From the NCBI RefSeq assembly GCF_964188315.1, contig NC_135671.1, positions 4,154,001-4,218,000 of the forward strand: a stretch of 64,000 nt of DNA, given 5' to 3'. Below are positions 1-64,000 of this stretch, one piece after another (position 1 is the first letter of the stretch; each line of letters starts with the position of its first letter). The DNA is from Podarcis muralis. Lineage: Eukaryota. A program made the translations under genes and the position numbers. The notes below the pieces were generated by a model that was not told where the DNA came from, did no database searches, and saw only the letters and a list, made by a program, of their open reading frames with translations.

Positions 1-139
1 TTTGCCATCGCCTTTCTCCCAAGGAGCAGGCGTCTTTTAATTTCGTGACTGCTGTCACCATCTGCCGTGATCATGGAGCCCAAGAAAGTAAAATCTCTCA
101 CTACTTCCATTTCTTCCCCTTCTACTTGCCAGGAGGTGG
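1..139 (-). mobile_element. BovB/RTE LINE ORF2 fragment (runs off window edge)
   Basis: Minus-strand translation TSWQVEGEEMEVVRDFTFLGSMITADGDSSHEIKRRLLLGRKAMA matches the recognisable post-RT segment of BovB. Confidence 0.85.
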
Positions 140-1112
140 CATTAAGCTTAGGAGGCATTAAGCTTAAGCAATTGAGGAGGGGCTGGTAGTAAGGCAATGA
201 AGCTAAAATTCCAAGGCCCCAAGATGGCGACTGCTGCCTAAAGGGGATTCAAAATGGCGCTTGCACCAAAACTAGAAGCACACAAAATGGCGTCTGTCAC
301 TCTCAAGCCATCCAAGATGGTGCTCCCACCAAAATCAGGGGTTCCCACAAACGGTATCTGCCGCTTTGTGCAAGAAATAGGCATTCCAATTAAAGTTAAG
401 GCACTAAACAGGCACCCCCCACCTCCTTAGAGGACAGGTAAAATAAATGCATGCACCCAGAAAAATGCCCCTGGGCTAAGGAAGAACGTCCATTAACAAT
501 CAGGCCAGCCAAATCCTCCTGAGAAGGGAAAGCTCCCCCAAAAAACCCCGTGTTGCCAAGGAAAACGAGCTGGGTGCAGCCTTCCTAAAAGGGGGAATTA
601 AAACAATGGGCTCCCAGCCACAGAAAAACCTCCGTTACAGGAGCAATCTGCATTGGAGGGGCAAGGCAACAGGCGATCCCAGGGAGGCTCTAAAATGGGG
701 GAGAATTAAGAAATAGGGGAAAGGGGAAGGGGAAGGGGGGAGAAAGAGGATTAAAGGGGGGGAGGCAGAAAAGGGGGGAAAGGGCAAAGAAAGCCTCTAA
801 GCTAAGAACGGGGGTAATAAAAGGAAAATATTCAACCAGTTTTTAAGACACTCTCTCTCTCTCGTTGAGCTCCATCTCAGGTCCGGTGCACAAAGCGAAT
901 AAGAGGAAGCTCAATGCAATGTGCAGCGGTATATAAAAGGTCCTCAGTTAATTCAGAGAAATCCCATTGGCCAGATCTGCTTAGCAACCTGGGACTTCCA
1001 ATTGGGTCGTTGTGGCTGCCCAATCATTCCCAACCACAACGGTGAGGTCAGTCCTGATGATCTCACCACAACACGTGCCCTCTGGGAGGAGGACCTGATT
1101 TACACGTTCCTT
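140..1112 (-). mobile_element. 5' fragment (promoter/leader) of a DIRS/Ngaro-like retrotransposon
   Basis: Reverse complement of ~900-1110 aligns by eye with ~53810-54000 (gtcctcc..gagggca.gtgttg..gactgacctc..atctggccaatggg..tatatacc), followed by a similar pyrimidine-rich leader. No ORF remains. Confidence 0.55.
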
Positions 1113-1390
1113 AATCATTCTCTGCTACCTACCTGCAAACTGTATACAAAAGGGATACTTCTATGAAAGCAACATCCAGCATTCCAACTGCTTCAACTGG
1201 TTTAGCAGATCCCAGTCTTAAAAATCAAAGGAGATCATCTAGCACAACCTCAACCCCATAAGAATATAACCAGGGCAGGATTGAAGACAACCAAGACAAC
1301 ACCTGGAAATATTCTATTACTAAATCAATATCAGGTGTTCCGATGTCATAGTTGCAATATCCACATAGGTGCTAAATATCATCTTTGGGA
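1113..1390 (-). pseudogene. Collapsed TAS2R unit relic (3'-flank remnant joined to promoter remnant, no CDS)
   Basis: 1113-1230 resembles the shared 3' flank (cattctctgcta.ctacctgcaaac..ctatgaaag..actggtttagcagatccca). 1295-1388 resembles the shared promoter block (acacctggaaa.attc.attactaaatc..ggtgctaaatatcatcttt). Confidence 0.6.
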
Positions 1391-3239
1391 GCACTGTGTT
1401 TTGTTCCATTTTTGTTGGGGGTGGTGGTGTATGGATTCCAGAAGGTGGCCTTGGTGGTCCTTGCCCTATAGCATCATCTAGGGATGTGAAGTTTCATGTT
1501 ACCTATGACAGCACAGGCAGTAGCCTGCACCATGAGAGACAGGATAGGGGAGAAAAATCACTTACACCCTTCTTGGGGAGGTTAATGGTTGTGACCTAGC
1601 ATGGCTTCTAGCATGGGTTTGGGGGGTGGGAAGGTGTGGGGATGTTCAAGGAGGCAGGAGAGGATATATTGATCAATTATACCCTTCCCAACTTGTGTTA
1701 ACAAGTTCTATAATTAAGCAGAGTAACATTCCCCCTTTTTAAACATGCACAGCGGATAATGTCTTTGCCAGGCTTGTATATGCTTCTAAAATAAGTTTCC
1801 TGGTAATTCCCCTTTATTCCCTCCTCAAGAAGAATAGACACGACACAGTCTTGTATAAAAGTATATCAAATAGTTTACTCACATTCTGTTCACAGAAGGA
1901 TCTCAGAAGGCAGACTTAAGTTACAAAATATATACACCTGGAATCTATCCCATAAGACGATAGTTCCTTTGTCCTGTCTTGGCTGGAAGCCAAGAGAGCA
2001 TCTCAGGCTGATGCTTCTTCGATGAAAACAAAATGGAGTAGCGGGAGATGTACTGGCCAGTCCTGTACTTTTGTTACTTGCACAGGTGAAGTCACGCCCA
2101 CCTCTGGCCACATGTAGAGGAAGTTTGTCCCAGCCCAGGAGGAAACAGTAAGTCTATCTACTAGCTGAACAAACATCCCTCCCCATGTCTAAACATGTCC
2201 ACTCTAGTAATGTTGTATTTGACTGCTCTGTGTTTCACACCCCACAGAAGGTGGCCCCTCTGTATTCGTGGCTGGCTGTTTCTTGAAGCGCCAGCCTGCC
2301 GCTGAGGACGACAGGATACGCTGCCAAAATATAAGATTTAAACTGTCCAGTGAGGGGGCAACATGAGAGGCAGGGCTTCAGAAGCCAACCGGAGGGAGCA
2401 AGTCTTCACTCTGGTCCACTAATGGGGTATTTAAGCTGGACACCCGCAGTGCAGTCAGCAGCAGGTCAACCCGCCCGCCCACCTTGTACACGGGCTGTGC
2501 CTTCTGGCTCTGTAGGTTGCTTGTCTTAAAGACCTTGCTGTGGAGATCATTGGTCACCATATTAGGGGCTGTGAAGGAATTGCGCCTGCAAAAAAAATTG
2601 GGCCTGTCTGGAGGTTTTTATCTTCCTTATAGCAATAGTCACAACTTTGGCAGTTAAGGCTTTGGGTGGAACTCTTAGTCTATTCCTGGATGGGTGGTGA
2701 GATGGTGTATCTCCCTCCTCCCATTACAAGGAGGACGATATTCAAGGTACCCTAGTAAAGGGGTCTGGGCGGAAGAATCTGTCCAGAGCAGACGAGCCAT
2801 AGAGCTTCCCAGTGGTGGCCTGGGGGGTTCACAACTGTGGACCTGCATCTTGAGGTGACCCTTAACCCAGCCATGACCCTGTTCAACATCACCCTTCTGG
2901 AAAACAAGGCTGGTTTAGGATACACATCCAGTGCCTGCGCCAATACTTACCGTCATCTGTAATCAATAAAATTGTGGCCATTTTCAATTCCAAATATCTG
3001 TTGTGGTGTCTGTTATTTGTCTCATCATCACCCGTCCCATCTCATCTGGGACTCACTTTGAATGGGCCCACAAAATCCTTTAATACAGTCCTTCCTTCTC
3101 TAGTTCTTATTGCTGCCACAAAATATTAAATGACTTTTAAAAGACATCTGAAGGCTGTTTAGGGAAATTTTAAATGTTGGATGATTTATTGTATTTTTAA
3201 TATTTTGTTGGAAGCAACACAGAGTGGCTGGGTGTGTAA

Positions 3240-3240
<1 letters not shown>

Positions 3241-3289
<49 letters not shown>
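3241..3289. repeat. (TTA)n microsatellite
   Basis: About 16 consecutive TTA units. Confidence 0.95.
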
Positions 3290-3500
3290 GCTTGATTCAA
3301 AGGCTTTCTTGGTTAATCAGCTTTTCAACCCATAGAACATATTTGCTGGGCCAGCCAATTCTCTGAACTGGGAAGTGGTGGTAAGGCAATAAAGCATATG
3401 GGGATTTTTTGGAAATTGTTTTTATTCATTTTGTGGCTGGATTCCAAGAACCCCCCACCCCACCCCAAGTTTTATAGATGGATAATGTGTTTGCATTATA

Positions 3501-3965
3501 GGTGGCGGAAGCTTCAATCGTGGCGGTGGGGGCTTCAATAGAGGTGGATGGGGTGGTGGGAGAGGTAGATTTTGCCATGGAGGTGGTGGACAAGGAGGCT
3601 TAAACAGATCACATGACCAAGGACCTCCAGAAAGTGTAGTCATCCTGGGAGAGTTTATGTACCGCTGTGAAGATGACATTGTTTGCAAATGTGTAACTCA
3701 GGAGAGCAAAGTACCTTATTTCAATGCACCCGTCTATTTAGAAAATAAGGAACAGATTGGGAAAGTGGATGAAATCTTTGGGCAGCTCAGAGACTTTTAT
3801 TTTTCAGTCAAATTGTCGGAAAACATGAAAGCTGCTTCCTTCAAAAAGTTGCAAAAGTTTTATATCGATCCAGCAAAATTGCTCCCTCTGCAGAGATTTT
3901 TGCCAAGGCCCCAAGCTGAAAAAAGACACCCGAGAGGTGGACGAGGAGGCCGTGGTGGAAGAGTG
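3501..3965 (+). pseudogene. GAR1: GAR1 (H/ACA snoRNP subunit) processed pseudogene, start codon lost and 3' end truncated
   Basis: Intronless frame [110 protein letters not shown] is the GAR1 core. No in-frame MSF start; CpG-type R>W/H/Q changes in the RGG tract; C-terminal RGG domain mostly replaced. Confidence 0.9.
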
Positions 3966-4024
3966 GCAGCCCCCAGACCAGAGAATAGGCGGGGGCGTGT
4001 TTGGCGCACGTCCCGGGGGCATGG

Positions 4025-4130
4025 ATCTGAAGTGTATCTGAAGAAGTGTGCATGCACACGAAAGCTCATACCAAGAACTAACTTAGTTGGTCTTTAAGGT
4101 GCTACTGGAAGGAATTTTTTTGTTTTGACT
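4025..4130 (+). mobile_element. Penelope-like element terminal fragment
   Basis: ctgaagaagtgtgcatgcacacgaaagctcatac..ttagttggtctttaaggtgctact is a vertebrate PLE-type terminus. Paralogous to 20574-20680. Confidence 0.75.
4034..4071 (+). ncRNA. Minimal type I hammerhead ribozyme motif (Penelope-associated)
   Basis: GTAT-CTGAAGA-A-GTGTGCATGCACAC-GAA-AGCT-C-ATAC: stem I GTAT/ATAC, core CUGANGA..GAAA, palindromic stem II, self-complementary AGCT stem III, predicted cut after C4067. Confidence 0.75.
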
Positions 4131-5051
4131 TGTTCTTCCCGTGTGTGACAATTATTCTGTCCGTGATGTTTCTTCCTGTCCTTGTAAAATGTTATGTCTC
4201 TCTTTTCCTGGTTGTTGCTGTTCTCCCTCATGCCTTGGGTGGAGCTAATATCCTATTGTTGCTTCAGAAATTTCTCCATTGTTCCGTCCCATGCTTCGTT
4301 GTTGTTGTGCAACTATGCAACTATGCAAAAATCACACTGTCCCAGTAATGAACCTTATCAGTTCCTTGGCAAGTTTGCAGATTCCTTTCATCCTTCCGTC
4401 CAGCTGGAGATAACGGAGCAGTTGTACTTCCAGTTAAATGAATTCCAAGTCCTTTTAACATTATTCAGTTCAGTCTGTAAATAATAAAGGTTGGGGAAGA
4501 GTCAGCTCTAAGCTTCCATCACAAACCTCTTGCAACAAAGAGCTTCCCTCCATTTTCCTGGTTTTTTTTTTTTTTTTACACACAGTTCCATTTAATGTTA
4601 TATTTCATATCTACAATCCAGTTTCATCCCTCCTCACTTGCACATATACAATCTGTATTAGCATCCAAGGGAGGGTTGCCAAATCATAAACATAGTGAAG
4701 AAAACTTCATATAAAGAAGGCATAGGCTCCCCTCCCCGAACTGCCTTTTGTACTGAATGACGTCTTCTCTCAAGTTCAGACCTTAAAGACCTTGCAGCTG
4801 GTTCAGTTCCGCAGTATATGATCCCATCTCCCCTTGCACGATCATGTACATTAGTCCAAATTAAGCTCTAATTAACAGGACAACCTGTTTCTTAATGGCG
4901 GTGTAGGAGGGTTATCAGCAGGAGAAGTACTCTTGCACTCAGTGCCTCTGTGTCTCCCACAATCCATACTGTTGCAAGAGCCAGTTACTGAGACAAGCTG
5001 CGAGTGGAGCACGTTCCCCCGTGTCCCTGGTATTCAGGTACAATATCTGTA

Positions 5052-5289
5052 CAGTAGTACCTCAGGTTACAGACGTTTCAGGTTACAGACCCTTCAGGTT
5101 ACAGACGCTTCAAGTTACAGACCCTTCAGGTTACAGACTCCGCTAACCCAGAAATAGTACCTCGGGTTAAGAACTTTGCTTAAGGATGAGAACAGAAATT
5201 GTGCGGCGGCGGTGGGAGGCCCCATTAGCTAAAGTGGTACCTTCGGTTAAGAACAGTTTCAGGTTAAGAATGGACCTGAGGTACCATTG
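5052..5289. mobile_element. Tc1/mariner (Tigger-like) MITE
   Basis: TIR CAGT(A/G)GTACCTC..GAGGTACCATTG flanked by TA on both sides; subterminal tandem ttcaggttacagac units. The same site is empty in other units (caatatctgtatattcc). Confidence 0.85.
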
Positions 5290-5696
5290 TATATTCCTTA
5301 GCCATTCTCTGCTATCTACCTGCATACATTGTAGCAAACGACACGTCTACGAAAGTAATCTTCAACATTCTACCTAGTTAGACTGGTTTTAGCAGATCCC
5401 ACATTTAAAATTACAGGATTGGAAAGTGTCCCAGAAGATTATCTCCTACTTCAGGCAGAAGATTCTCCCCAGAAAGGCTGGATCGTCTACTTTCAGCTTA
5501 TTTTGTCTCTGTTCATTCCCATTTCAAGGCTGCTTGCTCTTTCTGAGGGACATAACATACAGGTGAATCGACCATTCAAGGAAAGAGCTGCAGCCATTAA
5601 GGAAAAAAACAGCATCTTCAAAGCTCTGATTAACCATATACCAGCCACCTCACAATGCTGTGTAAATAATTTGGAGGAAGTTAATATGGATATCTG

Positions 5697-5854
5697 CAGC
5701 GGCGTAGCGTGGGTTGTGAGCACCCGGGGCAAGGCAAGTAATTTGCGCCCCCTAACCCGTGGATTTGCGTCCCCTAACCCGTGGATTTGCCCTAACCCCA
5801 GATGTTGCGCCCGGTGTGGCCGGCCCCCCCTGCACCCCCCACGCTACGCCACTG
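5697..5854. mobile_element. hAT-type MITE
   Basis: TIR CAGCGGCGTAGCG / CGCTACGCCACTG; perfect 8-bp TSD GATATCTG (5689-5696, 5855-5862); absent from paralogous flanks. Confidence 0.9.
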
Positions 5855-5973
5855 GATATCTGAAAGAAAAGCACATAACTAAGGTGGACCCTATATTGGT
5901 AGAACACTTGCTGTTCAGTCTTGACATGATAGTGCATTCATTCATTCATTCATTCATTCATTCAATGCTTCAT

Positions 5974-6891
5974 TCAGCATTTTAGTTGATGTAGCATCTT
6001 GATTGATTCCTGTTTCAGTTTGGGACTCATGAAGATCAGGATAACGGCATGGCCAGAGGAATATGCAGCAAACACATTAAGAAGAATTAAATGCACCCCA
6101 TTGTTGTTAAAGCCCATCCAAATGAAAACAATGTACAAGATTAACACAAAAACGTTAGATACATAGAGAATGAAGAAAGAAGCCAGGGCTTTGATGGCAT
6201 TCAGGTGAGCTTCTGTGCTGACATCCCTTGCACTGTTTCGTAGAAGATTTTTGTGCCTCCACAGAGAAGTTAGTAATAAAATGGATGAGATCAAAAATAT
6301 CATGAAAGGAGGGAAATTTGGAAAAACATCTAGTAGGATAAGAAACTTACAGGAATTGGTAGTGTCAATTGCTGAGTCATTGTTATTGTTTAGATGTGAT
6401 TCATATATATTACATTTAGTCATAATGCCTGTTATTGACATAGTGGTGGTGATTGCAGAGAAGCCCACAGTCCCCAGAAGCAGCCAAGGCACCAGCCCAG
6501 GGAATCTCCGCTTCATTTGCAGGAAGAGAGGGTGGGAGAAGTTAGCAATTTTTACACAGTACAAAACACTGAGCCAAGCAGCAAACCAAAGGCTAGCCGT
6601 ATTTAGAAACAGCCATGAGGAATCAGATGAAATTTTTATCTTCGGCATCAGAAAAGAGTCCATGAAAAAGAGGTTGAATATTGCAGCCTGCATCAGAACG
6701 GCATGAAATGCAAATCTGAACAAGCTAAGACAACTCAGTATCATGTCAGCTGGGGATAGTTTTCGGCTTCTAAACCAGTCAATGCAGTTCACGATCGCAA
6801 TGAATCCATTTCCCACCATTCCTATGAGGGTTTCAATCACCAGAAGAACGAAGCCAAACAATTCAAATAAGGTAGCCATCTTTCTGAGCAT
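5974..6891 (-). CDS. TAS2R: Bitter taste receptor, copy 1 (305 aa, single exon)
   Basis: 7TM ORF with TAS2R motifs GMVGNGFI, LSCLSLFR, WLSVLYCVKIANFSHPLFL, SLWRH, HLNAIKAL, GHAVILI..PKLK. Family-level call only. Confidence 0.95.
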   Translation of the reverse strand: MLRKMATLFELFGFVLLVIETLIGMVGNGFIAIVNCIDWFRSRKLSPADMILSCLSLFRFAFHAVLMQAAIFNLFFMDSFLMPKIKISSDSSWLFLNTASLWFAAWLSVLYCVKIANFSHPLFLQMKRRFPGLVPWLLLGTVGFSAITTTMSITGIMTKCNIYESHLNNNNDSAIDTTNSCKFLILLDVFPNFPPFMIFLISSILLLTSLWRHKNLLRNSARDVSTEAHLNAIKALASFFILYVSNVFVLILYIVFIWMGFNNNGVHLILLNVFAAYSSGHAVILIFMSPKLKQESIKMLHQLKC

Positions 6892-6954
6892 GAAATAGAA
6901 GCGTTTCTTCCAGTGTAATGTGTAATATTAGCACAGGCTGATGCTGATGCTGCT

Positions 6955-7175
6955 CTTTATATGACCAGTGGAGAACAGAATACTTCTGCCTTCTTTCCAG
7001 AATAGAGAAACTTGCATGGAGGGGAGCCAGCTATTTTCATTTGTTGATTTTGTTTGGATGCAAATCACATCTGGAAAGATTCCATTACAAAATCTATATC
7101 ATATATTCTGCTGTCATATTTGCAAATTCGACAGTGGTGCTAAATATCATCTTTGCATCTGGCTTAACAAACAGT
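6955..7175 (-). promoter_or_regulatory. Shared TAS2R proximal promoter block (TATA box plus octamer sites), representative copy
   Basis: Minus-strand TATAAAG at 6955-6961; ATGCAAAT at 7058-7065; further octamer-like ATTTGCAA and CTTTGCAT sites. The block recurs upstream of every copy. Confidence 0.6.
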
Positions 7176-7886
7176 GATACATGACTCTTTTAGGATTTGT
7201 TTATCTTGATTAATGTTTGTTCACCAGTATTATTATTTTTCATCCATGTGAAAACAGAGATTTCTATCAAATGATTTCATAAATTTATTCTGTTTGTGAG
7301 GGACGTGGTTCTAATTGCTCAAAGAAACAATGCAAGGTGTTTACTTGTGCAGGACAATAGAAGAATTTTTTAAAGAATTGATTCCTTGTTTTCTAAGTTC
7401 TTGCACCTCTTTAAGCAATCAATGGATTTCATACTCAGGTTATCGACCTCTTAAGGGACACCCAGCAGGGCTGCCCTCTGTCGCCATTGCTGGGGGTACT
7501 AGGCATTCAGCTATATAAAGACACCTTCTACAGAGGGTGAGTACCGGTATGTTGGCAGATGACACCCTTTCATCTTTGCAAAATCCAGTAACAGCCTTTA
7601 GCCACCTAAGCGGCAGTTAGAAATGTATCACAGGGTGACAGCTCCCATGACAATGGGAGATTGTTGGCGAAGGAGAAAACAAGGATGATTGTGGGTAATT
7701 ATACTTGCAAGTCTGTCCCCCCGGGCCAGGGTGGAACTGACTTCACTTGCAGATTGTCTCGGTACCTGGCTTCCGCTCCAATATGGAATGAGGGAGGCAG
7801 GGAGATGCTGAGTGCAAAAGCACTTTGCCTGTTGGTAATCCTCCTCCGCCACCATTAAGAAGCAGAGGTTCTTCCACTCATTAAAA

Positions 7887-8125
7887 GCCAGTGTGGTGTA
7901 GTGGTTAAGAGCGGTAGTCTTGTAATCTGGGGAACCGGGTTCAATTCCCCGCTCCTCCACATGCAGCTGCTGGGTGACCTTGGGCCAGTCACACTTCTTT
8001 GAAGTCTCTCAGCCCCATTCACCTCACAGAGTGTTTGTTGTGGGGGAGGAAGGGAAAGGAGAATGTTAGCCGCTTTGAGACTCCTTAAAGGGAGTGAAAG
8101 GCGGGATATCAAATCCAAATCCAAA
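7887..8125 (+). mobile_element. tRNA-headed CORE SINE (Ther1/MIR-derived, Squam3-like)
   Basis: A/B boxes (tggtgtagtgg..ggttcaattcc), CORE motif gctgggtgaccttgggccagtcac, short repeat tail (atccaa). Confidence 0.85.
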
Positions 8126-8132
8126 GTTTAAT

Positions 8133-8465
8133 TATTCGAATCTCAGCTGTCTTTGGCACAGAGAATCAATAATAACCAGAGACAGAGGAGATCCAACAAA
8201 TACTCGTTTATTCAGCTGAGCAAAAGAGAGGTCAGAACACGTCCAAAACAAAGGAATGGAAGTGCCGCACTGAGGAGTTGATTCTTATTTCTTTATAAGC
8301 TCTTTCTTTTCCCCCTTCCCTCTTTCCCCCTCCCTCTTTCCCGCTCCCTTTCAGGGCCTCCTGGCTGTAATCAGACCAGCCTTACTAGAGACGTTGAGCA
8401 AGCTGACCAGACACAGGAAGGAAACTCCTCAATGCCTGTTTCAATACTATTATTCTATCCTAACA
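8133..8465 (-). mobile_element. Solo LTR-like element
   Basis: Minus strand starts TGTTAGG, with TATA-like CTTATAAAG and a downstream AATAAA. Paralog at 11168-12694; partial copy at ~19830-19930. Confidence 0.55.
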
Positions 8466-8511
8466 TAGGCACCTTCTCTGTTCCATTCTTCAGCAAGTAC
8501 AAAAGCTGATA

Positions 8512-8784
8512 CAGTGGTACCTCTAGTTATGAACTTAATTCATTCCGGAGGTCTGTTCTTAACCTGAAACTGTTCTTAACTAGAGGCGTGCTTTCGTTAA
8601 TGGGGCCTCTTGCTAAGCCAGAAATAGTACCTCGGGTTAAGAACTTTGCTTCAGGATGAGAACAGAAATCGTGCGGCGGCAGTGGGAGGCCCCATTAGCT
8701 AAAGTGGTATCTCCGGTTAAGAACAGTTTCAGGTTAAGAATGGACCTCCGGAACGAATTAAGTTTTTAACCCGAGGTACCATTG
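8512..8784. mobile_element. Tigger-like MITE, hybrid form with two inverted right ends
   Basis: CAGTGGTACCTC..GAGGTACCATTG with TA flanks; both ~110-bp arms are the same end of the element in inverted orientation. Confidence 0.8.
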
Positions 8785-9284
8785 TATATTCCTTAGCCAT
8801 TCTCTGTTATCTACCTGCAAACATTGTAACAAACAATAGGTCTATGAAAGTAAACTTCAACATTCTACCTAGTTAGACTGGTTTTAGCAGATCCCACATT
8901 TAAAATTACAGGACTGTAAACTGTCCCAGAAGATTATCTCCTACTTCAGGCAGAAGATTCTCGCCAGAAAGGCTGGATCCTCTATTTTAAGCTTATTTCG
9001 TCTCTGTTCATTCCCATTTCAATGCTGCTTGCTCTTTCTGAGGCACATAACATACAGGTGAATCGACCATTCATGGACAGACTGCAGTCATTAAGAAAAA
9101 AACAGCACCTTCAGAGTTCTGATTAACCATATACCAGCCACCTCACAATGCTGTGTAAATAACGGGGAGGAGGTTAATATGGATATCTGAAAGTAAAGCA
9201 CAGAACTAAGAAGGAACCCATATTGGTACAAAACTTGCTTTTCAGTTTTGACATGGAAGTGCACTCATTCATAGAATACTTCAT

Positions 9285-10205
9285 TCAGCATTTTAGTTGA
9301 TGTAGCATCTTGATTAATTCCTGTTTCAGTTTGGGATTCATGAAGATCAGGATAATGGCATGACCAGAGGAATATGCAGCAATCACATTAAAAAGAATTA
9401 AATGCACCCCATGATCGTTAATGCCCATCCAAGACAAAACTATTGACAAGACTTCCACAAAAACGTTAGTTACGTAGAGAAGGAAGAAAGAAGCCAGGGC
9501 TTTGATGGCATTCAGGTGAACTTCTGTGCTAACATCCCTTGCACTGTTTCGTAGAAGATTTTTGTGCCTCCAAAGAGACGTTAGTAATAAAATGGATGAG
9601 ATCAAAAATATCATTAAAGGAGGGAGATTTGGAAAAACATCTAGTAGGATAAGAAACTCACAGGAATTGGTAGTGTCAATTGTTGAGTCATTGTTATTGT
9701 TTAGATGTGATTCATATGTATTACATTTAGTCATAATAATGCCTGTTATTGTCACAGTGGTGGTGATTGCAGAGAAGACCACTGTCCCCAGAAGCAGCCA
9801 AGGCACCAGTCCAGGGAATCTCCACTTCATTTGCAGGAAGAGAGGGTGGGAGAAGTTGGCAATCTTTACACAGTACAAAACACTGAGCAAAGCGGCAAAC
9901 CAAAGGCTAGCTGTATTTAGAAACACCCATGAGGAATCAGATGAAATTTTTAGGTTCAGTATCTGGAAAGCGTCCACGAAAAAGAGGTTGGATATTTCAG
10001 CCTGTATCAAAACGACATGAAATGAAAATCTGAACAAGCTAAGACAACTCAGGATCATGTCAGCCGGGGATAGTTTTCGGCTTCTAAACCAGTCAATGCA
10101 GTTCACGATAGCAATGAATCCATTTCCCACCATTCCTGTGAGGGTTTCAATCACCAGAAGAATGAATCCAAATAATTCGAACAAGGTAGGCATCTTTCTG
10201 AGCAT
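9285..10205 (-). CDS. TAS2R: Bitter taste receptor, copy 2 (306 aa)
   Basis: Intact 7TM ORF with the same TAS2R motifs. Confidence 0.95.
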   Translation of the reverse strand: MLRKMPTLFELFGFILLVIETLTGMVGNGFIAIVNCIDWFRSRKLSPADMILSCLSLFRFSFHVVLIQAEISNLFFVDAFQILNLKISSDSSWVFLNTASLWFAALLSVLYCVKIANFSHPLFLQMKWRFPGLVPWLLLGTVVFSAITTTVTITGIIMTKCNTYESHLNNNNDSTIDTTNSCEFLILLDVFPNLPPLMIFLISSILLLTSLWRHKNLLRNSARDVSTEVHLNAIKALASFFLLYVTNVFVEVLSIVLSWMGINDHGVHLILFNVIAAYSSGHAIILIFMNPKLKQELIKMLHQLKC

Positions 10206-11167
10206 GAAACAGAAGCGTTTCTTCCAGTGTAATGTGTAATATTAGCACAGTCTGATCCTGATGCTGCCCTTTATATGACCAGTGGAGAACAGAATACTTC
10301 TGCCTACTTTCAAGAACAGAGAAACTTGCAGGGAGGGGAGCCAGCTATTGATTCTGTTCAGATGCAAATCACATCTGGAAAGATTCCATTACTAAATCTA
10401 TATCATATATTCTGCTGTCATTTTTGCAAATTCAACAGTGGTGCTAGATATCATCTTTGCATCTGGCTTGACAAACAGTGATACCTGATTCTTTTAGGAT
10501 TTGTTTATCTTGATTAATGTTTGTTCACCACTATTATTATTTTTCATCCATCTGAAAACAGAGATGTCTATCAAATGATTTCATAAATTTATTCTGTTTG
10601 TGAGGGATGTGGTTCTAATTGCTCAAAGAAATAAAGCAAGGTGTTTAATTGTGCAGGCCAATAGAAGAATTTTTTTTTAGAATTGATTCATTGTTTTCTA
10701 TGTTCTTGCCCCTTTTTACGCAATCAATGGATTTCATACTCAGGTTATCAACCTCTTGAGGGACACCCAGGAGGGCTGCCCTCTTTCGCCATTGCTGTTT
10801 GCATTGTTCATGTGGGTACTAGGCATCCAACTATACAAAGACGCCTTCTAGAGAGGGTGTCATTGTGCAGGATGAGGTACACAAAGTGAGTATGTTGGCA
10901 GATGACACCCTTTCATCTTTGCAAAATCCAATAACAGCCTTTAGCCACCTAAGCGGCAATTAGAAATGTATCACAGGGTAGCAGGATTGCAAATCAGCTA
11001 CTCTAAATCTGAGCCCCTTCTATCAATTTAGAAGCACTACAAGAGGCTGGTTACTAGCTAACTCTCCATTTGCCATAACTCACAGAGAATTTAAGTACCG
11101 TATTTTTTAAGTACCCTCCTCCGTCACCATTAAGAAGCAGAGGTTCTTCTGCTCATTAATAGTTTAA

Positions 11168-12694
11168 TTATTCGAATCTCAGCTGTCTTTGGCACAGAGA
11201 ATCAATAATAGCCAGAGACAGAGGAGATCCAACAAATACTCGTTTATTCAGCTGAGCAAAAGAGAGGGCAGAACACGTCCAAAACAAAGGAATGGAAGTC
11301 CCGCGCCAAGGAGATGATTCTTATTTCTTTATAAGCTCTTTCTTTTCCCCCTTCCCTCTTTCCCCTTCCCTTTCGGGGCCTCCTGGCTGTAATCAGACCA
11401 GCCTAACTTTTTTAAAAAATAATTTTTTATTAAGTTTTCCATTCAACAATCCAATCCTATCACATTAGTTATTCCAAATTGTACCAATACATATCATGAA
11501 GTCCAAATATTTTGCCAAATTTTAAATTTTTGTTGGGGGTTTCCATGCTTCAAGTTCAGTAAGGGTCCAATCCTCTCATATATCTGCTGCTTTTGGTGTT
11601 TACAAGTACCATCTTCCGATCTTCTTGTTATCGTTTTTCTTCTTAATAACCTCTGAGTTGTTTCCACAGGCGAGTTAAAGCAAGCATTATTATGTTTCTG
11701 TGTGAACTCTGTAAGGCTCTCCAGTCTTTTGTTTGCAGTAAATCATCACATGCTGATCCAAAAGTCCTGTTCGGGCGGCAGGTGCCATTTTTGTCAGTTC
11801 CGATGAAATAAAATCTAAGCGTCTGCTCACTAATTTTCCCAGACCAGTTGCACCATGAACCAGCCTTTCCAGGGGAGATTTTGCCAAATCAAACATACAA
11901 TCCAAGCATGATAACAGAGCATGGCTCACCTCCCCCTCTGACTGTTAATCTCGCAACATAGTCTGTCTCCTAATGGTGGATCCCGATTAATGGCTGCGTC
12001 ACAAGAGAGCCTTTATTTTCTTTCTAAATCTTCCAAAAAACAGAGCCTTTAGTTAATATTTTTATTTCCACACAGTTTGTTTTCCAATCTCACTTGCTAT
12101 CAGTCGTGTGACGGTTCTTCTAGGAGAGGGGTTGTTAGGTAATATCGTAATAAAAAGAAGAAGAAGCTCCCCCTACTTTCCGTTCCGTTTCAACATACCA
12201 ACATAGCTGTTATTCTTTGATGTTATCTCTGGTCCATTCCATCACTCTTAACTTCTCAGTGGCAGGTTTAATTAGCAGCCGATATACCCTTTTCTTCGCT
12301 TGAAGCATGTGCAATTACTTTTATATCCAATGTTTTTTCTTAAGTAATGCAACTAGCGTCGCTCTCAGAAGCAGTGTCTGGGAGATCCAAAGCTCACTCA
12401 AGGGCTTTCCATCCAGTGCCCTCACCCCCTCATTCTTTCGAACCCGGGGGCGATTTATGGGCAACCGTGAACGAGGCTGCATCTTCCCTTCCCTGGGAAG
12501 AATTTTGGGAGGCTGGTTTACTCCCATATCAGCCTCTTAATTACCTCATGTGAGCTGGTATTGTCGGCCATCTTCCAAGGCGCCCCTAGCGGCCCCCCAT
12601 CAGACCAGCCTAACTAGAGACCTTGAGCAAGCTGACAAGACACAGGAAGGAAACTCCTCAATGCCTGTTTCAATACTATTATTCTATCCTAACG
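11168..12694 (-). mobile_element. Solo LTR-like element (paralog of 8133-8465) split by a 1.19-kb retroinsertion
   Basis: 11168-11408 and 12599-12694 together reproduce the 8133-8465 sequence. Confidence 0.6.
11409..12598 (-). mobile_element. Non-autonomous L1-like retroposed element (1.19 kb)
   Basis: 17-bp TSD ATCAGACCAGCCTAACT (11392-11408, 12599-12615); GC-rich 5' end with AAGATGGC; AATAAA about 12 nt before a short A tail. Confidence 0.75.
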
Positions 12695-12740
12695 TAGGTA
12701 CCTTCTCTGTTCCATTCTTCGGCAAGTACGAAAGCTGATA

Positions 12741-13013
12741 CAGTGGTACCTCTAGTTATGAACTTAATTTGTTCCGGAGGTCCATTCTTAACCTGAAACT
12801 GTTCTTAACTAGAGGCGTGCTTTCACTAATGGGGCCTCTTGCTAAGCCAGAAATAGTACCTCGGGTTAAGAACTTTGCTTTAGGATGAGAACAGAAATTG
12901 TGCGGCGGCAGTGGGAGGCCCCATTAGCTAAAGTGGTACCTCCGGTTAAGAACAGTTTCAGGTTAAGAACGGACCTCCGGAACGAATTAAGTTCTTAACC
13001 CGAGGTACCATTG
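12741..13013. mobile_element. Tigger-like hybrid MITE (paralog of 8512-8784)
   Basis: Same structure and flanks as 8512-8784. Confidence 0.8.
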
Positions 13014-13493
13014 TATATTCCTTAGCCATTCTCTGTTATCTACCTGCAAACATTGTAACAAACGATACATCTACGAAAGTAAACTTCAACATTCCACCTA
13101 GTTAGACTGGTTTAGCAGATCCCACATTTAAAATTATAGGATTGGAAAGTGTCCCAGAAGATTCTCTCCTATTTCAGGCAGAAGATTCTCCCCACAAAGG
13201 CTGGATCCTCTACTTTCAGCTGATTTTGTCTCTGTTCATTCCCATTTCAATGCTGCTTGATCTTTCTGAGGCACATAACATACAGGTGAATTGCGCATTC
13301 AAGGAAAGAGCTACAGCCATTAAGAAAAAATCAGCATCTTCAGAGCTCTGATTAACCATATACCAGCCACCTCACAATGCGGTGTAAATAATGGGGAGGA
13401 AGTTAATATGTATATATGAAAGTAAAGCACAGAACTAAGAAGGAACCTATATTGGTAGAACACTTCATTCTATTCATTCATAGAATACTTCAT

Positions 13494-14420
13494 TCAGCAT
13501 TTTAGTTGATGTAGCATCTTGATTGATTCCTGTTTCAGTTTGGGATTCATGAAGATCATGATAATGGCATGCCCAGAGGAATATGCAGCAATCACATTAA
13601 GAAGAATTAAATGCACCCCATTGTAGTTAAGGCCCTTCCAAATCAAAACTATTGACAAGATTTCCACAAAAACGTTAGTTATGTAGAGAATGGAGAAGGA
13701 AGCCAGAGCTTTGATGGCATTCAGGTGAACTTCTGTGCTGACATCCCTTGCGCTGTTTTGTAACAGATTTTTGTGCCTCCACAGAGAAGTTAGTAATAAA
13801 ATGGATGAGATCAAAAATATCATGAAAGGAAAGAAATTTGATAAAATATCTAGTAGGATAAGAAACTCACAGGAATTCGTCATGCTAATTGCTGAGACGT
13901 TATTGTTTAGATGTGATTCAAATAGATTATGATTACATTTAGACACAATGATATTGCCTGTTATTGTCATAGTGGTGGTGATTGCAGAGAAGACCACTGT
14001 CCCCAGAAGCAGCCAAGGCACCAGCCCAGGGAATCTCCGCTTCATTTGCAGAAAGAGAGGGTGGGAGAAGTTAGCAATTTTTACACAGTACAAAACACTG
14101 AGCCAAGAGGCGAACCAAAGGCTAGGCTTATTAAGATATAGCCACAAGGCATTGTATGCAATATATACGTTCCTTATCTGAAAGGTGTCAACAAAAAAGA
14201 CCTTTATTATTGCAACCTGTATCAAAACGGCATGAAATGCAAATCTGAACAAGCTAAGACAACTCAGTATCATGTCAGCCGGGGATAGTTTTCGGCTTCT
14301 AAACCAGTCAATGCAGTTCACGATAGCAATGAATCCATTTCCCACCATTCCTATGAGGGTTTCAATCACCAGAAGAACAAAGCCAAACAATTCAAATAAG
14401 GTAGGCATCTTTCTGAGCAT
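13494..14420 (-). CDS. TAS2R: Bitter taste receptor, copy 3 (308 aa)
   Basis: Intact 7TM ORF with TAS2R motifs. Confidence 0.95.
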   Translation of the reverse strand: MLRKMPTLFELFGFVLLVIETLIGMVGNGFIAIVNCIDWFRSRKLSPADMILSCLSLFRFAFHAVLIQVAIIKVFFVDTFQIRNVYIAYNALWLYLNKPSLWFASWLSVLYCVKIANFSHPLFLQMKRRFPGLVPWLLLGTVVFSAITTTMTITGNIIVSKCNHNLFESHLNNNVSAISMTNSCEFLILLDILSNFFPFMIFLISSILLLTSLWRHKNLLQNSARDVSTEVHLNAIKALASFSILYITNVFVEILSIVLIWKGLNYNGVHLILLNVIAAYSSGHAIIMIFMNPKLKQESIKMLHQLKC

Positions 14421-15115
14421 GAAATAGAAGCGTTTCTTCCAGTGTAATGTGTAATATTAGCACAGGCTGATGCTGATGCTGCTCTTTATATGACCAGTGG
14501 AGAACAGAATACTTCTGCCTTCTTTCTGGAATAGAGAATCTTGCAGGGAGGGGAGCGAGCTATTTTCATTTGTTGATTCTGTTGAGATGCAAATCACATC
14601 TGGAAAGATTCCATTACTAAATCTAGATCATATATTCTGCAGTCATTTTTGCAAATTCTACAGTGGTGCTAAATATCATCTTTGCATCTGGCTTGACAAA
14701 CAGTGATACATGATTCTTTTAGGATTTGTTTATCTTGATTAATGTTTGTTCACCAGTATGATTATTTTTAATCCATCTGAAAACAGAGATGTGTATCAAA
14801 TGATTTCATAGATTTATCGTGTTTGTGAGGGACGTGGTTCTAATTGGTCAGAGAAATAAAACAGGGTGTTCAATTGTGCATGCCAACACAAGATTTTTTA
14901 AAGAATTGATTCATTGTTTTTGTAGTACTCGCATCTCTTTAAGCAATCAATAGATTTGACGCTCAGGTTTTGACCTCTTAAGGGGCACCCAGCAGGGCTG
15001 CCCTCTGTCACCATTGCTGTTGCGTTGGATGGAAATAATAATAATAAAACAACAACAACCCTCACCCCCCAAAAAACAACCACCACTAGGAACTTAGTGA
15101 TTTTGCAATAGCTAG

Positions 15116-15458
15116 TTAAACCACAGAGCCTAGGACTTGCTGATCAGGACGTTGTGGTTTGAATCCCTGCGACGGGGTGAGCTCCTGTTGCTCAGTCCCT
15201 GCTCCTGCCAACCTAGCAGTTCGAAAGCACGTCAAAGTGCAAGTAGATAAATAGGTACCGCTCTGGTGGGAAGGTAAACGGCGTTTCTGTGCGCTGCTCT
15301 GGTTCACCATGAGCAGCTTAGTTATGTTGGCCACATAACCCGGAAGCTGTCTGCAGACAAACGCCTGTTCCCTCGGCCTATAGAACGAGATGAGTGCCGC
15401 AACCCCAAAGTCGGTCATGACTGGACCTAATGGTCAGGGGTCCCTTTGCCTTTACCTT
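15116..15458 (+). mobile_element. Sauria SINE (Squam1), 5'-truncated
   Basis: cctgccaacctagcagttcgaaagcac..gcaagtagataaatagg body and ACCTTT-type tail; similar to 25213-25572. Confidence 0.85.
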
Positions 15459-16095
15459 ATACTGTTAAGAACACATAAAGTCTCTAAGCAGTGAGAAGTT
15501 TCAGACATTTGGTTTCCTTTGGAATAGGCTTAGAGGGATGCTTGATGGCATTTTGAAATAGTTGTGCTTACTTAGAAATATACAAGTAGAAGACAGGTGA
15601 AAATTTAGCATTAAGCACTCCAACAGATGTCTAATAGCTCTCGGCTCCCCCGTCAGATTTTCAGAGAGACAGCCAGCACCATCTGATCCTTTTAGAAATC
15701 AATTCAGCACTCTCTCGCTCTCATTTCCTAGACTTGAGCTAGGTACAAATTAGTGGTTTGTCCCTCACTCGCACTGCTACATCTCAAATCAAAAGCGGGT
15801 GGGGATGTCTTTCAACCATTTTGCATTACCTGATTTGTTTTCCTGCACCTGCGTCACCCCCAACTCAAATTCAGTGGGGTGTCGTGTGCATGCTGAAGAG
15901 CTGTTCGAAAAATATACATCTCAGCTTAGCTGCCTCTTCCCAGGGGAACCAAAGTGGATCATGATGTCATCATCTGAGGCCTTTATTTGTGTTTTTCCTC
16001 CATAGAAACTTTGGAGGGTGGTGACATGAGAACAGGCCTTCTCAGTGGTGGCCCCTCACTTGTGGAATGCTCTCCCCAGTTTTAGCCCCCAAGTA

Positions 16096-16313
16096 CAGTG
16101 GTACCTCGGGTTACATATGCTTCAGGTTACAGACCCCGCTAACCCAGAAATATTACCTCGGGTTAAGAACTTTGCTTCAGGATGAGAACAGAAATCATGC
16201 CGCAGCGGCTGCAGGAGGCCCCATTATCTAAAGTGGTGCTTCAGGTTAAGAACCATTTCAGGTTAAGAACAGACCTCCACAACGAATTAAGTTCTTAACC
16301 TGAGGTACCCCTG
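16096..16313. mobile_element. Tigger-like MITE
   Basis: CAGTGGTACCTC..GAGGTACCCCTG with TA flanks. Confidence 0.85.
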
Positions 16314-17205
16314 TAAAGTCTTTTCTTTACGCCTGGGCTTTAGTTTGAAGGTTTTTTTAGTGTAAGTCTCTCTGAATTACTTGGTAAGTAAACGGACTAG
16401 CAAATATAATAACTGAATAAAATTAAAAAAGATACCGCAACTTACAGCTTTCTATCAGATGGAAGCTGGTTTGAGGGGAAAGATATTGAACACCAGCACT
16501 TCTCAAGAAGCTGCAGGACACATACGGATTGTGGCTTAAGTCACGTGTGCTTGGATTCAAACACCAGTGGTGGGAGTGTGGTAGAATTAGAGCTGGGGGA
16601 AAATGGTTATGCGTACACAGCCTGAGTCAAAACTGTCAGACTTTTGTTATTTATACAGATCCCTTGCTTGCAGCACTTGCTGTTCAGGAACAATATCTGT
16701 ATATTCCTTAGTCACTCTCTACTATCTACCTGGAAACATTTGAATAAGTGATACGTCTATGAAAGTAATCTTCAGCATTCCTCCTAGTTAAAGCGGTTTA
16801 GCGGATCCCAGACTTAAAACCACAGAATTGGAAAGTGCCGCAGGAGATTATCTCCTACGTCAGGCAGAAGATTCCCCCCACAAAAGCTGGATCCTCTACT
16901 TTCGGCTTACTTTTGTTCATTCTCAAGTCTCTGTTCATTCCCATTGCAATGCTGCCTGCTCTTTCTGAGGGACATAACATACAGGAGAATCGACCATTCA
17001 AGGAAAGAGCTGCAGCCATTAAGGAAAAAAACAGCATCTTCAGAGCTCTGATTAACCATATAACAGCCATCTCACAATGCTGTGTAAATAATTTGGAGGA
17101 AGTTAATATGGATATATGAAAGTAAAGCACAGAACTAAGAAGGAACCCATATTGGTACAAAACTTGCTTTTCAGTTTTGACACGAAAGTGCACTCATTCA
17201 TTCAT

Positions 17206-18141
17206 TCAATGCTTCATACAGCATTTTAGCTGATATAGCATCTTGATTGATTCCTGTTTTAGTTTGGGACTCATGAAGATCAGGATAATGGCATGACCAG
17301 TGGAATAAGCAGCAATCACATTATAAACAATTAAATGCACCCCATTGTCGTTAATGCCCTTCCAAAACAAAACTATTGACAAGATTTCCACAAAAGCGTT
17401 AGTTACGTAGAGAATGGAGAAAGAAGCCAGGGCTTTGATGGCATTCAGGTGAACTTGTGTGCTGACATCCCTTGCGCTGTTTTGTAACAGATTTTTGTGC
17501 CTCCACAGAGAAGTTTGTAATAAAATGGATGAGAACAAAAACATCGTGAAGGGAAAGAGATACGGAAAAATATATATTGGGATAAGAAACTCACAGGAAT
17601 TGGATGTGTTAATTGCTGAGTCGTTGTTATTGTTTAGATGTGATTCAAATAGATTACATTTAGAAAAAATGTTATTGCCTGTTAATGCCACAGTGGTGGT
17701 GATTGCAGAGAAGCCCACAGTCCCCAGAAGCAGCCAAGGCACCAGCCCAGGGAATCTCCGCTTCATTTGCAGGAAGAGAGGGTGGGAGAAGTTAGCGATT
17801 TTTACACAGTACAGGACACTGAGCCAAGTGGCAAACCAAAGGCTAGCCGTATTAAGAAATAGCCATGAGGAATCATATGCAATGTTTATCTTCAGCATCA
17901 GAACAGGGTCCACGAAAACGAGGTTGAATATTGCAACCTGGACCGTAACGGCATGAAATGCAAATCTGAACAAGCCAAGCAAACTCAGGATCATGTCAAC
18001 CGGGGATAGTTTTCGGCTTCTATGCCAGTCAAGGAAGTTCACGATAGCAATGAATCCATTTCCCACCATTCCTGTGAGGGTTTCAATCACCAGAAGAACG
18101 AAGCCAAACAATTCAAATAAGGTAGGCATCTTTCTGAGCAT
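17206..18141 (-). CDS. TAS2R: Bitter taste receptor, copy 4 (311 aa from first ATG; 4-aa C-terminal extension)
   Basis: Intact 7TM ORF. The ORF-track start at 18168 is TTG; the first ATG is at 18141. Confidence 0.95.
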   Translation of the reverse strand: MLRKMPTLFELFGFVLLVIETLTGMVGNGFIAIVNFLDWHRSRKLSPVDMILSLLGLFRFAFHAVTVQVAIFNLVFVDPVLMLKINIAYDSSWLFLNTASLWFATWLSVLYCVKIANFSHPLFLQMKRRFPGLVPWLLLGTVGFSAITTTVALTGNNIFSKCNLFESHLNNNNDSAINTSNSCEFLIPIYIFPYLFPFTMFLFSSILLQTSLWRHKNLLQNSARDVSTQVHLNAIKALASFSILYVTNAFVEILSIVLFWKGINDNGVHLIVYNVIAAYSTGHAIILIFMSPKLKQESIKMLYQLKCCMKH

Positions 18142-18936
18142 GAAATAGAAGCGTTTCTTCCAGAGCAATGTGTAATATTAGCACAGGCTGATGCTGATGC
18201 TGCTCTTTATATGACCAGTGGAGAACAGAATACTTCTGCCTTCTTTCCAGAATTGAGGAACTTGCAGGGAGAGGAGCGAGCTATTTTCATTTGTTGATTC
18301 TGTTTGGATGCAAATCACATCTGGAAAGATTCCATTACTAAATCTATATCATATATTCTGCTGTCATATTTGCAAATTTGACAGTGGTGCTAAATATCAT
18401 CTTTGCATCTGGCTTAACAAACAGTGATACATGATTCTTTTAGGATTTGTTTATTTTGATTAATGTTTGTTCACTAGTATGATTATTTTTAATCCATCTG
18501 AAAACAGAGATGTCTATCAAATGATTTCATAAATTTATTTTGTTTGTGAGGAATGTTGTTCTAATTGGTCAGAGAAATAAAACAGGGTGTTCAATTGTGC
18601 AGACCAATAGAATTTTTTTTAAAAGAATTCATTTATTGTTTATGTAGTACTTGAACCTCTTTAAGCAGTCAATGGATTTGACGCTCAGGTTTTGACCTCT
18701 TAAGGGACACCCAGCAGGGCTGCCCTCTGTGGCCATTGCTGTTTGCATTGTTCATGGAGGTACTAGGCATCCAACTATGCAAAGACGCATCTACAGACGG
18801 TGTTATTGTGCAGAATGAGGTACACAAAGTATGTTTGCAGATGACACCCTTTTATCTTTGCAAAATCCATTTACAGCCCTTCAACCACTTAAGTGGAAAC
18901 GATAAATGTATCATAGGGTAGCAGGATTTCAAATCA

Positions 18937-19464
18937 ACTACTCTAAATCTGTGCTCCTTCCTATCAATTTAGAAGCACTACAAGAGGCTGGTTACTAGCT
19001 AACTCTCCATTTTCCATAGCACATGGAGAATTTAAGTAGTTAGGTATTAACTTCACTGCAGACACGGCTTCCAGTTCTGGCTGCCTTAATGGAGACAGCT
19101 CCCATGACAATGGGAGATCGTTGGCGAAGGAGAAAGCAAGGATGATTGAGCGTAATTATCCTTGCAAGGTCCCCCCAGTGCCAGGGGGAAACAGACTTCA
19201 ACTACTCTAAATCTGTGCTCCTTCCTATCAATTTAGAAGCACTACAAGAGGCTGGTTACTAGCTAGCTCTCCATTTGCCACAGCGCATGGAGAATTTAAG
19301 TAGTTAGGTATTAACTTCACTGCAGACACGGCTTCCAGTTCTGGCTGCCTTAATGGAGACAGCTCCCATGACAATGGGAGATCGTTGGCGAAGGAAAAAA
19401 TAAGGCTGATTGAGGGTAATTATCCTTGCAAGGTCCCCCCAGCGCCAGGGGGGAACAGACTTCA
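18937..19464. repeat. Tandem duplication of a ~264-bp unit
   Basis: 18937-19200 and 19201-19464 are near-identical direct repeats with TCA microhomology at the join. Confidence 0.9.
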
Positions 19465-19930
19465 CTTGCAGATCATCTTGGTACCTGGCTTTTGCTCCAA
19501 TATGGAATGCGGGAGGCATGGAGGCGCTGAGTGCAAAGCCACTTTGCCTGTTGGTAACCCTCCTACACCATCATTAAGAAGCAGGGATTCTTCCGCTCAT
19601 TAAAAGTTTAATTAGCAGTAATGTATAGACGCATGCTAGAAAAGTCAGTATGTGGAGGGGGGGGCATGCTAAAAATGGATTCTTCATATTTTTTTAAATT
19701 TTCATAGCTGACTCAGCAAACCCCCTAGAAGCCAAATTAATATTTTAAAGCAACAAGCAGAGTGGGAGCAAACTAGATTATAGATATGGTTTACAAATAA
19801 AAAAAAGAAACGGTTGTTGGCTCCGCTTTTCGAATCTCAGCCGTCTTTGGCACAGAGAATCAATAATAGCCAGAGACATAGGAGATCCAACAAACACTCG
19901 TTTATTCAACTAAGCAAAAGAGAGGACAGA

Positions 19931-20099
19931 AACTGTTCTTAAATAGAGGCGTGCTTTCGCTAATGGGGCCTCTTCCTGCCGCTGCGCCGCCAGCACACGA
20001 TTTCCGTTCTCATCCTGGGGCAAAGTTCTCAACTCAAGGTAACTCTTCCAGGTTAGTGGAGTTTGTAACCTGAGGCATTTGTAACTTGAGATACCACTG
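19931..20099. mobile_element. Tigger-like MITE, one end missing
   Basis: Ends in GAGATACCACTG-TA; body matches the reversed MITE consensus. Confidence 0.7.
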
Positions 20100-20482
20100 T
20101 AATGGCAATTAAGACTATCCACCACTAGCAGGCTTTCACAGGAAACAGACAAGAGACCAGACTTTTCTTTCTTTCTTTTTGATAATAATTTTAATTAGTT
20201 TTCAATTATAGTCCATTATAACAATGCCAACTTATAATACTATTACTAGTACCAATCATTCAAATACCAAATTATACAATTTAGGTGCCCCCCCGCATGC
20301 TAGAATTGATGGTATGATGATTTTATTTATTTCTGCCTTCCAAAATGTTATTAATTTCAATTGCATTCCACTCAAAATAATAATGCAACAGCTGCAGTAT
20401 TAATTATTTCTATTCATGTTGATACATTAAAAGATTTATGAATCTACAAGTGAGGCACTCAAACTATATCCTTGTTCTTCCT

Positions 20483-20711
20483 CAAAACAAAAAAAATTCC
20501 TTCCAGTAGCACCTTAAAGACCAACTAAGTTAGTTCTTGGTATGAGCTTTCGTGTGCATGCACGCTTCTTCAGATCTGAAGTGTATCTGAAGAAGTGTGC
20601 ATGCACATGAAAGCTCATACCAAGAACTAACTTAGTTGGTCTTTAAGGTGCTACTGGAAGGAATTTTTTTTGTTTTGACTATGGCAGACCAACACGGCTA
20701 CCCATCTGTAA
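20483..20711. mobile_element. Penelope-like insertion with inverted termini
   Basis: Inverted arms of ~92 bp (20483-20574 vs ~20586-20677); 12-bp TSD CTTGTTCTTCCT (20471-20482, 20712-20723). Confidence 0.8.
20583..20620 (+). ncRNA. Minimal hammerhead ribozyme motif (second copy)
   Basis: GTAT-CTGAAGA-A-GTGTGCATGCACAT-GAAAGCTC-ATAC; stem II closes with a G-U pair instead of G-C. Confidence 0.65.
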
Positions 20712-22091
20712 CTTGTTCTTCCTGTATGTGACAGTTATTCTGTTCATTATGTTTCTTCTTGTGCTTGTAAAATGTTATGTCTCTCTTTTCCCGGTTGTTG
20801 CTGTTCTCCATCATGCCTTGGGTGGAGCTAATATCCTATTGTTGTTTCAGAAATTTCTCCATTGCTCCGTCCCGTGCTTCGTTGTTTTGCAACTTTGACA
20901 ACAGCTGCAAAAATCACACTGTCCCAGTAATGAACTTTATCAGTTCCTTGGCAAGTTTGCAGATTCCTTTCATCCTTCTGTCCGGCTGGAGATAACTGAG
21001 CAGTTGTACTTCCAATTAAATGAATTCCAAGTCCTTTTAACATTATTCAGTTCAGTCCGTAAATAATAAAGGATGGGGAAGAGTCAGCTGTAAGCTTCCA
21101 TCGCAAACCTCTTGCAACATAGAGCTTCCCTTCCTTTTTCCTTTTTTTTTTTTTACACACACAGTTCCATTTCATGTTATATTCCATATCTTACAATCCA
21201 GTTTCATCCCTCCTCACTTGCACATATACAATCTCAACTAGCATTCAAGGGAGGGTTGCCAAATCATAAACGTAGAGAAGAAAACTTCATATAAAGAAGC
21301 CGTAGGCTCCCCTCTCCCCACTGCCTTATGTACTGAATGACGCATTCTCTCAAGTTCAGACCTTAAAGACCTTGCAGCTGGTTCAGTTCCGCAGTTTATG
21401 AGCTCATCTCTTCTCGCATGCGCCTGTACATTAGTCCAAATTAAGCTCTAATTAACAGGAGAACCTCTGTTTCTTAATGGCAGCATGGGAGGATTATCGG
21501 CAGGCAAAGTGCTTTTGCACTCAGTGCCTCCCACAATCCATACCGGAGCGAGAGCCAGGTACTTAGATGAGCCGCGAGTGATGTGTGTTCCCACCTGTCC
21601 CTGGTTTTCAGGTACAATATCTGTATATTCCTCAGCCATTCTCTGTTATCTACCTGCAAACATTGTAACAAATGATACGTCTATGAAAGTAAACTTCAAC
21701 ATTCTACTTAGTTAGACTGGTTTTAGCAGATCCCACATTTAAAATTACAGGATTGGAACGTGTCCCAGAAGATTATCTCCTACTTCAGGCAGAAGATTCT
21801 CCCCAGAAAGGCTGGATCCTCTACTTCCAGCTTATTTTGTCTCAGCTCATTCCCATTTCAAGGCTGCTTGCTCTCTCTGAGGGACATAACATACAGGTGA
21901 ATTGACCATTCAAGGAAAGAGCTGCAGCCATTAAGAAAAAAACAACATCTTCAGAGCTCTGATTAACCATATACCAGCCACCTCACAATGCGGTGTAAAT
22001 AATGGGGAGGAAGTTAATATGAAAGTAAAGCACAGAACTAAGAAGGAACCTATACTGGTAGAACACTTGCTGTTCAGTCTTGACACGATAG

Positions 22092-22135
22092 TTCATTCAT
22101 TCATTCATTCATTCATTCATTCATTCATTCATTCA
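22092..22135. repeat. (TTCA)n microsatellite just 3' of the copy 5 stop codon
   Basis: 11 TTCA units; shorter versions follow copies 1, 4 and 6. Confidence 0.9.
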
Positions 22136-22144
22136 ATGCTTCAT

Positions 22145-23064
22145 TCAGCATCTTAGTTGATGTAACATCCTTACTGATTCCTGTTTCAATTTGGGACTCA
22201 TGAAGATCAGGATAAGAGCATGACCAGAGGAATATGCAGCAATCACATTTAAAAAAACGAAATGCACTCCAATGTCGTTAATGCCCATCCGAAACAAAAC
22301 TGTTGACAAAATTTCCACAAAAATGTTAGATACATAGAGAATGGAGAAAGAAGCCAGAGCTTTGATGGCATTCAGGTGAGCTTCTATTCTGACATCCCTC
22401 GCACTGTTTTGTAGAAGATTTTTGTGCCTCCACAGAGAAGTTAGTAATAAAATGGATGAGAACAAAAATATCGCGAAGGGAAAGAAATCTGGAACAACAG
22501 AAGGATAAGAAACTCACAGGAATTGGATGTGTTAATTCCTGAGTCATTATTATTGTTTAGATATGATTCAAATGGATTACATTTAGAAAAAATGTTATTG
22601 CCTGTTAATGCCACAGTGGTGGTGATTGCAGAGAAGACCACTGTCCCCAGAAGCAGCCAAGGCACCAGCCCAGGGAATCTCTGCTTCATTTGCAGGAAGA
22701 GAGGGTGGGAGAAGTTAGCGATTTTTACACAGTACAAGACACTGAGCCAAGCGGCAAACCAAAGGCTGGCCGTATTAAGAAATAACCAGAAGGAATCATA
22801 TGCAATTTTTATCTTCAGCATCAGAAAAGGGTCCACCAAAAAGAGGTTGAATATTGCAGCCTGCATCATAACGGCATGAAATGCAAATCTGAACAAGCCA
22901 AGCAAACTCAGGATCATGTCAGCTGAGGATAGTTTTCGGCTTCTAAAACAGTCAATGCAGTTCACGATAGCAATGAATCCATTTCCCACCATTCCTGTGA
23001 GGGTTTCAATCACCAGAAGAACGAAGCCAAACAATTCAAATAAGTTAAGCATCTTTCTGAGCAT
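22145..23064 (-). pseudogene. TAS2R: Bitter taste receptor, copy 5, frameshifted
   Basis: Relative to paralogs (ctt cta tat gtt gtt cca gat), 4 nt are missing between 22498 and 22499. This gives a 207-aa truncated product; the downstream frame stays open to the normal stop. Confidence 0.88.
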
Positions 23065-24291
23065 GAAATAGAAGCGTTTCTTTTAGTGCAATGTGTAATA
23101 TTAGCACAGGCTGATGCTGATGCTGCCCTTTATATAACCAGTAGAGAACAGAATACTTCTGCCTTCTTTCCAGAATTGAGGAACTTGCAGGGAGAGGAGC
23201 GAGCTATTTTCATTTGTTGATTCTGTTCGGATGCAAATAACATCTGGAAAGATTCCATTACTAAATCTATATCATATATTCTGCTGTCATATTCGCAAAT
23301 TCGACAGTGGTGCTAAATATCATCTTTGCATCTGGCTGGACAAACAGTGATACATGATTCTTTTAGGATTTGTTTATCTTGATTAATGTTTGTTCACCAG
23401 TATGATTATTTTTAATCCATCTGAAAACAGAGATGTCTATCAAATGATTTCATAAATTTATTGTCTTTGTGAGGGACGTGGTTCTAATTGCTCAAAGAAA
23501 TAAAGCAAGGTGTTTAATTGTGCAGGCCAATAGAAGAAATTTTATTAGAATTGATTCATTGTTCTTGCACCTCTTTAAGCAATCAATGGATTTCATACTC
23601 AGGTTATCGACCACATAAGAGACACCCAGCAGGGCTGCCCTCTGTGGCCATTGCTGTTTGCATTGTTCGTGGAGGTACTAGGCATCCAACTATACAAAGA
23701 CGCCTTCTATAGAGGGTGTCATTGTGCAGGATGAGGTACACAAAGTGAGTATGTTGGCAGATGACACCCTTTCATCTTTGCAAAATCCAATAACAGCCTT
23801 TAGGCACCTAAGCGGCAGTTAGAAATGTATCATAGGGTAGCAGGATTGCCAATCAACTACTCTAAATCTGTGATCCTTCCTATCAATTTAGAAGCACTAC
23901 AAGAGGCTGGTTACTAGCTAACTCTCCACTTGCCATAACTCACGGAGAATTTAAGTAGTTAGGTATTAACTTCACTGCAGATACGGCTTCCAGTTCTGGC
24001 TGCCTTAATGGAGACAGCCCCCATGACAATGAGATTAGATTATAGATATGGTTTACAAATTTTAAAAAAGAAACTGTTGTTGGCTCTGCTATTCGAATCT
24101 CAGCTGTCTTTGGCACAGAAAATCAATAACAGTCAGAGATAGATGTCCATACCGGAGGAAGAGCCAGATACTTAGACGAGCTGCGAGTGATGTGTGTTCC
24201 TGCCAGTCCCTGGTTTTCAGGTACAATATCTGTATATTCCTTAGTCATTATCTGCTATCTACCTGATTCATTCATTCATTCAATGCTTCAT

Positions 24292-25203
24292 TCAGCATCT
24301 TAGTTGATGTAACATCTTTACTGATTCCTGTTTCAGTTTGGGACTGATGAAGATCAGGATAAGAGCATGACCAGAGGAATATGCAGCCATCACATTTAAA
24401 AAAACCAAATGCACTCCAATGTCATAAATGCCCATCCGAGAAAAAACTATTGACAAATTTCCCACAAAAACGTTAGTTACGTAGAGAATGGAGAAAGAAG
24501 CCAGGGCTTTGATGGCATTCAGGTGAACTTTTGTGCTGACATCCCTCGCACTGTTTCGTAGAAGATTTTTGTGCCTCCACAGAGAAGTTAGCAATAAAAT
24601 GGATGAGAACAAAAATATCGTGAAGGGAAAGAGATTTGGAAAAATATATAGTAGGATAAGAAACTCACAGGAATTGGTCGTGTTAATTCCTGAGTCACTG
24701 CTATTGCTTAGATGTGATTTAAAAGGATTACATTTAGACACAATGATACTGCCTGTTATTGCCACAGTGGTGGTGATTGCAGAGAAGACCACTGTCCCCA
24801 GAAGCAGCCAAGGCACCAGCCCAGGGAATTTCCGCTTCATTTGCAGGAAGAGAGGGTGAGAGAAGTTAGCGATTTTTACACAGTACAAGACACTGAGCCA
24901 AGCGGCAAACCAAAGGCTAGCCGTATTAAGAAATACCGATGAGGAATCATATGCAATATTTATCTTCAGCATCAGAACAGGGTTCACGAGAAAGAGGTTG
25001 AATATTGCAACCTGTATCATAACGGCATGAAATGCAAATCTGAACAAGCTAAGACAACTCAGGATCATGTCAGCTGAGGATAGTTTTCGGCTTCTAAACC
25101 AGTCAATGCAGTTAATGATAGCAATGAATCCATTTCCCACCATTCCTATGAGGGTTTCAATCACCAGAAGAATGAAGCCAAACAATTCAAATAAGGTAGG
25201 CAT
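24292..25203 (-). CDS. TAS2R: Bitter taste receptor, copy 6 (303 aa from the conserved second ATG; 5' end hit by a SINE)
   Basis: Intact 7TM ORF from ATG 25203. The original first ATG is displaced to 25591 by the SINE; the ORF-track start at 25248 is a GTG inside the SINE. Confidence 0.85.
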   Translation of the reverse strand: MPTLFELFGFILLVIETLIGMVGNGFIAIINCIDWFRSRKLSSADMILSCLSLFRFAFHAVMIQVAIFNLFLVNPVLMLKINIAYDSSSVFLNTASLWFAAWLSVLYCVKIANFSHPLFLQMKRKFPGLVPWLLLGTVVFSAITTTVAITGSIIVSKCNPFKSHLSNSSDSGINTTNSCEFLILLYIFPNLFPFTIFLFSSILLLTSLWRHKNLLRNSARDVSTKVHLNAIKALASFSILYVTNVFVGNLSIVFSRMGIYDIGVHLVFLNVMAAYSSGHALILIFISPKLKQESVKMLHQLRC

Positions 25204-25212
25204 CTTTCTGAG

Positions 25213-25572
25213 GGACGCAGGTGGCGCTGTGGGTAAAAGCCTCAGCACCTAGGGCTTGCCGATCGAAAGGTCGGCGGTTCGAATCCCTGCGGCGGGGTGC
25301 GCTCCCGTCGTTCGGTCCCAGCGCCTGCCAACCTAGCAGTTCGAAAGCACCCCCAGGTGCAAGTAGATAAATAGGGACCGCTTACAAGCGGGAAGGTAAA
25401 CGGCGTTTCCGTGTGCGGCTCTGGCTCGCCAGAGCAGCGATGTCACGCTGGCCACGTGACCCAGAAGTGTCTCCGGACAGCGCTGGCCCCCGGCCTCTTG
25501 AGTGAGATGGGCGCACAACCCTAGAGTCTGGCAAGACTGGCCCGTACGGGCAGGGGTACCTTTACCTTTACC
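25213..25572 (+). mobile_element. Full-length, young Sauria SINE (Squam1)
   Basis: tRNA head with A/B boxes, CpG-rich, ACCTTT tail, 16-bp TSD TAGGCATCTTTCTGAG (25197-25212, 25573-25588). Confidence 0.92.
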
Positions 25573-26169
25573 TAGGCATCTTTCTGAGCATGAAATAGAA
25601 GCGTTTCTTCCAGAGTAATGTGTAATATTAGCACAGGCTGATGCTGATGCTGCCCTTTATATGACCAGTGGAGAACAGAATACTTCTGCCTTCTCTCAAG
25701 AATAGAGAAACTTGCAGGGAGGGATGTGCGCTATTTTCATTTGTTGATTCTGTTGAGATGCAAATCACATCTGGAAGATTCCACTACTAAATCTATATCA
25801 TATATTCTGCAGTCATATTTACAAATTCGACACTGGTGCTAAATATCATCTTTGCATCTGGCTTGACGAACAGGGATACATGATTCTTTTAGGATTTGTT
25901 TATTTTGATTAATGTTTGTTCATCAGGATGATTATTTTTCATCCATCTGTAAACAGAGATTTCTATCAAATGATTTCATAAATTTATTGTGTTTGTGAGG
26001 GACGTGTTTCTAATTGGTCAGAGAAATAAAACAGGGTGTTTAATTGTGTCTATTAAATTAAAGAATTGATTCATTGTTTTCTATGTTCTTGCCCCTCTTT
26101 AAGCAATCAATGGATTTGATGCTCAGGTTATCAACCTCTTAAGGGACACCCAGCAGGGCCTTAGCTGGC

Positions 26170-27050
26170 TTTGGTGAACAGCCATGGTAAAAATGTAAAT
26201 ATTACCTAAGTTCTTACATTTTTTCAAGTTCTGTGTATCCCTATCCCTCCTCTTTAGCAAAAGAGATGGCAAAACAAACTCAATGCATTTGTGTTGGGAT
26301 GCAAAAATCTAGGATAAGCAACAAAACTCTCTATGGACATAGAACAAAAGAAGGAATGGGAATTGCCTAAGTTAATGTCATACTATGATGCTTTTCAAAT
26401 CAAATCCTTGATCCCATTGCTCAGGGGAAGAACAGAGGACCCTCCGATCCAACTCGTGATGGTCCCTTCCACACTTTCTATAAGAGGCCACCCTTTCTTA
26501 CCTTTGTCCTTGAAGGAGGTAAGGAAAATGGACAATCCATTTACAAGATCAGAACCGATGGCATGGAGAACGTGGAGCAAAACCTTGGCCTCTGACCCTT
26601 CACCACCATTCCTGTTCCTGGATCATCCAGCTTTCAAACACAGAGATCAATGTCAACAGTTCAAGGATTGGGAAGATGTAGGCATTTATACAATCCACAT
26701 TACCTGCTTCCCAGAGAGAAAACAATTTCCCAAGAGGAACTGCAAGGTAAATTAAAAGGCATTCGTACTACCTGGTTTCAGGTAGCTCAGGCTCATTCTT
26801 TTGCACTTTGTTTGGAGCGCAGGGGAGAGGCCCTACGCAGGTTTACCTTGTTTGAATCCTTATACAACAGGCCAGCATATGACCTGAAGGGTCCTCCTTC
26901 CCTAATAGATAGCAATCTATTGCAGTTCCCAATTAGGGGTACAGGGACCACTGGTGGTCTGCAGAACGCACACTGGGGGTTCGTGGCCCCATCCCTTGCC
27001 TCCAAACAACTTTTTTGGGGTCATTTTTGCATTGCAATATCACAAATTTT
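26170..27050 (+). mobile_element. Decayed L1/Tx1 ORF2 fragment (post-RT region)
   Basis: Frameshifted peptides KTLYGHRTKEGMG / LPKLMSYYDAFQIK..NPF..W..W..HPAF..F.DW...GI, typical of non-mammalian L1 ORF2. Confidence 0.6.
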
Positions 27051-27059
27051 ATGATCTGT

Positions 27060-27190
27060 TTTGTTGTTGTTGCTTAGTCATTTAGTCATGTCCGACTCTT
27101 CGTGACCCCCTGGACCGGAGCAAGCCAGGCACCCCTGTCTTCCACTGCCTCCCACAGTTTGGTCAAACTCATGCTGGTAGCTTTGAGAAC
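27060..27190 (-). mobile_element. BovB 3' end fragment
   Basis: Minus-strand peptide MSLTKLWEAVEDRGAWLAPVQGVTKSRT resembles the BovB C-terminus; short repeat tail. Confidence 0.8.
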
Positions 27191-27608
27191 AGGCATATGG
27201 TCTGTTTTAGCACCATGCAATTTTGCAAGATATTGGCCAAAATTGGTTTTGAAATCACAGCACAATAGCAATTTCGACCCGGCAATATGCAGCAATGTAT
27301 CGCTCCTCACATGAGGGAGACTTGCAGGGCACCCGGATATTCCACTGTGATCTCAGCCAATAACACTGCTGATCTGTAATTTCGTTGTCCCCGAGAGGGC
27401 GCAATGACAATAAAGATTTATTATTATTTATTATTATTATTATCTGAGCTGCCTTCCCTCATGCTGAGGGAAAACAGGGCAGCTGATTACCCTCACTTCA
27501 AGGCACCATGGCACTACCTTCCCCTGGCACTTGTGGGATGTAAAACTGCAGACAAATACAACAGTCCCACAGTGGACATGTTAGGGGATATTTTGTACCA
27601 CTCAGGAG

Positions 27609-27698
27609 CACAGCTGTCAACTTTTCCCTTTTCTTGCGAGGAATCCTATTCGGAATAAGGGAATTTCCTTTAAAAAAAGGAAAACGTGGACAGCTATG
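27609..27698. mobile_element. 90-bp hAT-type MITE
   Basis: TIR CACAGCTGTCAAC / GTGGACAGCTATG; perfect 8-bp TSD CTCAGGAG. Confidence 0.85.
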
Positions 27699-27920
27699 CT
27701 CAGGAGAAGACTTCCTGTTTCCTCCTGAGCTGGGACAGACTTCCACTACATGCGACTTGAAGAGGGTCTGGTCTGTTGTACTAGCATGGAGGAGCATACG
27801 GCCTCCATGTTCTCATCAGTGTGTGTTCTCCATTTTGTATGTTGCTGTGTGTTTGGAAAAGTGACTACTTAGTCGCAGTCACTTGGGACTAACTTCTTTA
27901 TGGCATAGTTCTAGTTGTTA

Positions 27921-28462
27921 TGTAACCTAAGCCTGCCTTCAGGGATATGTCTGTGAACCTGAATGAATCGGTGAGTAAACTACTTTTATATTAACATTAA
28001 TCAGATTCTTGTGTTTATTCTTTTTAAGAGGGAGTAGAAGGGATTTTACCAGGAAGGAATCTTTAATAGTAAGACTCAGATGAGTCAGCAACAAGCTGAT
28101 CGCTGCGTAATTTAAAAAGGGGGATGTTTGGAACTCTGCTAGAATATGGAACTTGCTAGCACAAGCTGGGAAGGATATCATTAAATAATATATCCTCTCC
28201 TGCCTCACTAATCTTCCCCACAGCACTGAGGCAGAGCAGCTTTTCTCAGTCAGCAGAAAAGCAGCAGCAGCCACAGTGGACGTGCATCTTCGCTGGCTGC
28301 CACCTCTGGCTGCTCCACTGACAGCAGCTTGATGCATCCCCCATTCCCTTCCATTCAAACCATGGCGGTGGAGGTGACTCTGCTTCCTCTTCACCCTCTA
28401 CACATCCAATCTCCGTGACTGACCCATCCCTCATCCCCATGCCTCATCTCCAATTTCAGACA
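27921..28462 (-). mobile_element. Solo LTR
   Basis: TG..CA termini, minus-strand AATAAA near 28015, near-TSD TTGTTA/TTGTGA. Confidence 0.6.
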
Positions 28463-28470
28463 TTGTGATA

Positions 28471-28716
28471 CAGTGGTACCTCGTCAAGTGTCTGGGATCC
28501 GTTCCGGAGCCCTGGACGCTCAACGAAAGAGATGCTTGACAGAGCGTCACTCTGCGCGTGGAGCGGTTTAGCGCTTCTGCACATGCGCGAAGCATGATTT
28601 AGCGCTTCTGCGCATGCGCGAAGCAGCAAACCCGGAAGTAACCCGTTCCGGTACTTCCGGATTTGCCACAGACATCCGCCAAAATGGATGATCGAGGGGG
28701 CAGACGTTCAATGATT
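28471..28716. mobile_element. Tigger-like MITE (different subfamily, degraded right end)
   Basis: TA-CAGTGGTACCTC start; internal gcgcatgcgc repeats. Confidence 0.6.
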
Positions 28717-28999
28717 GTATATCAGAATATTGTGATGTTTGGCTGCTGAGTTATAATTGCAGCTGTGTAGCTGAGTCCAACAGACTGAAGCCCCACCCTG
28801 CACCACAGAGAATTAGCATTGATTGCAACATGATTACCGATAGCTTAGCAATTGAAGAACCAGACTGAAACAACTCAGAACATATGGAAAAATAATATCT
28901 GGATGTCTCACAAGACACAGGGGGGCAATTAAAGGCATAAGAAAGAGACACCTTCCAAGAAACGTGGACCCCATTCTTTAATTATTTTAATGACCAAAA

Positions 29000-29600
29000 T
29001 GGGTCAACTTTGTGAGCATGAAATAAAAGTGTTTCATTCACTGTAATATGTATTATTTGCACTGTTTGCTGCCACTGACACACTTTATTTATATGAGAAG
29101 TTCAGAGTACAATACTTCTGCCTTCTCCTTAGAACAGAAAAACTTGTAGAGTGGAGGGAGCTATTTTCATTTGTTGATTTCTGTTCTGATGCAAATCACA
29201 CCTGGAAGCACTCTGTTGCTTAATCTATAATATCTGTTCTGACATCATATTTGCAAATTTTACAGAGGTGCTAAATATCATCTTTGCATCTGGTGTAACA
29301 AACAGGGACCTGTGATTCTTTCAGGATTTGTTTATTTTGATTAATGTCCCCATCCCAGTATTAGTAGTTTCAATCCATCCAAAAACAAGCTGTTTATCAA
29401 ATGATAAGTTTATTGCATTTGTGAGTGGTTCTAATTAGTTTTATAACTAAAAGATTAACTAGTTGGATAATAAAAATGTTAATTTGTGCATGCCAGTAGG
29501 AGGGGTGTTTATAATTACACTTCCTAGAAAAGTAGGAATTGGAGGAATTAAGCATCAGGAAGTGTAAATCCAACATAATTCTTTCTCCAAGTTCTCTGCC
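29000..29600 (-). pseudogene. Orphan TAS2R promoter block with a start-codon remnant and no recognisable receptor CDS
   Basis: Minus-strand ATG CTC ACA AAG TTG at 29019 (cf. MLRKM) with a stop at codon 11; upstream block keeps TATA-like and ATGCAAAT (29189-29196) sites. Confidence 0.65.
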
Positions 29601-29659
29601 TTTATAGAGAGATTTTATGGAAGCATACAGGTGATGCCCCTGCCCTGGGAATTGTAGTA

Positions 29660-30449
29660 CAGTGGTACCTCGCAAGACGAATGCCTCGCAAGACGGAAAA
29701 CTCGCAAGAAGAAAGAGTTTTCCGTTTTTCGAGGTGCTTCGCCAGACAAATTTCCCTATGGGCTTGCTTTGCAAGAAGAAAGCCCATAGGGAAATCTCCG
29801 GGGACCTCTTTTAAAATGCTGGCGGTCGGGAGCAAAGACTTTTGCCCACCGCCGGCCTTCAGAAGAGGTCCTGGACCTCTTCTGAAGGCCGGCGGGGGGC
29901 AAAAGTCTTTGCTCCCCCCCGCCTGCCTTCCTGGGACAGCGGAGACTTCTCCGCTGTCCCGGGGCAATCTTAAAATGCTGGCGGGCGGCAGCGAAACCTT
30001 CGCTGCCGCCCGCCAGCATTTTAAAATCACCCCGGGACAGCGGAGGCTTTGCTGCCGCCCGCCAGCATTTTAAAATCGCCCCGGGACAGTGGAGAAGTCT
30101 CCGCTGTCCCGGGGGCTTTTAAAATGCTGGCGGTCGGCAGCAAAGCCCTCCTGTCCCCGGAGCTTGCGGGGCGGGAGGTGGGGAGAAGGGCTTTTCTTCC
30201 CACCGCCAGCCTTCAGAACAGCCTTCTGAAGGCTGGCGGTGGGAAGAAAAGCCCTTGTCCCCCCCCCCAGCCTTCAGAAGAGGTCGGGGGACAGACTGTC
30301 CCCGGACCTGGTCTGAAGGCGGTTTCCATAGGAACGCATTGATTGATTTTCAATGCATTCCTATGGGAAACCGTGCTTTGCAAGACAAAAAACTCGCAAG
30401 AAGAAAAAACTCGCGGAACGAATTAATTTCGTCTTGCGAGGTACCACTG
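29660..30449. mobile_element. 790-bp Tigger-like MITE with internal palindromes
   Basis: TIR CAGTGGTACCTCGCAAGACGAA / TTCGTCTTGCGAGGTACCACTG with TA flanks. Confidence 0.9.
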
Positions 30450-30914
30450 TACATTCAGGGTGCCAGGTTAGACCAAGGATAGGGAATATCAGTCTCAGGG
30501 ACCCAATGCAGCTGTCCAAGCCTCTTTCTCAGGCCACCCATCTCTACTTCTGATTTTCACTATCCGTTCATTCTTTTTAAGGGTGTTTTTTTAATGTGTC
30601 TTTGGATGGAGAGAAAGTACAAAGGTGGTGGGACAGCACTCATCTCAGCCCTTCTTCCTTGCCCCCTCCCCAATATGCCTCCTCTTTCCATTTTGCTGAC
30701 TGACCTCTCTCCCGCATTTGCACCATGGCTTACTGGCTGAAGACTGAAGTGACTTCCTTGCAAAGCTGGGAGCCTGCCTCGGAGACAGATTCAAACTAAC
30801 ATAACCTTTAAATACACATTTGGGAAAGTGAAATAAACCAAAATATAATTAAATGTGTTTCGACCAGTGGTCCATCAAACATGTACACAATAGATAAGAT
30901 ATGCAAAGAACATA

Positions 30915-31399
30915 CCGTATTTTTCGCTCTATAGGACGCACCCGACCATAGGAGGCACCTTGTTTTAGAGGGGGAGAACAAGAAAAAAAAACTCCCTCTC
31001 TCTGCACAGCACCCCTTCAGCGAAGTGGCAGGAGAAATGGAGCCCCTTCCATTTCTCCCCACGCTTTGCTGAAGGGGTGCTGCGCAGCTCTCCCTCTCCC
31101 ACATTGCCTTCGCCTTCAGCGAAGGCAACCCAAAGCCTCCAGAATGCGGCTTTGGGTTCCTTTCGCTGAAGCCAGGAAAGCGGGACTCTCCCACTGCTCC
31201 CTGAGCAGTGGGGCTGGCGGTGGGGGAAGCCCGGCTTTCCCCCACCGCCAGCCTCAAAGAGCAGGTCGGGGCTGGTGGGGGAAGCCCAAGATCCCCCCCC
31301 CCAGCTCAAGGAACTACACATTCGCTCCATCAGACACACAGACACTTCCCCTTAGAATTTAAGAGGAAAAAAGTGCGTCTTATGGAGCGAAAAATACGG
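30915..31399. mobile_element. Tc2/pogo-type MITE
   Basis: TIR CCGTATTTTTCGCTC.ATA with TA flanks. Confidence 0.85.
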
Positions 31400-32647
31400 T
31401 ACCTATTCAAAACAAAAATTATTAAAATGCTATTAAATAACCAATTTTTTTTACTAAAACAGGCATTGGCCCTCCGTCTCCTTTTGCTATTCCCTCTATT
31501 TTATTTTAAATCTTCATTTAAAAAAAATATGCTTAAAACTGCTGACATATTGATAGACTGTGAACTTTTATTGTGCATGAAAATGGGGTCTACTATTCAC
31601 TGTGTGAATACAGTGTGGGTAAATACTGAATACGGTGCGAATACTGTGTGAGTAAAAAGAGAGAAAAGCAAAGTGACTTTGCAATAGCTATTTTATTTAG
31701 ACATATAAGGTTAAAAACACATGAAGTATCCAAGCAGTGAGACATTTCAGAGGTTCTAGTGCTTTCATGGTTTGATACCTTTCTAATGAAGTCAGTCGCG
31801 GCTTGCTGGTATTTTATTATTTAGCAAGATGGAGGCAGAAGACAGGTGAAAGCATTAAACACCCTAACGTGTCTCATAGCTCTTGGCTCCCCAATCAGAC
31901 TTTCAGAGAGACGGCTAGCACCATCAGCTCCTTTCAGAGAGCAGCTGTCTGTCCACTCTCTGTCTCTCCCCCAGACCCAGCCCATTTCAAAGAGTTGGTC
32001 TACGTACACATTCACGCTTTAAAACGCAGCAAGTTTATTCCCGTCTCCCACTGCATTTCAAGCCACATTCTTCTGTTGCAGCACATTTCCCAAAGATGTG
32101 GGGACAGGGTGAAGCCCTCCCCCCAATCTTGAGGGGCCAGGCCTCCCCAGGCATCCCCAGGGTGGCGTTGAGCCTCATAGTACCTCACGGTCTCCTCCTG
32201 ACACATGTGATGTCACACACACACGCCAGAGGTTCCCGATGTCAGGCGGAACTCAGCATCTCTGCCAACTGGGTGCAGGGGCCCTGCCAGATGCACTATT
32301 TATTCCCCTGGTGCAGACCCAAGCAATGCTTGCCCATGTGGCTGGACCCTTCCCTGGAGAGGCACTGTTTGTCAACCTCCCTGTGATGGGCCATTTTACA
32401 GGCAAGGTTGCGATCTGGAAATTCCTTTGGCATAATAATAAGTGTTCAGTTTTGACATAATAGTGAATCATTAAGCAAGCAGAGTACATATAGTATCATA
32501 AAATGAAGACTACGAGGGCATACGCAGCAGGAAGTTCTCCTGTGCAAACTTCCTTCCAATGGCTTGCCAGTCTTGACCAGGAAAGCATCTGGTAGACTGT
32601 CCTCAGTGTACATGTGCACATGCACACCAACAGAGAGGCAGGCAGTA

Positions 32648-32878
32648 CAGTGGTACCTTGGGTTAAGAACCTAATTCGTTCTGGAGGTCCGTTCTTAACC
32701 TGAAACTGTTCTTAGCCTGAGGTACCACTTTAGCTAAAGGGGCCTCATGCTGCCGCCGCGCAACTTCTGTTCTCATCCTGAAGTAAAGTTCTTAATCCGA
32801 GGTACTATTTCTGGGTTAGCGGAGTCTGTAACCTGAAGCGTCTGTAACCTGAAGCATCTGTAACCCGAGGTACCACTG
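32648..32878. mobile_element. Tigger-like MITE
   Basis: CAGTGGTACCT..GAGGTACCACTG with TA flanks. Confidence 0.88.
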
Positions 32879-32945
32879 TATTGTTCTTCCAAATGAGGAT
32901 GCCATTTCCATAAGGTCCTGGTAGCCTTTAAGATGGTGTCTTTAT

Positions 32946-33857
32946 TCAGCATTGCAGTTGATGTAGCATCTTGATTGATTCCTGTTTCAGTTTAGGATTC
33001 ATGAAGATCAAGATAACGGCATGGCCAGAGGAATATGCAGCAAGCACATTAAACAAATTTATTGTTACCCAGTCATCTTTAATGTCCATCAAGGACAGGA
33101 CTATGTTCAAAAACTCCACACAAAAACTGGATACATAGAGAATGGAGAAAGAAGCCAGAGCTTTGATGGCATTCAGGTGAGCTTCTGTGCTGACATCCCT
33201 TGCGCTGTTTTGTAGAAGATTTTTGTGCCTCCACAGGGAAATTAGCACTAAGACAGATGAGGACAAAAAAACCACAAAGGAAAAGAAATCTGGAACAATA
33301 TAAAGATGGATGAGATACTTACAGAAGTCAGGCATTACATTTCCCGAATTACTGTTATTGCTTAGATGTGATTCAAATAATCTACATTTAGACATGACAG
33401 TACTGCCTGTTATTGTGACAGTGGTGGTGATCGCAGAGAAGACCACAGTCCCCAGAAGCAGCCAAGGCACCAGCTCAGGGACTCTCCGCTTCATTTGCAG
33501 GAAGAGAGGGTGGGAGAAGTTAGCGATTTTTACGCAGTACAAAACACTGAGCCAAGCGGCAAACCAAAGGTCAGCAGTATTAACAAACAGCCATGAGGCA
33601 TCAAATGCAATAAATACGTCCCTCTTCTGAAAAGTGTCCTTGAAAAAGAGGAAAAAAATAGCCGTCAGTATCGCAATGGCAAGAAATGCAAATCTGAACA
33701 AGCCAAGACAACTCAGGATCATGTCGGCTGGGGATAGTTTTCGGCTTCTAAACCAGTCAAGGAAGTTAACGATAGCAATGAATCCATTTCCCACCATTCC
33801 TGTGAAGGTCACAAAAACGAGAAGGACAAAGTTGAACAATTCAAGTAAGGTAGACAT
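32946..33857 (-). CDS. TAS2R: Bitter taste receptor, copy 7 (303 aa)
   Basis: Intact 7TM ORF starting MSTLLELF. Confidence 0.95.
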   Translation of the reverse strand: MSTLLELFNFVLLVFVTFTGMVGNGFIAIVNFLDWFRSRKLSPADMILSCLGLFRFAFLAIAILTAIFFLFFKDTFQKRDVFIAFDASWLFVNTADLWFAAWLSVLYCVKIANFSHPLFLQMKRRVPELVPWLLLGTVVFSAITTTVTITGSTVMSKCRLFESHLSNNSNSGNVMPDFCKYLIHLYIVPDFFSFVVFLSSSVLVLISLWRHKNLLQNSARDVSTEAHLNAIKALASFSILYVSSFCVEFLNIVLSLMDIKDDWVTINLFNVLAAYSSGHAVILIFMNPKLKQESIKMLHQLQC

Positions 33858-33979
33858 CTTTGTAAGTACAAAATAACAGTGTTTTTCCCCACTGTAATAT
33901 GTTAAATTTGCACCGTCTGTTACTGATGCTGCCCTTTATTTATTTGAGCAATGTAGAAACCGTCTGTGTAGATCGGGAA

Positions 33980-34223
33980 GCTGAAGAAGAATTTCGATTT
34001 GATATCCCGCTTTATCACAAGCCGAAGGAGTCTCAAAGGGGCTAACAATCTCCTTTCCCTTCCTCCCCCACAACAAACACTCTGTGAGGTTAGTGGGGCT
34101 GAGAGACTTCAGAGAAGTGTGACTAGCCCAAGGTCACCCAGCAGCTGCATGTGGAGGAGTGGAGACGCGAACCTGGTTCACCAGATTACGAGACTACCGC
34201 TCTTAACCACTACACCACACTGG
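33980..34223 (-). mobile_element. CORE SINE (Squam3-like) inside the copy 7 promoter
   Basis: Reverse complement of the 7887-8125 family. Confidence 0.85.
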
Positions 34224-34437
34224 TAGAGAGTGAAGGGAGCTATTTTTATTTGTTGATTCTGTTCAGATGCAAATCACACCTGGAAGCATTCTTAGTAATT
34301 CAATATCATCTCTTCTGATATTTGCAAAATCCGCAGTGGTGCTAAATATCATATTGGCACCTGGCTTAACAAAGAATGATATCATTCTTTGTTAAGCCTG
34401 TTGTAAACAAAAACTGCTCCCTTTCCCTTATGAGGTA

Positions 34438-34663
34438 CAGTGGTACCTCTGGTTACGTACTTAATTCGTTCTGGAGGTCCGTTCTTAACCTGAAACTATT
34501 CTTAACCTGAAGCACCACTTTAGCTAATTTGGCCTCCCGCTGCTGACGCGCCACCGCAGCACGATTTCTGTTCTCATCCTGAAGCAAAGTTCTTAACCCG
34601 AAGTAATATTTCTGGGTTAGCGGAGTCTGTAACCTGAAGTGTATGTAACCCAAGGTACCACTG
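34438..34663. mobile_element. Tigger-like MITE
   Basis: CAGTGGTACCT..AGGTACCACTG with TA flanks. Confidence 0.88.
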
Positions 34664-34689
34664 TACACAAGAGCCCTTATAGAGTCCTT

Positions 34690-35437
34690 TGTAGGTTCTC
34701 CATCGGTAGGAGAAAATAACAGAGGCCAACCAGAGAATATTGAGAAGCAAAGCAGCTAGTAAGCCTGATCTTTATTAAAGCTGTTGCAACAGGATCTCCC
34801 CCCACACACAGGACAGAGGAGGAGGACACCAAACCATGAGCACAAGCCCTTATATAGACTTTTCAACTGCCCACCCTGGAGCCCAAGACCACCCCTCCAT
34901 ACATCATACATACCGTATTTTTCGCCCTATAGGACGCACCGTCCCATAAGGCTCACCTAGTTTTTTTGGGGGGGAAATAAAGGGGAAAAAATTATTTCCC
35001 CCCCAGGCGCGGGGCTGGGGCGGGGGAGGCCCGAGCTTCCCCCGACCCCAGCCCCCAAACAGGCAGCTCTCTGCAAGCTGTAGGAGCCCAGCGCTGGCTG
35101 GGGAGTGCTCCCGCTGCTTGCGGAGAGGTCCGCGAAGCCTGGAGAGCGAAGCCTCTCCAGGCTTCAGCGAAAGTCTGCATTCGCCCCATAGGACGCACCC
35201 AGATTTCCCCTTCATTTTTGGAGGGGAAAAAGTGTGTCCTATAGGGCAAAAAATACAGTACATCACAGAAGGGGTGTAGCCCAAGACCAACCCCCCAGTA
35301 CATCAGAGAAGGGACGGACTACAACAGAAATCTGAGTGCGTTTTTAACCTGTCTGCCAGGTTACCTGATTGGATTACCTGGGCATCCTGGCCACTCTTTT
35401 GTTATGATAACTACTCAATTCCTGAATCCAGGTCACA
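34690..35437 (-). mobile_element. Solo LTR-like element containing a nested MITE
   Basis: TG..CA ends; minus-strand CCAAT, TATA and AATAAA in LTR order; no clean TSD. Confidence 0.5.
34913..35258. mobile_element. Tc2/pogo-type MITE
   Basis: CCGTATTTTTCGCCCTATAGG TIR with TA flanks. Confidence 0.85.
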
Positions 35438-35640
35438 GGCTTACTTTATTCATGTCTTAACTGTGCCCTTGAGACAGGATTTGTGAGCAAAGAGACAATG
35501 AGGAGGTTCCCCATTTCCTTTGACCTTGCAGAGAAATATTTGAGGACAATTTGGAAGAGACAAATGGTTTCAGAACTTTTTCTGTGAGGTTTCAGACATG
35601 TGGTTTATACATTTATGTATGTGCTTGCTTGGTACATTTA

Positions 35641-35643
<3 letters not shown>

Positions 35644-35687
<44 letters not shown>
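35644..35687. repeat. (TA)n microsatellite
   Basis: About 22 AT units. Confidence 0.95.
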
Positions 35688-35690
<3 letters not shown>

Positions 35691-36671
35691 CTTAAAATTC
35701 TTATAACAAGGCAGATGCCAATGTGATATTTGGCATCCGAAGAAAACCGGGGTGTTCAAGTTGAAGATCCACCACACACAAAGGCTGATTTCCCCACTTT
35801 CAGCTCACTCTTTCTATTCTCATTTCAATGTTGCTTGCTCTCTTTGAGGCATATATTCCACAAGTGAATTGACCATTTAAGGAAAGGGTCATAGACATTA
35901 AGAAATGCCAACAATTTTACAGCTCTGATTATTCATACGCCAGCCACCTCAAAATGTGTAAATTGGAGAACGTTAATATGGCTATCTGATAGCAAAAGAT
36001 GGAACTGAAGTGTAACATTAACTGCTGGAATGATTGCTGTTCAGTTTCCACATAAATCATTAAGCAAACACAGTAAACACCAGTGCTTTTTTCTGGGGGG
36101 CACTCTAGGGCAAACAAAGGGAGTGTTGGTGGCCCATACACCCACAACATTTATTTGGTTGGTGCTTAGCACCCAAATCGTGGGGCCTTTGATGCAACTT
36201 CTGATGCTTTGTGGGGCCTCGAAAGTCAAATCAGAGGCCTCATAGGGCCTTGGAATCCATATCCGAGGCCTTGCAGGGCCTTGGAGATATTGTCCGAAGC
36301 TTCACAAGGCCTCCAATGCAACTTTCGGGAGAAACTGGAAGTTGTGTCCAAAATTTGCATCGAAGGCCTTGTGGGACCTCAGAGATCATGTCTGGTTTCC
36401 CCCAGAAGAAACTTTGGACACAACTTCCAGGGGTCTCAGGTGCCACTGTGGCGCACATGACGTAATGTGACACCGTGGCGTCACGTTGTAACATGAAATT
36501 ATGATGTCATGTTGAATCACATGCGCCGCTGGGCACACATAATTTGGGGCATAAGAGGGTGTCCCTGCTCAAGGGTACACAGTACCAGAACCTTTGCAAC
36601 AGAGTATAAAAACAAAGGCAGACTTCAAGGTCATACCTGGCAGAATGGCATATCCCTCAGAATGACACAAT

Positions 36672-36830
36672 GGGTCAGTGAGTCTAATCGGTGAGTGCAT
36701 CTGGCTGTTAACCAGGAGATTGGTGGTTCGAACCCACCCAGGGACAGCTGTGGGCAGGATTCCTGTACTGCAACGGGTTGGACTTGATGCCTCTCAAGGT
36801 CACTTCCAACTCGACAATTCTAGGATTCTA
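36672..36830 (+). mobile_element. tRNA-headed SINE with CR1-type tail (paralogs at 40242-40380 and 49136-49273)
   Basis: B box ggttcgaaccc; tail cccttccaactctacaattctaggattcta. All three copies share flanks, so this is one insertion duplicated with the gene unit. Confidence 0.7.
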
Positions 36831-36929
36831 TGTCTGCAAGGGCTTGGCAGTCTTATGCAGCAGAAATTCTGCTAAACTGTGTCCTCAGCACATGCATGAA
36901 CCTGCTCACTCACAGGCAGACAATATAGT

Positions 36930-37649
36930 TGTGGATCGAGGGCCTGACCCCCGCTATGTGAAATAAACACACAAGGACACGTGATATAAGGTTGATGGGC
37001 AAGAAAAGGCCACAACTTTATTGATTACAACAGTGAAAAGGTATTGGCTTAGGCATTGGATGACTATAGGAGGTGGGTTTATTCAACAGTAGGTAGAGCC
37101 TGTTGATGCCAATCCAACTATAGGCTCACCCCCTGATGTCACCAAGGGTCGTGCCATGGCCTCCCGCCAAGCAGGCATCGGACGGAATACACGACCGCCA
37201 GATTCCTTTAACGGAATAACCCACGGTAGATAGCATAGGCGATGGCCACACCTAGCCCTTGACACACATGAATCCAGTGCCTAACCTACCCACCAATACC
37301 ACAAAAGTTGTGACGATTGCTACGAGGTAGGCGAAAAAACCAAAAAGCCTAATGCCAAATGGAAAAATTCCTACCAGGCCCCCCAGACAACCGGGGCGAC
37401 CAACCTAAGGTCCACAGCAAGGCCAAAAAACCTAGACCCTGAGCTAAATGGGAGTGGAGGGTGGGTGACTCGCTGCAGGATGACAACAACTGAGGAGGAG
37501 GCAGAGCTGGAACCGCAGCATTAAGCTGCTAAACACGCCCCCCGGAGACACCTGGTTGGCTGCCTCCGGTGGGCGTGGGCGCCACCCAGGTGAGGAGGGG
37601 CGGGGGCTAAGGCCCCCGGCCAGGGGCGGAGCTCGGGCTCCCGCCCACA
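36930..37649 (-). mobile_element. GC-rich solo LTR-like insertion in the copy 8 3' flank
   Basis: TG..CA ends, minus-strand AATAAA near 37017-37022, absent from the copy 9/10 flanks; no clean TSD. Confidence 0.55.
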
Positions 37650-37797
37650 ACCACTCCCCTCTCTTCCAGGGAGGAGAGTCTTTCTTGCAAAAGAGAAGGC
37701 AGAATTGGTAGCGAACAGAGAGATAGGCAGCATTGTTCTTGCAAATGAGGATGCCACTTCCAGAAGGTCTTGGTAGCCTTTGAGATGGTGGCGTCAT

Positions 37798-38712
37798 TCA
37801 GCATTTTAGTTGATGTAGCATCTTGACTGATTCCTGTTTCAGTTTGGGATTAATGATGATCAGGATAATGGCATGGCCAGAGGAATATGCAACAACCACA
37901 TTAGTAAGAAAAAGGTGCATCCCAATGCCTTGCATGCCATTCCAAGAGAAGAGCACTGCCATTCTTTCCACAAAAAAGCTAGATACATAGAGAATGGAGA
38001 AAGAAGCCAGAGCTTTGATGGCATTCAGGTGAACTTCTGTGCTTACATCCCTTGCACTGTTTTGTAGAAGATTTTTGTGCCTCCACAGAGAAGCTAGTAG
38101 TAAGATGGATGAGAACAAAAATATAATGAAGGGAAAGAACTCTGGAACAACATATAGAAGGATGGAATGCTTACAAAAGTCAGATGTCTTCATTTCTGAG
38201 TCAGTGTTATTGCTTAGAAGTGATTCAAATGTCTTGCATTCAGACATGAGTCTAATGGTCATTATTGCCTTGATGGTGGTAGTGATTGCAGAGAAGACCA
38301 CAGTCCCCAGAAGCAGCCAAGGCAACAGCCCAGGGAATCTCCGCTTCATTTGCAGGAAGAGAGGGTGGGAGAAATTGGCAATCTTTACACAGTACAAAAT
38401 ACTGAGCAAAGCGGCAAACCAAAGGTTAGCAGTATTAACAAATGTCCATGAGGCACTGTATGCAATTTGTACGCTCCTCATCTGAAAAATATCTCTGAAA
38501 AAAAGGAGAAGAATTGCATTCTGTATACCAATTGCATGAAATGCAAATCTGAACGAGCCAAGACAACTCAGGATCATGTCGGCTGGGGATAGTTTTCTGC
38601 TGCTAAACCAGTCAATGAAGTTAATGATAGCAATAAATCCATTCCCCACCATTCCTATGAGGGTTTCAATAACCAGAAGAATGAAGCCAAACAATTCTAA
38701 GAAGGTAGACAT
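37798..38712 (-). CDS. TAS2R: Bitter taste receptor, copy 8 (304 aa)
   Basis: Intact 7TM ORF from ATG 38712 (MSTFLELF); the longer ORF-track start is not ATG. Confidence 0.95.
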   Translation of the reverse strand: MSTFLELFGFILLVIETLIGMVGNGFIAIINFIDWFSSRKLSPADMILSCLGSFRFAFHAIGIQNAILLLFFRDIFQMRSVQIAYSASWTFVNTANLWFAALLSILYCVKIANFSHPLFLQMKRRFPGLLPWLLLGTVVFSAITTTIKAIMTIRLMSECKTFESLLSNNTDSEMKTSDFCKHSILLYVVPEFFPFIIFLFSSILLLASLWRHKNLLQNSARDVSTEVHLNAIKALASFSILYVSSFFVERMAVLFSWNGMQGIGMHLFLTNVVVAYSSGHAIILIIINPKLKQESVKMLHQLKC

Positions 38713-39056
38713 CCTTCTGAGCCCGAAGTAAAAGTGTTTCTTCCAGTGTAATATTAGCACAATCTGCTGCTTATGCTGCCTTGTATATGCGCAGTGGAGA
38801 GCAGAATACGTCTGCCTTCTTTCAAGACCAGAACAATTTGCAGGGAGAGGACCGAGCTATTTTCAGTTCTTGATTTTACTCAGATGCAAATCACACATGG
38901 AAAAATTCTAATCCTAAATCTATATCATATTTTCTGCTGTCATATTTGCAAATTCGACAGTGGTGCTAAATATCCTCTCTGCATCTGGCTTAACAAACAA
39001 TGATAGATGATTCTATTATGATTTCTATATTTTGATTATTGTTTGTTCACCACTAT

Positions 39057-40138
39057 TTAACATCTCAAGATTGTCCTCCTCAATATTGGATTCAGAGCAC
39101 CACCCACATGTGTAACAGCCTGCTCCAGCCAGCCAACATGGCAGCTGCCCTTCACTCCCCACCTGGAGTTCTCCCCACTTCCTGATTCTTCTTCCCAGAA
39201 ACCCCTGCTCTCAAAACCTCTCTTGTAAGACCCCTCTTCCTGTGGTGACATCTTACCCTGGTAACCTCCCTCTGTGCCTGGTAGAGCCTTCTGTCTGGTT
39301 GATGCCTTCCCTTGAGGGACTAATGGCTGACATCAGCTGCATTGTTTCTTCAATGTCCCACCATCACCAGGCTGGCCCCATGAGAAAGATAGCCAGTGTT
39401 ATTCCTTGCTTAGTCCAGGAATCCATGAACACTGACTGTGCTGGTCCCGTGGGTTACCCGAGAGGCGAGGTCCAAGTCCGGTCCATGGTCAAAGGTGCAA
39501 CGTGGAGGCAGTCCGTAGTAGCTGAAGCTGGGTGCAGGGCAGGGAGCTAGGTGAAGTCAGGAACAGGCTTGCAAGCAGGGAGCAAGGGTGGGTCAGCAGC
39601 TCAGGCAGGAAAGCAGGACAGGGTTCAGGCAGGAACTAGTAACCAACAGTGTTGCTCCCACAACTTGGAACTGGGGCTGGCCGGCTTTTATCTGCCCTGA
39701 GGCATAGGACGGCCCCAATCCTCTGGTGAGTCGCCTCTCCTGACCTGGAGGCGAGCACTCCTCCTGCGGGAACTTAGTTCCCTCCAACTCTCTGCCCTGA
39801 GCCTCTACAGCTCAGTAGAGGCTGGAGGGTTACCGGACCCAGAGGCAACCTCCTCTTCCTCTGACGGGGCTGAGAGTGGAGCAACTGCAGGCAATGGGTC
39901 CTCCATCACCTCAGGAGCCAGAACAGACTCAGCTGGTGCCTGCACCTGAGGATCCAGCACAGGTGAGGACCCTTCAGGCTCAGGCTCAGGCCCCAGCCCC
40001 AGCTCAGCTGGATCTGGAGGCGGGGAATCCTGTGCAGGCTGGGATCCCTCAGGTTCAGCATCCGAGTCTGAATCCCAGGCCATCACACCGACCCTTCACT
40101 GAATGTAGAGATTATGAGGAGCCCCCCCATTTATAACA
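39057..40138. mobile_element. Older LTR-like element (paralogs 48544-49008, 50683-51120), here interrupted by a younger LTR
   Basis: TGTTA..TAACA termini in the 50683 copy; similar right flanks in all three copies. Confidence 0.5.
39437..40087 (-). mobile_element. Solo LTR (651 bp) carrying a U3 reading frame
   Basis: TG..CA termini; 5-bp TSD CTGAC/CCGAC; the empty site is seen in the paralogs at ~48950 and ~51060. Confidence 0.88.
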
Positions 40139-40511
40139 TTATTTTAAAACTTCATTTTTTAATAAAGAATTTCCTTAAAACTACCAACCTAACCTCAAGG
40201 GCATACCCAGCAGAATGGCATACCCTGCAGAATGACACAATGGGTCAAGGGAAGCAATGGGTGAGTGCATCTGGCTGTTAGCCAGAAGGCTGGTGGTTCG
40301 AACCCACCCAGGGACAGCTGTGGCCAAGATGAGCTTCGGGGTCCCTTCCAACTCTACAATTCTAGGATTCTAGGATTCTATGTCTGCAAGGCCTTGGCAG
40401 TCATGTGCAGCAGAACTTCTGCTAAACTGTGTCCTCAGCACATGTGTGCACCTGCACACCCACAGGCAGGCAATATAGTTCTTGCAAAAGTGTTGGCAAA
40501 ATTGGTAGCCT

Positions 40512-41444
40512 TTAAGATAGTGGCTTCATCCAGCATTTTAGTTGACGTAGCATCTTGAGTGATTCGTGTTTCAGTTTGGGATTAAGGAAGATGAGGATAA
40601 TGGCATGGCCAGAGGAATATGCAACAACCACATTAGTAAACAAAAATTCCATCCCAATGTCTTGCATGCCCGTCCAAAACGAGAACATTGCCAATGTTTC
40701 CACAAAAAAGCTAGATACGTAGAGAATGGAGAAAGAAGCCAGAGCTCTGATGGCATTCAGGTGAGCTTCTGTGCTGACATCCCTTGCAGTGCTTTGTAGA
40801 AGATTTTTGTGCCTCCAGAGAGAAGTCAGTAGTAAGATGGAAGAGATCAAAAATATCATGAAGGGAAAGAAATCTGGAACAACATATAGAAGCATGGAAT
40901 GCTTACAAAAGTCATATGTCTTCATTCCTGAGTCAGTGTTATTGCGTAGAAGTGATTCAAATGTCTTGCATTCAGACATGAGTCTAATGGTCATTATTGC
41001 CTCGATGGTGGTAGTGATTGCAGAGAAGACCACTGTCCCCAGGAGCAGCCAAGGCACCAGCCCAGGGAATCTCCGCTTCATTTGCAGGAAGAGAGGGTGG
41101 GAGAAGTTTGCAATTTTTACACAGTACAAAACACTGAGCAAAGCGGCAAACCAAAGGTTAGCAGTGTTAACAAATGTCCATGATGCACTGTTTGCAATAT
41201 ATACGTTCCTCATCAGAAATTTATCTATGAAAAAGTGAAGAAGAATTTCATTCTGTATCCCAATTGCATGAAATGCAAATCTGAACAAGCTAAGACAACT
41301 CAGGATCATGTCAGCTGGGGATAGTTTTCTGCTGCTAAACCAGTCAGTGAAGTTAATGATAGCAATAAATCCATTTCCCACCATTCCTATGAGGGTTTCA
41401 ATAACCAGAAGAACGAAGCCAAACCATTGAAATAAGGTAGACAT
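40512..41444 (-). CDS. TAS2R: Bitter taste receptor, copy 9 (310 aa; apparent chimera of copy 8 and copy 10 types)
   Basis: Intact 7TM ORF from ATG 41444; C-terminus ..LKCWMKPLS. Confidence 0.95.
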   Translation of the reverse strand: MSTLFQWFGFVLLVIETLIGMVGNGFIAIINFTDWFSSRKLSPADMILSCLSLFRFAFHAIGIQNEILLHFFIDKFLMRNVYIANSASWTFVNTANLWFAALLSVLYCVKIANFSHPLFLQMKRRFPGLVPWLLLGTVVFSAITTTIEAIMTIRLMSECKTFESLLRNNTDSGMKTYDFCKHSMLLYVVPDFFPFMIFLISSILLLTSLWRHKNLLQSTARDVSTEAHLNAIRALASFSILYVSSFFVETLAMFSFWTGMQDIGMEFLFTNVVVAYSSGHAIILIFLNPKLKHESLKMLRQLKCWMKPLS

Positions 41445-42483
41445 CCTTCTGAGACCGAAGTACAAGTGTTTTCTCAAGGTAATGGGTAATATTAGCACAG
41501 TCTGCTACTTATGCTGCCTTTTATATGAGCAGTGAAGAGCAGAATACTTTGCCTTCTTTCGAGACCAGAACAATTTGCAGGGAGAGGAACGAGCTATATT
41601 CAGTTGCTGATTTTGCTCAGATGCAAATCACACATGGAAAGATTCTCTTCCTAAATCTATATCATATTATCTGCTGTCATATTTGCAAATTCAACAGTGG
41701 TCCTAATATCCTCTTTGCATCTGGCTTAACAAAGAATGATAGATGATTCTTTTACCATTTCTATATTTTGATTAATGTTTGTTCACCAGTATTTTTATTT
41801 TTAATCCATCTGAAAACAGAGATGTTTATCAAATGATTTAATAAAATTTATTGTGTCTGTGAGGGAAATTGTTCTAATTGGTTAAAGAGATAAAGCAGGG
41901 TGTTTAATTATGTAGGCCAATAGGTGAAATATTTAGAGTAGTATATTTTCTTTAAAAAGTGGAAACCAGAGGAATTAAGAACAAGGAAGCTGTGCAATGG
42001 TATGTGCCAATATGGACTTTTTCTGTGGTTTATTTCTGTAGATCATGACGCCAATAAAGTGAGATGGTGATGAGAGCAACATTTGGTGGAAAACTCAGAA
42101 TGCGTCTGACCAAACACCGGATAGATCCGCTTTGAGGACCTATTCTGTGGTAGTGAGTGAAGAAAAATCTTTTTTCTCTGCCTCCATTGCGTCAGGAACA
42201 AGGAGTCATCCCTGAAGGTCACTGGATCCACCTATCACGGATTTATAACAGTTGGCCTTGACACCAGACTTTTGGGTGGGGTGGAGAGGTTTAAAGGAGA
42301 AAAATAAAATGGTTTGATGTGAATGAATTTTGGACTAGGGGGAGTTGAGGGTTTAGTTATTTTGTTTATTTGTTAAGCAGGGAATTTGAGTATCGCTTTG
42401 TTTATTATTAGAGTTTTTTAATATAAATGATATATGAAATGTTAATGTATAATATTATTCCCCCCATTTTCCTCCCTATAGTA

Positions 42484-42487
42484 GTGT

Positions 42488-42531
<44 letters not shown>
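42484..42531. repeat. (TG)n microsatellite
   Basis: About 24 TG units with one interruption. Confidence 0.95.
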
Positions 42532-42532
<1 letters not shown>

Positions 42533-42914
42533 GCTGTACGTCACTTGGAGACCTTTGGATGAGAAGTGACTAATGTTTAATAAATGAATGAAATGAATTA
42601 ATGCTTCGAGTGGTCAGGGGCCTTTTAACCTCTGGCCCACATGAGGAGAATTTAGACTAAACGATGGCCCATGGTGAACAATTTGCTCAGCGCTTCACTG
42701 TCAGAATCACTAAGATCTGTTCTGACTTAGACACTATTGTGGAGATTATGTTTAATGTCACACTAAATGCTATATTTTAGTAGTATTGTATTCAAGAATG
42801 TAGGCAGTATTTTCCCAGATGGCTGGTGTTTGTCCACTCAAGGCTGTGGCACGCTACCTTGTTTTATGTCTGGATCACGAGTTAAATCACAAGGCAGTGA
42901 TGAGAGAAGCTATA

Positions 42915-43523
42915 TGTGATGGCCTGGGATTCAGACTCGGAGGCTGAACCTGAGGAATCCCAGCCTGCACAGGATTCCCCGCCTCCAGAACCAGCTGAGC
43001 CGGGGCTGGGGCTTGAGCCTGAAGGGTCCTCACCTGTGCTGGATCCTCAGGTGCAGGCATCAGCTGAGTCTGCTCTGGCTCCGGAGGTGATGGAGGACCC
43101 ATTGCCTGCAGGTGGCTCCACTCTCAGCCCCGTCAGGGGAAGCTGAGGTTGCCTCTGGGTCTGGTAACCCTCCAGCCTCTCCTGAGCTGCAGAGGCTCAG
43201 GGCAGAGAGGCGGAGGGAACTAGGTTCTCTTAGGAGGAGTGCTTGCCTTAAGGCCAGGAGAGGCGAGTCACCTGTGGGCCAGGACTGCCCTAGGCCCCAG
43301 AGGAGATAAAGGCCAGTCAGCCCAGTCCCAGGTTGCGGGAGCAACATTGTTGGTTGTCTGTTCCTGCCTGCACCCTGTCCTGCTTTTCTGCTTGAGCTCC
43401 TGACCTCACCTGACTGCCTGCCTTGGACCCCGCTTCAGCTTTGATGGACTGCCTCCATACCGCACCCTTGACCTCAGAATGGACTCGGACCTCGCTTCAT
43501 GGTTAACCCATGGGACCAGCATA
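42915..43523 (+). mobile_element. Solo LTR (609 bp), same family as 39437-40087
   Basis: Starts TGTGATGG, ends CCAGCATA; perfect 5-bp TSD CTATA. Confidence 0.88.
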
Positions 43524-44648
43524 CTATATGTCTTTGCTAGTGTTTTATATACAGATGAAGCTGCTTGCATCACACAGACACACATAGAATGCCGTGTGGT
43601 GCTTGGTCATTGAATGTTGGCTGGTATGCGGAAAGAGGAAGAGGGAGAAATAATATTTTGATTTTATTTTTAGTTGGAAAGCTACTTTTTAGTAAAAGAG
43701 GTTTAAAGGCTCACACTGGCACCAGAGTGAGGCAGTTTGTGAGACAGAAACCAATATCTTTTGTAATGTAAACATTTAATACTAAGTCCTGCAAGTAAAG
43801 CCTTATAATTACTTGTGTTAAAGAAGTTTGATTTCTGCGCAAGAGTCAGATCAGAGATCTTCTACTGGCACTATAACTAATAGCAATAGTTGATACAGAT
43901 CCACCGGATGTAGCTTGGGTCTCTGCTTGTCCAGTGCTAATGGATACTTTCCAATGCGGTAGGATCACTGGAATTGTGAGATCTACTACACGTGTGCCAG
44001 ATCCTTGCCCTTTATGACTCATTGAAAGGGCCAGCAGGGGATTGGCTGAGTGGGTGAAGGGAGTGGTCAATGCTTCCTCCCTCTCCACCCCAATAGAGTT
44101 TATTAAAGCCTAAAAGAAAATATACAAAAAATAATATCAAATATATTTTATGGTGCAAAAAGATAAAAGAAACTAAGATAAATAAATACAAATACAAAGG
44201 GGGGAAAAGAGGAAAGAGGGGGAAGGGAGGGCTTCAAAATAATAGAATCATAGAAGGAACTCTGGATAGATCTACACTCATAGTGTGTTATTAAAATGTG
44301 ACGCCAGAGTGCAAGCCACCAACAAGGGGAAACTGCCATTGAACCTTACAGAACGTTCAATTTAATAATGTTTAGAAGATCAATGTAGATCCACCCTCTG
44401 TCAACTATAGTTTAATTTTTTAAAAAACCTTTGCTCCAAGGCAACACCAAACTATTCTACTTTATATAAACGAGTATTTTCTTCACTCCTCAAGCCCAAA
44501 TGTGATAAGTTCCTTTTCCATGCAAAAAGTCCACAGAGCGTTTCCAATCGTTAATCAATATCAGCAATGATTTTTCTCTAGTTAAACATGTTAACTTTGC
44601 CATCTCAGCCAAGTCCAGGAATTTCAGCAGCCGTTCCTCTGTAGAATG

Positions 44649-45624
44649 TGTCAGGGACTAGACTGAGGGAGACGAGACGGAGGAGGAATGGTGAAGATTG
44701 TCCCCCTTCCTCCTGAACTTCCCAGAGAAGAGCAAGGCAGTATTGAAGCACAGCAGTGGTTTGAAGAAGGTCCCAGCTCAGAGACTGGTGAACAGAAGAG
44801 TTGGGAGGTGTTGGGAGAAGAGAAGGGGGAGCTAGAGCAGCCAGCCAGGGCCGTCTTACCCATAGGCGCTAGGGGTGCAGGGCACCCAGGTGCCGGGCTC
44901 TCAGGGGCGCCAGGTCGAGAATCTGGGGCCCAAGAGTTGAGTCTGGGGAAGAGCCCGTCCATCGGTCAGAGCACTGCATCAGGCTCTTCTGCTGCGGGTG
45001 GCTCTGTGCTGCAAGTTTGGGGGCGAGCAAGGCAGCGAGGCACTGAGGTGGCCAGCCAGCTCCACCCTCCTATGCCCCTGGGCTTGGTGTAGGGCCATGG
45101 AGAGGCCTGCCCAGTGCACGCTGCTTACACCATGAGGTGCCCGGCTTCACTCTGTTGCCAACGCCAACACCTCGGGCTGGTTTGTTGCTCTGGGCTCCTC
45201 TGCTGCTTGCATTGGTTGCCCAACCCCCTAGGCGCCTGACAACTCAGGGGAACATTTCCTAAAAAAAGGTTGCACCCCAGCACCGCATATGCTTAAGACA
45301 GCCCTGCAGCCAGCTGACATGTTATCACTGGAGAGCATTTCTGAGCCCCCTTCTCCTATAACTCAGTGTGCATCGAAAGTTGAAGAATGAAGGGCTCAGA
45401 GACAATGAGCCCCTGGTGGCCACCATAATGGGAAGTGCTGTTACTAGGAAGAGAGGGGGGAGGAGCTCAGTTGGAGCAACTCTATTTTTAGGAAGGCTGC
45501 ATTCTTTCATCGTTCTCTGTGAATTATTGAATAAATGGCTTGGTAAGAACTCTTATCGTTTCTCTTCGTTTCTCTGATTCTGGGCTGCCCCGTGGGAGGG
45601 ACTTGATTTCCCCAAAGCCTGACA
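44649..45624 (+). mobile_element. Solo LTR (~507 bp without the nested MITE)
   Basis: TGTCAGG..CCTGACA termini, AATAAA near 45530; TSD degraded. Confidence 0.75.
44846..45306. mobile_element. hAT-type MITE nested in an LTR
   Basis: TIR CAGGGCCGTCTTA / TAAGACAGCCCTG; perfect 8-bp TSD CAGCCAGC. Confidence 0.9.
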
Positions 45625-46212
45625 GTGGGTAATGATGAATCTTGCCATCTTTATGCGTATAAACACCTTTATACATTCTAAATTATTTTGCCGGAGTTAA
45701 ATACCAATCATATGCCATTTTATAAAAATTCTGTTTAAGATCATGACGTAGTGTAATTTTTAACCCTTTAGTCCGCATATGTTCCTACTGTTCCATCTCT
45801 ATATTTTAACCATTTTTTGCCCATTTAATATACATTATTTAAGTTGTTCTTGCATTTCAAATTTCAACAAATTTTAACATGTTCATCTGTGCATAGTTAT
45901 ACAGATCAAAATCTTTCTTTGTTCTATACCAGAAGTTTTTAAAATTGAACTTATATCTCTCTACTAGATGCGAAAACCACTCAAATCTATAACCTTCCAC
46001 TGTCAACTATTCCCTGGTTTTAACTTTTGATTGATTGATTGAATTTGTATACCACCCAAGTCCCACAGGTCTCAGGACGGTCACAATATAAAACCACAAA
46101 ATACATAATTTCCTGGATGCAACTGTAGTCATTCTTGCTAGGTCAACCATTTCTTTTTGCCGGTCACTTCTTTTCCATAGAGAGCTTCTTGTGGTGAAAT
46201 CCATAAAGGTGT

Positions 46213-46989
46213 TGTCAGGGGCTCAGGAGCAGAGGCGCAGGGGAGAGAGGAAATGGAGAGCGAAGGGGAGGAATCTGAGGGCAGCGGAGAGCAGAATGAC
46301 AGTGACCCGAGAGATTCCATGAGCCTCTCCAGTGAATCAGAAGATTCCCAGAAGGGGGCGCCGATGGCCAGGGCAAGGGGGGTCCCAGGGGGGACACACC
46401 AGAAGCAGGGGGCCAGCGGAGACTCCCAGAGCAGTAGCTGGAAATCAGGACCAGCTTCCCCACCGGAGCGTAGTGGTGGGGAAGAGTCCCATAGGTCAGG
46501 GCCAGTGTCTCCTCCGGCAAGCAGGGAGGAGGAGTCAGGCCCAGCTAGCGTTCCCGAAGAGGGGAGCAGTGACAGGAGCAGTATAACGGTCAGAAGGAAG
46601 GTGGCAGGCTGGGCGCGCGCGCCAAGTTCAAATGTACAGGCGAGCCGGACAGCAGGAAGCCCGGATTGGGAACCAGGTCCTAAAGCCCGCCGGAGGGAGG
46701 GGGAAGACTCGGGGGAGTCAGCGTCAGAAGAGTCTAGAAAGGGGAAAGCCCCGACGGACAGGCGGACCCAGAGGAAAAGGGAGCAGAGAAAGAGGTGGAG
46801 CAAGGCTAGGGTCTTAAACTGGTGTCTGGGGGGAGGAGACTCAGACGGAGCTTCAGCGGTCTAGCGTTTAAGACGTAGAGCTGCGCGCCGTGGCTGTAAA
46901 TGAAAAACTGGACTTCAATAAAGACTATTTAATATAGCAACGGACTGGCGTTGGTCCTCTGTGAGCTGGGACCTGAGGCAGCCCTGACA
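46213..46989 (+). mobile_element. Young solo LTR (777 bp)
   Basis: Perfect 8-bp inverted termini TGTCAGGG/CCCTGACA, perfect 5-bp TSD GGTGT, AATAAA at ~46917, many CpGs retained. Confidence 0.92.
46253..46864 (+). CDS. Hypothetical 203-aa acidic, Ser/Gly-rich protein with a basic C-terminus, encoded in LTR U3
   Basis: ATG with G at -3 and +4; frame open from LTR base 2 to TAG 46862-46864. No recognisable domain and no expression evidence. Confidence 0.35.
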   Translation: MESEGEESEGSGEQNDSDPRDSMSLSSESEDSQKGAPMARARGVPGGTHQKQGASGDSQSSSWKSGPASPPERSGGEESHRSGPVSPPASREEESGPASVPEEGSSDRSSITVRRKVAGWARAPSSNVQASRTAGSPDWEPGPKARRREGEDSGESASEESRKGKAPTDRRTQRKREQRKRWSKARVLNWCLGGGDSDGASAV

Positions 46990-47989
46990 GGTGTCTTTGG
47001 GCATAGCCTAGATTCTTAATATGGTGTGTCTAATAAAGTGATTTTTGAAATCCAAATTAGCTTGAACTTTATTGTACCACAAATAAACATGCCATGCGAA
47101 CCTTCAATCATGCCCTTCTAATTCCAAAAGTCTCTTGTTTCTCAATGTCACCCACTCCTTCAACCACACTAAACAACAAGCTGCTAAATACAATTACTAA
47201 TCAATTGTCCCCATTCCTTTGCATTTTGCAGTACTTTAAATTTAGCTCATGGTTCCACCTCCATGCCATAAAAACTTGGATAATTATTTTTGCGATTGTT
47301 TAAATGGTAAATCAGTAGCCAAGGTAGGTATTGTTTGAAACCAAAATATCATTCTAGGCTAAGCATTCTTCTTTATCACTCTACCCAGCAATGACAATTT
47401 TAGCTTCTCTCATCTTGACATATATTTTTTCATTCCAGTCCATGTCTTAACATACTGTAATTGTTTTGAAACATCATAGAATTCATAGTTGTTATAGCAA
47501 AATTCAAATATTTTACTTTTTTCAAATTGAAATCCTGTTTTTTTCATCATCTGGTGGTTAACCTTAAAGCCTGGTAACATACCAAAATCACTGAGTTTAT
47601 CCATAAGAGTATTTATTATTCCCTGTAGTGGGTTTTCCAGAACTAGCATCAAATCACCCGCAAAGGCCTGTAATTGATATTTCTTTTTAAAACTTTCCCC
47701 ATTTAATAAAGTTATCTCCAAAATTCATTTCTTGCATATCTCTAAACAAAGACATCCAGTTCACATTGTCAAAGGCTTTTTCTGCATCCAAAAGGATTAA
47801 CACAGTTTGCTTCTCATTGTGGCAGTCCAGGTACTCCCACATATTTAACACATTTATAATTTTATCTCTTAATGGTCTTTTAGGCAGAAATCCACATTGA
47901 TCATGATGAATAAAATCCTGTAAAATCTTCTTTGGTCTTTCTGATTTAATAAGTTTACCGTTTTTGTGAGGCAAGTTGTTCTAATTATT

Positions 47990-48170
47990 TGGATATTTAC
48001 AAGATGCCGCTGATACTGCCCTTTATTTATATGACCAGTGTACAGCACAATACTTCTACCTTCTGCCCAGAACAGAAAAACTTGTCAAGAGAGGAGCAAG
48101 CTATTTTCAATCGTTTATTGCGTTCAGATACAAATCACACCTAGAAAGATTGTATTATTAAACTGATATC
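47990..48170 (-). pseudogene. Orphan TAS2R promoter remnant abutting the L1
   Basis: gccctttatttatatgaccagtg..aatacttct..gctattttc..caaatcacacctagaaag matches the promoter block; no CDS downstream. Confidence 0.65.
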
Positions 48171-49404
48171 ATAAGATATACAAAGATATATAAGATATAC
48201 AAGATACACATATATATGAAAGATATACAAGGAATACACCCATTCAAAACCATCCAATTAATTAAAGAAAAGAAAAGTGATTAAAATATTATCAAACAAC
48301 TAAAATGTTAAAGCAGACATTGGTCATCCACCTCGTTTTGCTATTCCTTTAATTTTATTGTTATGGGCCACCCCAATCTCTGCTGAGCTGTAGCAAGAGA
48401 TTTCAGGGGTCTTGGCAATTAACCAGAGTTTGTGTTATCTTGGGGGTGGGGGAAGGGCACAGGGAGTCAGCAGTCTCTTATAAATATGGTTTATTCACAC
48501 ATGTTTACACCTGAAGTCTTCAATGGAAGTGGAGTTCATAGCATTAACATCTCAAGAAGGCCATGTCCTTCCCAGCATTGGATTCAGAGGCATCCAAAGC
48601 ACCACCCACATGTCTATCTGTAACGGCCTGCTCCAGCCAGCCAACATGGCAGCTGCCCTTCAGTCCCCACCTGGAGTTCTCCCCACTTCCTGATTCTTCT
48701 TCCCAGAAACCCCTGCTCTCAAAACCTCTCTTGTAAGACCCCTCTTCCTGTGGTGACATCATGCACCGATCTTACCCTGCTAACCTCCCTCTGTGTCTGG
48801 CTGAGCCTTCTGTCTGGTTGATGCCTTCCCTTGAGGGACTAATGGCTGACTATCAGCTGCATTGTTTCTTCAATGTCCCACCTTCACCAGGCTGGCCCCA
48901 TGAGAAAGTTAGCCGGTGTTATTCCTTGCTTAGTTCAGGAATCCATGAACACTGACCCTTCGCTGAATGTAGACATTATGACAAGCCCCCCCCCCCCCAT
49001 TTATAACATTATTTTAAATCTTTTTTAATAAAGAATTTCCTTAAAACTTTTTTTAATAAAGAATTTCCTTAAAACTACCAACCTAACTTCAAGGGCATAC
49101 CCAGCAGAATGGCATACCCTGCAGAATGACACAATGGGTCAAGGGAGCAATGGGTGAGTGCATCTGGCTGTTAGCCAGAAGGCTGGTGGTTCGAACCCAC
49201 CCAGGGGCAGCTGTGGCCAAGATGAGCTTCGGGGTCCCTTCCAACTCTACAATTCTAGGATTCTAGGATTCTATGTCTGCAAGGCCTTGGCAGTCATGTG
49301 CAGCAGAACTTCTGCTAAACTGTGTCCTCAGCACATGTGTGCACCTGCACACCCACAGGCAGGCAATATAGTTCTTGCAAAAGTGTTGGCGAAATTTGTA
49401 GCCT

Positions 49405-50334
49405 TTAAGATAGTGGCTTCATCCAGCATTTTAGTTGACGTAGCATCTTGAGTGATTCGTGTTTCAGTTTGGGATTAAGGAAGATGAGGATAATGGCATG
49501 GCCAGAGGAATATGCAGCAGTAACATCAGTAAACCAAATATTCATCCCAATGCCTGACATGCCCATCCAAGAGAAGTACGACTGCAAAATATCCACAAAA
49601 AAGCTAGATATGTAGAGAATGGAGAAAGAAGCTAGAGCTTTGATGGCATTCAGGTGAACTTCTGTGCTTACATCCCTTGCACTGTTTTGTAGAAGATTTT
49701 TGTGCCTCCACAAAGAAGTTAGTAGTAAAATTGATGAGAACAAAAATATCAGGAAGGGAAAGAACTCTGGAGCAACAAATAGAAGCGTGGAATACTTACA
49801 AAAGTTAAATGTCTTCATTCCTGAGTCAGTGTTATTGCTTAGAAGTGATTCAATTGTCTTGCATTCAGACATGAGTCTAATGGTCATGATTGTCTCAATG
49901 GTGGTGGTGATTGCAGAGAAGACCACTGTCCCCAGAAGCAGCCAAGGCACCAGCCCAGGGAATCTCCGCTTCATTTGCAGGAAGAGAGGGTGGGAGAAAG
50001 TGGCAATCTTTACACAGTACAAAACACTGAGCCAAGTGGCAAACCAAAGGTTAGCACAATTAACAAATAGCCACAAGGCACTGTATGCAATATGTACCTT
50101 CTTCAGAAAAGTATGTATGAAAAAGAGGAGAAAAATTGCATTCTGTATCGCGAATGCGTGAAATGCAAATCTGAACAAGCTAAGACAACTCAGGATCATG
50201 TCGGCTGGGGACAGTTTTCTGCTTCTCTGCCAGTCAATGAAGTTAACGATAGCAATAAATCCATTTCCCACCATTCCTATGAGGGTTTCAATAACCAGAA
50301 GAATGAAGCCGAACAATTCAAATAAGGTAGACAT
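49405..50334 (-). CDS. TAS2R: Bitter taste receptor, copy 10 (309 aa)
   Basis: Intact 7TM ORF from ATG 50334; C-terminus ..LKCWMKPLS. Confidence 0.95.
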   Translation of the reverse strand: MSTLFELFGFILLVIETLIGMVGNGFIAIVNFIDWQRSRKLSPADMILSCLSLFRFAFHAFAIQNAIFLLFFIHTFLKKVHIAYSALWLFVNCANLWFATWLSVLYCVKIATFSHPLFLQMKRRFPGLVPWLLLGTVVFSAITTTIETIMTIRLMSECKTIESLLSNNTDSGMKTFNFCKYSTLLFVAPEFFPFLIFLFSSILLLTSLWRHKNLLQNSARDVSTEVHLNAIKALASFSILYISSFFVDILQSYFSWMGMSGIGMNIWFTDVTAAYSSGHAIILIFLNPKLKHESLKMLRQLKCWMKPLS

Positions 50335-52073
50335 CCTTCTGAGCCTGATGTAAAAGTGTTTCTTCCAGTGTAATATTAGCACAGTCTGGTGCTTATGCCG
50401 CCTTGTATATGAGCAGTGGAGAGCAGAATACGTCAGCCTTCTTTCAAGACCAGAACAATTTGCAGGGAGAGGACCAAGCTATTTTCAGTTGTTCATTTTA
50501 CTCAGATGCAAATCACACCTGGAAAGATTCTCTTCCTAAATCTATATCATATTATCTACTGTCATATTTGCAAATTCGACAGTGGTGCTAAATATCCTCT
50601 TTGCATCTGGCTTAACAAAGAATGATAGATGATTCTTTTATGATTTCTATATTTTGATTAAAGTTTGTTCACCAAACTTTAATGTTAACATCTCAAGATT
50701 GTCCTCCTCAACATTCTATTCAGAGGCACCACCCACATGTGTAGCAGCCTGCTCCAACCAACCAGTTGCCCCTCAGTCCCCACCTGGAGTTCTCCATCAC
50801 TTCCTCATTCTTCTTTCCCAAAACCCGTGCTCTCAAAACCTCTCTTGGAAGGCAACAACCGCTCTCCCTGTGGTTACCCTAGCAACCTCCCTCTGTGCCT
50901 GGCAGAGCCTTCGGTCTGGTTGATGCCTTCCCTTGAGGGGCTAATGGCTGACCATCAGCTGCATTGTATCGTCAATGTCCCACCATCACCAGGCTGGCCC
51001 CATGAGAAAGTTAGCTGGTGTTATTCCCAGCCTTTGCTTAGTCCAGGAATCCACAAACACTGACCCTTCACTGAATGCAGATATTTTGAGGAGTTTCTCC
51101 TGCCCACCCGATTCATAACATTGTTTTCAATTACTTAAAACTACCAACAGATTGATATATTGTGACTTTAATGTCATATGAAAAATGAGGTCGTTGTATG
51201 CTCTCCACTCTCCTCACTCTGAGAGCATCGTGGATTTAGATCTGTTTGGGTAAATAAGGAAAGAAAAGCACTAGGGATTTACAATTGCTATTTGATTTGT
51301 TAAAACACACATAAAATATCCAAGCATGAGACATTTCAGAGATTCTGGTGTTTTCTTGGTTCAGTTCCTTTGGAATGAAGTCAGTGGGGGCTTGCTGGTA
51401 TTTTCCGATTTAGAAGCATACAGGTAGGAGACAGGTGAAAGCTAATCTTTAAACATTCTAACATGTCTCATATCTCTTGGCTCCCCCACCAGATTTTCAG
51501 AGACAAAGCCAGCACCACCAGCTCCTTTCAGAGATCCACTCAGTGCTCTCCTATTACTGGTAGAACATCACACAAAAAGGCTGGATCCTCCACTTTTAGC
51601 TCACTCTGTCCTTTCCCATTTCAATGCAGCTTGCTGTCCCTGAGGCACATATTTCACAGGTGAACTGACCGTTCAAGGAAATAGACACAGCCATTAAGAA
51701 ACACCAACATCTTCACAGCTCTGTTGTCTCAAACAGCAGCCAAGTCACAATTCTGTGTAAAGAGTAGGTTAATATGGATATATGAAAGCAAAACACAGAA
51801 ATGGGAAGGGAATTCCTTTGACAGAATAATTGCTGTTCCATTAAGAAAACAGAGTGAATGTGGTATCAAAAAACCCCAGAAAAGGGCACAAGCAGCAGAA
51901 AATTCTCCTGTGCAAACCTCTATACAATGGCTTGGCAGTCTTCTGCAGAGGAACATCTGCTAGACTGTCCTCAGTGCATGTGTGTCACACGCAGACAGGC
52001 AGGAAGCAATCTTCTTGCAAAAGAAGAAGCCACTTCTATACAGTCTTGGTAGAATTTGAGATGGTGGCTTCAA

Positions 52074-52997
52074 TTAGCATTTCAGTTGATGTAGCATCTT
52101 GATTGCTTCTTGTTTCAATTTGGGATTAATGAAGAGCAGGATAACGGCATGGCCAGAGGAATATGCAATAATCACATTTAAAAGGAAGAAAAGCTTCCCA
52201 ATACCTTGCATGCCCATCGCAAACAAAATTATCGACAAAATTTCGACAACAAAGCTAGCTACGTAGAGAATGCAGAAAGAAGCCAGAGCTCTGATGGCAT
52301 TCCGGTGAGCTTCGGTGCTGACATCCTTTGCACTGTTTTGTAGCAACTTTTTGTGCCGCCACAGAGAAGTGAGTAGTAAGATGGACGAGGACAAAAATAT
52401 CACGAAGGGAAATAAATTCGGAACAACATATAGAAGGAGAAGATACTTACAGGAGTTGAAAATTTCATTTTCCGAGTCACTATTATTGGTCAGAAGTGAT
52501 TCAAAAGAATTGCATTTAGAAACATTGGCTTTGGATGTACCTGTGGCAATGGTGCTGATTGCAGAGAAGACCACTGTTCCTAGAAGCAGCCAAGGCACCA
52601 GCCCAGGGAATCTCCGCTTCATTTGGAGGAAGAGAGGGTGGGAGAAGTTAGCGATTTTTACACAGTACAAGACACTGAGCCAAGTGCCAAGCCAAAGATC
52701 AGCTGTATTGATAAATAACCATGAGATGTAATATGCCACTTTTAGGTGCTTGAATTGATCAGTCTTCATGAAAAAGAGGATAGAAATTGCATACTGTATG
52801 ACAACTGCATGAAATAGAAATCTGAAGAAGCCAAGACAGCTCAGGATCCTGTCAGCTGGGGATAGTTTTCTGCTTCTAAACCAGTCAATGCAGTTAATGA
52901 TAACAATAAATCCATTTCCCACCATTCCTATGAGGGTTTCAATAACAAGAAGAACAAAGTTGAACAATTGAAATACGGTAGGCATCTTTCTGAGCAT
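52074..52997 (-). CDS. TAS2R: Bitter taste receptor, copy 11 (307 aa)
   Basis: Intact 7TM ORF with TAS2R motifs. Confidence 0.95.
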   Translation of the reverse strand: MLRKMPTVFQLFNFVLLVIETLIGMVGNGFIVIINCIDWFRSRKLSPADRILSCLGFFRFLFHAVVIQYAISILFFMKTDQFKHLKVAYYISWLFINTADLWLGTWLSVLYCVKIANFSHPLFLQMKRRFPGLVPWLLLGTVVFSAISTIATGTSKANVSKCNSFESLLTNNSDSENEIFNSCKYLLLLYVVPNLFPFVIFLSSSILLLTSLWRHKKLLQNSAKDVSTEAHRNAIRALASFCILYVASFVVEILSIILFAMGMQGIGKLFFLLNVIIAYSSGHAVILLFINPKLKQEAIKMLHQLKC

Positions 52998-53799
52998 GAA
53001 ATGAAAGTGTTTCCTCCACTGTAATGTGCAATATCTGCAAGGTCTACTCCCGCCTTCTCCCTACAACAGAAAAAACTTGGAGAGAGATGAGGGAGATAGT
53101 TTCATTTGTTGATTCTGTTCAGATGCAAATTATACCCGGTAGGACTCAAATGCTGAATCTGTAATATCTCTTATGATAATATATTTGCAATTTCTACAGA
53201 GGTGCTAAATATCATCTTTGCATCTGGCTAAATATCATCTTTGCATCTGGCTTAACAAACAAGGATATGTGAATCTTTTACGATTTGTGTATTTTGAATG
53301 ATATTTTTCCACCCGTATCAACATTTCCAATCCACCCAAAAACATACTTTTTCCTCCAAAGGTTTAGGAAGTTTACTTGGTTTCTATGTGAAGTTGTTCT
53401 AATTGGTTGAATAATTGAAGCAGGGATTTATATTTGTCAGGCCAATGGAGGAATGTTTACAATTACACTCCCTGGTAAATAGGAATTGGTGCAAGAGCCT
53501 GCTCTGTCTCACAAATAGCCAAAAACCAAATGAAACAGTGAGTGAAAAAGCAGTCCAGAGTATTTTCTTTTCTGCGCAGAAAGGACCAGCAGGGATATTT
53601 CCCCAAATTAACTGGCCATGTGCCAATAGATTCCCTACCATTTTATAAACTTAATGGAATGTTTGGAAATTGACAATGCACAAAGTTTAAATTTCCAATC
53701 CAATCAAAACACTTAGTTTCCTTCACCCCATTTCCCTTTAAGGCACTTTAAGCATATTCCATGCTGTCTCCCTATGATTGGTCCAAATTACAAACAGTA

Positions 53800-56700
53800 T
53801 GAGCATGTGTACTAAATCGTGTCCTCCCTAAAAGAGGGCATGTGTTGCAGTTAGACCTGGAGACTGACCTCCTGGTTGTGGGTGGTTATATTGGACAGCT
53901 GCAACACCCGGTTGATAGGTCCCTTGTTGCTAGGGTTTAATCTGGCCAATGGGGTGCAGTCTAAACGGATCGAGGGACCTATATATACCTATGCACGTGA
54001 CCCAGAGCTTCGTCCTTCGGCTCATGCATTGGAACAGCAAACAGCATGTCCTGTGTCCAGCCGAGAGATTCACCTGCGACGATCATCTTTTGGTGATATC
54101 TTTCTTGTTATCCCCTTCCTCCCCCCCCCCATTTGTTTAATTGTTTAGTTTTGTTTCTCCCTGGTTTTTGATCCCTTCCCCTATCCCCTCTCTTTTCCTC
54201 TGGAGGGGCTTTTGCCCCACTGGGCTTTGAGCCCCTGAGTGCTCCTCGCTAAGGGAGCTTGCCGCTTCTTGGTTATTTGCTGCCCACGGGGCTCAATTTC
54301 ACAGTGGCTTCGTTCTTAGTTTAATTTTAGTTGCGGCTGCAACTTTGGGGCTTATAGCCTTAGCGCAGCCTTGGGAATTTGGGATTGTCGCTGCCTTGGG
54401 TGGCTGCGTCCAGCTGATCGCATTGCTTTCCAAGCTTGAGAGTTCCCTCTCCTGTAAAGCAGTGATTTCTGTCTAATCATTTTGCATAGGCTGGCTGGGA
54501 TTTTCTAAGGGTGGGAATCCCCTCCCCCCCCCCCGCTGTTGGCCAGGCCACCATTTTGGGTTCCCTTCTGCATTAGGAGAGGTCCAGTGCCATCGTGTTT
54601 TGGCAGGAGCGCCTGGTAAGGAAGGGATCGAGATGTCTGTTAAACAGAATCCCAGTCCTGCTCTCCCTTCTAAGAGGGTAATTAGGGGCCCATTGCAATC
54701 CCTATGTTCAGTGCCAGCCTCCGCAGTCCCCCAGCATACGCTGGATCACTTGGGGACAATTGTTGCTAATATAGGTTCAGACCCTGCTGCCATAGCAAGG
54801 TTCAATAATGAACTCGAGATGCTGGTGCAACAATTTTGGGGGCAGCCTGAGTTGCAGTCTGGCCCTTCCACATCATCCACTTATTTTGAAGCTCATGGTC
54901 CTGCAGACGTGAGCAAGGCGAGTGAGGGTTATGACCCTTCGGGGGCCTAGCTTTCTCAGTTCCAGGATTCCAATACCACCTAGTCCTAGGGGTCGTCCTA
55001 GGAATCTGGGTGCTATGGTACAGCAGACCTTTCACTCTGGGCTGCCTTGTTTGCAGTCAGCACCCATAGGGGCCTCAATTGGCACCGCATGCGGGAGGTG
55101 GAGTCCTTGCCCAGCCAAGCACCTCACATGTTTTTAGTTCTGCGCGGGTTGGGCCGGCTCCTTTGAGGGAGGCGCTCAGTGTCTAGTCTTCAGAGGAGGA
55201 TCTCCCAGTGCCTAAAGTCCCTTAATCTGGTGGCAAACGACAGTGGAGTCGTTGCTCCAAGAGCGGGGCCAACAGGTGCAGATATGGCGATTCCACCTCA
55301 ACTAGCGGTACGTCCTCTCAGACCTCTGATGGTGACTCAGATGTGGTTCTGGGTCTGTACTGGGGTCACGGTGAAGGTGCTTCAGGCCTTCAGGCGTGGC
55401 AGTACAGAGCTAATACACACAGGGCCAGATACGGCCTTCCTTTGGAGTGTATTGATGGTCAAGGACGGCAAAGTTTTGACCAATGTAGTTAGAGATATTC
55501 CTGGTGCACACTTGCCATCTAGAATGCGTAACAGAATACTTAAGGTTGTTACGTTGACATTTTTAAGCTCCTTCCCCCTAATGAATGCCCAGATAAAGAT
55601 AAACAGGTGTCAATGGGCAGGGGTAAGGCCAGCTCTCACAAAGTGGAGAGAACCTTTGAAAAATGGCTCAATGCCTTTCAGGTATTTGCTGGGGTCTTCT
55701 CTGCGGCCTATCCTAAAAGAAGCCTGCACCTGTGGATTTATCAATCTTTGATGCGTAAGGCTTGCACATTGGCCGGAGAAGCAGCAGCTATAAGCTATGA
55801 TGAGAGCTTTAGACGTCTGGCCGCCAGGATCCCTTCTGCTCGATGGGATCAAAAGGATCTCGATGTGTGGACTACTTATGTCTCTCCTAATTTTGAGCAT
55901 AAGTCCACTGAGCAGCTGAAACTGAAGCAGGATGTTAAGAAGTCAGGGATGTGACTCTTTTGCTGGGAATACAATAAAGGGTCTTGTCAGCGTCAGGGTT
56001 GTAGGTATTCCCATGCATGCGGCAAGTGTTTTGGGGTCCACCCTGCTGCCTCATGTGGGGCTAAGCAGCCCTTTCAAGGCATGAGGAGAGGCTCCCAGCA
56101 GGAACCAAAAGGAGCCTCTCCCCAAGCATCCTGCGATGCTAAGTGATGTCTTATTGACCCTAGCTCGCACTCCCTTTAAGTTGCCTGCATTGCCTGCATG
56201 GCTGCTCAGGTATCCTGACACGTCTGCTGCCTCATATTTGTGGCTGGGATTTTCAGAGGGCTTTCATATTCCAGTGGTGTTCCTGCCCAGGGCTGGAAAA
56301 GTTGAAAATTAAAAATCAGTGAGGGAGATGCCATATATTGCTAGGAAGAAGATCAGGGAGGAACTAGCCTTGTGAAGGAAGGCTGGCCCATTTACCGTAT
56401 TTTTCGCCCTATAGGGCGCACCGGCCCATAGGATGCACTTATTTTTTTTGGGGGGGGGGGAATAAAGAAAAAAAAATATTCCCCTCTGAGCCCCAAAGAG
56501 TAAAGAAGCCATGACAGCGAGCGGGATGGATCCTGCTCGCTGTCCTGGCATCGTTTTTAGCCTCGGGGCTGGGGGTCTGGGAGCGAAGGCGAGGTTGCGC
56601 TACCTCACCATTGCTCCCAGAGCTTGTGGGGCTGGGGGCGGGGGAAGCCCGAGCTTCCCCTGTCCCCAGCCCCCAGAACAGGTCCGAGAGCTATGGCAAA

Positions 56701-59045
56701 GTTGTGCACAGCTTCACCATCGCTCTCGGAGCTTGCGGGGCTGGGGGCGGGGGAAGCCCGAGCTTCCCTCGACCCCAGACCCCAGAATAGGCTGTTGCCC
56801 GCAAGCCTTGTGAGCCCGGGGGGAACTCCTGCTGGGCTTGCAAGGCTTGCAGACATCTGCGCGGAGCACGGGGCGCGCTCTGGAGCGTGCCCCGTGCTTC
56901 AGGCTGCAGCCCGCAAGCCTTGCGAGCCTGGGAGGAACTCCCACCGGGCTCGCAAGGCTTGTGGATAGCTTCCTGAAGCCTGGAGAGCGAGAGGGGTTGG
57001 TGTGCACCAATGCCTCTCACTCTCCAGTCTTCAGCGAAAGCCTGTATTCGCCCCATAGGACACATACACATTTCCCCTTCATTTTTGGAGGAGAAAAAGT
57101 GCATCCTATAGGGCGAAAAATACGGTAAGTGCCTTTCTTACCCTGACTTGCACCTTTCCCCTTTGGGTGTGGTACCCAAGAAGGCTCCAGAGGAATTTTG
57201 CTTAATTCACAATTTATCTTACCCAAAGGGTTCATCTGTAAATGATGCTATTCCTCCTGAGTTATGTTCTGTCAAGTATGCCACCTTTATCAGGTGGTCA
57301 AGTTGATCAGGAGCTTTGGGAAGGATGCACTTTTGGTGAAGTGTGACGTGGAATCTGCATTCCGCTTACTTCCTGTTCATACACATTATTTTAAGTTGCT
57401 TGGGTTCCAGTTGGATGGAGCTTATTATGTGGATAAGGCCATGCCTATGGGCTGCTCAATATCCTGTGCAGCTTTTGAAGCCTTCAGTACATTTTTGGAC
57501 TAGGCCTTGCGTGCCAAGACTGGTTCAAGGGGCATGACCCATTATCTCGATGATTTTTTATTAAGCTCTGCAGCCAATTCTGACCAATGCTTGCTATTAT
57601 TGCATGCATTTAATGATTTAACCTCAGAATTGGGTGTTCCATTGGTGGCTGATAAAACTGAAGGTCCAGTCATGAGGATGCCTTACCTTGGAATCCAGCT
57701 GGATACTGTGGCACAGATTTCCTCATTGGCTGAGGAAAAATTGGTGGCCCTCTGTGACATTGTTTTGGAGTTTTTGCCACAGGAGAAGGTTACCTTGAGG
57801 CAGATTCAGTCCCTATTAGGCCATTTAAATTTTGCCTGCAGGGTGGTCACTTCGGGTTGCCCCAGACTTTCTGTAGGCCTGCGGTTACCCCATCATCGGG
57901 TGTGATTGCCTGCCGAGGTCAGGGCAGACCTTGAGTTGTGGCTGGAATTCCTGAGAGAGTTCAATGGGGTATCACTGTGACACGATACTTTGAACCTACA
58001 CTTTGATTTCCAGGTCCATTCAGATGCAGCTGGATCCTTGGGATTTGGGCTTTACTTCTGTGGCCATTGGTGTGTACAGCCGTGGCCTGAGCACTGGCAG
58101 GGCACAGCCATTACCTGTGATTTAACATTTCTTGAGTTTTTCCCTATTGTAGTAGCAGTGCACATCTGGACCATGGAGTTCAAGGACCGGTGGGTCAGTT
58201 TTTGATCCAATAATCAGGCCATGGTGAGCATTTTGGCAAGGCAGTCGTCACGCTCCAGCAGAGTCTCTGCCCTTTTGCATATGTTTGTGCTGTGGTGCTT
58301 CAGATTCAATATTGTGTTTTCTGATTGATTTATTCCTGGTGCTACTAATGATATTGCTGATGCCCTATCCTGTTTTCAGATGGAGCGCTTCAGATCGCTG
58401 GCTCCGGATGCCCAGCAGCTTCCAAAATATTTCCCGGTTCAGCTTTGGAACCTTGGCAGCAGCTAGTCCTTCAGGAAGTAGTAGCTTCTGTTTCTCCTTC
58501 CACTTTGAGGGCTTATAAGAAGGCCTGGATGGACTTCTTAGCATTTCAATTGCAGCACTTGACAATCGACAATACTTTGTCGCCATCCACGCATCAGGTG
58601 TTGCAGTATTTGGCTCAATTGTGGTACGTGGGTCGTGCTGTGAAGTCCATTAGAATTCAGTCTTCTGCCATTTTATTTTTCTGTAAATCCTTTTATTCTA
58701 GAGATCCTTGTGCAAAGTTTGTAGTGTGCAAGGCTCTGGAGGGTTAGGGTAGATTGCAGCCACCTATGTCGCCAGGTAGGAAGCCAGTCACATTTGTCCT
58801 TTTATCTAAGATGCGCAGCAAGTTAAGAATTGTTCGCTGATCCACTTATGAGGCGAGACTCTTTTCAGCAGCTTATTCTATTGTGTTTTTGGGTGCACTG
58901 CATGTGGGTGAAGTGGTGCTGGAGCCAGCACAAGGACGGTTCTCCAGGGCTTGTTATTGTAGGATGTTCAGATTTCTGATGAGGAGCTAGTTCTCAACAT
59001 CTGGTTTCAAAAACCGGCCAGTTGGGCAGAGGTGGTCAGCTGGTA
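53800..59045 (+). mobile_element. Decayed DIRS-group (Ngaro-like) tyrosine-recombinase retrotransposon, 3'-truncated
   Basis: Gag-like W..YD..FR..W...D..W plus a Cys/His finger (~55600-56050); RT LSPLGVVPKK..MPMGCSISC..HYLDD (57130-57570); RNase H SDAAGSLGFG..LEFFPIVVA..NDIADALS; YR N-terminus STLRAYKKAW..GALHVGE. Multiple stops and frameshifts. Confidence 0.85.
56395..57125. mobile_element. Tc2/pogo-type MITE inserted in the DIRS RT frame
   Basis: CCGTATTTTTCGCCCTATAGG TIRs with TA flanks; the RT peptide resumes after it. Confidence 0.9.
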
Positions 59046-59254
59046 ACACATCTCACATTAACGGTGTCTCCAGACATGAAGAAACTCCTCTCCTTGTGCC
59101 ACCTCCTCCATTTGTCATTTGGGGAGGAGAGACAGAAGAGCAGTGTGTCTCAGTGCTGCTCTCTCACTTAAAGAATGCTCTCCCCAGTGAGGCATGCCTG
59201 GCACCCGCTTGTTGGGGTGTGTGTTTTTCTTCCTCCTGTAAATCTTGTTATGTT

Positions 59255-59610
59255 TGTATGCCCCACAGATGCTTCAGTCAAGTAGTTAAGCTCAAACACA
59301 AAACAGTTGTTTTAAGCAAAGTTGTGCACACAAAACACACACTTTATTTACACACTTTATACAGGTTACACGATGCCTTCTCTCTCTGAGCCCAGAGAGG
59401 GCAATTTGCTTCAAAGTCATTGCAGTGTTAAGGTTCACAGCTAAGTCCAAATTCAGTTTTTTTAAGAGCCTTGCAACTGATGGAGTTTTCTGAGTTCTGA
59501 AGTCTGTCAGTTTTCCAACTTCTTTTTTAGACAATCTCTTCAAAAATTCTTCACTCAAATCTGCAGTTCCAATAGATAACCTTCAACAATTCCTGCTGCC
59601 ATGACCCACA
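59255..59610 (-). mobile_element. LTR-like element (paralog starts at 63737 and runs off the window)
   Basis: TG..CA ends, minus-strand AATAAA; duplicated together with its flank at ~63590-64000. Confidence 0.4.
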
Positions 59611-60181
59611 CAGTATATTGTAAACTGAGCCCCTTTATACAGAAAGTTAATTGCCAAATGTGTCCAGTAACACAGATAAGAGAGTCACGAAATGCCTGCA
59701 GCTGCATTGTGGGGCATGAGTAATCTCTGCTGACTTACTCCACTGGTGAACTGACCATTCAAAGAAAGAGGTAGAACCAACTTCTCCACAGCACTGTTGT
59801 CTCATACAGCAGCCACCCAACAATTCTGTGTAAATAATTAGGAGAATGTTGATGTGGATATCAGAAATCAAAACACAGAAGGGGGAAGAAACCTCCTTTG
59901 GAAGAATATTTGTCTGGTTTTGATATAATAATAAATCATTAAGAAAACAGAGTGAATATAGTATCAAAAAATGCAGAAATTCCACACCAAGATGGAAGTT
60001 CTCCTGTGCATACGCCTATACAATGGCTTGGCTGTCTTCTACAGAGGAACATCTGCTAGACTGTCCTCACTGCATATGTGTCACATGTACACCCACAGGC
60101 AGGCAGGCAAGCAGCATTGTTCTTGCAGAAGAAGAAGCCACTTCCATACAGTCTTGGTAGACTTTGAGACGGTGGCTTCAA

Positions 60182-61105
60182 TCAGCATTTTAGTTGATGT
60201 AGCATCTTGATTGATTCTTGTTTCAGTTTGGGATTAATGAAGAGCAGGATAACTGCATGGCCAGAGGAATATGCAATAATCAAATTGAAAAGAAAAAATT
60301 GCTTCCCAATGCCTTTCATGCCCATCTGAAATAAAACTATTGACAAAATTTCCACAAAAAAGCTAGCTACGTAGAGAATGCAGAAAGAAGTCAGAGCTTT
60401 GATGGCATTCTGGTGAGCTTTGGTGCTGACATCCTTTGCACTGTTTTGTAGTAACTTTTTGTGCCGCCACAGAGAAGTGAGTAGTAAGATGGACGAGGAC
60501 AAAAATATCATGAAGGGAAATAAATTCGGAACAACATATAGAAGGAGAAGATACTTACAGGAGTTGAAAATTTCATTTTCCGAGTCACTATTATTGGTCA
60601 GAAGTGATTCAAAAGAATTACATTTAGAAACATTGGCTTTGGATGTACCTGTTCCAATGGTGCTGATTGCAGAGAAGACCACTGTTCCTAGAAGCAGCCA
60701 AGGCACCAGCCCAGGGAATCTCCGCTTCATTTGGAGGAAGAGAGGGTGGGAGAAGTTAGCGATTTTTACACAGTACAAGACACTGAGCCAAGTGCCAAGC
60801 CAAAGATCAGCTGTATTGATAAATGACCATGAGATGTAATGTGCCACTTTTAGGTGCTTGAATTGATCAGTCTTCATGAAAAAGAGGATAGAAATTCCAT
60901 AGTGTATGACAACTGCATGAAATAGAAATCTGAAGAAGCCAAGACAGCTCAGGATCATGTCAGCTGGGGATAGTTTTTTGCTTCTAAACCAGTCGATGCA
61001 GTTAACGATAACAATAAATCCATTTCCCATCATTCCTATGAGGGTTTCAATAACAAGAAGAACAAAGATGAACAATTGAAATAAGGTCGGCATCTTTCTG
61101 AGCAT
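60182..61105 (-). CDS. TAS2R: Bitter taste receptor, copy 12 (307 aa; closest to copy 11)
   Basis: Intact 7TM ORF with TAS2R motifs. Confidence 0.95.
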   Translation of the reverse strand: MLRKMPTLFQLFIFVLLVIETLIGMMGNGFIVIVNCIDWFRSKKLSPADMILSCLGFFRFLFHAVVIHYGISILFFMKTDQFKHLKVAHYISWSFINTADLWLGTWLSVLYCVKIANFSHPLFLQMKRRFPGLVPWLLLGTVVFSAISTIGTGTSKANVSKCNSFESLLTNNSDSENEIFNSCKYLLLLYVVPNLFPFMIFLSSSILLLTSLWRHKKLLQNSAKDVSTKAHQNAIKALTSFCILYVASFFVEILSIVLFQMGMKGIGKQFFLFNLIIAYSSGHAVILLFINPKLKQESIKMLHQLKC

Positions 61106-61662
61106 GAAATGAAAGTGTTTCCTCCACCGTAATGTGCAATATCTGCAAGGTCTACTCCTGCCTTCTCCTTACAACAGAAAAACTTGTAGAGACAGGAGGG
61201 AGATAGTTTCATTTGTTGATTCTGTTCAGATGCAAATCACACCTGGAAAGATTCTATTACTAAATCTGTATCATCTGTCCTGTTGTCATATTTGCAAATT
61301 CTACAGAGGTGCTAAATATCATCTTTGCATCTGGCTTAACAAACAAGGATATGTGATTATTTTACAATTTGTTTATTTTGATTAATGCTTGTTCACCAGT
61401 ATCAATGTCTCCAATCCATCCAAAAACATACTTTTCTTCTTCTTCAAAGGTTCAATAAGTTGACTTAGTTTCTACGTCAAGTTGTTCTAATTGGTTGAAT
61501 AATTAAAGCAGGGTGTTATATTTGTCAGGGCAATGGAGGAATGTTTACAATTACACTCCCTGGTAAACAGGAATTGGTGGAATTAAACATCAGGAAGTGT
61601 AGAGAGATTTTACAGACGTGTAAAGGAGAGGGGAAGTCAAAACCTGCCCAATACAGTTTGCT

Positions 61663-61914
61663 AGAAGAAGAAGAAGAAGAGTTTGGATTTGATATCCCAC
61701 TTTATCACTACCCGAAGGAGTCTCAAAGCGGCTAACATTCTCCTTTCCCTTCCTCCCCCACAACAAACACTCTGTGAGGTGAGTGGGGCTGAGAGACTTC
61801 AGAGAAGTGTGACTGGCCCAAGGTCACCCAGCAGCTGCATGTGGAGGAGCGGAGACGCGAACCCGGTTCCCCAGATTACGAGACTACCACTCTTAACCAC
61901 TACACCACACTGGC
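61663..61914 (-). mobile_element. CORE SINE (Squam3-like) with GAA-repeat tail
   Basis: Reverse complement of the 7887-8125 family. Confidence 0.85.
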
Positions 61915-62599
61915 TCTCCCACTACACCACACTGCTACCTGAGGTCAAAAAGAAAATGCCTCCCCTGCCCTGGTAATTGTAATTAAGGGTGCTGGGTTAG
62001 ATCATGGATAAGGAATATCAGACCCAGGGAGTAAATGTAGCCCTCCCAGGCTCTCTGTTGGGTTTCAGGCCATTCCTCTTCAGTCTTGATATGAGCTCTC
62101 CTTGAATTTCCTTATAACTATTGACGTATTGATATATCTTGGCTACGAGTCTTGGGAGACCTGCTCCCGGCCTTGCGGGCCTCTTCCACCTGGCCTAGCA
62201 AGGTGGGCCCACACTGACTACAGCTTTGAAAGCTGAGGCAGCTGAATAGGCATCTTGGTTGGGACATGGTTCAGCTGGTTTCAGGTTTGTTATTATTGTT
62301 GCCATTGCCTAAAATGTTTTAAATTTTTTAAACTGGTTTTAACTAATAGATAATTAAATTGGAGGGCAGTTGGGGGTGTGTGTGGCAAGAGAGGAGCTGG
62401 GGAGAAGAAGGGGGACCTAATTACAGTGGTTTGGGATAGGGGGAGCTATGGTGTGGGAAGTGGGGCAGGCTGGGTAAGGGGCACACAGCACAGGCAATTG
62501 GTGTCTGTGATGGATGCCAGCCCCTCTTCCAACTTGCAGAATGCCTTGCCTCGGGTCTGTAGCTGTTGCTCCTAAATTCCAGGTTGGCTAGGAGTAAGA

Positions 62600-63030
62600 C
62601 CTTGGAGGAAGGCCTTAAATGTCTCAGGGGTGTAATACTTCAAGGATCGCCTCTCCTCATGTGAACCGACCTAAACTTTGCGATCATCACGTAATGCCCA
62701 TCTTCATCTGCCTCAACAAGAGGTCTGGAGGGTGGGAAAACAGGAATGGGCCTTTTCTGTGGTGGCTCCCTGTTTGTGAAATGCCCTCCCATGGGAGGCT
62801 CGCCTGGTGCCTTCAAAATCTTTATATGCCAGGCGAAAGTGTTTCTCACCAACCAGGCATTTGGCTGATTAACATTCTGTTGCCCTTAAATGTGTCAATG
62901 GAAGGAGGGTTATTGGTATGTTTTGTTTTATTGTGTATTTTATGTTTCCATTTTGTATTCTTATGTTGTGAACTGCCCTGTGATCTTCGGATGAAGGGTG
63001 ATATACAAATGAGGATGATGATGATAGTAA
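62600..63030 (+). mobile_element. L2 LINE 3' end
   Basis: ggccttttctgtggtggctccc..tgccctccc and terminal tgtgaactgccctgtgatcttcggatgaagggtgatatacaaat with an ATG-repeat tail. Confidence 0.65.
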
Positions 63031-64000
63031 CCTTTTATTGTGCATGATAATGAGGTCTAGTGTTTATTTTGTTTTTGCCACATTCCTCATTCTGAGAGCC
63101 CCATGTCAGTTTTGTCTGGGTAAAAGAGAGAGTGAGTGAGTGAGAAAGGCACCAGGGATTTGCAATGACGTTGCAATAGGTATTTTAATCAGAAATATAC
63201 TGTTAAATACACACAAATTATCCAAGCAGTGAGACACTTCAGAGGTTCCAGTGATTTGCTGGCCTGGCTCCTTAAGAATTAAGTCAGTGGGGGCTTGCTG
63301 GTATTTTCTTGTTTTGAAATATACAGCTAGAAGACAGGTGAAAACTCAACATTAAACACCTTAACATGTCTCATAGCTCTTGGTTCCCCATCAGATTTTT
63401 AGAGAGAGAGGGAGCACTATAAGTTCCTGTCAGAGATCGACTAACCCTAACCCTTTTCCCCACCACATTTCTCAGAGTTGGGTTATAACATATACATGAG
63501 TGGCTTGAAATACAGGAGGGTTATTCTCCCCCTGCATTTCAAGGCACATTTTTCTATTGATGCACAGACCAGAGAAGGGACAGGGATGTTTTCATTTGTC
63601 ATTTGGAGAGGGGAGACACAAGAGCGGTGTGTCTCAGTGCTGCTCTCTCACTTAAAGAATGCTCACCCCCAGGGAGGCATGCCTGACACCAGCTTGTTGG
63701 GGTGTGTGTTTTTCCTGCTGTAAATCTTGTTATCTTTGTATGCCCCACAGATGCTTCAGTCAAGTAGTTAAGCTCACAAACACAAAACAATTGTTTTAAG
63801 CAAAGTTGTTTTCTTGGTACAAACAAAACACACACTTTATTTACACACTTTATACAGGTTACATGATGCCTTCTCTCTCTGAGCCCAGAGAGGGCCTTTT
63901 GCTTCAAAGTCCTTGCTGTGTTAAGGTTCACAGCTAAGTCCAAATTCCATTTTTTAACAGCCTTGCAACTGATAAGAGTTTTCTGAGTTCTGATGTCTGA

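What the first reader, a model, noticed from the sequence alone, without database searches (positions are those of the whole stretch)
7058..61237. Perfect POU octamer ATGCAAAT upstream of every receptor: candidate POU2F3 taste-cell module
Seen: ATGCAAAT at 7058, 10362, 14587, 18308, 23231, 25758, 34267, 38884, 41621, 50506, 53123 and 61230 (12 of 12 genes), and at orphan 29189. Adjacent bases vary, and two 7/8 octamer-like sites (ATTTGCAA, CTTTGCAT) follow within ~100 bp. The gene-less remnant at ~48128 has ATACAAAT. Established: POU2F3 binds the octamer and specifies type II taste and tuft cells in mammals. Inference: direct POU2F3 control of reptile TAS2R promoters. Caveat: shared descent alone preserves much of this block.
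Basis: partly seen in the sequence, partly recalled or inferred. Interest (0 to 1): 0.7.

Follow-up and report, generated by a model that had tools for sequence, protein, structure and literature searches.

The report
Conserved octamer in bitter-receptor promoters
Every bitter-taste receptor gene in this lizard gene cluster carries the same 8-base POU-factor binding site about 170 bases before its start codon. The same site sits in the same place in geckos, a skink, a turtle, a bird and three mammals, so it is very likely a selected promoter switch and not a leftover of gene duplication.

Summary
ATGCAAAT occurs 23 times in the window against 5.6 expected. Read in gene orientation each is ATTTGCAT, 132-184 nt upstream of the ATG of a minus-strand TAS2R gene, further where a SINE has inserted.

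Inside the window, the octamer gives the only invariant 8-column windows in the aligned upstream DNA (2 of 462).

The decisive test was other species. A perfect ATTTGCAT lies 153-194 nt upstream of the TAS2R ATG in Lacerta, Rhineura, a gecko, a skink, a turtle, emu, vole and bat, and 364 nt upstream in sheep. It is the only 8-mer shared by all seven lineage groups. The chance probability is about 1e-12 or less. Shared descent of the array therefore cannot explain it.

Best reading: a selected promoter-proximal POU site. It resembles the octamer of immunoglobulin V promoters. It has the A at position 5 that OCA-type coactivators need.

That the factor is POU2F3 is an inference and was not tested here. 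I found no earlier report in the searchable library.

The parts
7058..7065 (-). promoter octamer ATTTGCAT of gene u7058 (174 nt from its first base to the ATG at 6891)
10362..10369 (-). promoter octamer of gene u10362 (164 nt to the ATG at 10205)
14587..14594 (-). promoter octamer of gene u14587 (174 nt to the ATG at 14420)
18308..18315 (-). promoter octamer of gene u18308 (174 nt to the ATG at 18141)
23231..23238 (-). promoter octamer of the frameshifted copy u23231 (174 nt to the ATG at 23064)
25758..25765 (-). promoter octamer of gene u25758, moved to 562 nt from the ATG (25203) by a repeat insertion at the very start of the coding sequence
29189..29196 (-). octamer of a gene-less ('orphan') promoter copy. 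The orthologous orphan in Lacerta agilis (L001:2446) also keeps it.
34267..34274 (-). promoter octamer of gene u34267. A SINE-like insertion starts about 60 nt downstream, so the distance to the ATG (33857) is 417 nt.
38884..38891 (-). promoter octamer of gene u38884 (179 nt to the ATG at 38712)
41621..41628 (-). promoter octamer of gene u41621 (184 nt to the ATG at 41444)
50506..50513 (-). promoter octamer of gene u50506 (179 nt to the ATG at 50334)
53123..53130 (-). promoter octamer of gene u53123 (133 nt to the ATG at 52997). The TATA segment is deleted in this copy.
61230..61237 (-). promoter octamer of gene u61230 (132 nt to the ATG at 61105). The TATA segment is deleted in this copy.
14484..14687 (-). 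Representative proximal promoter block (unit u14587). In gene orientation: inverted 7/8 site ATGCAAAG (-93), ATTTGCAA 7/8 site (-62), perfect octamer (0), TATA-like cATATAAAg (+104), ATG (+174). The same layout occurs in the other units.
5974..6891 (-). TAS2R gene, intact (305 aa)
9285..10205 (-). TAS2R gene, intact (306 aa)
13494..14420 (-). TAS2R gene, intact (308 aa)
17206..18141 (-). TAS2R gene, intact
22148..23064 (-). TAS2R copy with a frameshift near residue 190 (probable pseudogene or assembly error)
24292..25203 (-). TAS2R gene, intact ORF (equals P0006)
32946..33857 (-). TAS2R gene, intact (303 aa)
37798..38712 (-). TAS2R gene, intact
40512..41444 (-). TAS2R gene, intact
49405..50334 (-). 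TAS2R gene, intact
52074..52997 (-). TAS2R gene, intact (307 aa)
60182..61105 (-). TAS2R gene, intact (307 aa)
48009..48173 (-). gene-less promoter remnant whose octamer has decayed to ATTTGTAT (ATACAAAT on the + strand at about 48128)
1299..1387 (-). gene-less remnant of the upstream half of the promoter block. Homology ends at the position of the octamer.

Best explanation
The 8-mer is a selected, promoter-proximal POU-domain binding site (octamer) that belongs to the core promoter of TAS2R bitter-receptor genes.

In the lizard array it sits in a fixed layout. There are two weaker octamer-like sites at -93 and -62, the perfect ATTTGCAT at 0, a TATA-like box about 100 nt downstream, and the ATG about 70 nt after that. 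If the TATA box is used, the octamer lies roughly 130 nt upstream of the transcription start.

The site was already present in the TAS2R promoter of the common ancestor of amniotes. It has been copied along with every gene duplication and kept by purifying selection.

Most likely mechanism (inferred): a class II POU factor binds the site and recruits an OCA-type coactivator, which needs the adenine at octamer position 5 that this site has. In taste type II and solitary chemosensory (tuft-like) cells that factor would be POU2F3 with OCA-T1/T2. Each receptor promoter would then directly read out the lineage master regulator. This is the same logic by which immunoglobulin V-gene promoters (octamer plus TATA) read out Oct-1/Oct-2 plus OCA-B in B cells.

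Shown here: the site, its layout, and its conservation above background within the array and across amniotes. Inferred: which protein binds, and that binding activates transcription.

The confidence value of 0.6 is for the whole statement including POU2F3. For 'a selected functional POU-type promoter element' alone it is about 0.9.
For: 1. Enrichment: 23 matches against 5.6 expected, and 0 of 100 shuffles reach 23.
2. All 12 TAS2R copies and one orphan promoter carry the site at a homologous position.
3. On a tree of the 13 copies (tree length 1.74), Fitch changes per site are 1.09 at codon position 3, 0.78 at codon position 2 and about 0.87 in the proximal promoter. ATTTGCATC is a run of 9 invariant columns. 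Only 2 of 462 upstream 8-column windows (226 of them proximal) have zero changes, and both are the octamer.
4. Other species: a perfect sense-strand ATTTGCAT lies 153-194 nt upstream of the ATG in Lacerta agilis (2 genes), Rhineura floridana, Heteronotia binoei, Emys orbicularis (a gene and a pseudogene), Dromaius, Lerista, Chionomys TAS2R41 and a Molossus TAS2R41-like gene. It lies 364 nt upstream in two Ovis TAS2R42-like genes. A second Lerista gene has it inverted at -203.
5. An unbiased k-mer count shows ATTTGCAT is the only 8-mer present within 450 nt upstream of the ATG in all 7 lineage groups. The best unrelated 8-mer reaches 4 of 7.
6. Background density in the same loci is 6.6e-5 per strand-position. 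P(6 of 7 lineages hit a 62-nt zone) = 3e-14, and P(7 of 7 hit a 300-nt zone) = 1e-12.
7. Outside the octamer and a short 5' flank, the promoters of turtle, bird, mammals and lizards no longer match.
8. Decay where the gene is gone: three of six gene-less or pseudogene copies have lost the site (r48128 mutated, r1300 truncated, Lacerta pseudogene deleted) against 1 of 24 intact genes (Fisher p = 0.018).
9. OCA-T binding to POU2F3 requires A at octamer position 5 (PMC12755459). ATGCAAAT has it.
10. In mouse scATAC-seq, Tas2r loci are open almost only in type II taste cells and POU-family motifs are enriched in type II peaks (PMC10239704).
Against: - There is no binding, accessibility or transcript data for any of these promoters, and the transcription start is not mapped.
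- The octamer is not specific to POU2F3. Oct-1 (ubiquitous), Oct-2, POU3 and POU5 factors and Pit-1 bind it or close variants.
- The same mouse study found no correlation between the Pou2f3 gene score and its motif accessibility, and its authors suggested a repressor role.
- One intact gecko gene has only a 7/8 site, ATTTGCCT.
- The orphan promoter at 29189, the frameshifted copy and a turtle pseudogene still keep the site, so the decay argument is only moderate.
- Sheep genes have it at -364, not about -180.
- The TATA box is missing in two window copies and was not seen in several other species.
- Amphibians and fishes could not be examined.
- Sampling per lineage is small: 1-2 genes outside the lacertids.
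Confidence: 0.6

Rival explanations
1. Pure shared descent. The octamer is one stretch of a recently duplicated block (possibly homogenised by gene conversion) and has not had time to mutate. It has no function of its own.
For: The whole roughly 280-bp proximal block is conserved among the window copies at about 0.87 changes per site, no faster than the coding sequence. Gene-less copies at 29189 and its Lacerta orthologue still have the site.
Against: The site is retained at the same position in gecko, skink, turtle, emu, vole, bat and sheep TAS2R promoters, which otherwise no longer align with the lizard promoter. It is the only 8-mer shared by all lineages, with chance probability of about 1e-12 or less. 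Within the window it gives the only invariant non-coding 8-column windows.
Confidence: 0.03
2. The site is functional but is read by a POU factor other than POU2F3, for example ubiquitous Oct-1 (POU2F1) acting as a general promoter factor as at histone H2B and snRNA genes, or a POU3- or Pit-1-class factor. Cell-type restriction would then come from chromatin or from other elements in the cluster.
For: ATGCAAAT is the shared consensus of class II POU factors (established knowledge). [quoted passage not shown] Pou2f3 gene score did not correlate with its motif accessibility (PMC10239704). Intergenic type II-specific peaks that could be enhancers exist in the mouse Tas2r clusters.
Against: Motif models of POU factors are nearly interchangeable, so those labels do not discriminate between factors. 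POU2F3 is the POU factor known to be required for the cells that express Tas2r genes (established knowledge; cited). The site keeps the A5 required for OCA-type coactivators. An Oct-1-only housekeeping promoter would not fit the very restricted expression of TAS2R genes.
Confidence: 0.25
3. The conserved unit is a larger composite element in which the octamer is only one half, for example a homeodomain or Sox partner site plus the octamer, or a pair of inverted octamer-like sites bound cooperatively. The partner, not the POU factor, would give specificity.
For: An AATC motif lies exactly 8 nt 5' of the octamer in gecko, turtle, emu and sheep, and 12 nt 5' in lacertids. An inverted NNGCAAAT lies 49-61 nt upstream in squamates, emu, vole and bat. 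ATTTGCAT-CCA-AACAAAAT in u7058 and ATTTGCAT-CCC-AACAAAC in turtle resemble an Oct-Sox element with a 3-bp spacer (the comparison with the FGF4 enhancer is from memory).
Against: None of the partner motifs is present in all lineages. The Sox core is AACAG, which is not a Sox core, in 9 of 13 window copies; three others have AGTAA or AGCAA. No MORE or PORE dimer site is present at the promoter. These flank patterns were found after the fact.
Confidence: 0.15

Closest known systems
Immunoglobulin V-gene promoters (octamer ATGCAAAT/ATTTGCAT plus TATA box; Oct-1/Oct-2 with coactivator OCA-B/POU2AF1)
   Same: Both are large, tandemly duplicated receptor gene families in which every member's proximal promoter carries a perfect octamer upstream of a TATA-like box. 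The site occurs in either orientation (sense in most TAS2R genes, inverted in one skink gene). A5 is present, as OCA coactivators require (PMC12755459). Details of the Ig promoters are from established knowledge.
   Different: The gene family, tissue and presumed factor differ (POU2F3 with OCA-T1/T2 in place of Oct-2 with OCA-B). The distance to the TATA box is about 100 nt here, longer than I recall for Ig promoters. There is no heptamer partner. Function here is untested.
POU2F3/OCA-T target elements in tuft cells and tuft-like small-cell lung cancer
   Same: The DNA motif is the same, including adenine at position 5, which the ternary complex requires (PMC12755459). TAS2R genes are expressed in POU2F3-dependent cell types.
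   Different: None of the papers found in the held-library searches (not all were read in full) reports TAS2R promoters as direct POU2F3 targets or notes a conserved octamer in them. No occupancy data exist for these sites.
Conserved promoter motifs of other chemoreceptor multigene families (olfactory receptor promoters with homeodomain and O/E sites)
   Same: A short TF motif is kept in the proximal promoter of most members of a fast-evolving, tandemly arrayed chemoreceptor family, while the rest of the promoter diverges (established knowledge; a resemblance only).
   Different: The motif and factor class differ. TAS2R genes are co-expressed in groups rather than one per cell.
Known regulators of TAS2R transcription (SREBP-2 at T2R138; NF-kB at Tas2r102/116)
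   Same: Both concern proximal TAS2R promoter sites (PMC5299619; PMC10239704).
   Different: Those are gene-specific, inducible inputs described in mouse. The octamer is family-wide and amniote-wide.

Membership tests
TAS2R bitter taste receptor genes | Intronless ORF of about 300 aa matching Pfam PF05296 over its full length | tested here: met
   E = 3e-70 to 4e-72 over profile positions 1-303 for three representatives. Twelve copies were found by tblastn, 11 uninterrupted. Closest proteins are lacertid TAS2Rs.
Octamer-type (Ig V-like) promoter | Perfect ATGCAAAT/ATTTGCAT in the proximal promoter of every family member | tested here: met
   13 of 13 promoter copies in the window. 23 of 24 intact TAS2R genes across the window and 9 loci.
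Octamer-type (Ig V-like) promoter | Octamer upstream of a TATA box or transcription start at a short fixed distance | tested here: inconclusive
   A TATA-like box (ATATAAAG and variants) lies about 100 nt downstream of the octamer in 10 of the 13 window promoter copies and in Lacerta. It is deleted in u53123 and u61230, cut off by an insertion in u34267, and not evident in turtle, vole, bat and sheep. The transcription start is not mapped.
Octamer-type (Ig V-like) promoter | Site conserved above the neutral background | tested here: met
   It gives the only invariant 8-column windows among 462 upstream windows. It is the only 8-mer shared by 7 amniote lineages. P is about 1e-12 or less.
Octamer-type (Ig V-like) promoter | Promoter activity depends on the octamer and on a POU factor | not testable with these tools
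   Needs reporter assays with octamer mutants.
Direct POU2F3/OCA-T target | Octamer with adenine at position 5 (needed for OCA-T docking) | tested here: met
   ATGCAAAT has A5. The requirement is stated in PMC12755459. The two 7/8 sites, ATGCAAAG and TTGCAAAT, also keep A5.
Direct POU2F3/OCA-T target | Occupancy by POU2F3 in taste or chemosensory cells, and expression lost without POU2F3 for reasons beyond loss of the cell type | not testable with these tools
   No ChIP, CUT&Tag or ATAC data for lizard or other species are available here. No such result for Tas2r promoters was found in the library.
Direct POU2F3/OCA-T target | POU2F3 and OCA-T genes present in the species | not tested
Dimeric POU elements (MORE / PORE) | ATGCATATGCAT or ATTTGAAATGCAAAT at the site | tested here: not met
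   There is no match with 2 or fewer mismatches (MORE) or 3 or fewer mismatches (PORE) centred on the promoter site beyond the octamer half itself. The only PORE-like strings (12 of 15) are the coding-sequence octamers.
Sox-Oct composite element | Sox core (ACAA[A/T]) directly beside the octamer at fixed spacing | tested here: not met
   Only u7058 (AACAAAAT) and the turtle (AACAAAC) have a Sox core 3 nt after the octamer. Nine window copies have AACAG and three have AGTAA or AGCAA.

The most novel reading that the evidence does not exclude
The octamer is the ancestral, family-wide promoter code of TAS2R genes throughout amniotes, and perhaps all bony vertebrates. POU2F3 with OCA-T would license every bitter-receptor promoter directly. 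The TAS2R family would then be the chemosensory counterpart of immunoglobulin V genes (Oct-2/OCA-B). That would explain in one step why TAS2R genes are expressed wherever POU2F3 tuft-like cells arise (tongue, airway, gut, thymus). The extra inverted octamer-like sites and the AATC flank would tune which receptors are on.
Probability: 0.45. Interest if true: 0.75.

Novelty: new member of a known kind. Interest (0 to 1): 0.66.

Why it matters
Reviews and recent papers describe the transcriptional control of bitter receptors as poorly understood. Only SREBP-2 and NF-kB inputs at single genes have been reported.

A single 8-bp element kept in TAS2R promoters since the divergence of the mammalian and reptile/bird lineages gives a concrete, testable link between the receptors and the master regulator of the cells that express them. 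It points to a minimal promoter usable for taste-cell and tuft-cell-specific transgenes in many species. It offers a simple rule for telling live TAS2R genes from dead copies. It also gives a reason why extra-oral TAS2R expression follows POU2F3-positive tuft and solitary chemosensory cells.

Tried and rejected
- **Chance occurrence:** rejected.
- **Shared descent only:** rejected by the cross-amniote loci.
- **Coding-sequence octamers as a second regulatory site:** the nine copies about 183 nt into the ORF encode R-F-A-F-H. They are lost in the three genes with RFSFH or RFLFH and are absent outside the lacertid-amphisbaenian lineage. I treat them as a coding coincidence.
- **MORE/PORE dimer sites and a Sox-Oct composite:** not met.
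- **Reaching amphibians:** two caecilian look-ups returned gene tables but no DNA.
- **Reaching anamniotes by protein search:** the third protein search, seeded with an unnamed Logan protein, found only mammalian TAS2R42 relatives.
- **Elephant TAS2R7 look-up:** returned no DNA. Fishes and frogs therefore remain untested.
- **Other ORFs of the window:** Pfam scan of five non-TAS2R ORFs (46138-46864 on both strands, 55179-55751, 27939-28394, 5419-5985) found nothing.
- the first tree run failed on a thread setting and was repeated.
- **Not done:** the large representative protein search, structure prediction and RNA tools were not used, because the proteins are plainly TAS2Rs and the question concerns DNA.
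- **Primates:** primate hits in the protein lists were deliberately not fetched. No contig taken for human was handled.

Full report
**What is in the window**

The 64-kb window has no N runs. It holds a tandem array of twelve TAS2R bitter-receptor genes, all on the minus strand. Three representatives match Pfam PF05296 end to end (E about 1e-70). tblastn finds twelve copies. Eleven are uninterrupted. One, with its ATG at 23064, is split by a frameshift near residue 190.

Two database proteins with masked sources are identical to window genes. They lie on a 42,472,336-bp contig, the same length as a contig that carries a named Podarcis muralis TAS2R. The closest named proteins are from Podarcis and Lacerta. 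The window is therefore a lacertid, most likely Podarcis muralis.

The repeat unit runs from about 30 nt past the stop codon to 300-600 nt upstream of the ATG.

**Check of the observation**

ATGCAAAT occurs 23 times against 5.6 expected, and no shuffle reaches 23.

In gene orientation each reads ATTTGCAT.
- The distance to the ATG is 132-184 nt in ten copies. It is 417 nt in u34267 and 562 nt in u25758, where repeat elements have been inserted.
In gene orientation they are ATGCAAAG at -93 and ATTTGCAA at -62. The second is part of the palindrome ATTTGCAAAT in most copies.

- Nine more perfect octamers lie inside the coding sequences (codons R-F-A-F-H). A tenth lies on the other strand at 36353.
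- One of the 'genes' is frameshifted.
- A second promoter remnant at about 1299-1387 stops right at the octamer.
- A TATA-like box (cATATAAAg) lies about 100 nt downstream of the octamer and about 70 nt upstream of the ATG in most copies.

**Conservation inside the window**

I aligned the 13 units plus the two remnants and built a tree of the 13 units (tree length 1.74). I then counted parsimony changes per column.

| Region | Changes per site |
|---|---|
| Codon position 1 | 1.04 |
| Codon position 2 | 0.78 |
| Codon position 3 | 1.09 |
| Proximal promoter | about 0.87 |

The coding sequence therefore evolves almost neutrally, and the proximal promoter is at least as conserved as the coding sequence. 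ATTTGCATC is a run of nine invariant columns, the longest in the non-coding part. Of 462 upstream 8-column windows (226 in the proximal block), only two have zero changes, and both are the octamer. With 13 related copies, though, it is only moderately strong on its own.

**Conservation in other species, the decisive test**

I fetched the DNA around TAS2R genes found by the protein search.

| Species | Locus | Octamer position relative to ATG |
|---|---|---|
| Lacerta agilis (2 genes) | L001 | -174 and -174 |
| Rhineura floridana | L002 | -180 |
| Heteronotia binoei (gecko) | L003 | -162 |
| Emys orbicularis (turtle) | L004 | -182; about -181 at a neighbouring pseudogene |
| Dromaius (emu) | L005 | -184 |
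| Lerista (skink) | L006 | -153; a second gene has it inverted at -203 |
| Chionomys (vole) TAS2R41 | L007 | -194 |
| Molossus (bat) TAS2R41-like | L008 | -193 |
| Ovis (sheep) TAS2R42-like (2 genes) | L009 | -363 and -364 |

The exceptions are informative. An intact second gecko gene has ATTTGCCT, a 7/8 match. A frameshifted Lacerta pseudogene has the octamer deleted.

A count of all 8-mers in the 450 nt upstream of the ATG shows that ATTTGCAT is the only one present in all seven lineage groups. The groups are lacertoids, gecko, skink, turtle, emu, TAS2R41 and TAS2R42. The best unrelated 8-mer reaches four groups.

The background density of the octamer elsewhere in the same loci is 6.6e-5 per strand-position. 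That gives P = 3e-14 for six of seven lineages falling in one 62-nt zone, and 1e-12 for seven of seven in a 300-nt zone.

Outside the octamer and a short flank, these promoters no longer resemble each other. The retention is therefore selective and not inherited inertia.

Across the window and the loci, 23 of 24 intact genes have a perfect site, against 3 of 6 gene-less or broken copies (Fisher p = 0.018).

**How it most likely works**

The layout is octamer-like sites, then a perfect octamer, then a TATA box, then a short leader and the ATG. This is the layout of an octamer-dependent promoter. The classic case is the immunoglobulin V-gene promoter, read by Oct-1/Oct-2 with the B-cell coactivator OCA-B (established knowledge).

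[quoted passage not shown] They bind only when POU2F3 sits on an octamer with adenine at position 5 (PMC12755459). ATGCAAAT and both 7/8 sites have that adenine.

In mouse, TAS2R genes are expressed in POU2F3-dependent type II taste cells and tuft or solitary chemosensory cells. Tas2r loci are accessible almost only in type II cells, and POU-family motifs are enriched in type II peaks (PMC10239704).

I therefore think the most likely mechanism is direct activation of each TAS2R promoter by POU2F3 with OCA-T. This step is inferred. The sequence cannot distinguish POU2F3 from Oct-1 or other POU factors. The mouse study itself saw no correlation between the Pou2f3 gene score and motif accessibility.

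My confidence by claim:

| Claim | Confidence |
|---|---|
| The site is a selected functional element | about 0.9 |
| A POU factor reads it | about 0.8 |
| The factor is POU2F3 | about 0.55 |

**Comparison with what is known, and novelty**

The motif, the factor family and the link between POU2F3 and the taste lineage are all known. A 2017 review names SREBP-2 as the only regulator shown for TAS2R transcription (PMC5299619). A 2023 paper adds NF-kB at two mouse genes and calls the field understudied.

Seven full-text searches combining TAS2R or bitter receptor with octamer, POU2F3, Skn-1a, OCA-T, promoter, ChIP-seq and cis-regulatory found no paper that reports a conserved octamer in TAS2R promoters. 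The library lacks most subscription journals, so a prior report cannot be excluded.

I rate this as a new member of a known kind: an octamer-type promoter for a second large receptor family.

**Limits**

- Only one or two genes were sampled per non-lacertid lineage.
- No amphibian or fish DNA could be obtained. One further mammal locus (elephant) also returned no DNA.
- Transcription starts are unmapped.
- The flank patterns (AATC 8 nt 5' of the site; an inverted NNGCAAAT about 55 nt upstream; a Sox-like core in two lineages) were seen after the fact. They are reported as leads only.
- No human contig was fetched, and primate hits were left alone.

Noticed in passing
window 6708, 14237, 17958, 22881, 25032, 33686, 38541, 41273, 50163 (+ strand coordinates); also L002:10105: Nine more perfect octamers, in the same orientation as the promoter site, lie about 183 nt inside the coding sequences at codons R-F-A-F-H. 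With their 3' neighbours (ATTTGCATTTCATGC) they match a PORE-type POU dimer site at 12 of 15 bases. They are lost in the three genes that encode RFSFH or RFLFH and are absent outside the lacertid-amphisbaenian lineage, so they are probably a coding coincidence.
   Followed up: partly
gene orientation -49 to -61 from the octamer: window units; L003; L005:~9764; L007:~9758; L008:~9757: A second octamer-like site in the opposite orientation (TTGCAAAT or GTGCAAAT in squamates, AGGCAAAT in emu and vole, AAGCAAAT in bat) recurs 49-61 nt upstream of the perfect site in four lineage groups. It is absent in turtle, skink and sheep. The pattern was found after the fact, but at roughly 0.008 per lineage it is unlikely to be chance.
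   Followed up: partly
L003:9815-9818, L004:9807-9810 and 7804-7807, L005:9805-9808, L009:9625-9628; window units 12 nt 5' of each octamer: The motif AATC lies exactly 8 nt 5' of the octamer in gecko, turtle, emu and sheep. It lies 12 nt 5' in lacertids, which have 4 extra bases, and 11 nt 5' as AGTC in Rhineura. This may be a partner half-site.
   Followed up: partly
Nine window copies have AACAG and three have AGTAA or AGCAA, none of which is a Sox core.
   Followed up: partly
window ~25210-25600 and ~33940-34215: Two repeat (SINE-like) insertions separate a promoter from its gene. In u25758 the insertion is at the very start of the coding sequence, and the ATG region seems to be duplicated on both sides. 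In u34267 it starts about 60 nt after the octamer. Both ORFs are still intact, so these are natural tests of whether promoter distance matters.
   Followed up: no
window 29005-29452 and L001:~2300-2700: A complete promoter block (both 7/8 sites, octamer, TATA, leader) has no TAS2R coding sequence behind it. It is kept at the syntenic place in Lacerta agilis. Whether it drives anything is unknown. The ORF downstream (27939-28394) has no Pfam match.
   Followed up: partly
window 53216-53246: The inverted 7/8 site ATGCAAAG with its flank is tandemly duplicated (a 23-bp repeat) in unit u53123, giving four octamer-like sites in that promoter.
   Followed up: no
window ~52998-53122 and ~61106-61229: Units u53123 and u61230 share a deletion of about 41 nt that removes the TATA-like box. 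The ORFs remain intact and the octamer is kept, so these two genes may use a TATA-less start.
   Followed up: no
window 46138-46864 and 54000-58000: An overlapping pair of ORFs of more than 200 aa lies on opposite strands in Ser/Pro/Glu-rich sequence, with no Pfam match. A G+C-rich stretch (0.51-0.52 against about 0.42 elsewhere) interrupts the array. Neither was identified.
   Followed up: partly

Follow-up and report, generated by a model that had tools for sequence, protein, structure and literature searches.

Open frames in lizard solo LTRs as the fossil of a Pol tail that crosses the polypurine tract into U3

Several solo LTRs in a 64,000-nucleotide stretch of the Podarcis muralis genome (contig NC_135671.1, positions 4,154,001 to 4,218,000, forward strand; hereafter the window) carry an acidic open frame in phase 2, and blastn of the plus strands found no notable similarity between the LTRs of the different families. 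This raises the question of what such a frame encodes and why it occupies the same phase in each family. The original prediction proposed a conserved accessory gene that reads across the polypurine tract (PPT) into U3, seen in five LTRs of distinct families. Our findings support the conserved coding frame, its passage through the PPT in several squamate LTR families and its maintenance by selection. The frame in the solo LTRs is the fossil of pol that ran through the PPT into U3, most likely the end of the element's own integrase and not a separate gene.

Three families in the window make up the acidic-frame group. Family A is represented by a solo LTR of 777 bp on the plus strand (46213-46989) with a 5-bp TSD, whose parent is a Tf1/sushi-type Ty3/Gypsy chromovirus. 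Its phase-2 frame (46214-46864, plus strand) comprises 216 codons, acidic and Ser-rich and then basic; in the parent element this stretch makes up the C-terminal portion of the Pol (integrase) tail. A TATA-like element (LTR nt 600) and an 11-nt stretch that pairs with the PBS (LTR nt 631) both fall within the coding frame (46812-46853, plus strand); the transcription start at LTR nt 631 was inferred from self-priming, and the frame ends about 20 nt beyond it. Family B contributes two LTRs on opposite strands, which at 81% identity represent a single family: one of 651 bp on the minus strand (39437-40087, position 39437 being its 3' end), with a premature stop at codon 94 followed by an RRSARL motif, and one of 609 bp on the plus strand (42915-43523), with an intact TSD and a frame that shifts past about 76 codons to stop at codon 77. 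The family stop lies at a TATA-like GATAAA box, where the frame of the solo copies ends. Family C is present as a degraded plus-strand LTR (44649-45624) split by a 457-bp insertion with terminal inverted repeats (44848-45304, no strand assigned); this copy has a stop at codon 4 and its acidic frame has moved to phase 1. Better-kept copies retain the succession of acidic stretch, P-x-S-P and basic stretch, and across the other copies the frame stays open for as many as 121 codons, with a median of 47 (n=29 of 30).

The remaining example, position 27921, lies in an unrelated solo LTR with a TSD (27532-28222, minus strand, 691 bp) that has no long acidic frame, its phase 2 being shut at codon 22 in the window copy and in nine of ten further copies. 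An adjoining degraded fragment on the same strand (28223-28462), with a short acidic, Pro-rich reading and no match among the loci collected in the analysis, is the probable source of this example. The five proposed instances in distinct families are thus reduced to four LTRs in three families, with the frame degraded in family C. The LTRs at 8133, 34690 and 36930, positions that mark the 3' ends of minus-strand LTRs, have, in the sense direction, no acidic phase-2 frame of any length, in accordance with their use as negative cases in the original prediction.

Among genomic copies picked by similarity to the window copies, phase 2 of family A is open for at least 200 codons in 20 of 30, and phases 1 and 3 are mostly shut at 21 and 35 codons. 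In family B, 30 copies were fetched and 28 parsed, of which 19 keep phase 2 open for at least 125 codons, with phases 1 and 3 mostly shut at 10 and 0 codons. Given this choice of copies, and because many of those from family A share contig C20 and are apparent duplicates, the counts do not represent independent events. Only phase 2, the phase of pol, is open, and it is common to the families because the PPT|TG junction is read by Pol. The U3 tails, about 60 to 216 codons long, are not alignable at the DNA level between families. DNA alignments between distant subfamilies were unstable.

The parents of these lacertid solo LTRs are Tf1/sushi-type Ty3/Gypsy chromoviruses rather than ERVs, the two classes between which the original prediction had sought a decision. 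Pfam searches on four elements (L031, L124, L127 and L138) returned the order PR-RT-RH-IN-SH3(-chromo) together with a Ty3-type capsid and a Tf2-like SH3, and the ORF map of L031 places gag first, with no env. Neither the retroviral gag/pol/env organization nor the tRNA PBS of ERVs was found in the parents, which leave no room for env. The chromodomain (PF00385) scored above the cut-off in L124, L127 and L138 and is listed for the UniRef protein P0001 of family B; in the family-A element L031 it was not called, and a degenerate chromodomain copy aligns. The PBS can pair over 10-11 nt with LTR sequence, indicative of self-priming, in five of the six elements tested, the LTR end of the sixth having been mis-set. 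In a quick RT-IN tree of 26 rows, none of them a named sushi-ichi or Tf1 reference, families A and B and their sister families cluster (SH-aLRT 94) and are joined by a frog protein and four further proteins (93). A PPT-pattern search for a full-length family-C parent gave nine matches and no parent; the only match with pol upstream, L227, belongs to another sister family.

Upstream of the PPT, family B and the sister families read from pol straight into the frame; family A is mixed. In all ten family-B loci, SH3, chromodomain and LTR phase 2 lie in a single frame without stops, and P0001 presents chromodomain and tail as a single protein. Among the sister families, a stop-free frame from SH3/chromodomain to phase 2 was present in 15 of 17 whole elements with a junction (20 fetched). 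It was also present in 12 of 22 SH3-match loci with a junction (30 fetched, some overlapping the whole sister elements). Similar acidic-then-basic tails follow the chromodomain in an amphisbaenian and a viper protein (P0030, P0067). Automatic UniRef models already include the tail without comment. The case is weak for family A: the frame is continuous across the junction in seven of 30 mostly broken copies, six of them sharing one shortened U3 variant on C20, and in 23 of 30 junction loci the reading is interrupted somewhere from chromodomain to U3. It is also continuous in the older family-A subfamily L032, and the last 31 codons upstream of the LTR are in frame in 18 of 28 parsed junctions. 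No family-A copy was seen open from protease to U3 stop, and L031, the sole copy with an unbroken pol (1322 aa), stops before the PPT. A third ORF arising from a stop-start junction after pol was considered from L031 alone and rejected, the stop being missing in 27 other parsed junctions. In the parent element, pol continues past the chromodomain, through the PPT and most or all of U3, such that the 3' LTR also encodes part of an integrase tail of low complexity that is probably disordered, and the solo LTRs retain its phase-2 frame.

No single motif is common to all the tails. The family-B tail matches the HMGN consensus RRSARLSA at seven of eight positions, all three arginines included, and has no FxGF. 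Of the family-B loci, nine of ten full-length ones and 19 of 30 solo ones contain RRSARL. The family-B chromodomain is intact, with the cage aromatics that are missing in the FxGF clade. In the sister families, which have lost the chromodomain cage, two tandem helix-acidic linker-FxGF motifs sit directly before the PPT, outside the LTR. Both FxGF-type motifs have near-invariant Phe and Gly in 11 aligned elements that are 40-69% identical in this region (one pair 96%), and the sequence anatomy of 11 sister elements includes the putative hydrophobic helix anchor, the acidic linker of 8-16 aa with Ser/Thr and the FxGF by which a TIM is recognized. Family A has a single degenerate FxGF, a Ser/Thr-rich, non-acidic linker and no RRSARL. 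A motif pattern, written after the sequences had been seen, gave two matches in four of seven tails, one in two and none in one, and in this post hoc comparison none of 5000 shuffles had two matches. In four elements an L-x-x-W motif, which may be promoter-driven, shares its position with a TATA-like element some 30 nt upstream of the inferred start.

This motif anatomy suggests that the tail most likely helps the integration complex to enter the nucleus and to be tethered to chromatin. The basic run after the S/T-P site would carry the complex into the nucleus, where short host-like motifs would attach it to chromatin. In family B the attachment would be made by an HMGN-type RRSARL arginine anchor, and in sister families without the chromodomain cage by the tandem TIM-type FxGF motifs; such look-alikes of host motifs may steer where new copies land. 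Taken as a whole, a Pol tail through U3 with import and docking as its likeliest job is an explanation in which we have considerable confidence. More tentatively, and with rather less than even expectation, the tail of squamate Gypsy chromoviruses, encoded in part by the 3' LTR, could be a swappable docking module of host-mimic motifs. One clade would then have exchanged the methyl-lysine cage for tandem TIMs that tether integration to LEDGF/HRP2, which lentiviruses also use and which would have been reached independently, and another would have added an HMGN-type acidic-patch anchor in U3.

The U3 part has a dN/dS of 0.17-0.39 in seven of seven subfamily pairs, compared with 0.06-0.19 in the integrase core, and substitutions fall 44/31/85 by codon position (five disjoint pairs, p=3e-7), with 30/29/71 between family A and its older subfamily. 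The U3 tail is under purifying selection at the protein level. A Pol tail that is tolerated as a spacer, from which selection only removes stops and in which it keeps charge, with motif matches as accidents of a purine-rich promoter, would accommodate the varying tail lengths (62-216 codons), the lack of DNA-level alignment between families, the overlap of L-x-x-W with the TATA-like box, the short read-through tails that are all the fish relatives have and the family-A U3 frame, for which Pfam returned no match. We nonetheless regard it as unlikely, given dN/dS well under 1 with third-position bias, the near-invariant Phe and Gly of both FxGF motifs despite the overall divergence of the region, and the position of these motifs outside the LTR.

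An alternative or additional role of the U3 frame as an accessory protein of its own, with nef/sag-like placement and translated from a spliced transcript or from one initiated internally, appears improbable to us and is most plausible for family A, in which an in-frame ATG lies inside the PPT, a splice-donor-like sequence directly follows the 5' LTR and the U3 frame is far better kept (20 of 30 open) than its continuity with pol (7 of 30). In family B, the LTR starts with an in-frame ATG. However, the junction of the sister families lacks an ATG, the families have no conserved start codon in common, the donor-like sequence and the self-priming PBS overlap, and family-A copies are broken all through pol, beyond the junction too. 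No GT-AG joint on the family-A element was seen in three raw RNA runs, of each of which 6-12% was read at an internal depth of 0-3, and one contig set; there were no RNA records among the listed holders of the element. Raw reads cover the family-A LTR to a depth of up to 269 and continue into unrelated flanks at its edge, with internal coverage almost nil, a pattern in keeping with solo-LTR read-through that carries no information about the expression of Pol. On present evidence the accessory gene of the original prediction is thus better described, in full-length parents, as the in-frame Pol C-terminus. Stops are scarce in purine-rich DNA and codons for Glu, Arg and Gly frequent, but an open frame arising merely as a non-coding by-product of a G/A-rich U3 is exceedingly improbable and largely refuted by the dN/dS values and codon-position counts, since only the pol phase is open and substitutions pile up at its third positions.

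To our knowledge, few tests have addressed how vertebrate Gypsy elements choose their insertion sites. The lizard families described here, which are young and abundant, single out the LEDGF/HRP2 TND and the nucleosome acidic patch as candidate host surfaces, both assayable with short natural peptides, and the docking reading predicts clade-specific insertion maps. If the TIM reading is true, it would represent a retrotransposon route to the HIV tethering factor, independent of lentiviruses, and a vertebrate parallel to plant CRM elements, which swapped the chromodomain for a new targeting segment. Annotators should take the open frames of solo LTRs of this kind for Pol tails rather than for new genes. 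The literature covered, outside which lay Repbase entries and most subscription journals, held no description of reptilian Pol tails encoded by U3, nor of TIM or HMGN motifs in retrotransposon integrases; the motif content of the tail looks undescribed, whereas Pol entry into the 3' LTR is already known from plant CRM.

Lentiviral nef and MMTV sag also cross the PPT into the U3 of the 3' LTR, as separate genes on spliced RNAs; the lizard frame shares this path but is continuous with pol. HMGN, Dsup and Dot5 share the nucleosome-binding motif RRSARLSA, as described in parts of PMC12487698 and PMC13347269; unlike theirs, the candidate motif of family B is encoded in U3 at the integrase end, and it is absent from the other families. 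TIM/IBM motifs of JPO2, IWS1 and KMT2A bind LEDGF/HRP2 (PMC9987994), and in its passages on viral hijackers of the TNDs that paper names lentiviral integrases and leaves retrotransposons unmentioned. The putative lizard motifs resemble those it describes in their apparent hydrophobic anchor, acidic linker of 8-9 residues with Ser/Thr, FxGF and tandem arrangement, and differ in their place on a retrotransposon integrase. As in group A of the plant CRM elements, where relevant sections of PMC3059260, PMC3605345 and PMC6317226 describe Pol entering the 3' LTR (CR motif/CHDCR), lizard pol extends into the 3' LTR. Unlike that group, which has a tRNA-Met PBS, the lizard elements are vertebrate Tf1/sushi-type elements with a PBS self-complementary to the LTR, an intact chromodomain in family B, and FxGF motifs before the PPT and not in the LTR. 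With Tf1/sushi vertebrate chromoviruses (fish P0029 and P0131, frog P0003; sections of PMC6317226 and PMC3601003) they share domain order, chromodomain, self-priming PBS and a TGTYA-type LTR start, and pol of the fish relatives also appears to run briefly past Gly-rich PPT codons, the LTR edge there being inferred. In contrast to other Tf1/sushi vertebrate elements, one squamate clade combines a degenerate chromodomain with an acidic linker of 80-150 aa, and squamate tails are long (about 60-216 U3 codons), acidic and then basic, and reach the promoter.

The original prediction, that five LTRs of distinct families in the window share an acidic frame in phase 2 (the frame opening T-GT at the LTR start), is borne out in part. 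The five LTRs fall into four families, and a long phase-2 frame is present in three of them, here called families A, B and C. It is absent at position 27921, which sits within a 691-bp LTR flanked by a target-site duplication (TSD), where phase 2 ends at codon 22 in the window copy and in nine of ten other copies. Three control LTRs read in sense carry no such frame. Family A is represented by a solo LTR of 777 bp (46213-46989, plus strand), which has a 5-bp TSD and 216 open codons in phase 2, family B by two damaged LTRs that are 81% identical to each other (39437-40087, minus strand; 42915-43523, plus strand), and family C by a degraded LTR interrupted by a 457-bp insertion (44649-45624), whose frame reaches 121 codons in better-kept copies. 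In family A phase 2 stays open over 200 codons or more in 20 of 30 copies, and phases 1 and 3 usually end at codons 21 and 35; in family B, of 30 copies fetched and 28 parsed, 19 have it open over 125 codons or more. These counts are not independent, because the copies were selected for their similarity and many of those from family A that lie on one contig (C20) look duplicated. A further LTR family, adjoining the 3' LTR of a family-A element (L031:661-984, minus strand), has an acidic-then-basic phase-2 frame of 102 codons.

The parents are Gypsy chromoviruses, not ERVs. L031, a full-length family-A element, holds gag and pol with Ty3 capsid, protease, reverse transcriptase (RT), RNase H, integrase (IN) and Tf2-like SH3 domains, and a chromodomain scored in three elements of sister families, which have two FxGF motifs before the polypurine tract (PPT) and have lost the chromodomain cage. 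In a quick tree that included no named reference element, family A joins the sister families (SH-aLRT 100), with family B adjoining them (94); RT-IN identity between A and B is 50%. In five of six elements the primer-binding site (PBS) is complementary over 10-11 nt to a site inside the LTR, which is the self-priming arrangement reported for the Tf1/sushi group (PMC6317226, in part). Dozens of copies of one Gypsy family on three contigs of the lizard genome all share a pol frame length of 1374 codons, and this family moved very recently, since two examined copies have 100% identical LTR pairs.

The separate accessory gene that had been proposed is unsupported; instead, the U3 frame is the end of Pol, with SH3, chromodomain, PPT and U3 in one frame. 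No stop interrupts this frame in any of the 10 family-B loci. Of 20 whole sister elements fetched, 17 had a junction and 15 of these are free of stops; of 30 SH3-match loci fetched, some of them the same as the whole elements, 22 had a junction and 12 of these are free of stops. In several sister elements the two LTRs are 98-100% identical, and a pol ORF of 1322-1420 aa terminates within the 3' LTR. The stop falls 19-22 nt past the inferred transcription start in family A and in elements L124, L127 and L140, and just upstream of a TATA-like box in the one full-length family-B element tested. A UniRef model (P0001) already joins the family-B chromodomain and tail in one protein, uncommented.

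The U3-coded part has a dN/dS of 0.17-0.39 in 7/7 young-subfamily pairs, not all of them independent, compared with 0.06-0.19 for the core integrase. Substitutions in U3 are distributed 44/31/85 over the three codon positions in five disjoint pairs (p=3e-7), and 30/29/71 between family A and its older subfamily. The dN/dS values and codon-position bias therefore indicate that the tail is selected as protein, and we consider it likely that the U3 frame is a genuine part of the integrase, a selected tail with a role in the nucleus or on chromatin.

In the tail an S/T-P site precedes a run of Arg/Lys, an arrangement that resembles a nuclear-import signal and may serve nuclear import. The L-x-x-W motif of the U3 tails lies across a TATA-like element, and promoter function may be what preserves it. 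The family-B chromodomain retains three cage aromatics (cage as in the available text of PMC3605345), and its U3 encodes RRSARL in 9/10 full-length and 19/30 solo loci; in HMGN the consensus RRSARLSA engages the acidic patch of the nucleosome through an arginine anchor (PMC12487698, PMC13347269, in part). In the sister families the first and third cage residues are missing, and two motifs lie between chromodomain and PPT, each made up of a hydrophobic anchor, an acidic stretch of 8-9 residues that includes Thr/Ser, and FxGF, whose Phe and Gly are near-invariant across 11 elements. These tandem helix-acidic linker-FxGF arrays (L138:6483-6686, plus strand; L124:2352-2561, minus strand; nine other loci) belong to young Gypsy families that the window does not itself contain. 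Their anatomy is that of the TND-interacting motif (TIM), in which FxGF is essential for binding LEDGF and HRP2 and tandem copies are common, according to the portion of PMC9987994 consulted. Both LEDGF-family genes are present in the lizard genome (Pfam), and the tandem motifs would be a candidate LEDGF/HRP2 tether. Judged from sequence, the specific LEDGF/HRP2 and acidic-patch claims are tentative and somewhat improbable. The FxGF pattern was drawn post hoc, with two matches in only four of seven tails tested, and there is one degenerate copy in family A and none in family B. That the tail is a motif-free spacer is a serious rival to the docking reading.

Family A is the weaker case for the Pol tail. 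The junction is continuous in 7 of 30 loci, six of these being one C20 variant; of 28 junctions parsed, 18 keep the final 31 pre-LTR codons in frame, and the remainder differ by the length of a G-run. The frame is continuous in the older subfamily (L032), pol is broken throughout in the five whole family-A copies examined, and the L031 pol stop precedes the PPT. A separate accessory protein in this family is possible, given that the PPT contains an in-frame ATG and that a donor-like site follows the 5' LTR, but RNA reads, of low internal depth, contain no spliced joint. The family-A LTR is well covered by reads of three RNA runs (X23, X24, X21), which pass the U3 edge into a small set of unrelated flanks that recur, marking these as solo LTRs within host transcripts. 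A large part of the best Gypsy matches, including repeated family-A units with identical flanks, falls on contig C20 (30 Mb), which may be a W chromosome.

Among the best 150 matches of a profile search, 139 have the chromodomain core and 83 a tail of at least 45 aa, many of the latter being gene-model artefacts. Acidic-then-basic tails follow Gly-rich, PPT-like codons in Rhineura floridana (P0030) and Vipera latastei (P0067), with LTR edges inferred. The FxGF pattern occurs in three of the 83 (P0011, P0012 and, from Podarcis, P0017), and a second search for this clade matched only Podarcis or close relatives. Fish proteins have short read-through tails: six fish-type pol proteins (P0029, P0039, P0049, P0069, P0091, P0131) end 25-30 residues beyond Gly-rich PPT-like codons with a recurring R-x-x-S-P-x-F/Y motif, which suggests a short conserved LTR-coded tail in these chromoviruses.

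The window itself, from a 1.5-Gb genome, is a tandem cluster of about a dozen bitter-taste-receptor-like ORFs of 310-330 codons each, some broken (5974-61168, minus strand), which resemble TAS2R receptors. The closest named proteins to a retroelement and to a host exon come from Podarcis muralis, at 99-100% identity, which makes the host a lacertid lizard. An intronless ORF with Gly/Arg-rich ends (3486-4097, plus strand), similar to the H/ACA protein GAR1, is probably a processed pseudogene, and broken ORFs with RT-like and recombinase-like pieces (54477-58747, plus strand) resemble a DIRS-type element.

The literature searched, which took in PMC3601003 but not Repbase or most subscription journals, yielded no description of long Pol tails coded by U3 in reptiles and none of a TIM or HMGN motif in the integrase of a retrotransposon. 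Host mimicry by an integrase tail is offered as a testable hypothesis. In plant CRM group A, Pol enters the 3' LTR and encodes a targeting segment there (PMC3059260, PMC3605345, in part), and acquisition of an LTR-coded targeting segment has been linked to chromodomain loss (PMC6317226, in part). The lizard elements resemble this group in that their Pol also enters the 3' LTR; however, their self-priming PBS sets them apart, and they are not members of it.

Follow-up and report, generated by a model that had tools for sequence, protein, structure and literature searches.

Two solo long terminal repeats (LTRs) in the window, a 64,000-nucleotide stretch of the Podarcis muralis genome, carry the remains of a reading frame which, judged from sequence comparison, is reasonably likely to be the C-terminal tail of a chromovirus Pol polyprotein (integrase) with an RRSARL motif as the likely arginine anchor on the H2A-H2B acidic patch. 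The following features were identified (positions within the window).

39437..40087, minus strand: copy A, solo LTR with TG...CA ends, 651 bp, older subfamily, flanked by CTGAC (39432-39436) and CCGAC (40088-40092)
39652..39692, minus strand: TATA-like GATAAA (LTR nt 396) of copy A and, 31 nt later, the PBS-complementary site, predicted 5′ end of the transcript
39688..40083, minus strand: putative integrase-tail frame of copy A, an acidic Pro-rich linker followed by a basic block, ending in a TAA inside GATAAA
39748..39765, minus strand: RRSARL codons (HMGN-like) of copy A, 3′ of the internal stop
40512..41504, minus strand: TAS2R bitter-taste receptor gene between the two LTRs, outside the element (PF05296, E 3e-70)
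42915..43523, plus strand: copy B, a 609-bp solo LTR with eroded ends (...CATA), flanked by exact CTATA at 42910-42914 and 43524-43528
42919..43309, plus strand: putative integrase-tail frame of copy B, with a frame change near 43112
43232..43249, plus strand: RRSACL codons (decayed motif) of copy B
43305..43344, plus strand: TATA-like GATAAA of copy B at LTR nt 391, with the predicted site of self-priming at LTR nt 421

The two copies, already recognized in an earlier sequence-only reading, are independent insertions in opposite orientations with a mean column identity of 90%, and each is flanked by a 5-bp target-site duplication (CTATA/CTATA for copy B and CTGAC/CCGAC for copy A). Their common start (TGTGATGG, with the ATG at LTR nt 5), the internal stop of copy A (39805-39807), the frame shift of copy B and the 6-nt indel separating them were all seen again, as was the end of the frame at a stop codon within the TATA-like GATAAA box. 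The frame of ~130 aa, previously reconstructed from both copies jointly, is real and intact in natural copies, so that reconstruction is unnecessary; 23 of the 30 best genomic matches have an open frame of 129 codons. Among 84 window-type copies, 47 have an open frame of 128-130 codons, and 26 of those 47 encode RRSARL. This motif had been assigned to both window copies; it is present in copy A and conserved in the family, whereas copy B reads RRSACL. The arginine codon mutated in copy B is a CpG site, lost in 16 of the 47 open-frame old copies. Both window copies are decayed relics and would yield no functional protein.

The source element is a Ty3/Gypsy chromovirus of the Tf1/sushi type, as read from its domain order, chromodomain, PBS, and LTR ends. 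In young elements of sister subfamilies, the order between the two LTRs is Gag-PR-RT-RH-IN-SH3-Chromo, followed by the tail. The chromodomain (PF00385, E 3e-15) lies after SH3_Tf2-1, belongs to type I as defined in PMC3059260 and PMC3605345, and has a Y/W/Y cage that aligns with HP1 proteins. Chromodomains were the only matches in a PDB search, and a search of the ESM Atlas gave no usable match. TG...CA ends and a polypurine tract before the 3′ LTR are present in the family, and among the 69 copies with a located end (84 in total), 5-bp target-site duplications were exact in 46 and had one mismatch in 16. The PBS is complementary to the predicted 5′ end of the element's own transcript over 10 nt in five of six young elements and over 9 nt in the other. 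The complement is placed 30-31 nt after GATAAA, and a length of 10 nt was reached by 16 of 2000 shuffles; among four loci of the old type, one had a 7-nt complement and none was recovered in the other three. A self-priming mechanism, in which the PBS pairs with LTR sequence lying shortly 3′ of a TATA-like box, is described in PMC4600332. Tf1/sushi chromoviruses (MAGGY, Tf1, and sushi) share the Gag-PR-RT-RH-IN-chromodomain order, the 5-bp duplications, the LTR-complementary PBS, and the type I chromodomain with three aromatic residues. The lizard element adds to them a selected, U3-coded tail of 110-129 residues with an HMGN-like end, and our literature search returned no description of such a tail in Tf1/sushi chromoviruses. 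The family may already bear a name in Dfam or Repbase. It includes very young copies, and young copies are spread along the chromosome arms.

The frame had been proposed to encode an accessory protein with its own start, similar to Nef or Sag. In full-length relatives, the Pol frame instead runs from integrase through the chromodomain and the polypurine tract into the U3 of the 3′ LTR, and the LTR frames of the window are homologous to the final 110-129 codons of Pol in full-length elements. The continuation from an internal ORF, considered in the sequence-only reading, was observed as an in-frame passage at 58 of 68 distinct junctions, the remaining 10 being shifted by one base. Pol extends past the start of the 3′ LTR by 337-355 nt in 19 of 20 stretches, the frame stays open for 387-504 codons upstream of the LTR in all 15 loci, and a G-rich tract 5′ of the LTR start was found in 221 cases (control 0). 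Since the frame is continuous with Pol, the "U3 protein" corresponds to the C-terminal tail of integrase. For the window subfamily, the LTR end is joined to the same gag/pol in eight of eight loci. Three tight sequence patterns aimed at a window-type LTR that begins 3′ of a polypurine tract gave no match, and this junction was recovered via old-type internal sequence. The sole directly window-type junction, locus L362, has an LTR 88% like copy B directly 3′ of integrase, chromodomain, and polypurine tract, and is decayed and out of phase. At locus L365, a 129-codon tail (84% alike) continues the reading frame of the chromodomain. A search of this genome for other families with a tail gave, among the loci read, two host chromodomain genes and otherwise the same family only; a scan of viral contigs gave one unrelated locus.

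A separate protein could be produced from the ATG at LTR nt 5 through spliced RNA, solo LTRs in host transcripts, or cleavage of Pol. ATG/Met recurs at this place in elements from Podarcis, Anolis, Rhineura, Salvator, Naja, and others (the LTR boundary in non-Podarcis proteins was inferred from alignment of protein sequences only), host RNA reads run into the start of the LTR from a variety of flanking sequences (loose ends at 8907), and three Podarcis gene models start at this Met. Against this stand the continuity with Pol and the position of the ATG inside the conserved LTR terminus. The host reads cover U3 about equally on both strands, and no RNA joints or splices into the frame, the splice acceptor envisaged earlier included, were seen in three low-depth RNA runs. 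The predicted transcription start is downstream of the stop codon, and thus the LTR promoter would not express the frame alone. Solo copies, including the window type, also decay neutrally (0.95). A separate accessory protein is therefore considered unlikely. The nef of HIV/SIV and sag of MMTV overlap U3 and are expressed as separate proteins from their own RNAs; the lizard frame shares the overlap, but it is the end of Pol and not a separate ORF.

Between subfamilies, substitutions in the frame show purifying selection. A synonymous excess was found over six subfamily pairs (whole-frame dN/dS 0.39-0.59), with Fisher p of 0.0003-0.015 in the four whole-frame pairs tested. The Arg-rich basic block of 31 codons shows dN/dS of 0.17-0.31, compared with 0.96-5.5 in the other sense frames. 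The antisense frame sharing third positions mirrors the low values (0.35-0.56), as expected; it contains one stop column and has no link to Pol. Within old copies, shared and private variants do not differ (0.70 vs 0.95, p 0.6), so selection is demonstrated between subfamilies and not within the old subfamily.

Alternatively, the tail could be read-through that the element tolerates and that does nothing in itself, the frame having stayed open through chance together with constraint on the U3 DNA. This would fit the clade, in which Pol commonly continues past the polypurine tract and tails are varied. Constraint on the tail is far weaker than on the Pol core (0.38 vs 0.04-0.05), and its synonymous divergence is about half (0.21 vs 0.36-0.54), which indicates that the U3 DNA itself is constrained or recombined. 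However, the synonymous excess is specific to the frame, which contains no stop column, whereas each other frame contains 1-14. Only 10 indels fall in the coding part, none of them of 1-2 nt, vs 128 after the stop, as counted from nine non-independent pairs picked with open frames. The recurrence of the motif across hosts also argues against tolerated read-through, which appears very unlikely.

The RRSARL motif is conserved, and chromatin binding by it is plausible. The Podarcis sequence RRSARL[QK]A agrees with the HMGN core RRSARLSA at seven of eight positions, and the R-R-S-x-R spacing and the following hydrophobic residue, as in the definition for HMGN/Dsup/Dot5, are present. HMGN2 RRSAR and Dsup RRSSR were observed bound to the acidic patch by cryo-EM (PMC12487698), and Dot5 RRSARIAT binds the acidic patch in a manner requiring its arginines (PMC13347269). 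The tail shares with these proteins the RRSAR core, the arginine spacing, and a low-complexity chain; it is not a homolog of the HMGN family, as it matches no Pfam family, has the motif at its C-terminus, and is part of Pol. A complex predicted for H2A, H2B, and the basic block (33 residues) scored 0.03, which counts neither for nor against docking.

Outside Podarcis, RRSAR[LI] was found in 3 of 81 chromodomain tails, 4-7 residues from the C-terminus. The bearers are an Anolis element, whose end RRSARIAA agrees with Dot5 RRSARIAT at seven of eight positions, and two others, all with dissimilar linkers. One match was seen in 33 of 5000 shuffles and two in none, but this test overstates significance because P0174, and perhaps P0166, was found with a profile containing the motif; P0150 was retrieved through its chromodomain alone. 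Among 72 distinct metagenome chromodomain tails, no RRSAR[LI] was found.

The Arg-rich block also resembles a nuclear localization signal (NLS) or a DNA-binding tail. The integrase tail could be encoded in U3 as described, its basic block being an NLS or a non-specific DNA/RNA-binding tail and its likeness to HMGN incidental. The selected block of 31 codons exceeds the six-residue motif, Crotalus tails (QRSM[RK]HL) and the Rhineura tail retain a basic end lacking the exact motif, and the integrase of Ty1 has a known C-terminal NLS. Yet an NLS needs no Ser-Ala-Arg-Leu/Ile spacing, and the same spacing occurs in four divergent elements, whose chromodomain cores share just 14-23 of 36 residues and whose linkers range from ~6 to 100 residues; in P0150, almost nothing accompanies the motif. 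This alternative is a possible but clearly less probable explanation than an acidic-patch anchor.

In the acidic-patch reading, the tail would stay attached to mature integrase, the acidic Pro-rich linker of 80-100 residues would serve as a flexible tether, and the motif would dock on the acidic patch as R23/R26 of HMGN2 do. Together with the type I chromodomain, a predicted reader of methylated H3, the anchor would equip the integration complex with a double grip on chromatin, and general chromatin retention is a more likely role for it than site choice. In foamy-virus Gag, according to PMC11054761, an arginine anchor tethers the integration complex to the same H2A-H2B patch, with a structure for PFV and a presumed equivalent in MLV p12. 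Those anchors are derived from Gag, whereas the lizard candidate is on integrase and LTR-coded. It is about an even chance that vertebrate sushi-type chromoviruses have such a two-grip integrase, with a methyl-H3 chromodomain and an LTR-encoded HMGN-type anchor, kept or re-invented in several lineages (those of Podarcis, Anolis, and two further hosts) and keeping the integration complex bound to chromatin in the manner of foamy-virus Gag.

Extension of Pol into the LTR is already known from plant CRM elements, group A of which shares the extension into the 3′ LTR and has a RARAK motif proposed in PMC11302176 to bind a histone. Plant CRM elements have the CR motif in place of the chromodomain, and it is tied to centromeres/CENH3; the lizard tail follows an intact type I chromodomain, and the location of its young copies along chromosome arms does not match the centromeric one. 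If the tail binds, it would parallel the LTR-encoded CR motif and would carry arginine anchoring over from retroviral Gag to the integrase of a Gypsy element. A retrotransposon integrase bearing an HMGN-like anchor would be the first, if true; the literature search found no paper with one. For the question of how vertebrate LTR retrotransposons are retained on chromatin and select their sites, the six-residue motif beside the chromodomain is a short, testable candidate, and its counterparts in HMGN2, Dsup, and Dot5 are proven. If true, thousands of solo LTRs would also have distributed across lizard genomes an exon that is ready to bind nucleosomes.

The U3 is a promoter region and a selected coding sequence simultaneously, and in annotation, an open and selected frame in a solo LTR may be the end of Pol. 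Both LTRs of the window sit within a cluster of bitter-taste receptor genes, and the TAS2R at 40512..41504 is one of 12 repeat copies in the window.

The window covers a bitter-taste receptor gene cluster, and open frames of 317-357 codons coincide with 11 of its 12 TAS2R-like repeats; in the remaining copy, near 22100-23100, no open frame reaches 230 codons. One of these genes sits between two LTR copies, copy A and copy B, which point opposite ways.

Features of the window
5950-61200, TAS2R-like cluster, 12 repeats, one confirmed by Pfam
39437-40087, minus strand, copy A, repeat of ~610-650 bp
40512-41504, TAS2R-like gene (PF05296, E 3e-70)
42915-43523, plus strand, copy B, repeat of ~610-650 bp

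The mean column identity between copies A and B is 90%. Because they have TG...CA-type ends and their 5-bp target-site duplications differ, they are independent solo LTRs. The sequence-only reading, too, had called them solo LTRs and had reconstructed from them a U3 accessory protein of ~130 aa with an HMGN-like RRSARL motif. The breaks it described are present: the stop codon at 39805-39807 in copy A, the frame change near 43112 in copy B, and a 6-nt indel between the two. The motif is spelled RRSARL in copy A, but RRSACL in copy B. Copy A lies ~600 bp upstream of the TAS2R gene at 37798-38856 on the same strand, with the predicted LTR start facing the gene, and could be its alternative promoter. 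An inverted repeat of 94 bp (98% perfect, 9-nt loop) was found at 20482-20678, with one arm again at 4036-4126.

On sequence evidence, the LTR frame is real and selected, and it is best read as the tail of a chromovirus integrase, in which RRSARL is a good candidate for a nucleosome anchor. The LTR start was found behind a purine tract in 221 matches, against 0 in the control search. In all 15 loci read, the LTR frame continues an upstream frame open for 387-504 codons, which as a rule corresponds to the integrase and chromodomain; the continuation from an internal ORF, suggested earlier as a check, is thus present. The Pol-derived frame stops 337-355 nt inside the 3' LTR in 19 of the 20 stretches fetched around tract matches, and LTR pairs are 99.4-100% identical in 18 of them. 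The Pfam order is Gag, protease, RT, RNase H, integrase, SH3, and chromodomain, followed by the tail, and the chromodomain retains the three aromatics found in HP1-type domains. The frame is kept at 58 of 68 distinct junctions and shifted by one base at the other 10, an offset located, in the junctions inspected, to the G-run before the tract. The frame was therefore misassigned as a separate U3 protein. A Podarcis muralis UniRef protein matches the chromodomain and tail at 98%, so the tail has been present in databases, unremarked, and the host belongs to Podarcis or a near relative. Two gag-pol arrangements were recognized on sequences C1 and C2 of the genome: gag and a shifted-frame pol (307 + 1270 codons) in loci L066 and L067, versus one fused frame (1560-1644 codons) in L068, L069, and L072. 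Both have recently been spreading, because each has near-identical LTR pairs.

The young elements are sister subfamilies of the window type, with tails of 110-116 codons. The window-type LTR end is joined to the same leader and gag/pol in eight loci, with DNA ~80-86% identical, and three tight patterns found no window-type 3' junction in the genome. A genome search with old-type internal DNA revealed L362, whose LTR, 88% identical to copy B, directly follows an integrase, a chromodomain, and the same tract; this locus is decayed, with a broken integrase and a loss of phase in the G-run. In L365, with an LTR 84% identical to copy B, the chromodomain and a 129-codon tail share one open frame. 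Close relatives and one broken copy are the basis on which we infer read-through of Pol for the exact window subfamily.

The leader after the 5' LTR begins unlike a tRNA primer site. In five of six young elements, ten leader bases show complementarity to a site lying 30-31 nt past the TATA-like GATAAA; the sixth has 9 nt, and a 10-nt complement was reached by 16 of 2000 shuffles. In four old-type loci, complementarity to the primer-binding site (PBS) extends over 7 nt in one and was not recovered in three. Self-priming elements have a PBS that base-pairs with the 5' end of their own transcript (PMC4600332), and the start is thus predicted at LTR nt 421-427. The stop codon, at LTR nt 393-400, precedes it, so the whole frame would be U3, found in element RNA only at the 3' end, downstream of and in line with pol. 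A separate accessory protein made from the LTR frame is very unlikely, as the predicted start falls after the stop of the frame, and joints, including any into the frame from a splice acceptor, start peaks, and end peaks were absent from three raw RNA runs labelled as a related species (199, 181, and 64 reads placed), at a depth too low to rule out rare spliced RNA. Coverage along gag-pol is thin and, in the two bulk runs, nearly all on one strand, which would be sense under the customary library convention; it is greater in the LTR, with both strands in U3. Three gene models, P0016 and P0038 from Podarcis muralis and P0058, start at the LTR methionine and then run into gag or unrelated sequence. 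Faulty gene prediction is the probable explanation, but in P0058 the LTR could have supplied a first exon.

A first genome-wide look for the LTR returned 3039 candidates, and 40 of these were scored. Natural copies carry the whole frame that had been pieced together from two: it is intact in 23 of 30 fetched copies and open in 47 of 84 window-type copies, 26 of these 47 having RRSARL. Selection was analyzed with 77 distinct open-frame natural copies (47 old, 9 intermediate, and 12 + 9 young), differences being classed by column. The dN/dS of the Pol frame is 0.39-0.59 over six subfamily pairs, and that of the 31-codon basic block containing the motif is 0.17-0.31, the synonymous excess between subfamilies that the sequence-only reading had proposed to look for. 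Fisher tests on four whole-frame pairs gave p values of 0.0003-0.015, and those on the block gave 0.01 and 0.05, the pairs being non-independent. The two remaining sense frames show 0.96-5.5, with stop columns, and a matching signal (0.35-0.56) comes from the antisense frame whose third positions are shared. For one pair of young natural copies, dN/dS is 0.04-0.05 in the Pol core, 0.13 in the chromodomain, 0.38 in the tail, and 0.17 in the block. Functionless read-through, in which the tail would have no role, is highly improbable. Private changes within old copies are neutral (0.95), and CpG sites there are six times as variable (0.155 vs 0.025). The second arginine of the motif has a CpG codon, and 16 of the 47 have lost it. 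Selection has acted on the lineage that replicates and not on the solo LTRs. Between L066 and L069, synonymous divergence in the chromodomain and tail is 0.21, about half of the 0.36-0.54 of the Pol core; either DNA-level constraint on U3 or subfamily recombination would account for it.

In Rhineura, Salvator, Naja, Anolis, and Crotalus, database proteins have a chromodomain, a junction resembling G-x-V-M, and an acidic tail. These non-Podarcis tails come from protein models, many spliced or shortened, with the LTR boundary taken from the alignment; two Podarcis gene models themselves lose the motif. An Anolis protein ends with RRSARIAAKQLAD, and two further database proteins end with RRSARLAAAH and RRSARIAARV. 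Of 81 Gypsy-type tails outside Podarcis, 3 carry RRSAR[LI], and one or two of these were retrieved with a motif-containing profile; among 5000 shuffles, one match was obtained in 33 and two in none. The motif is not universal among chromodomain tails: Crotalus has QRSM[RK]HL, the Rhineura tail lacks it, and it is absent from all 72 distinct tails of metagenome origin (80/269 confirmed stretches and one viral locus), many of which extend past the tract into the LTR. Many metagenome chromoviruses (L268-L341) have PRRSS[AV][HR], a different basic motif at a similar place, just before the polypurine tract and read on into the LTR.

HMGN2 (RRSAR) and Dsup (RRSSR) place arginine anchors on the H2A-H2B acidic patch (PMC12487698), nucleosome binding by Dot5 (RRSARIAT) depends on the patch and the arginines (PMC13347269), and this patch is also where foamy-virus Gag is anchored (PMC11054761). 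The chromodomain of MAGGY recognizes H3K9 methylation and is able to shift where integration takes place (PMC4600332). It is fairly likely that the integrase combines a methyl-lysine-type chromodomain with a candidate arginine anchor, borne on a flexible acidic tether, for general chromatin retention; the tail would be translated, kept on the integrase, bind nucleosomes, and take part in integration. That the basic block is instead a nuclear localization signal or binds nucleic acids non-specifically is possible, but rather doubtful. Membership of the tail in the HMGN family was rejected by tests.

The element has the tested features of chromoviruses and shares the self-priming signature of the Tf1/sushi group, a placement made on these features. 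In plants, the Pol frame of CRM and of some further chromoviruses is known to run on into the 3' LTR (PMC3059260, PMC3605345), and in CRM a basic CR motif, proposed to bind CENH3, replaces the chromodomain (PMC11302176). In freely accessible literature, covered at the level of titles and abstract beginnings, no earlier description was found of such a tail, of an HMGN-like motif with an integrase, or, among the titles listed, of RRSARL on a retrotransposon. At that level, the anatomy is known from plants, and the HMGN-like candidate anchor on an integrase tail is a variant not found described.

On C1, 36 of 51 old-type LTR matches are within 20 Mb of a chromosome end (29% of C1 length; hand count), and young elements are apparently spread more evenly. 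For the most part, decayed internal regions of the older subfamilies persist on C20 and within duplicated blocks near the beginning of C4 (2-7 Mb), as expected for low-recombination regions.
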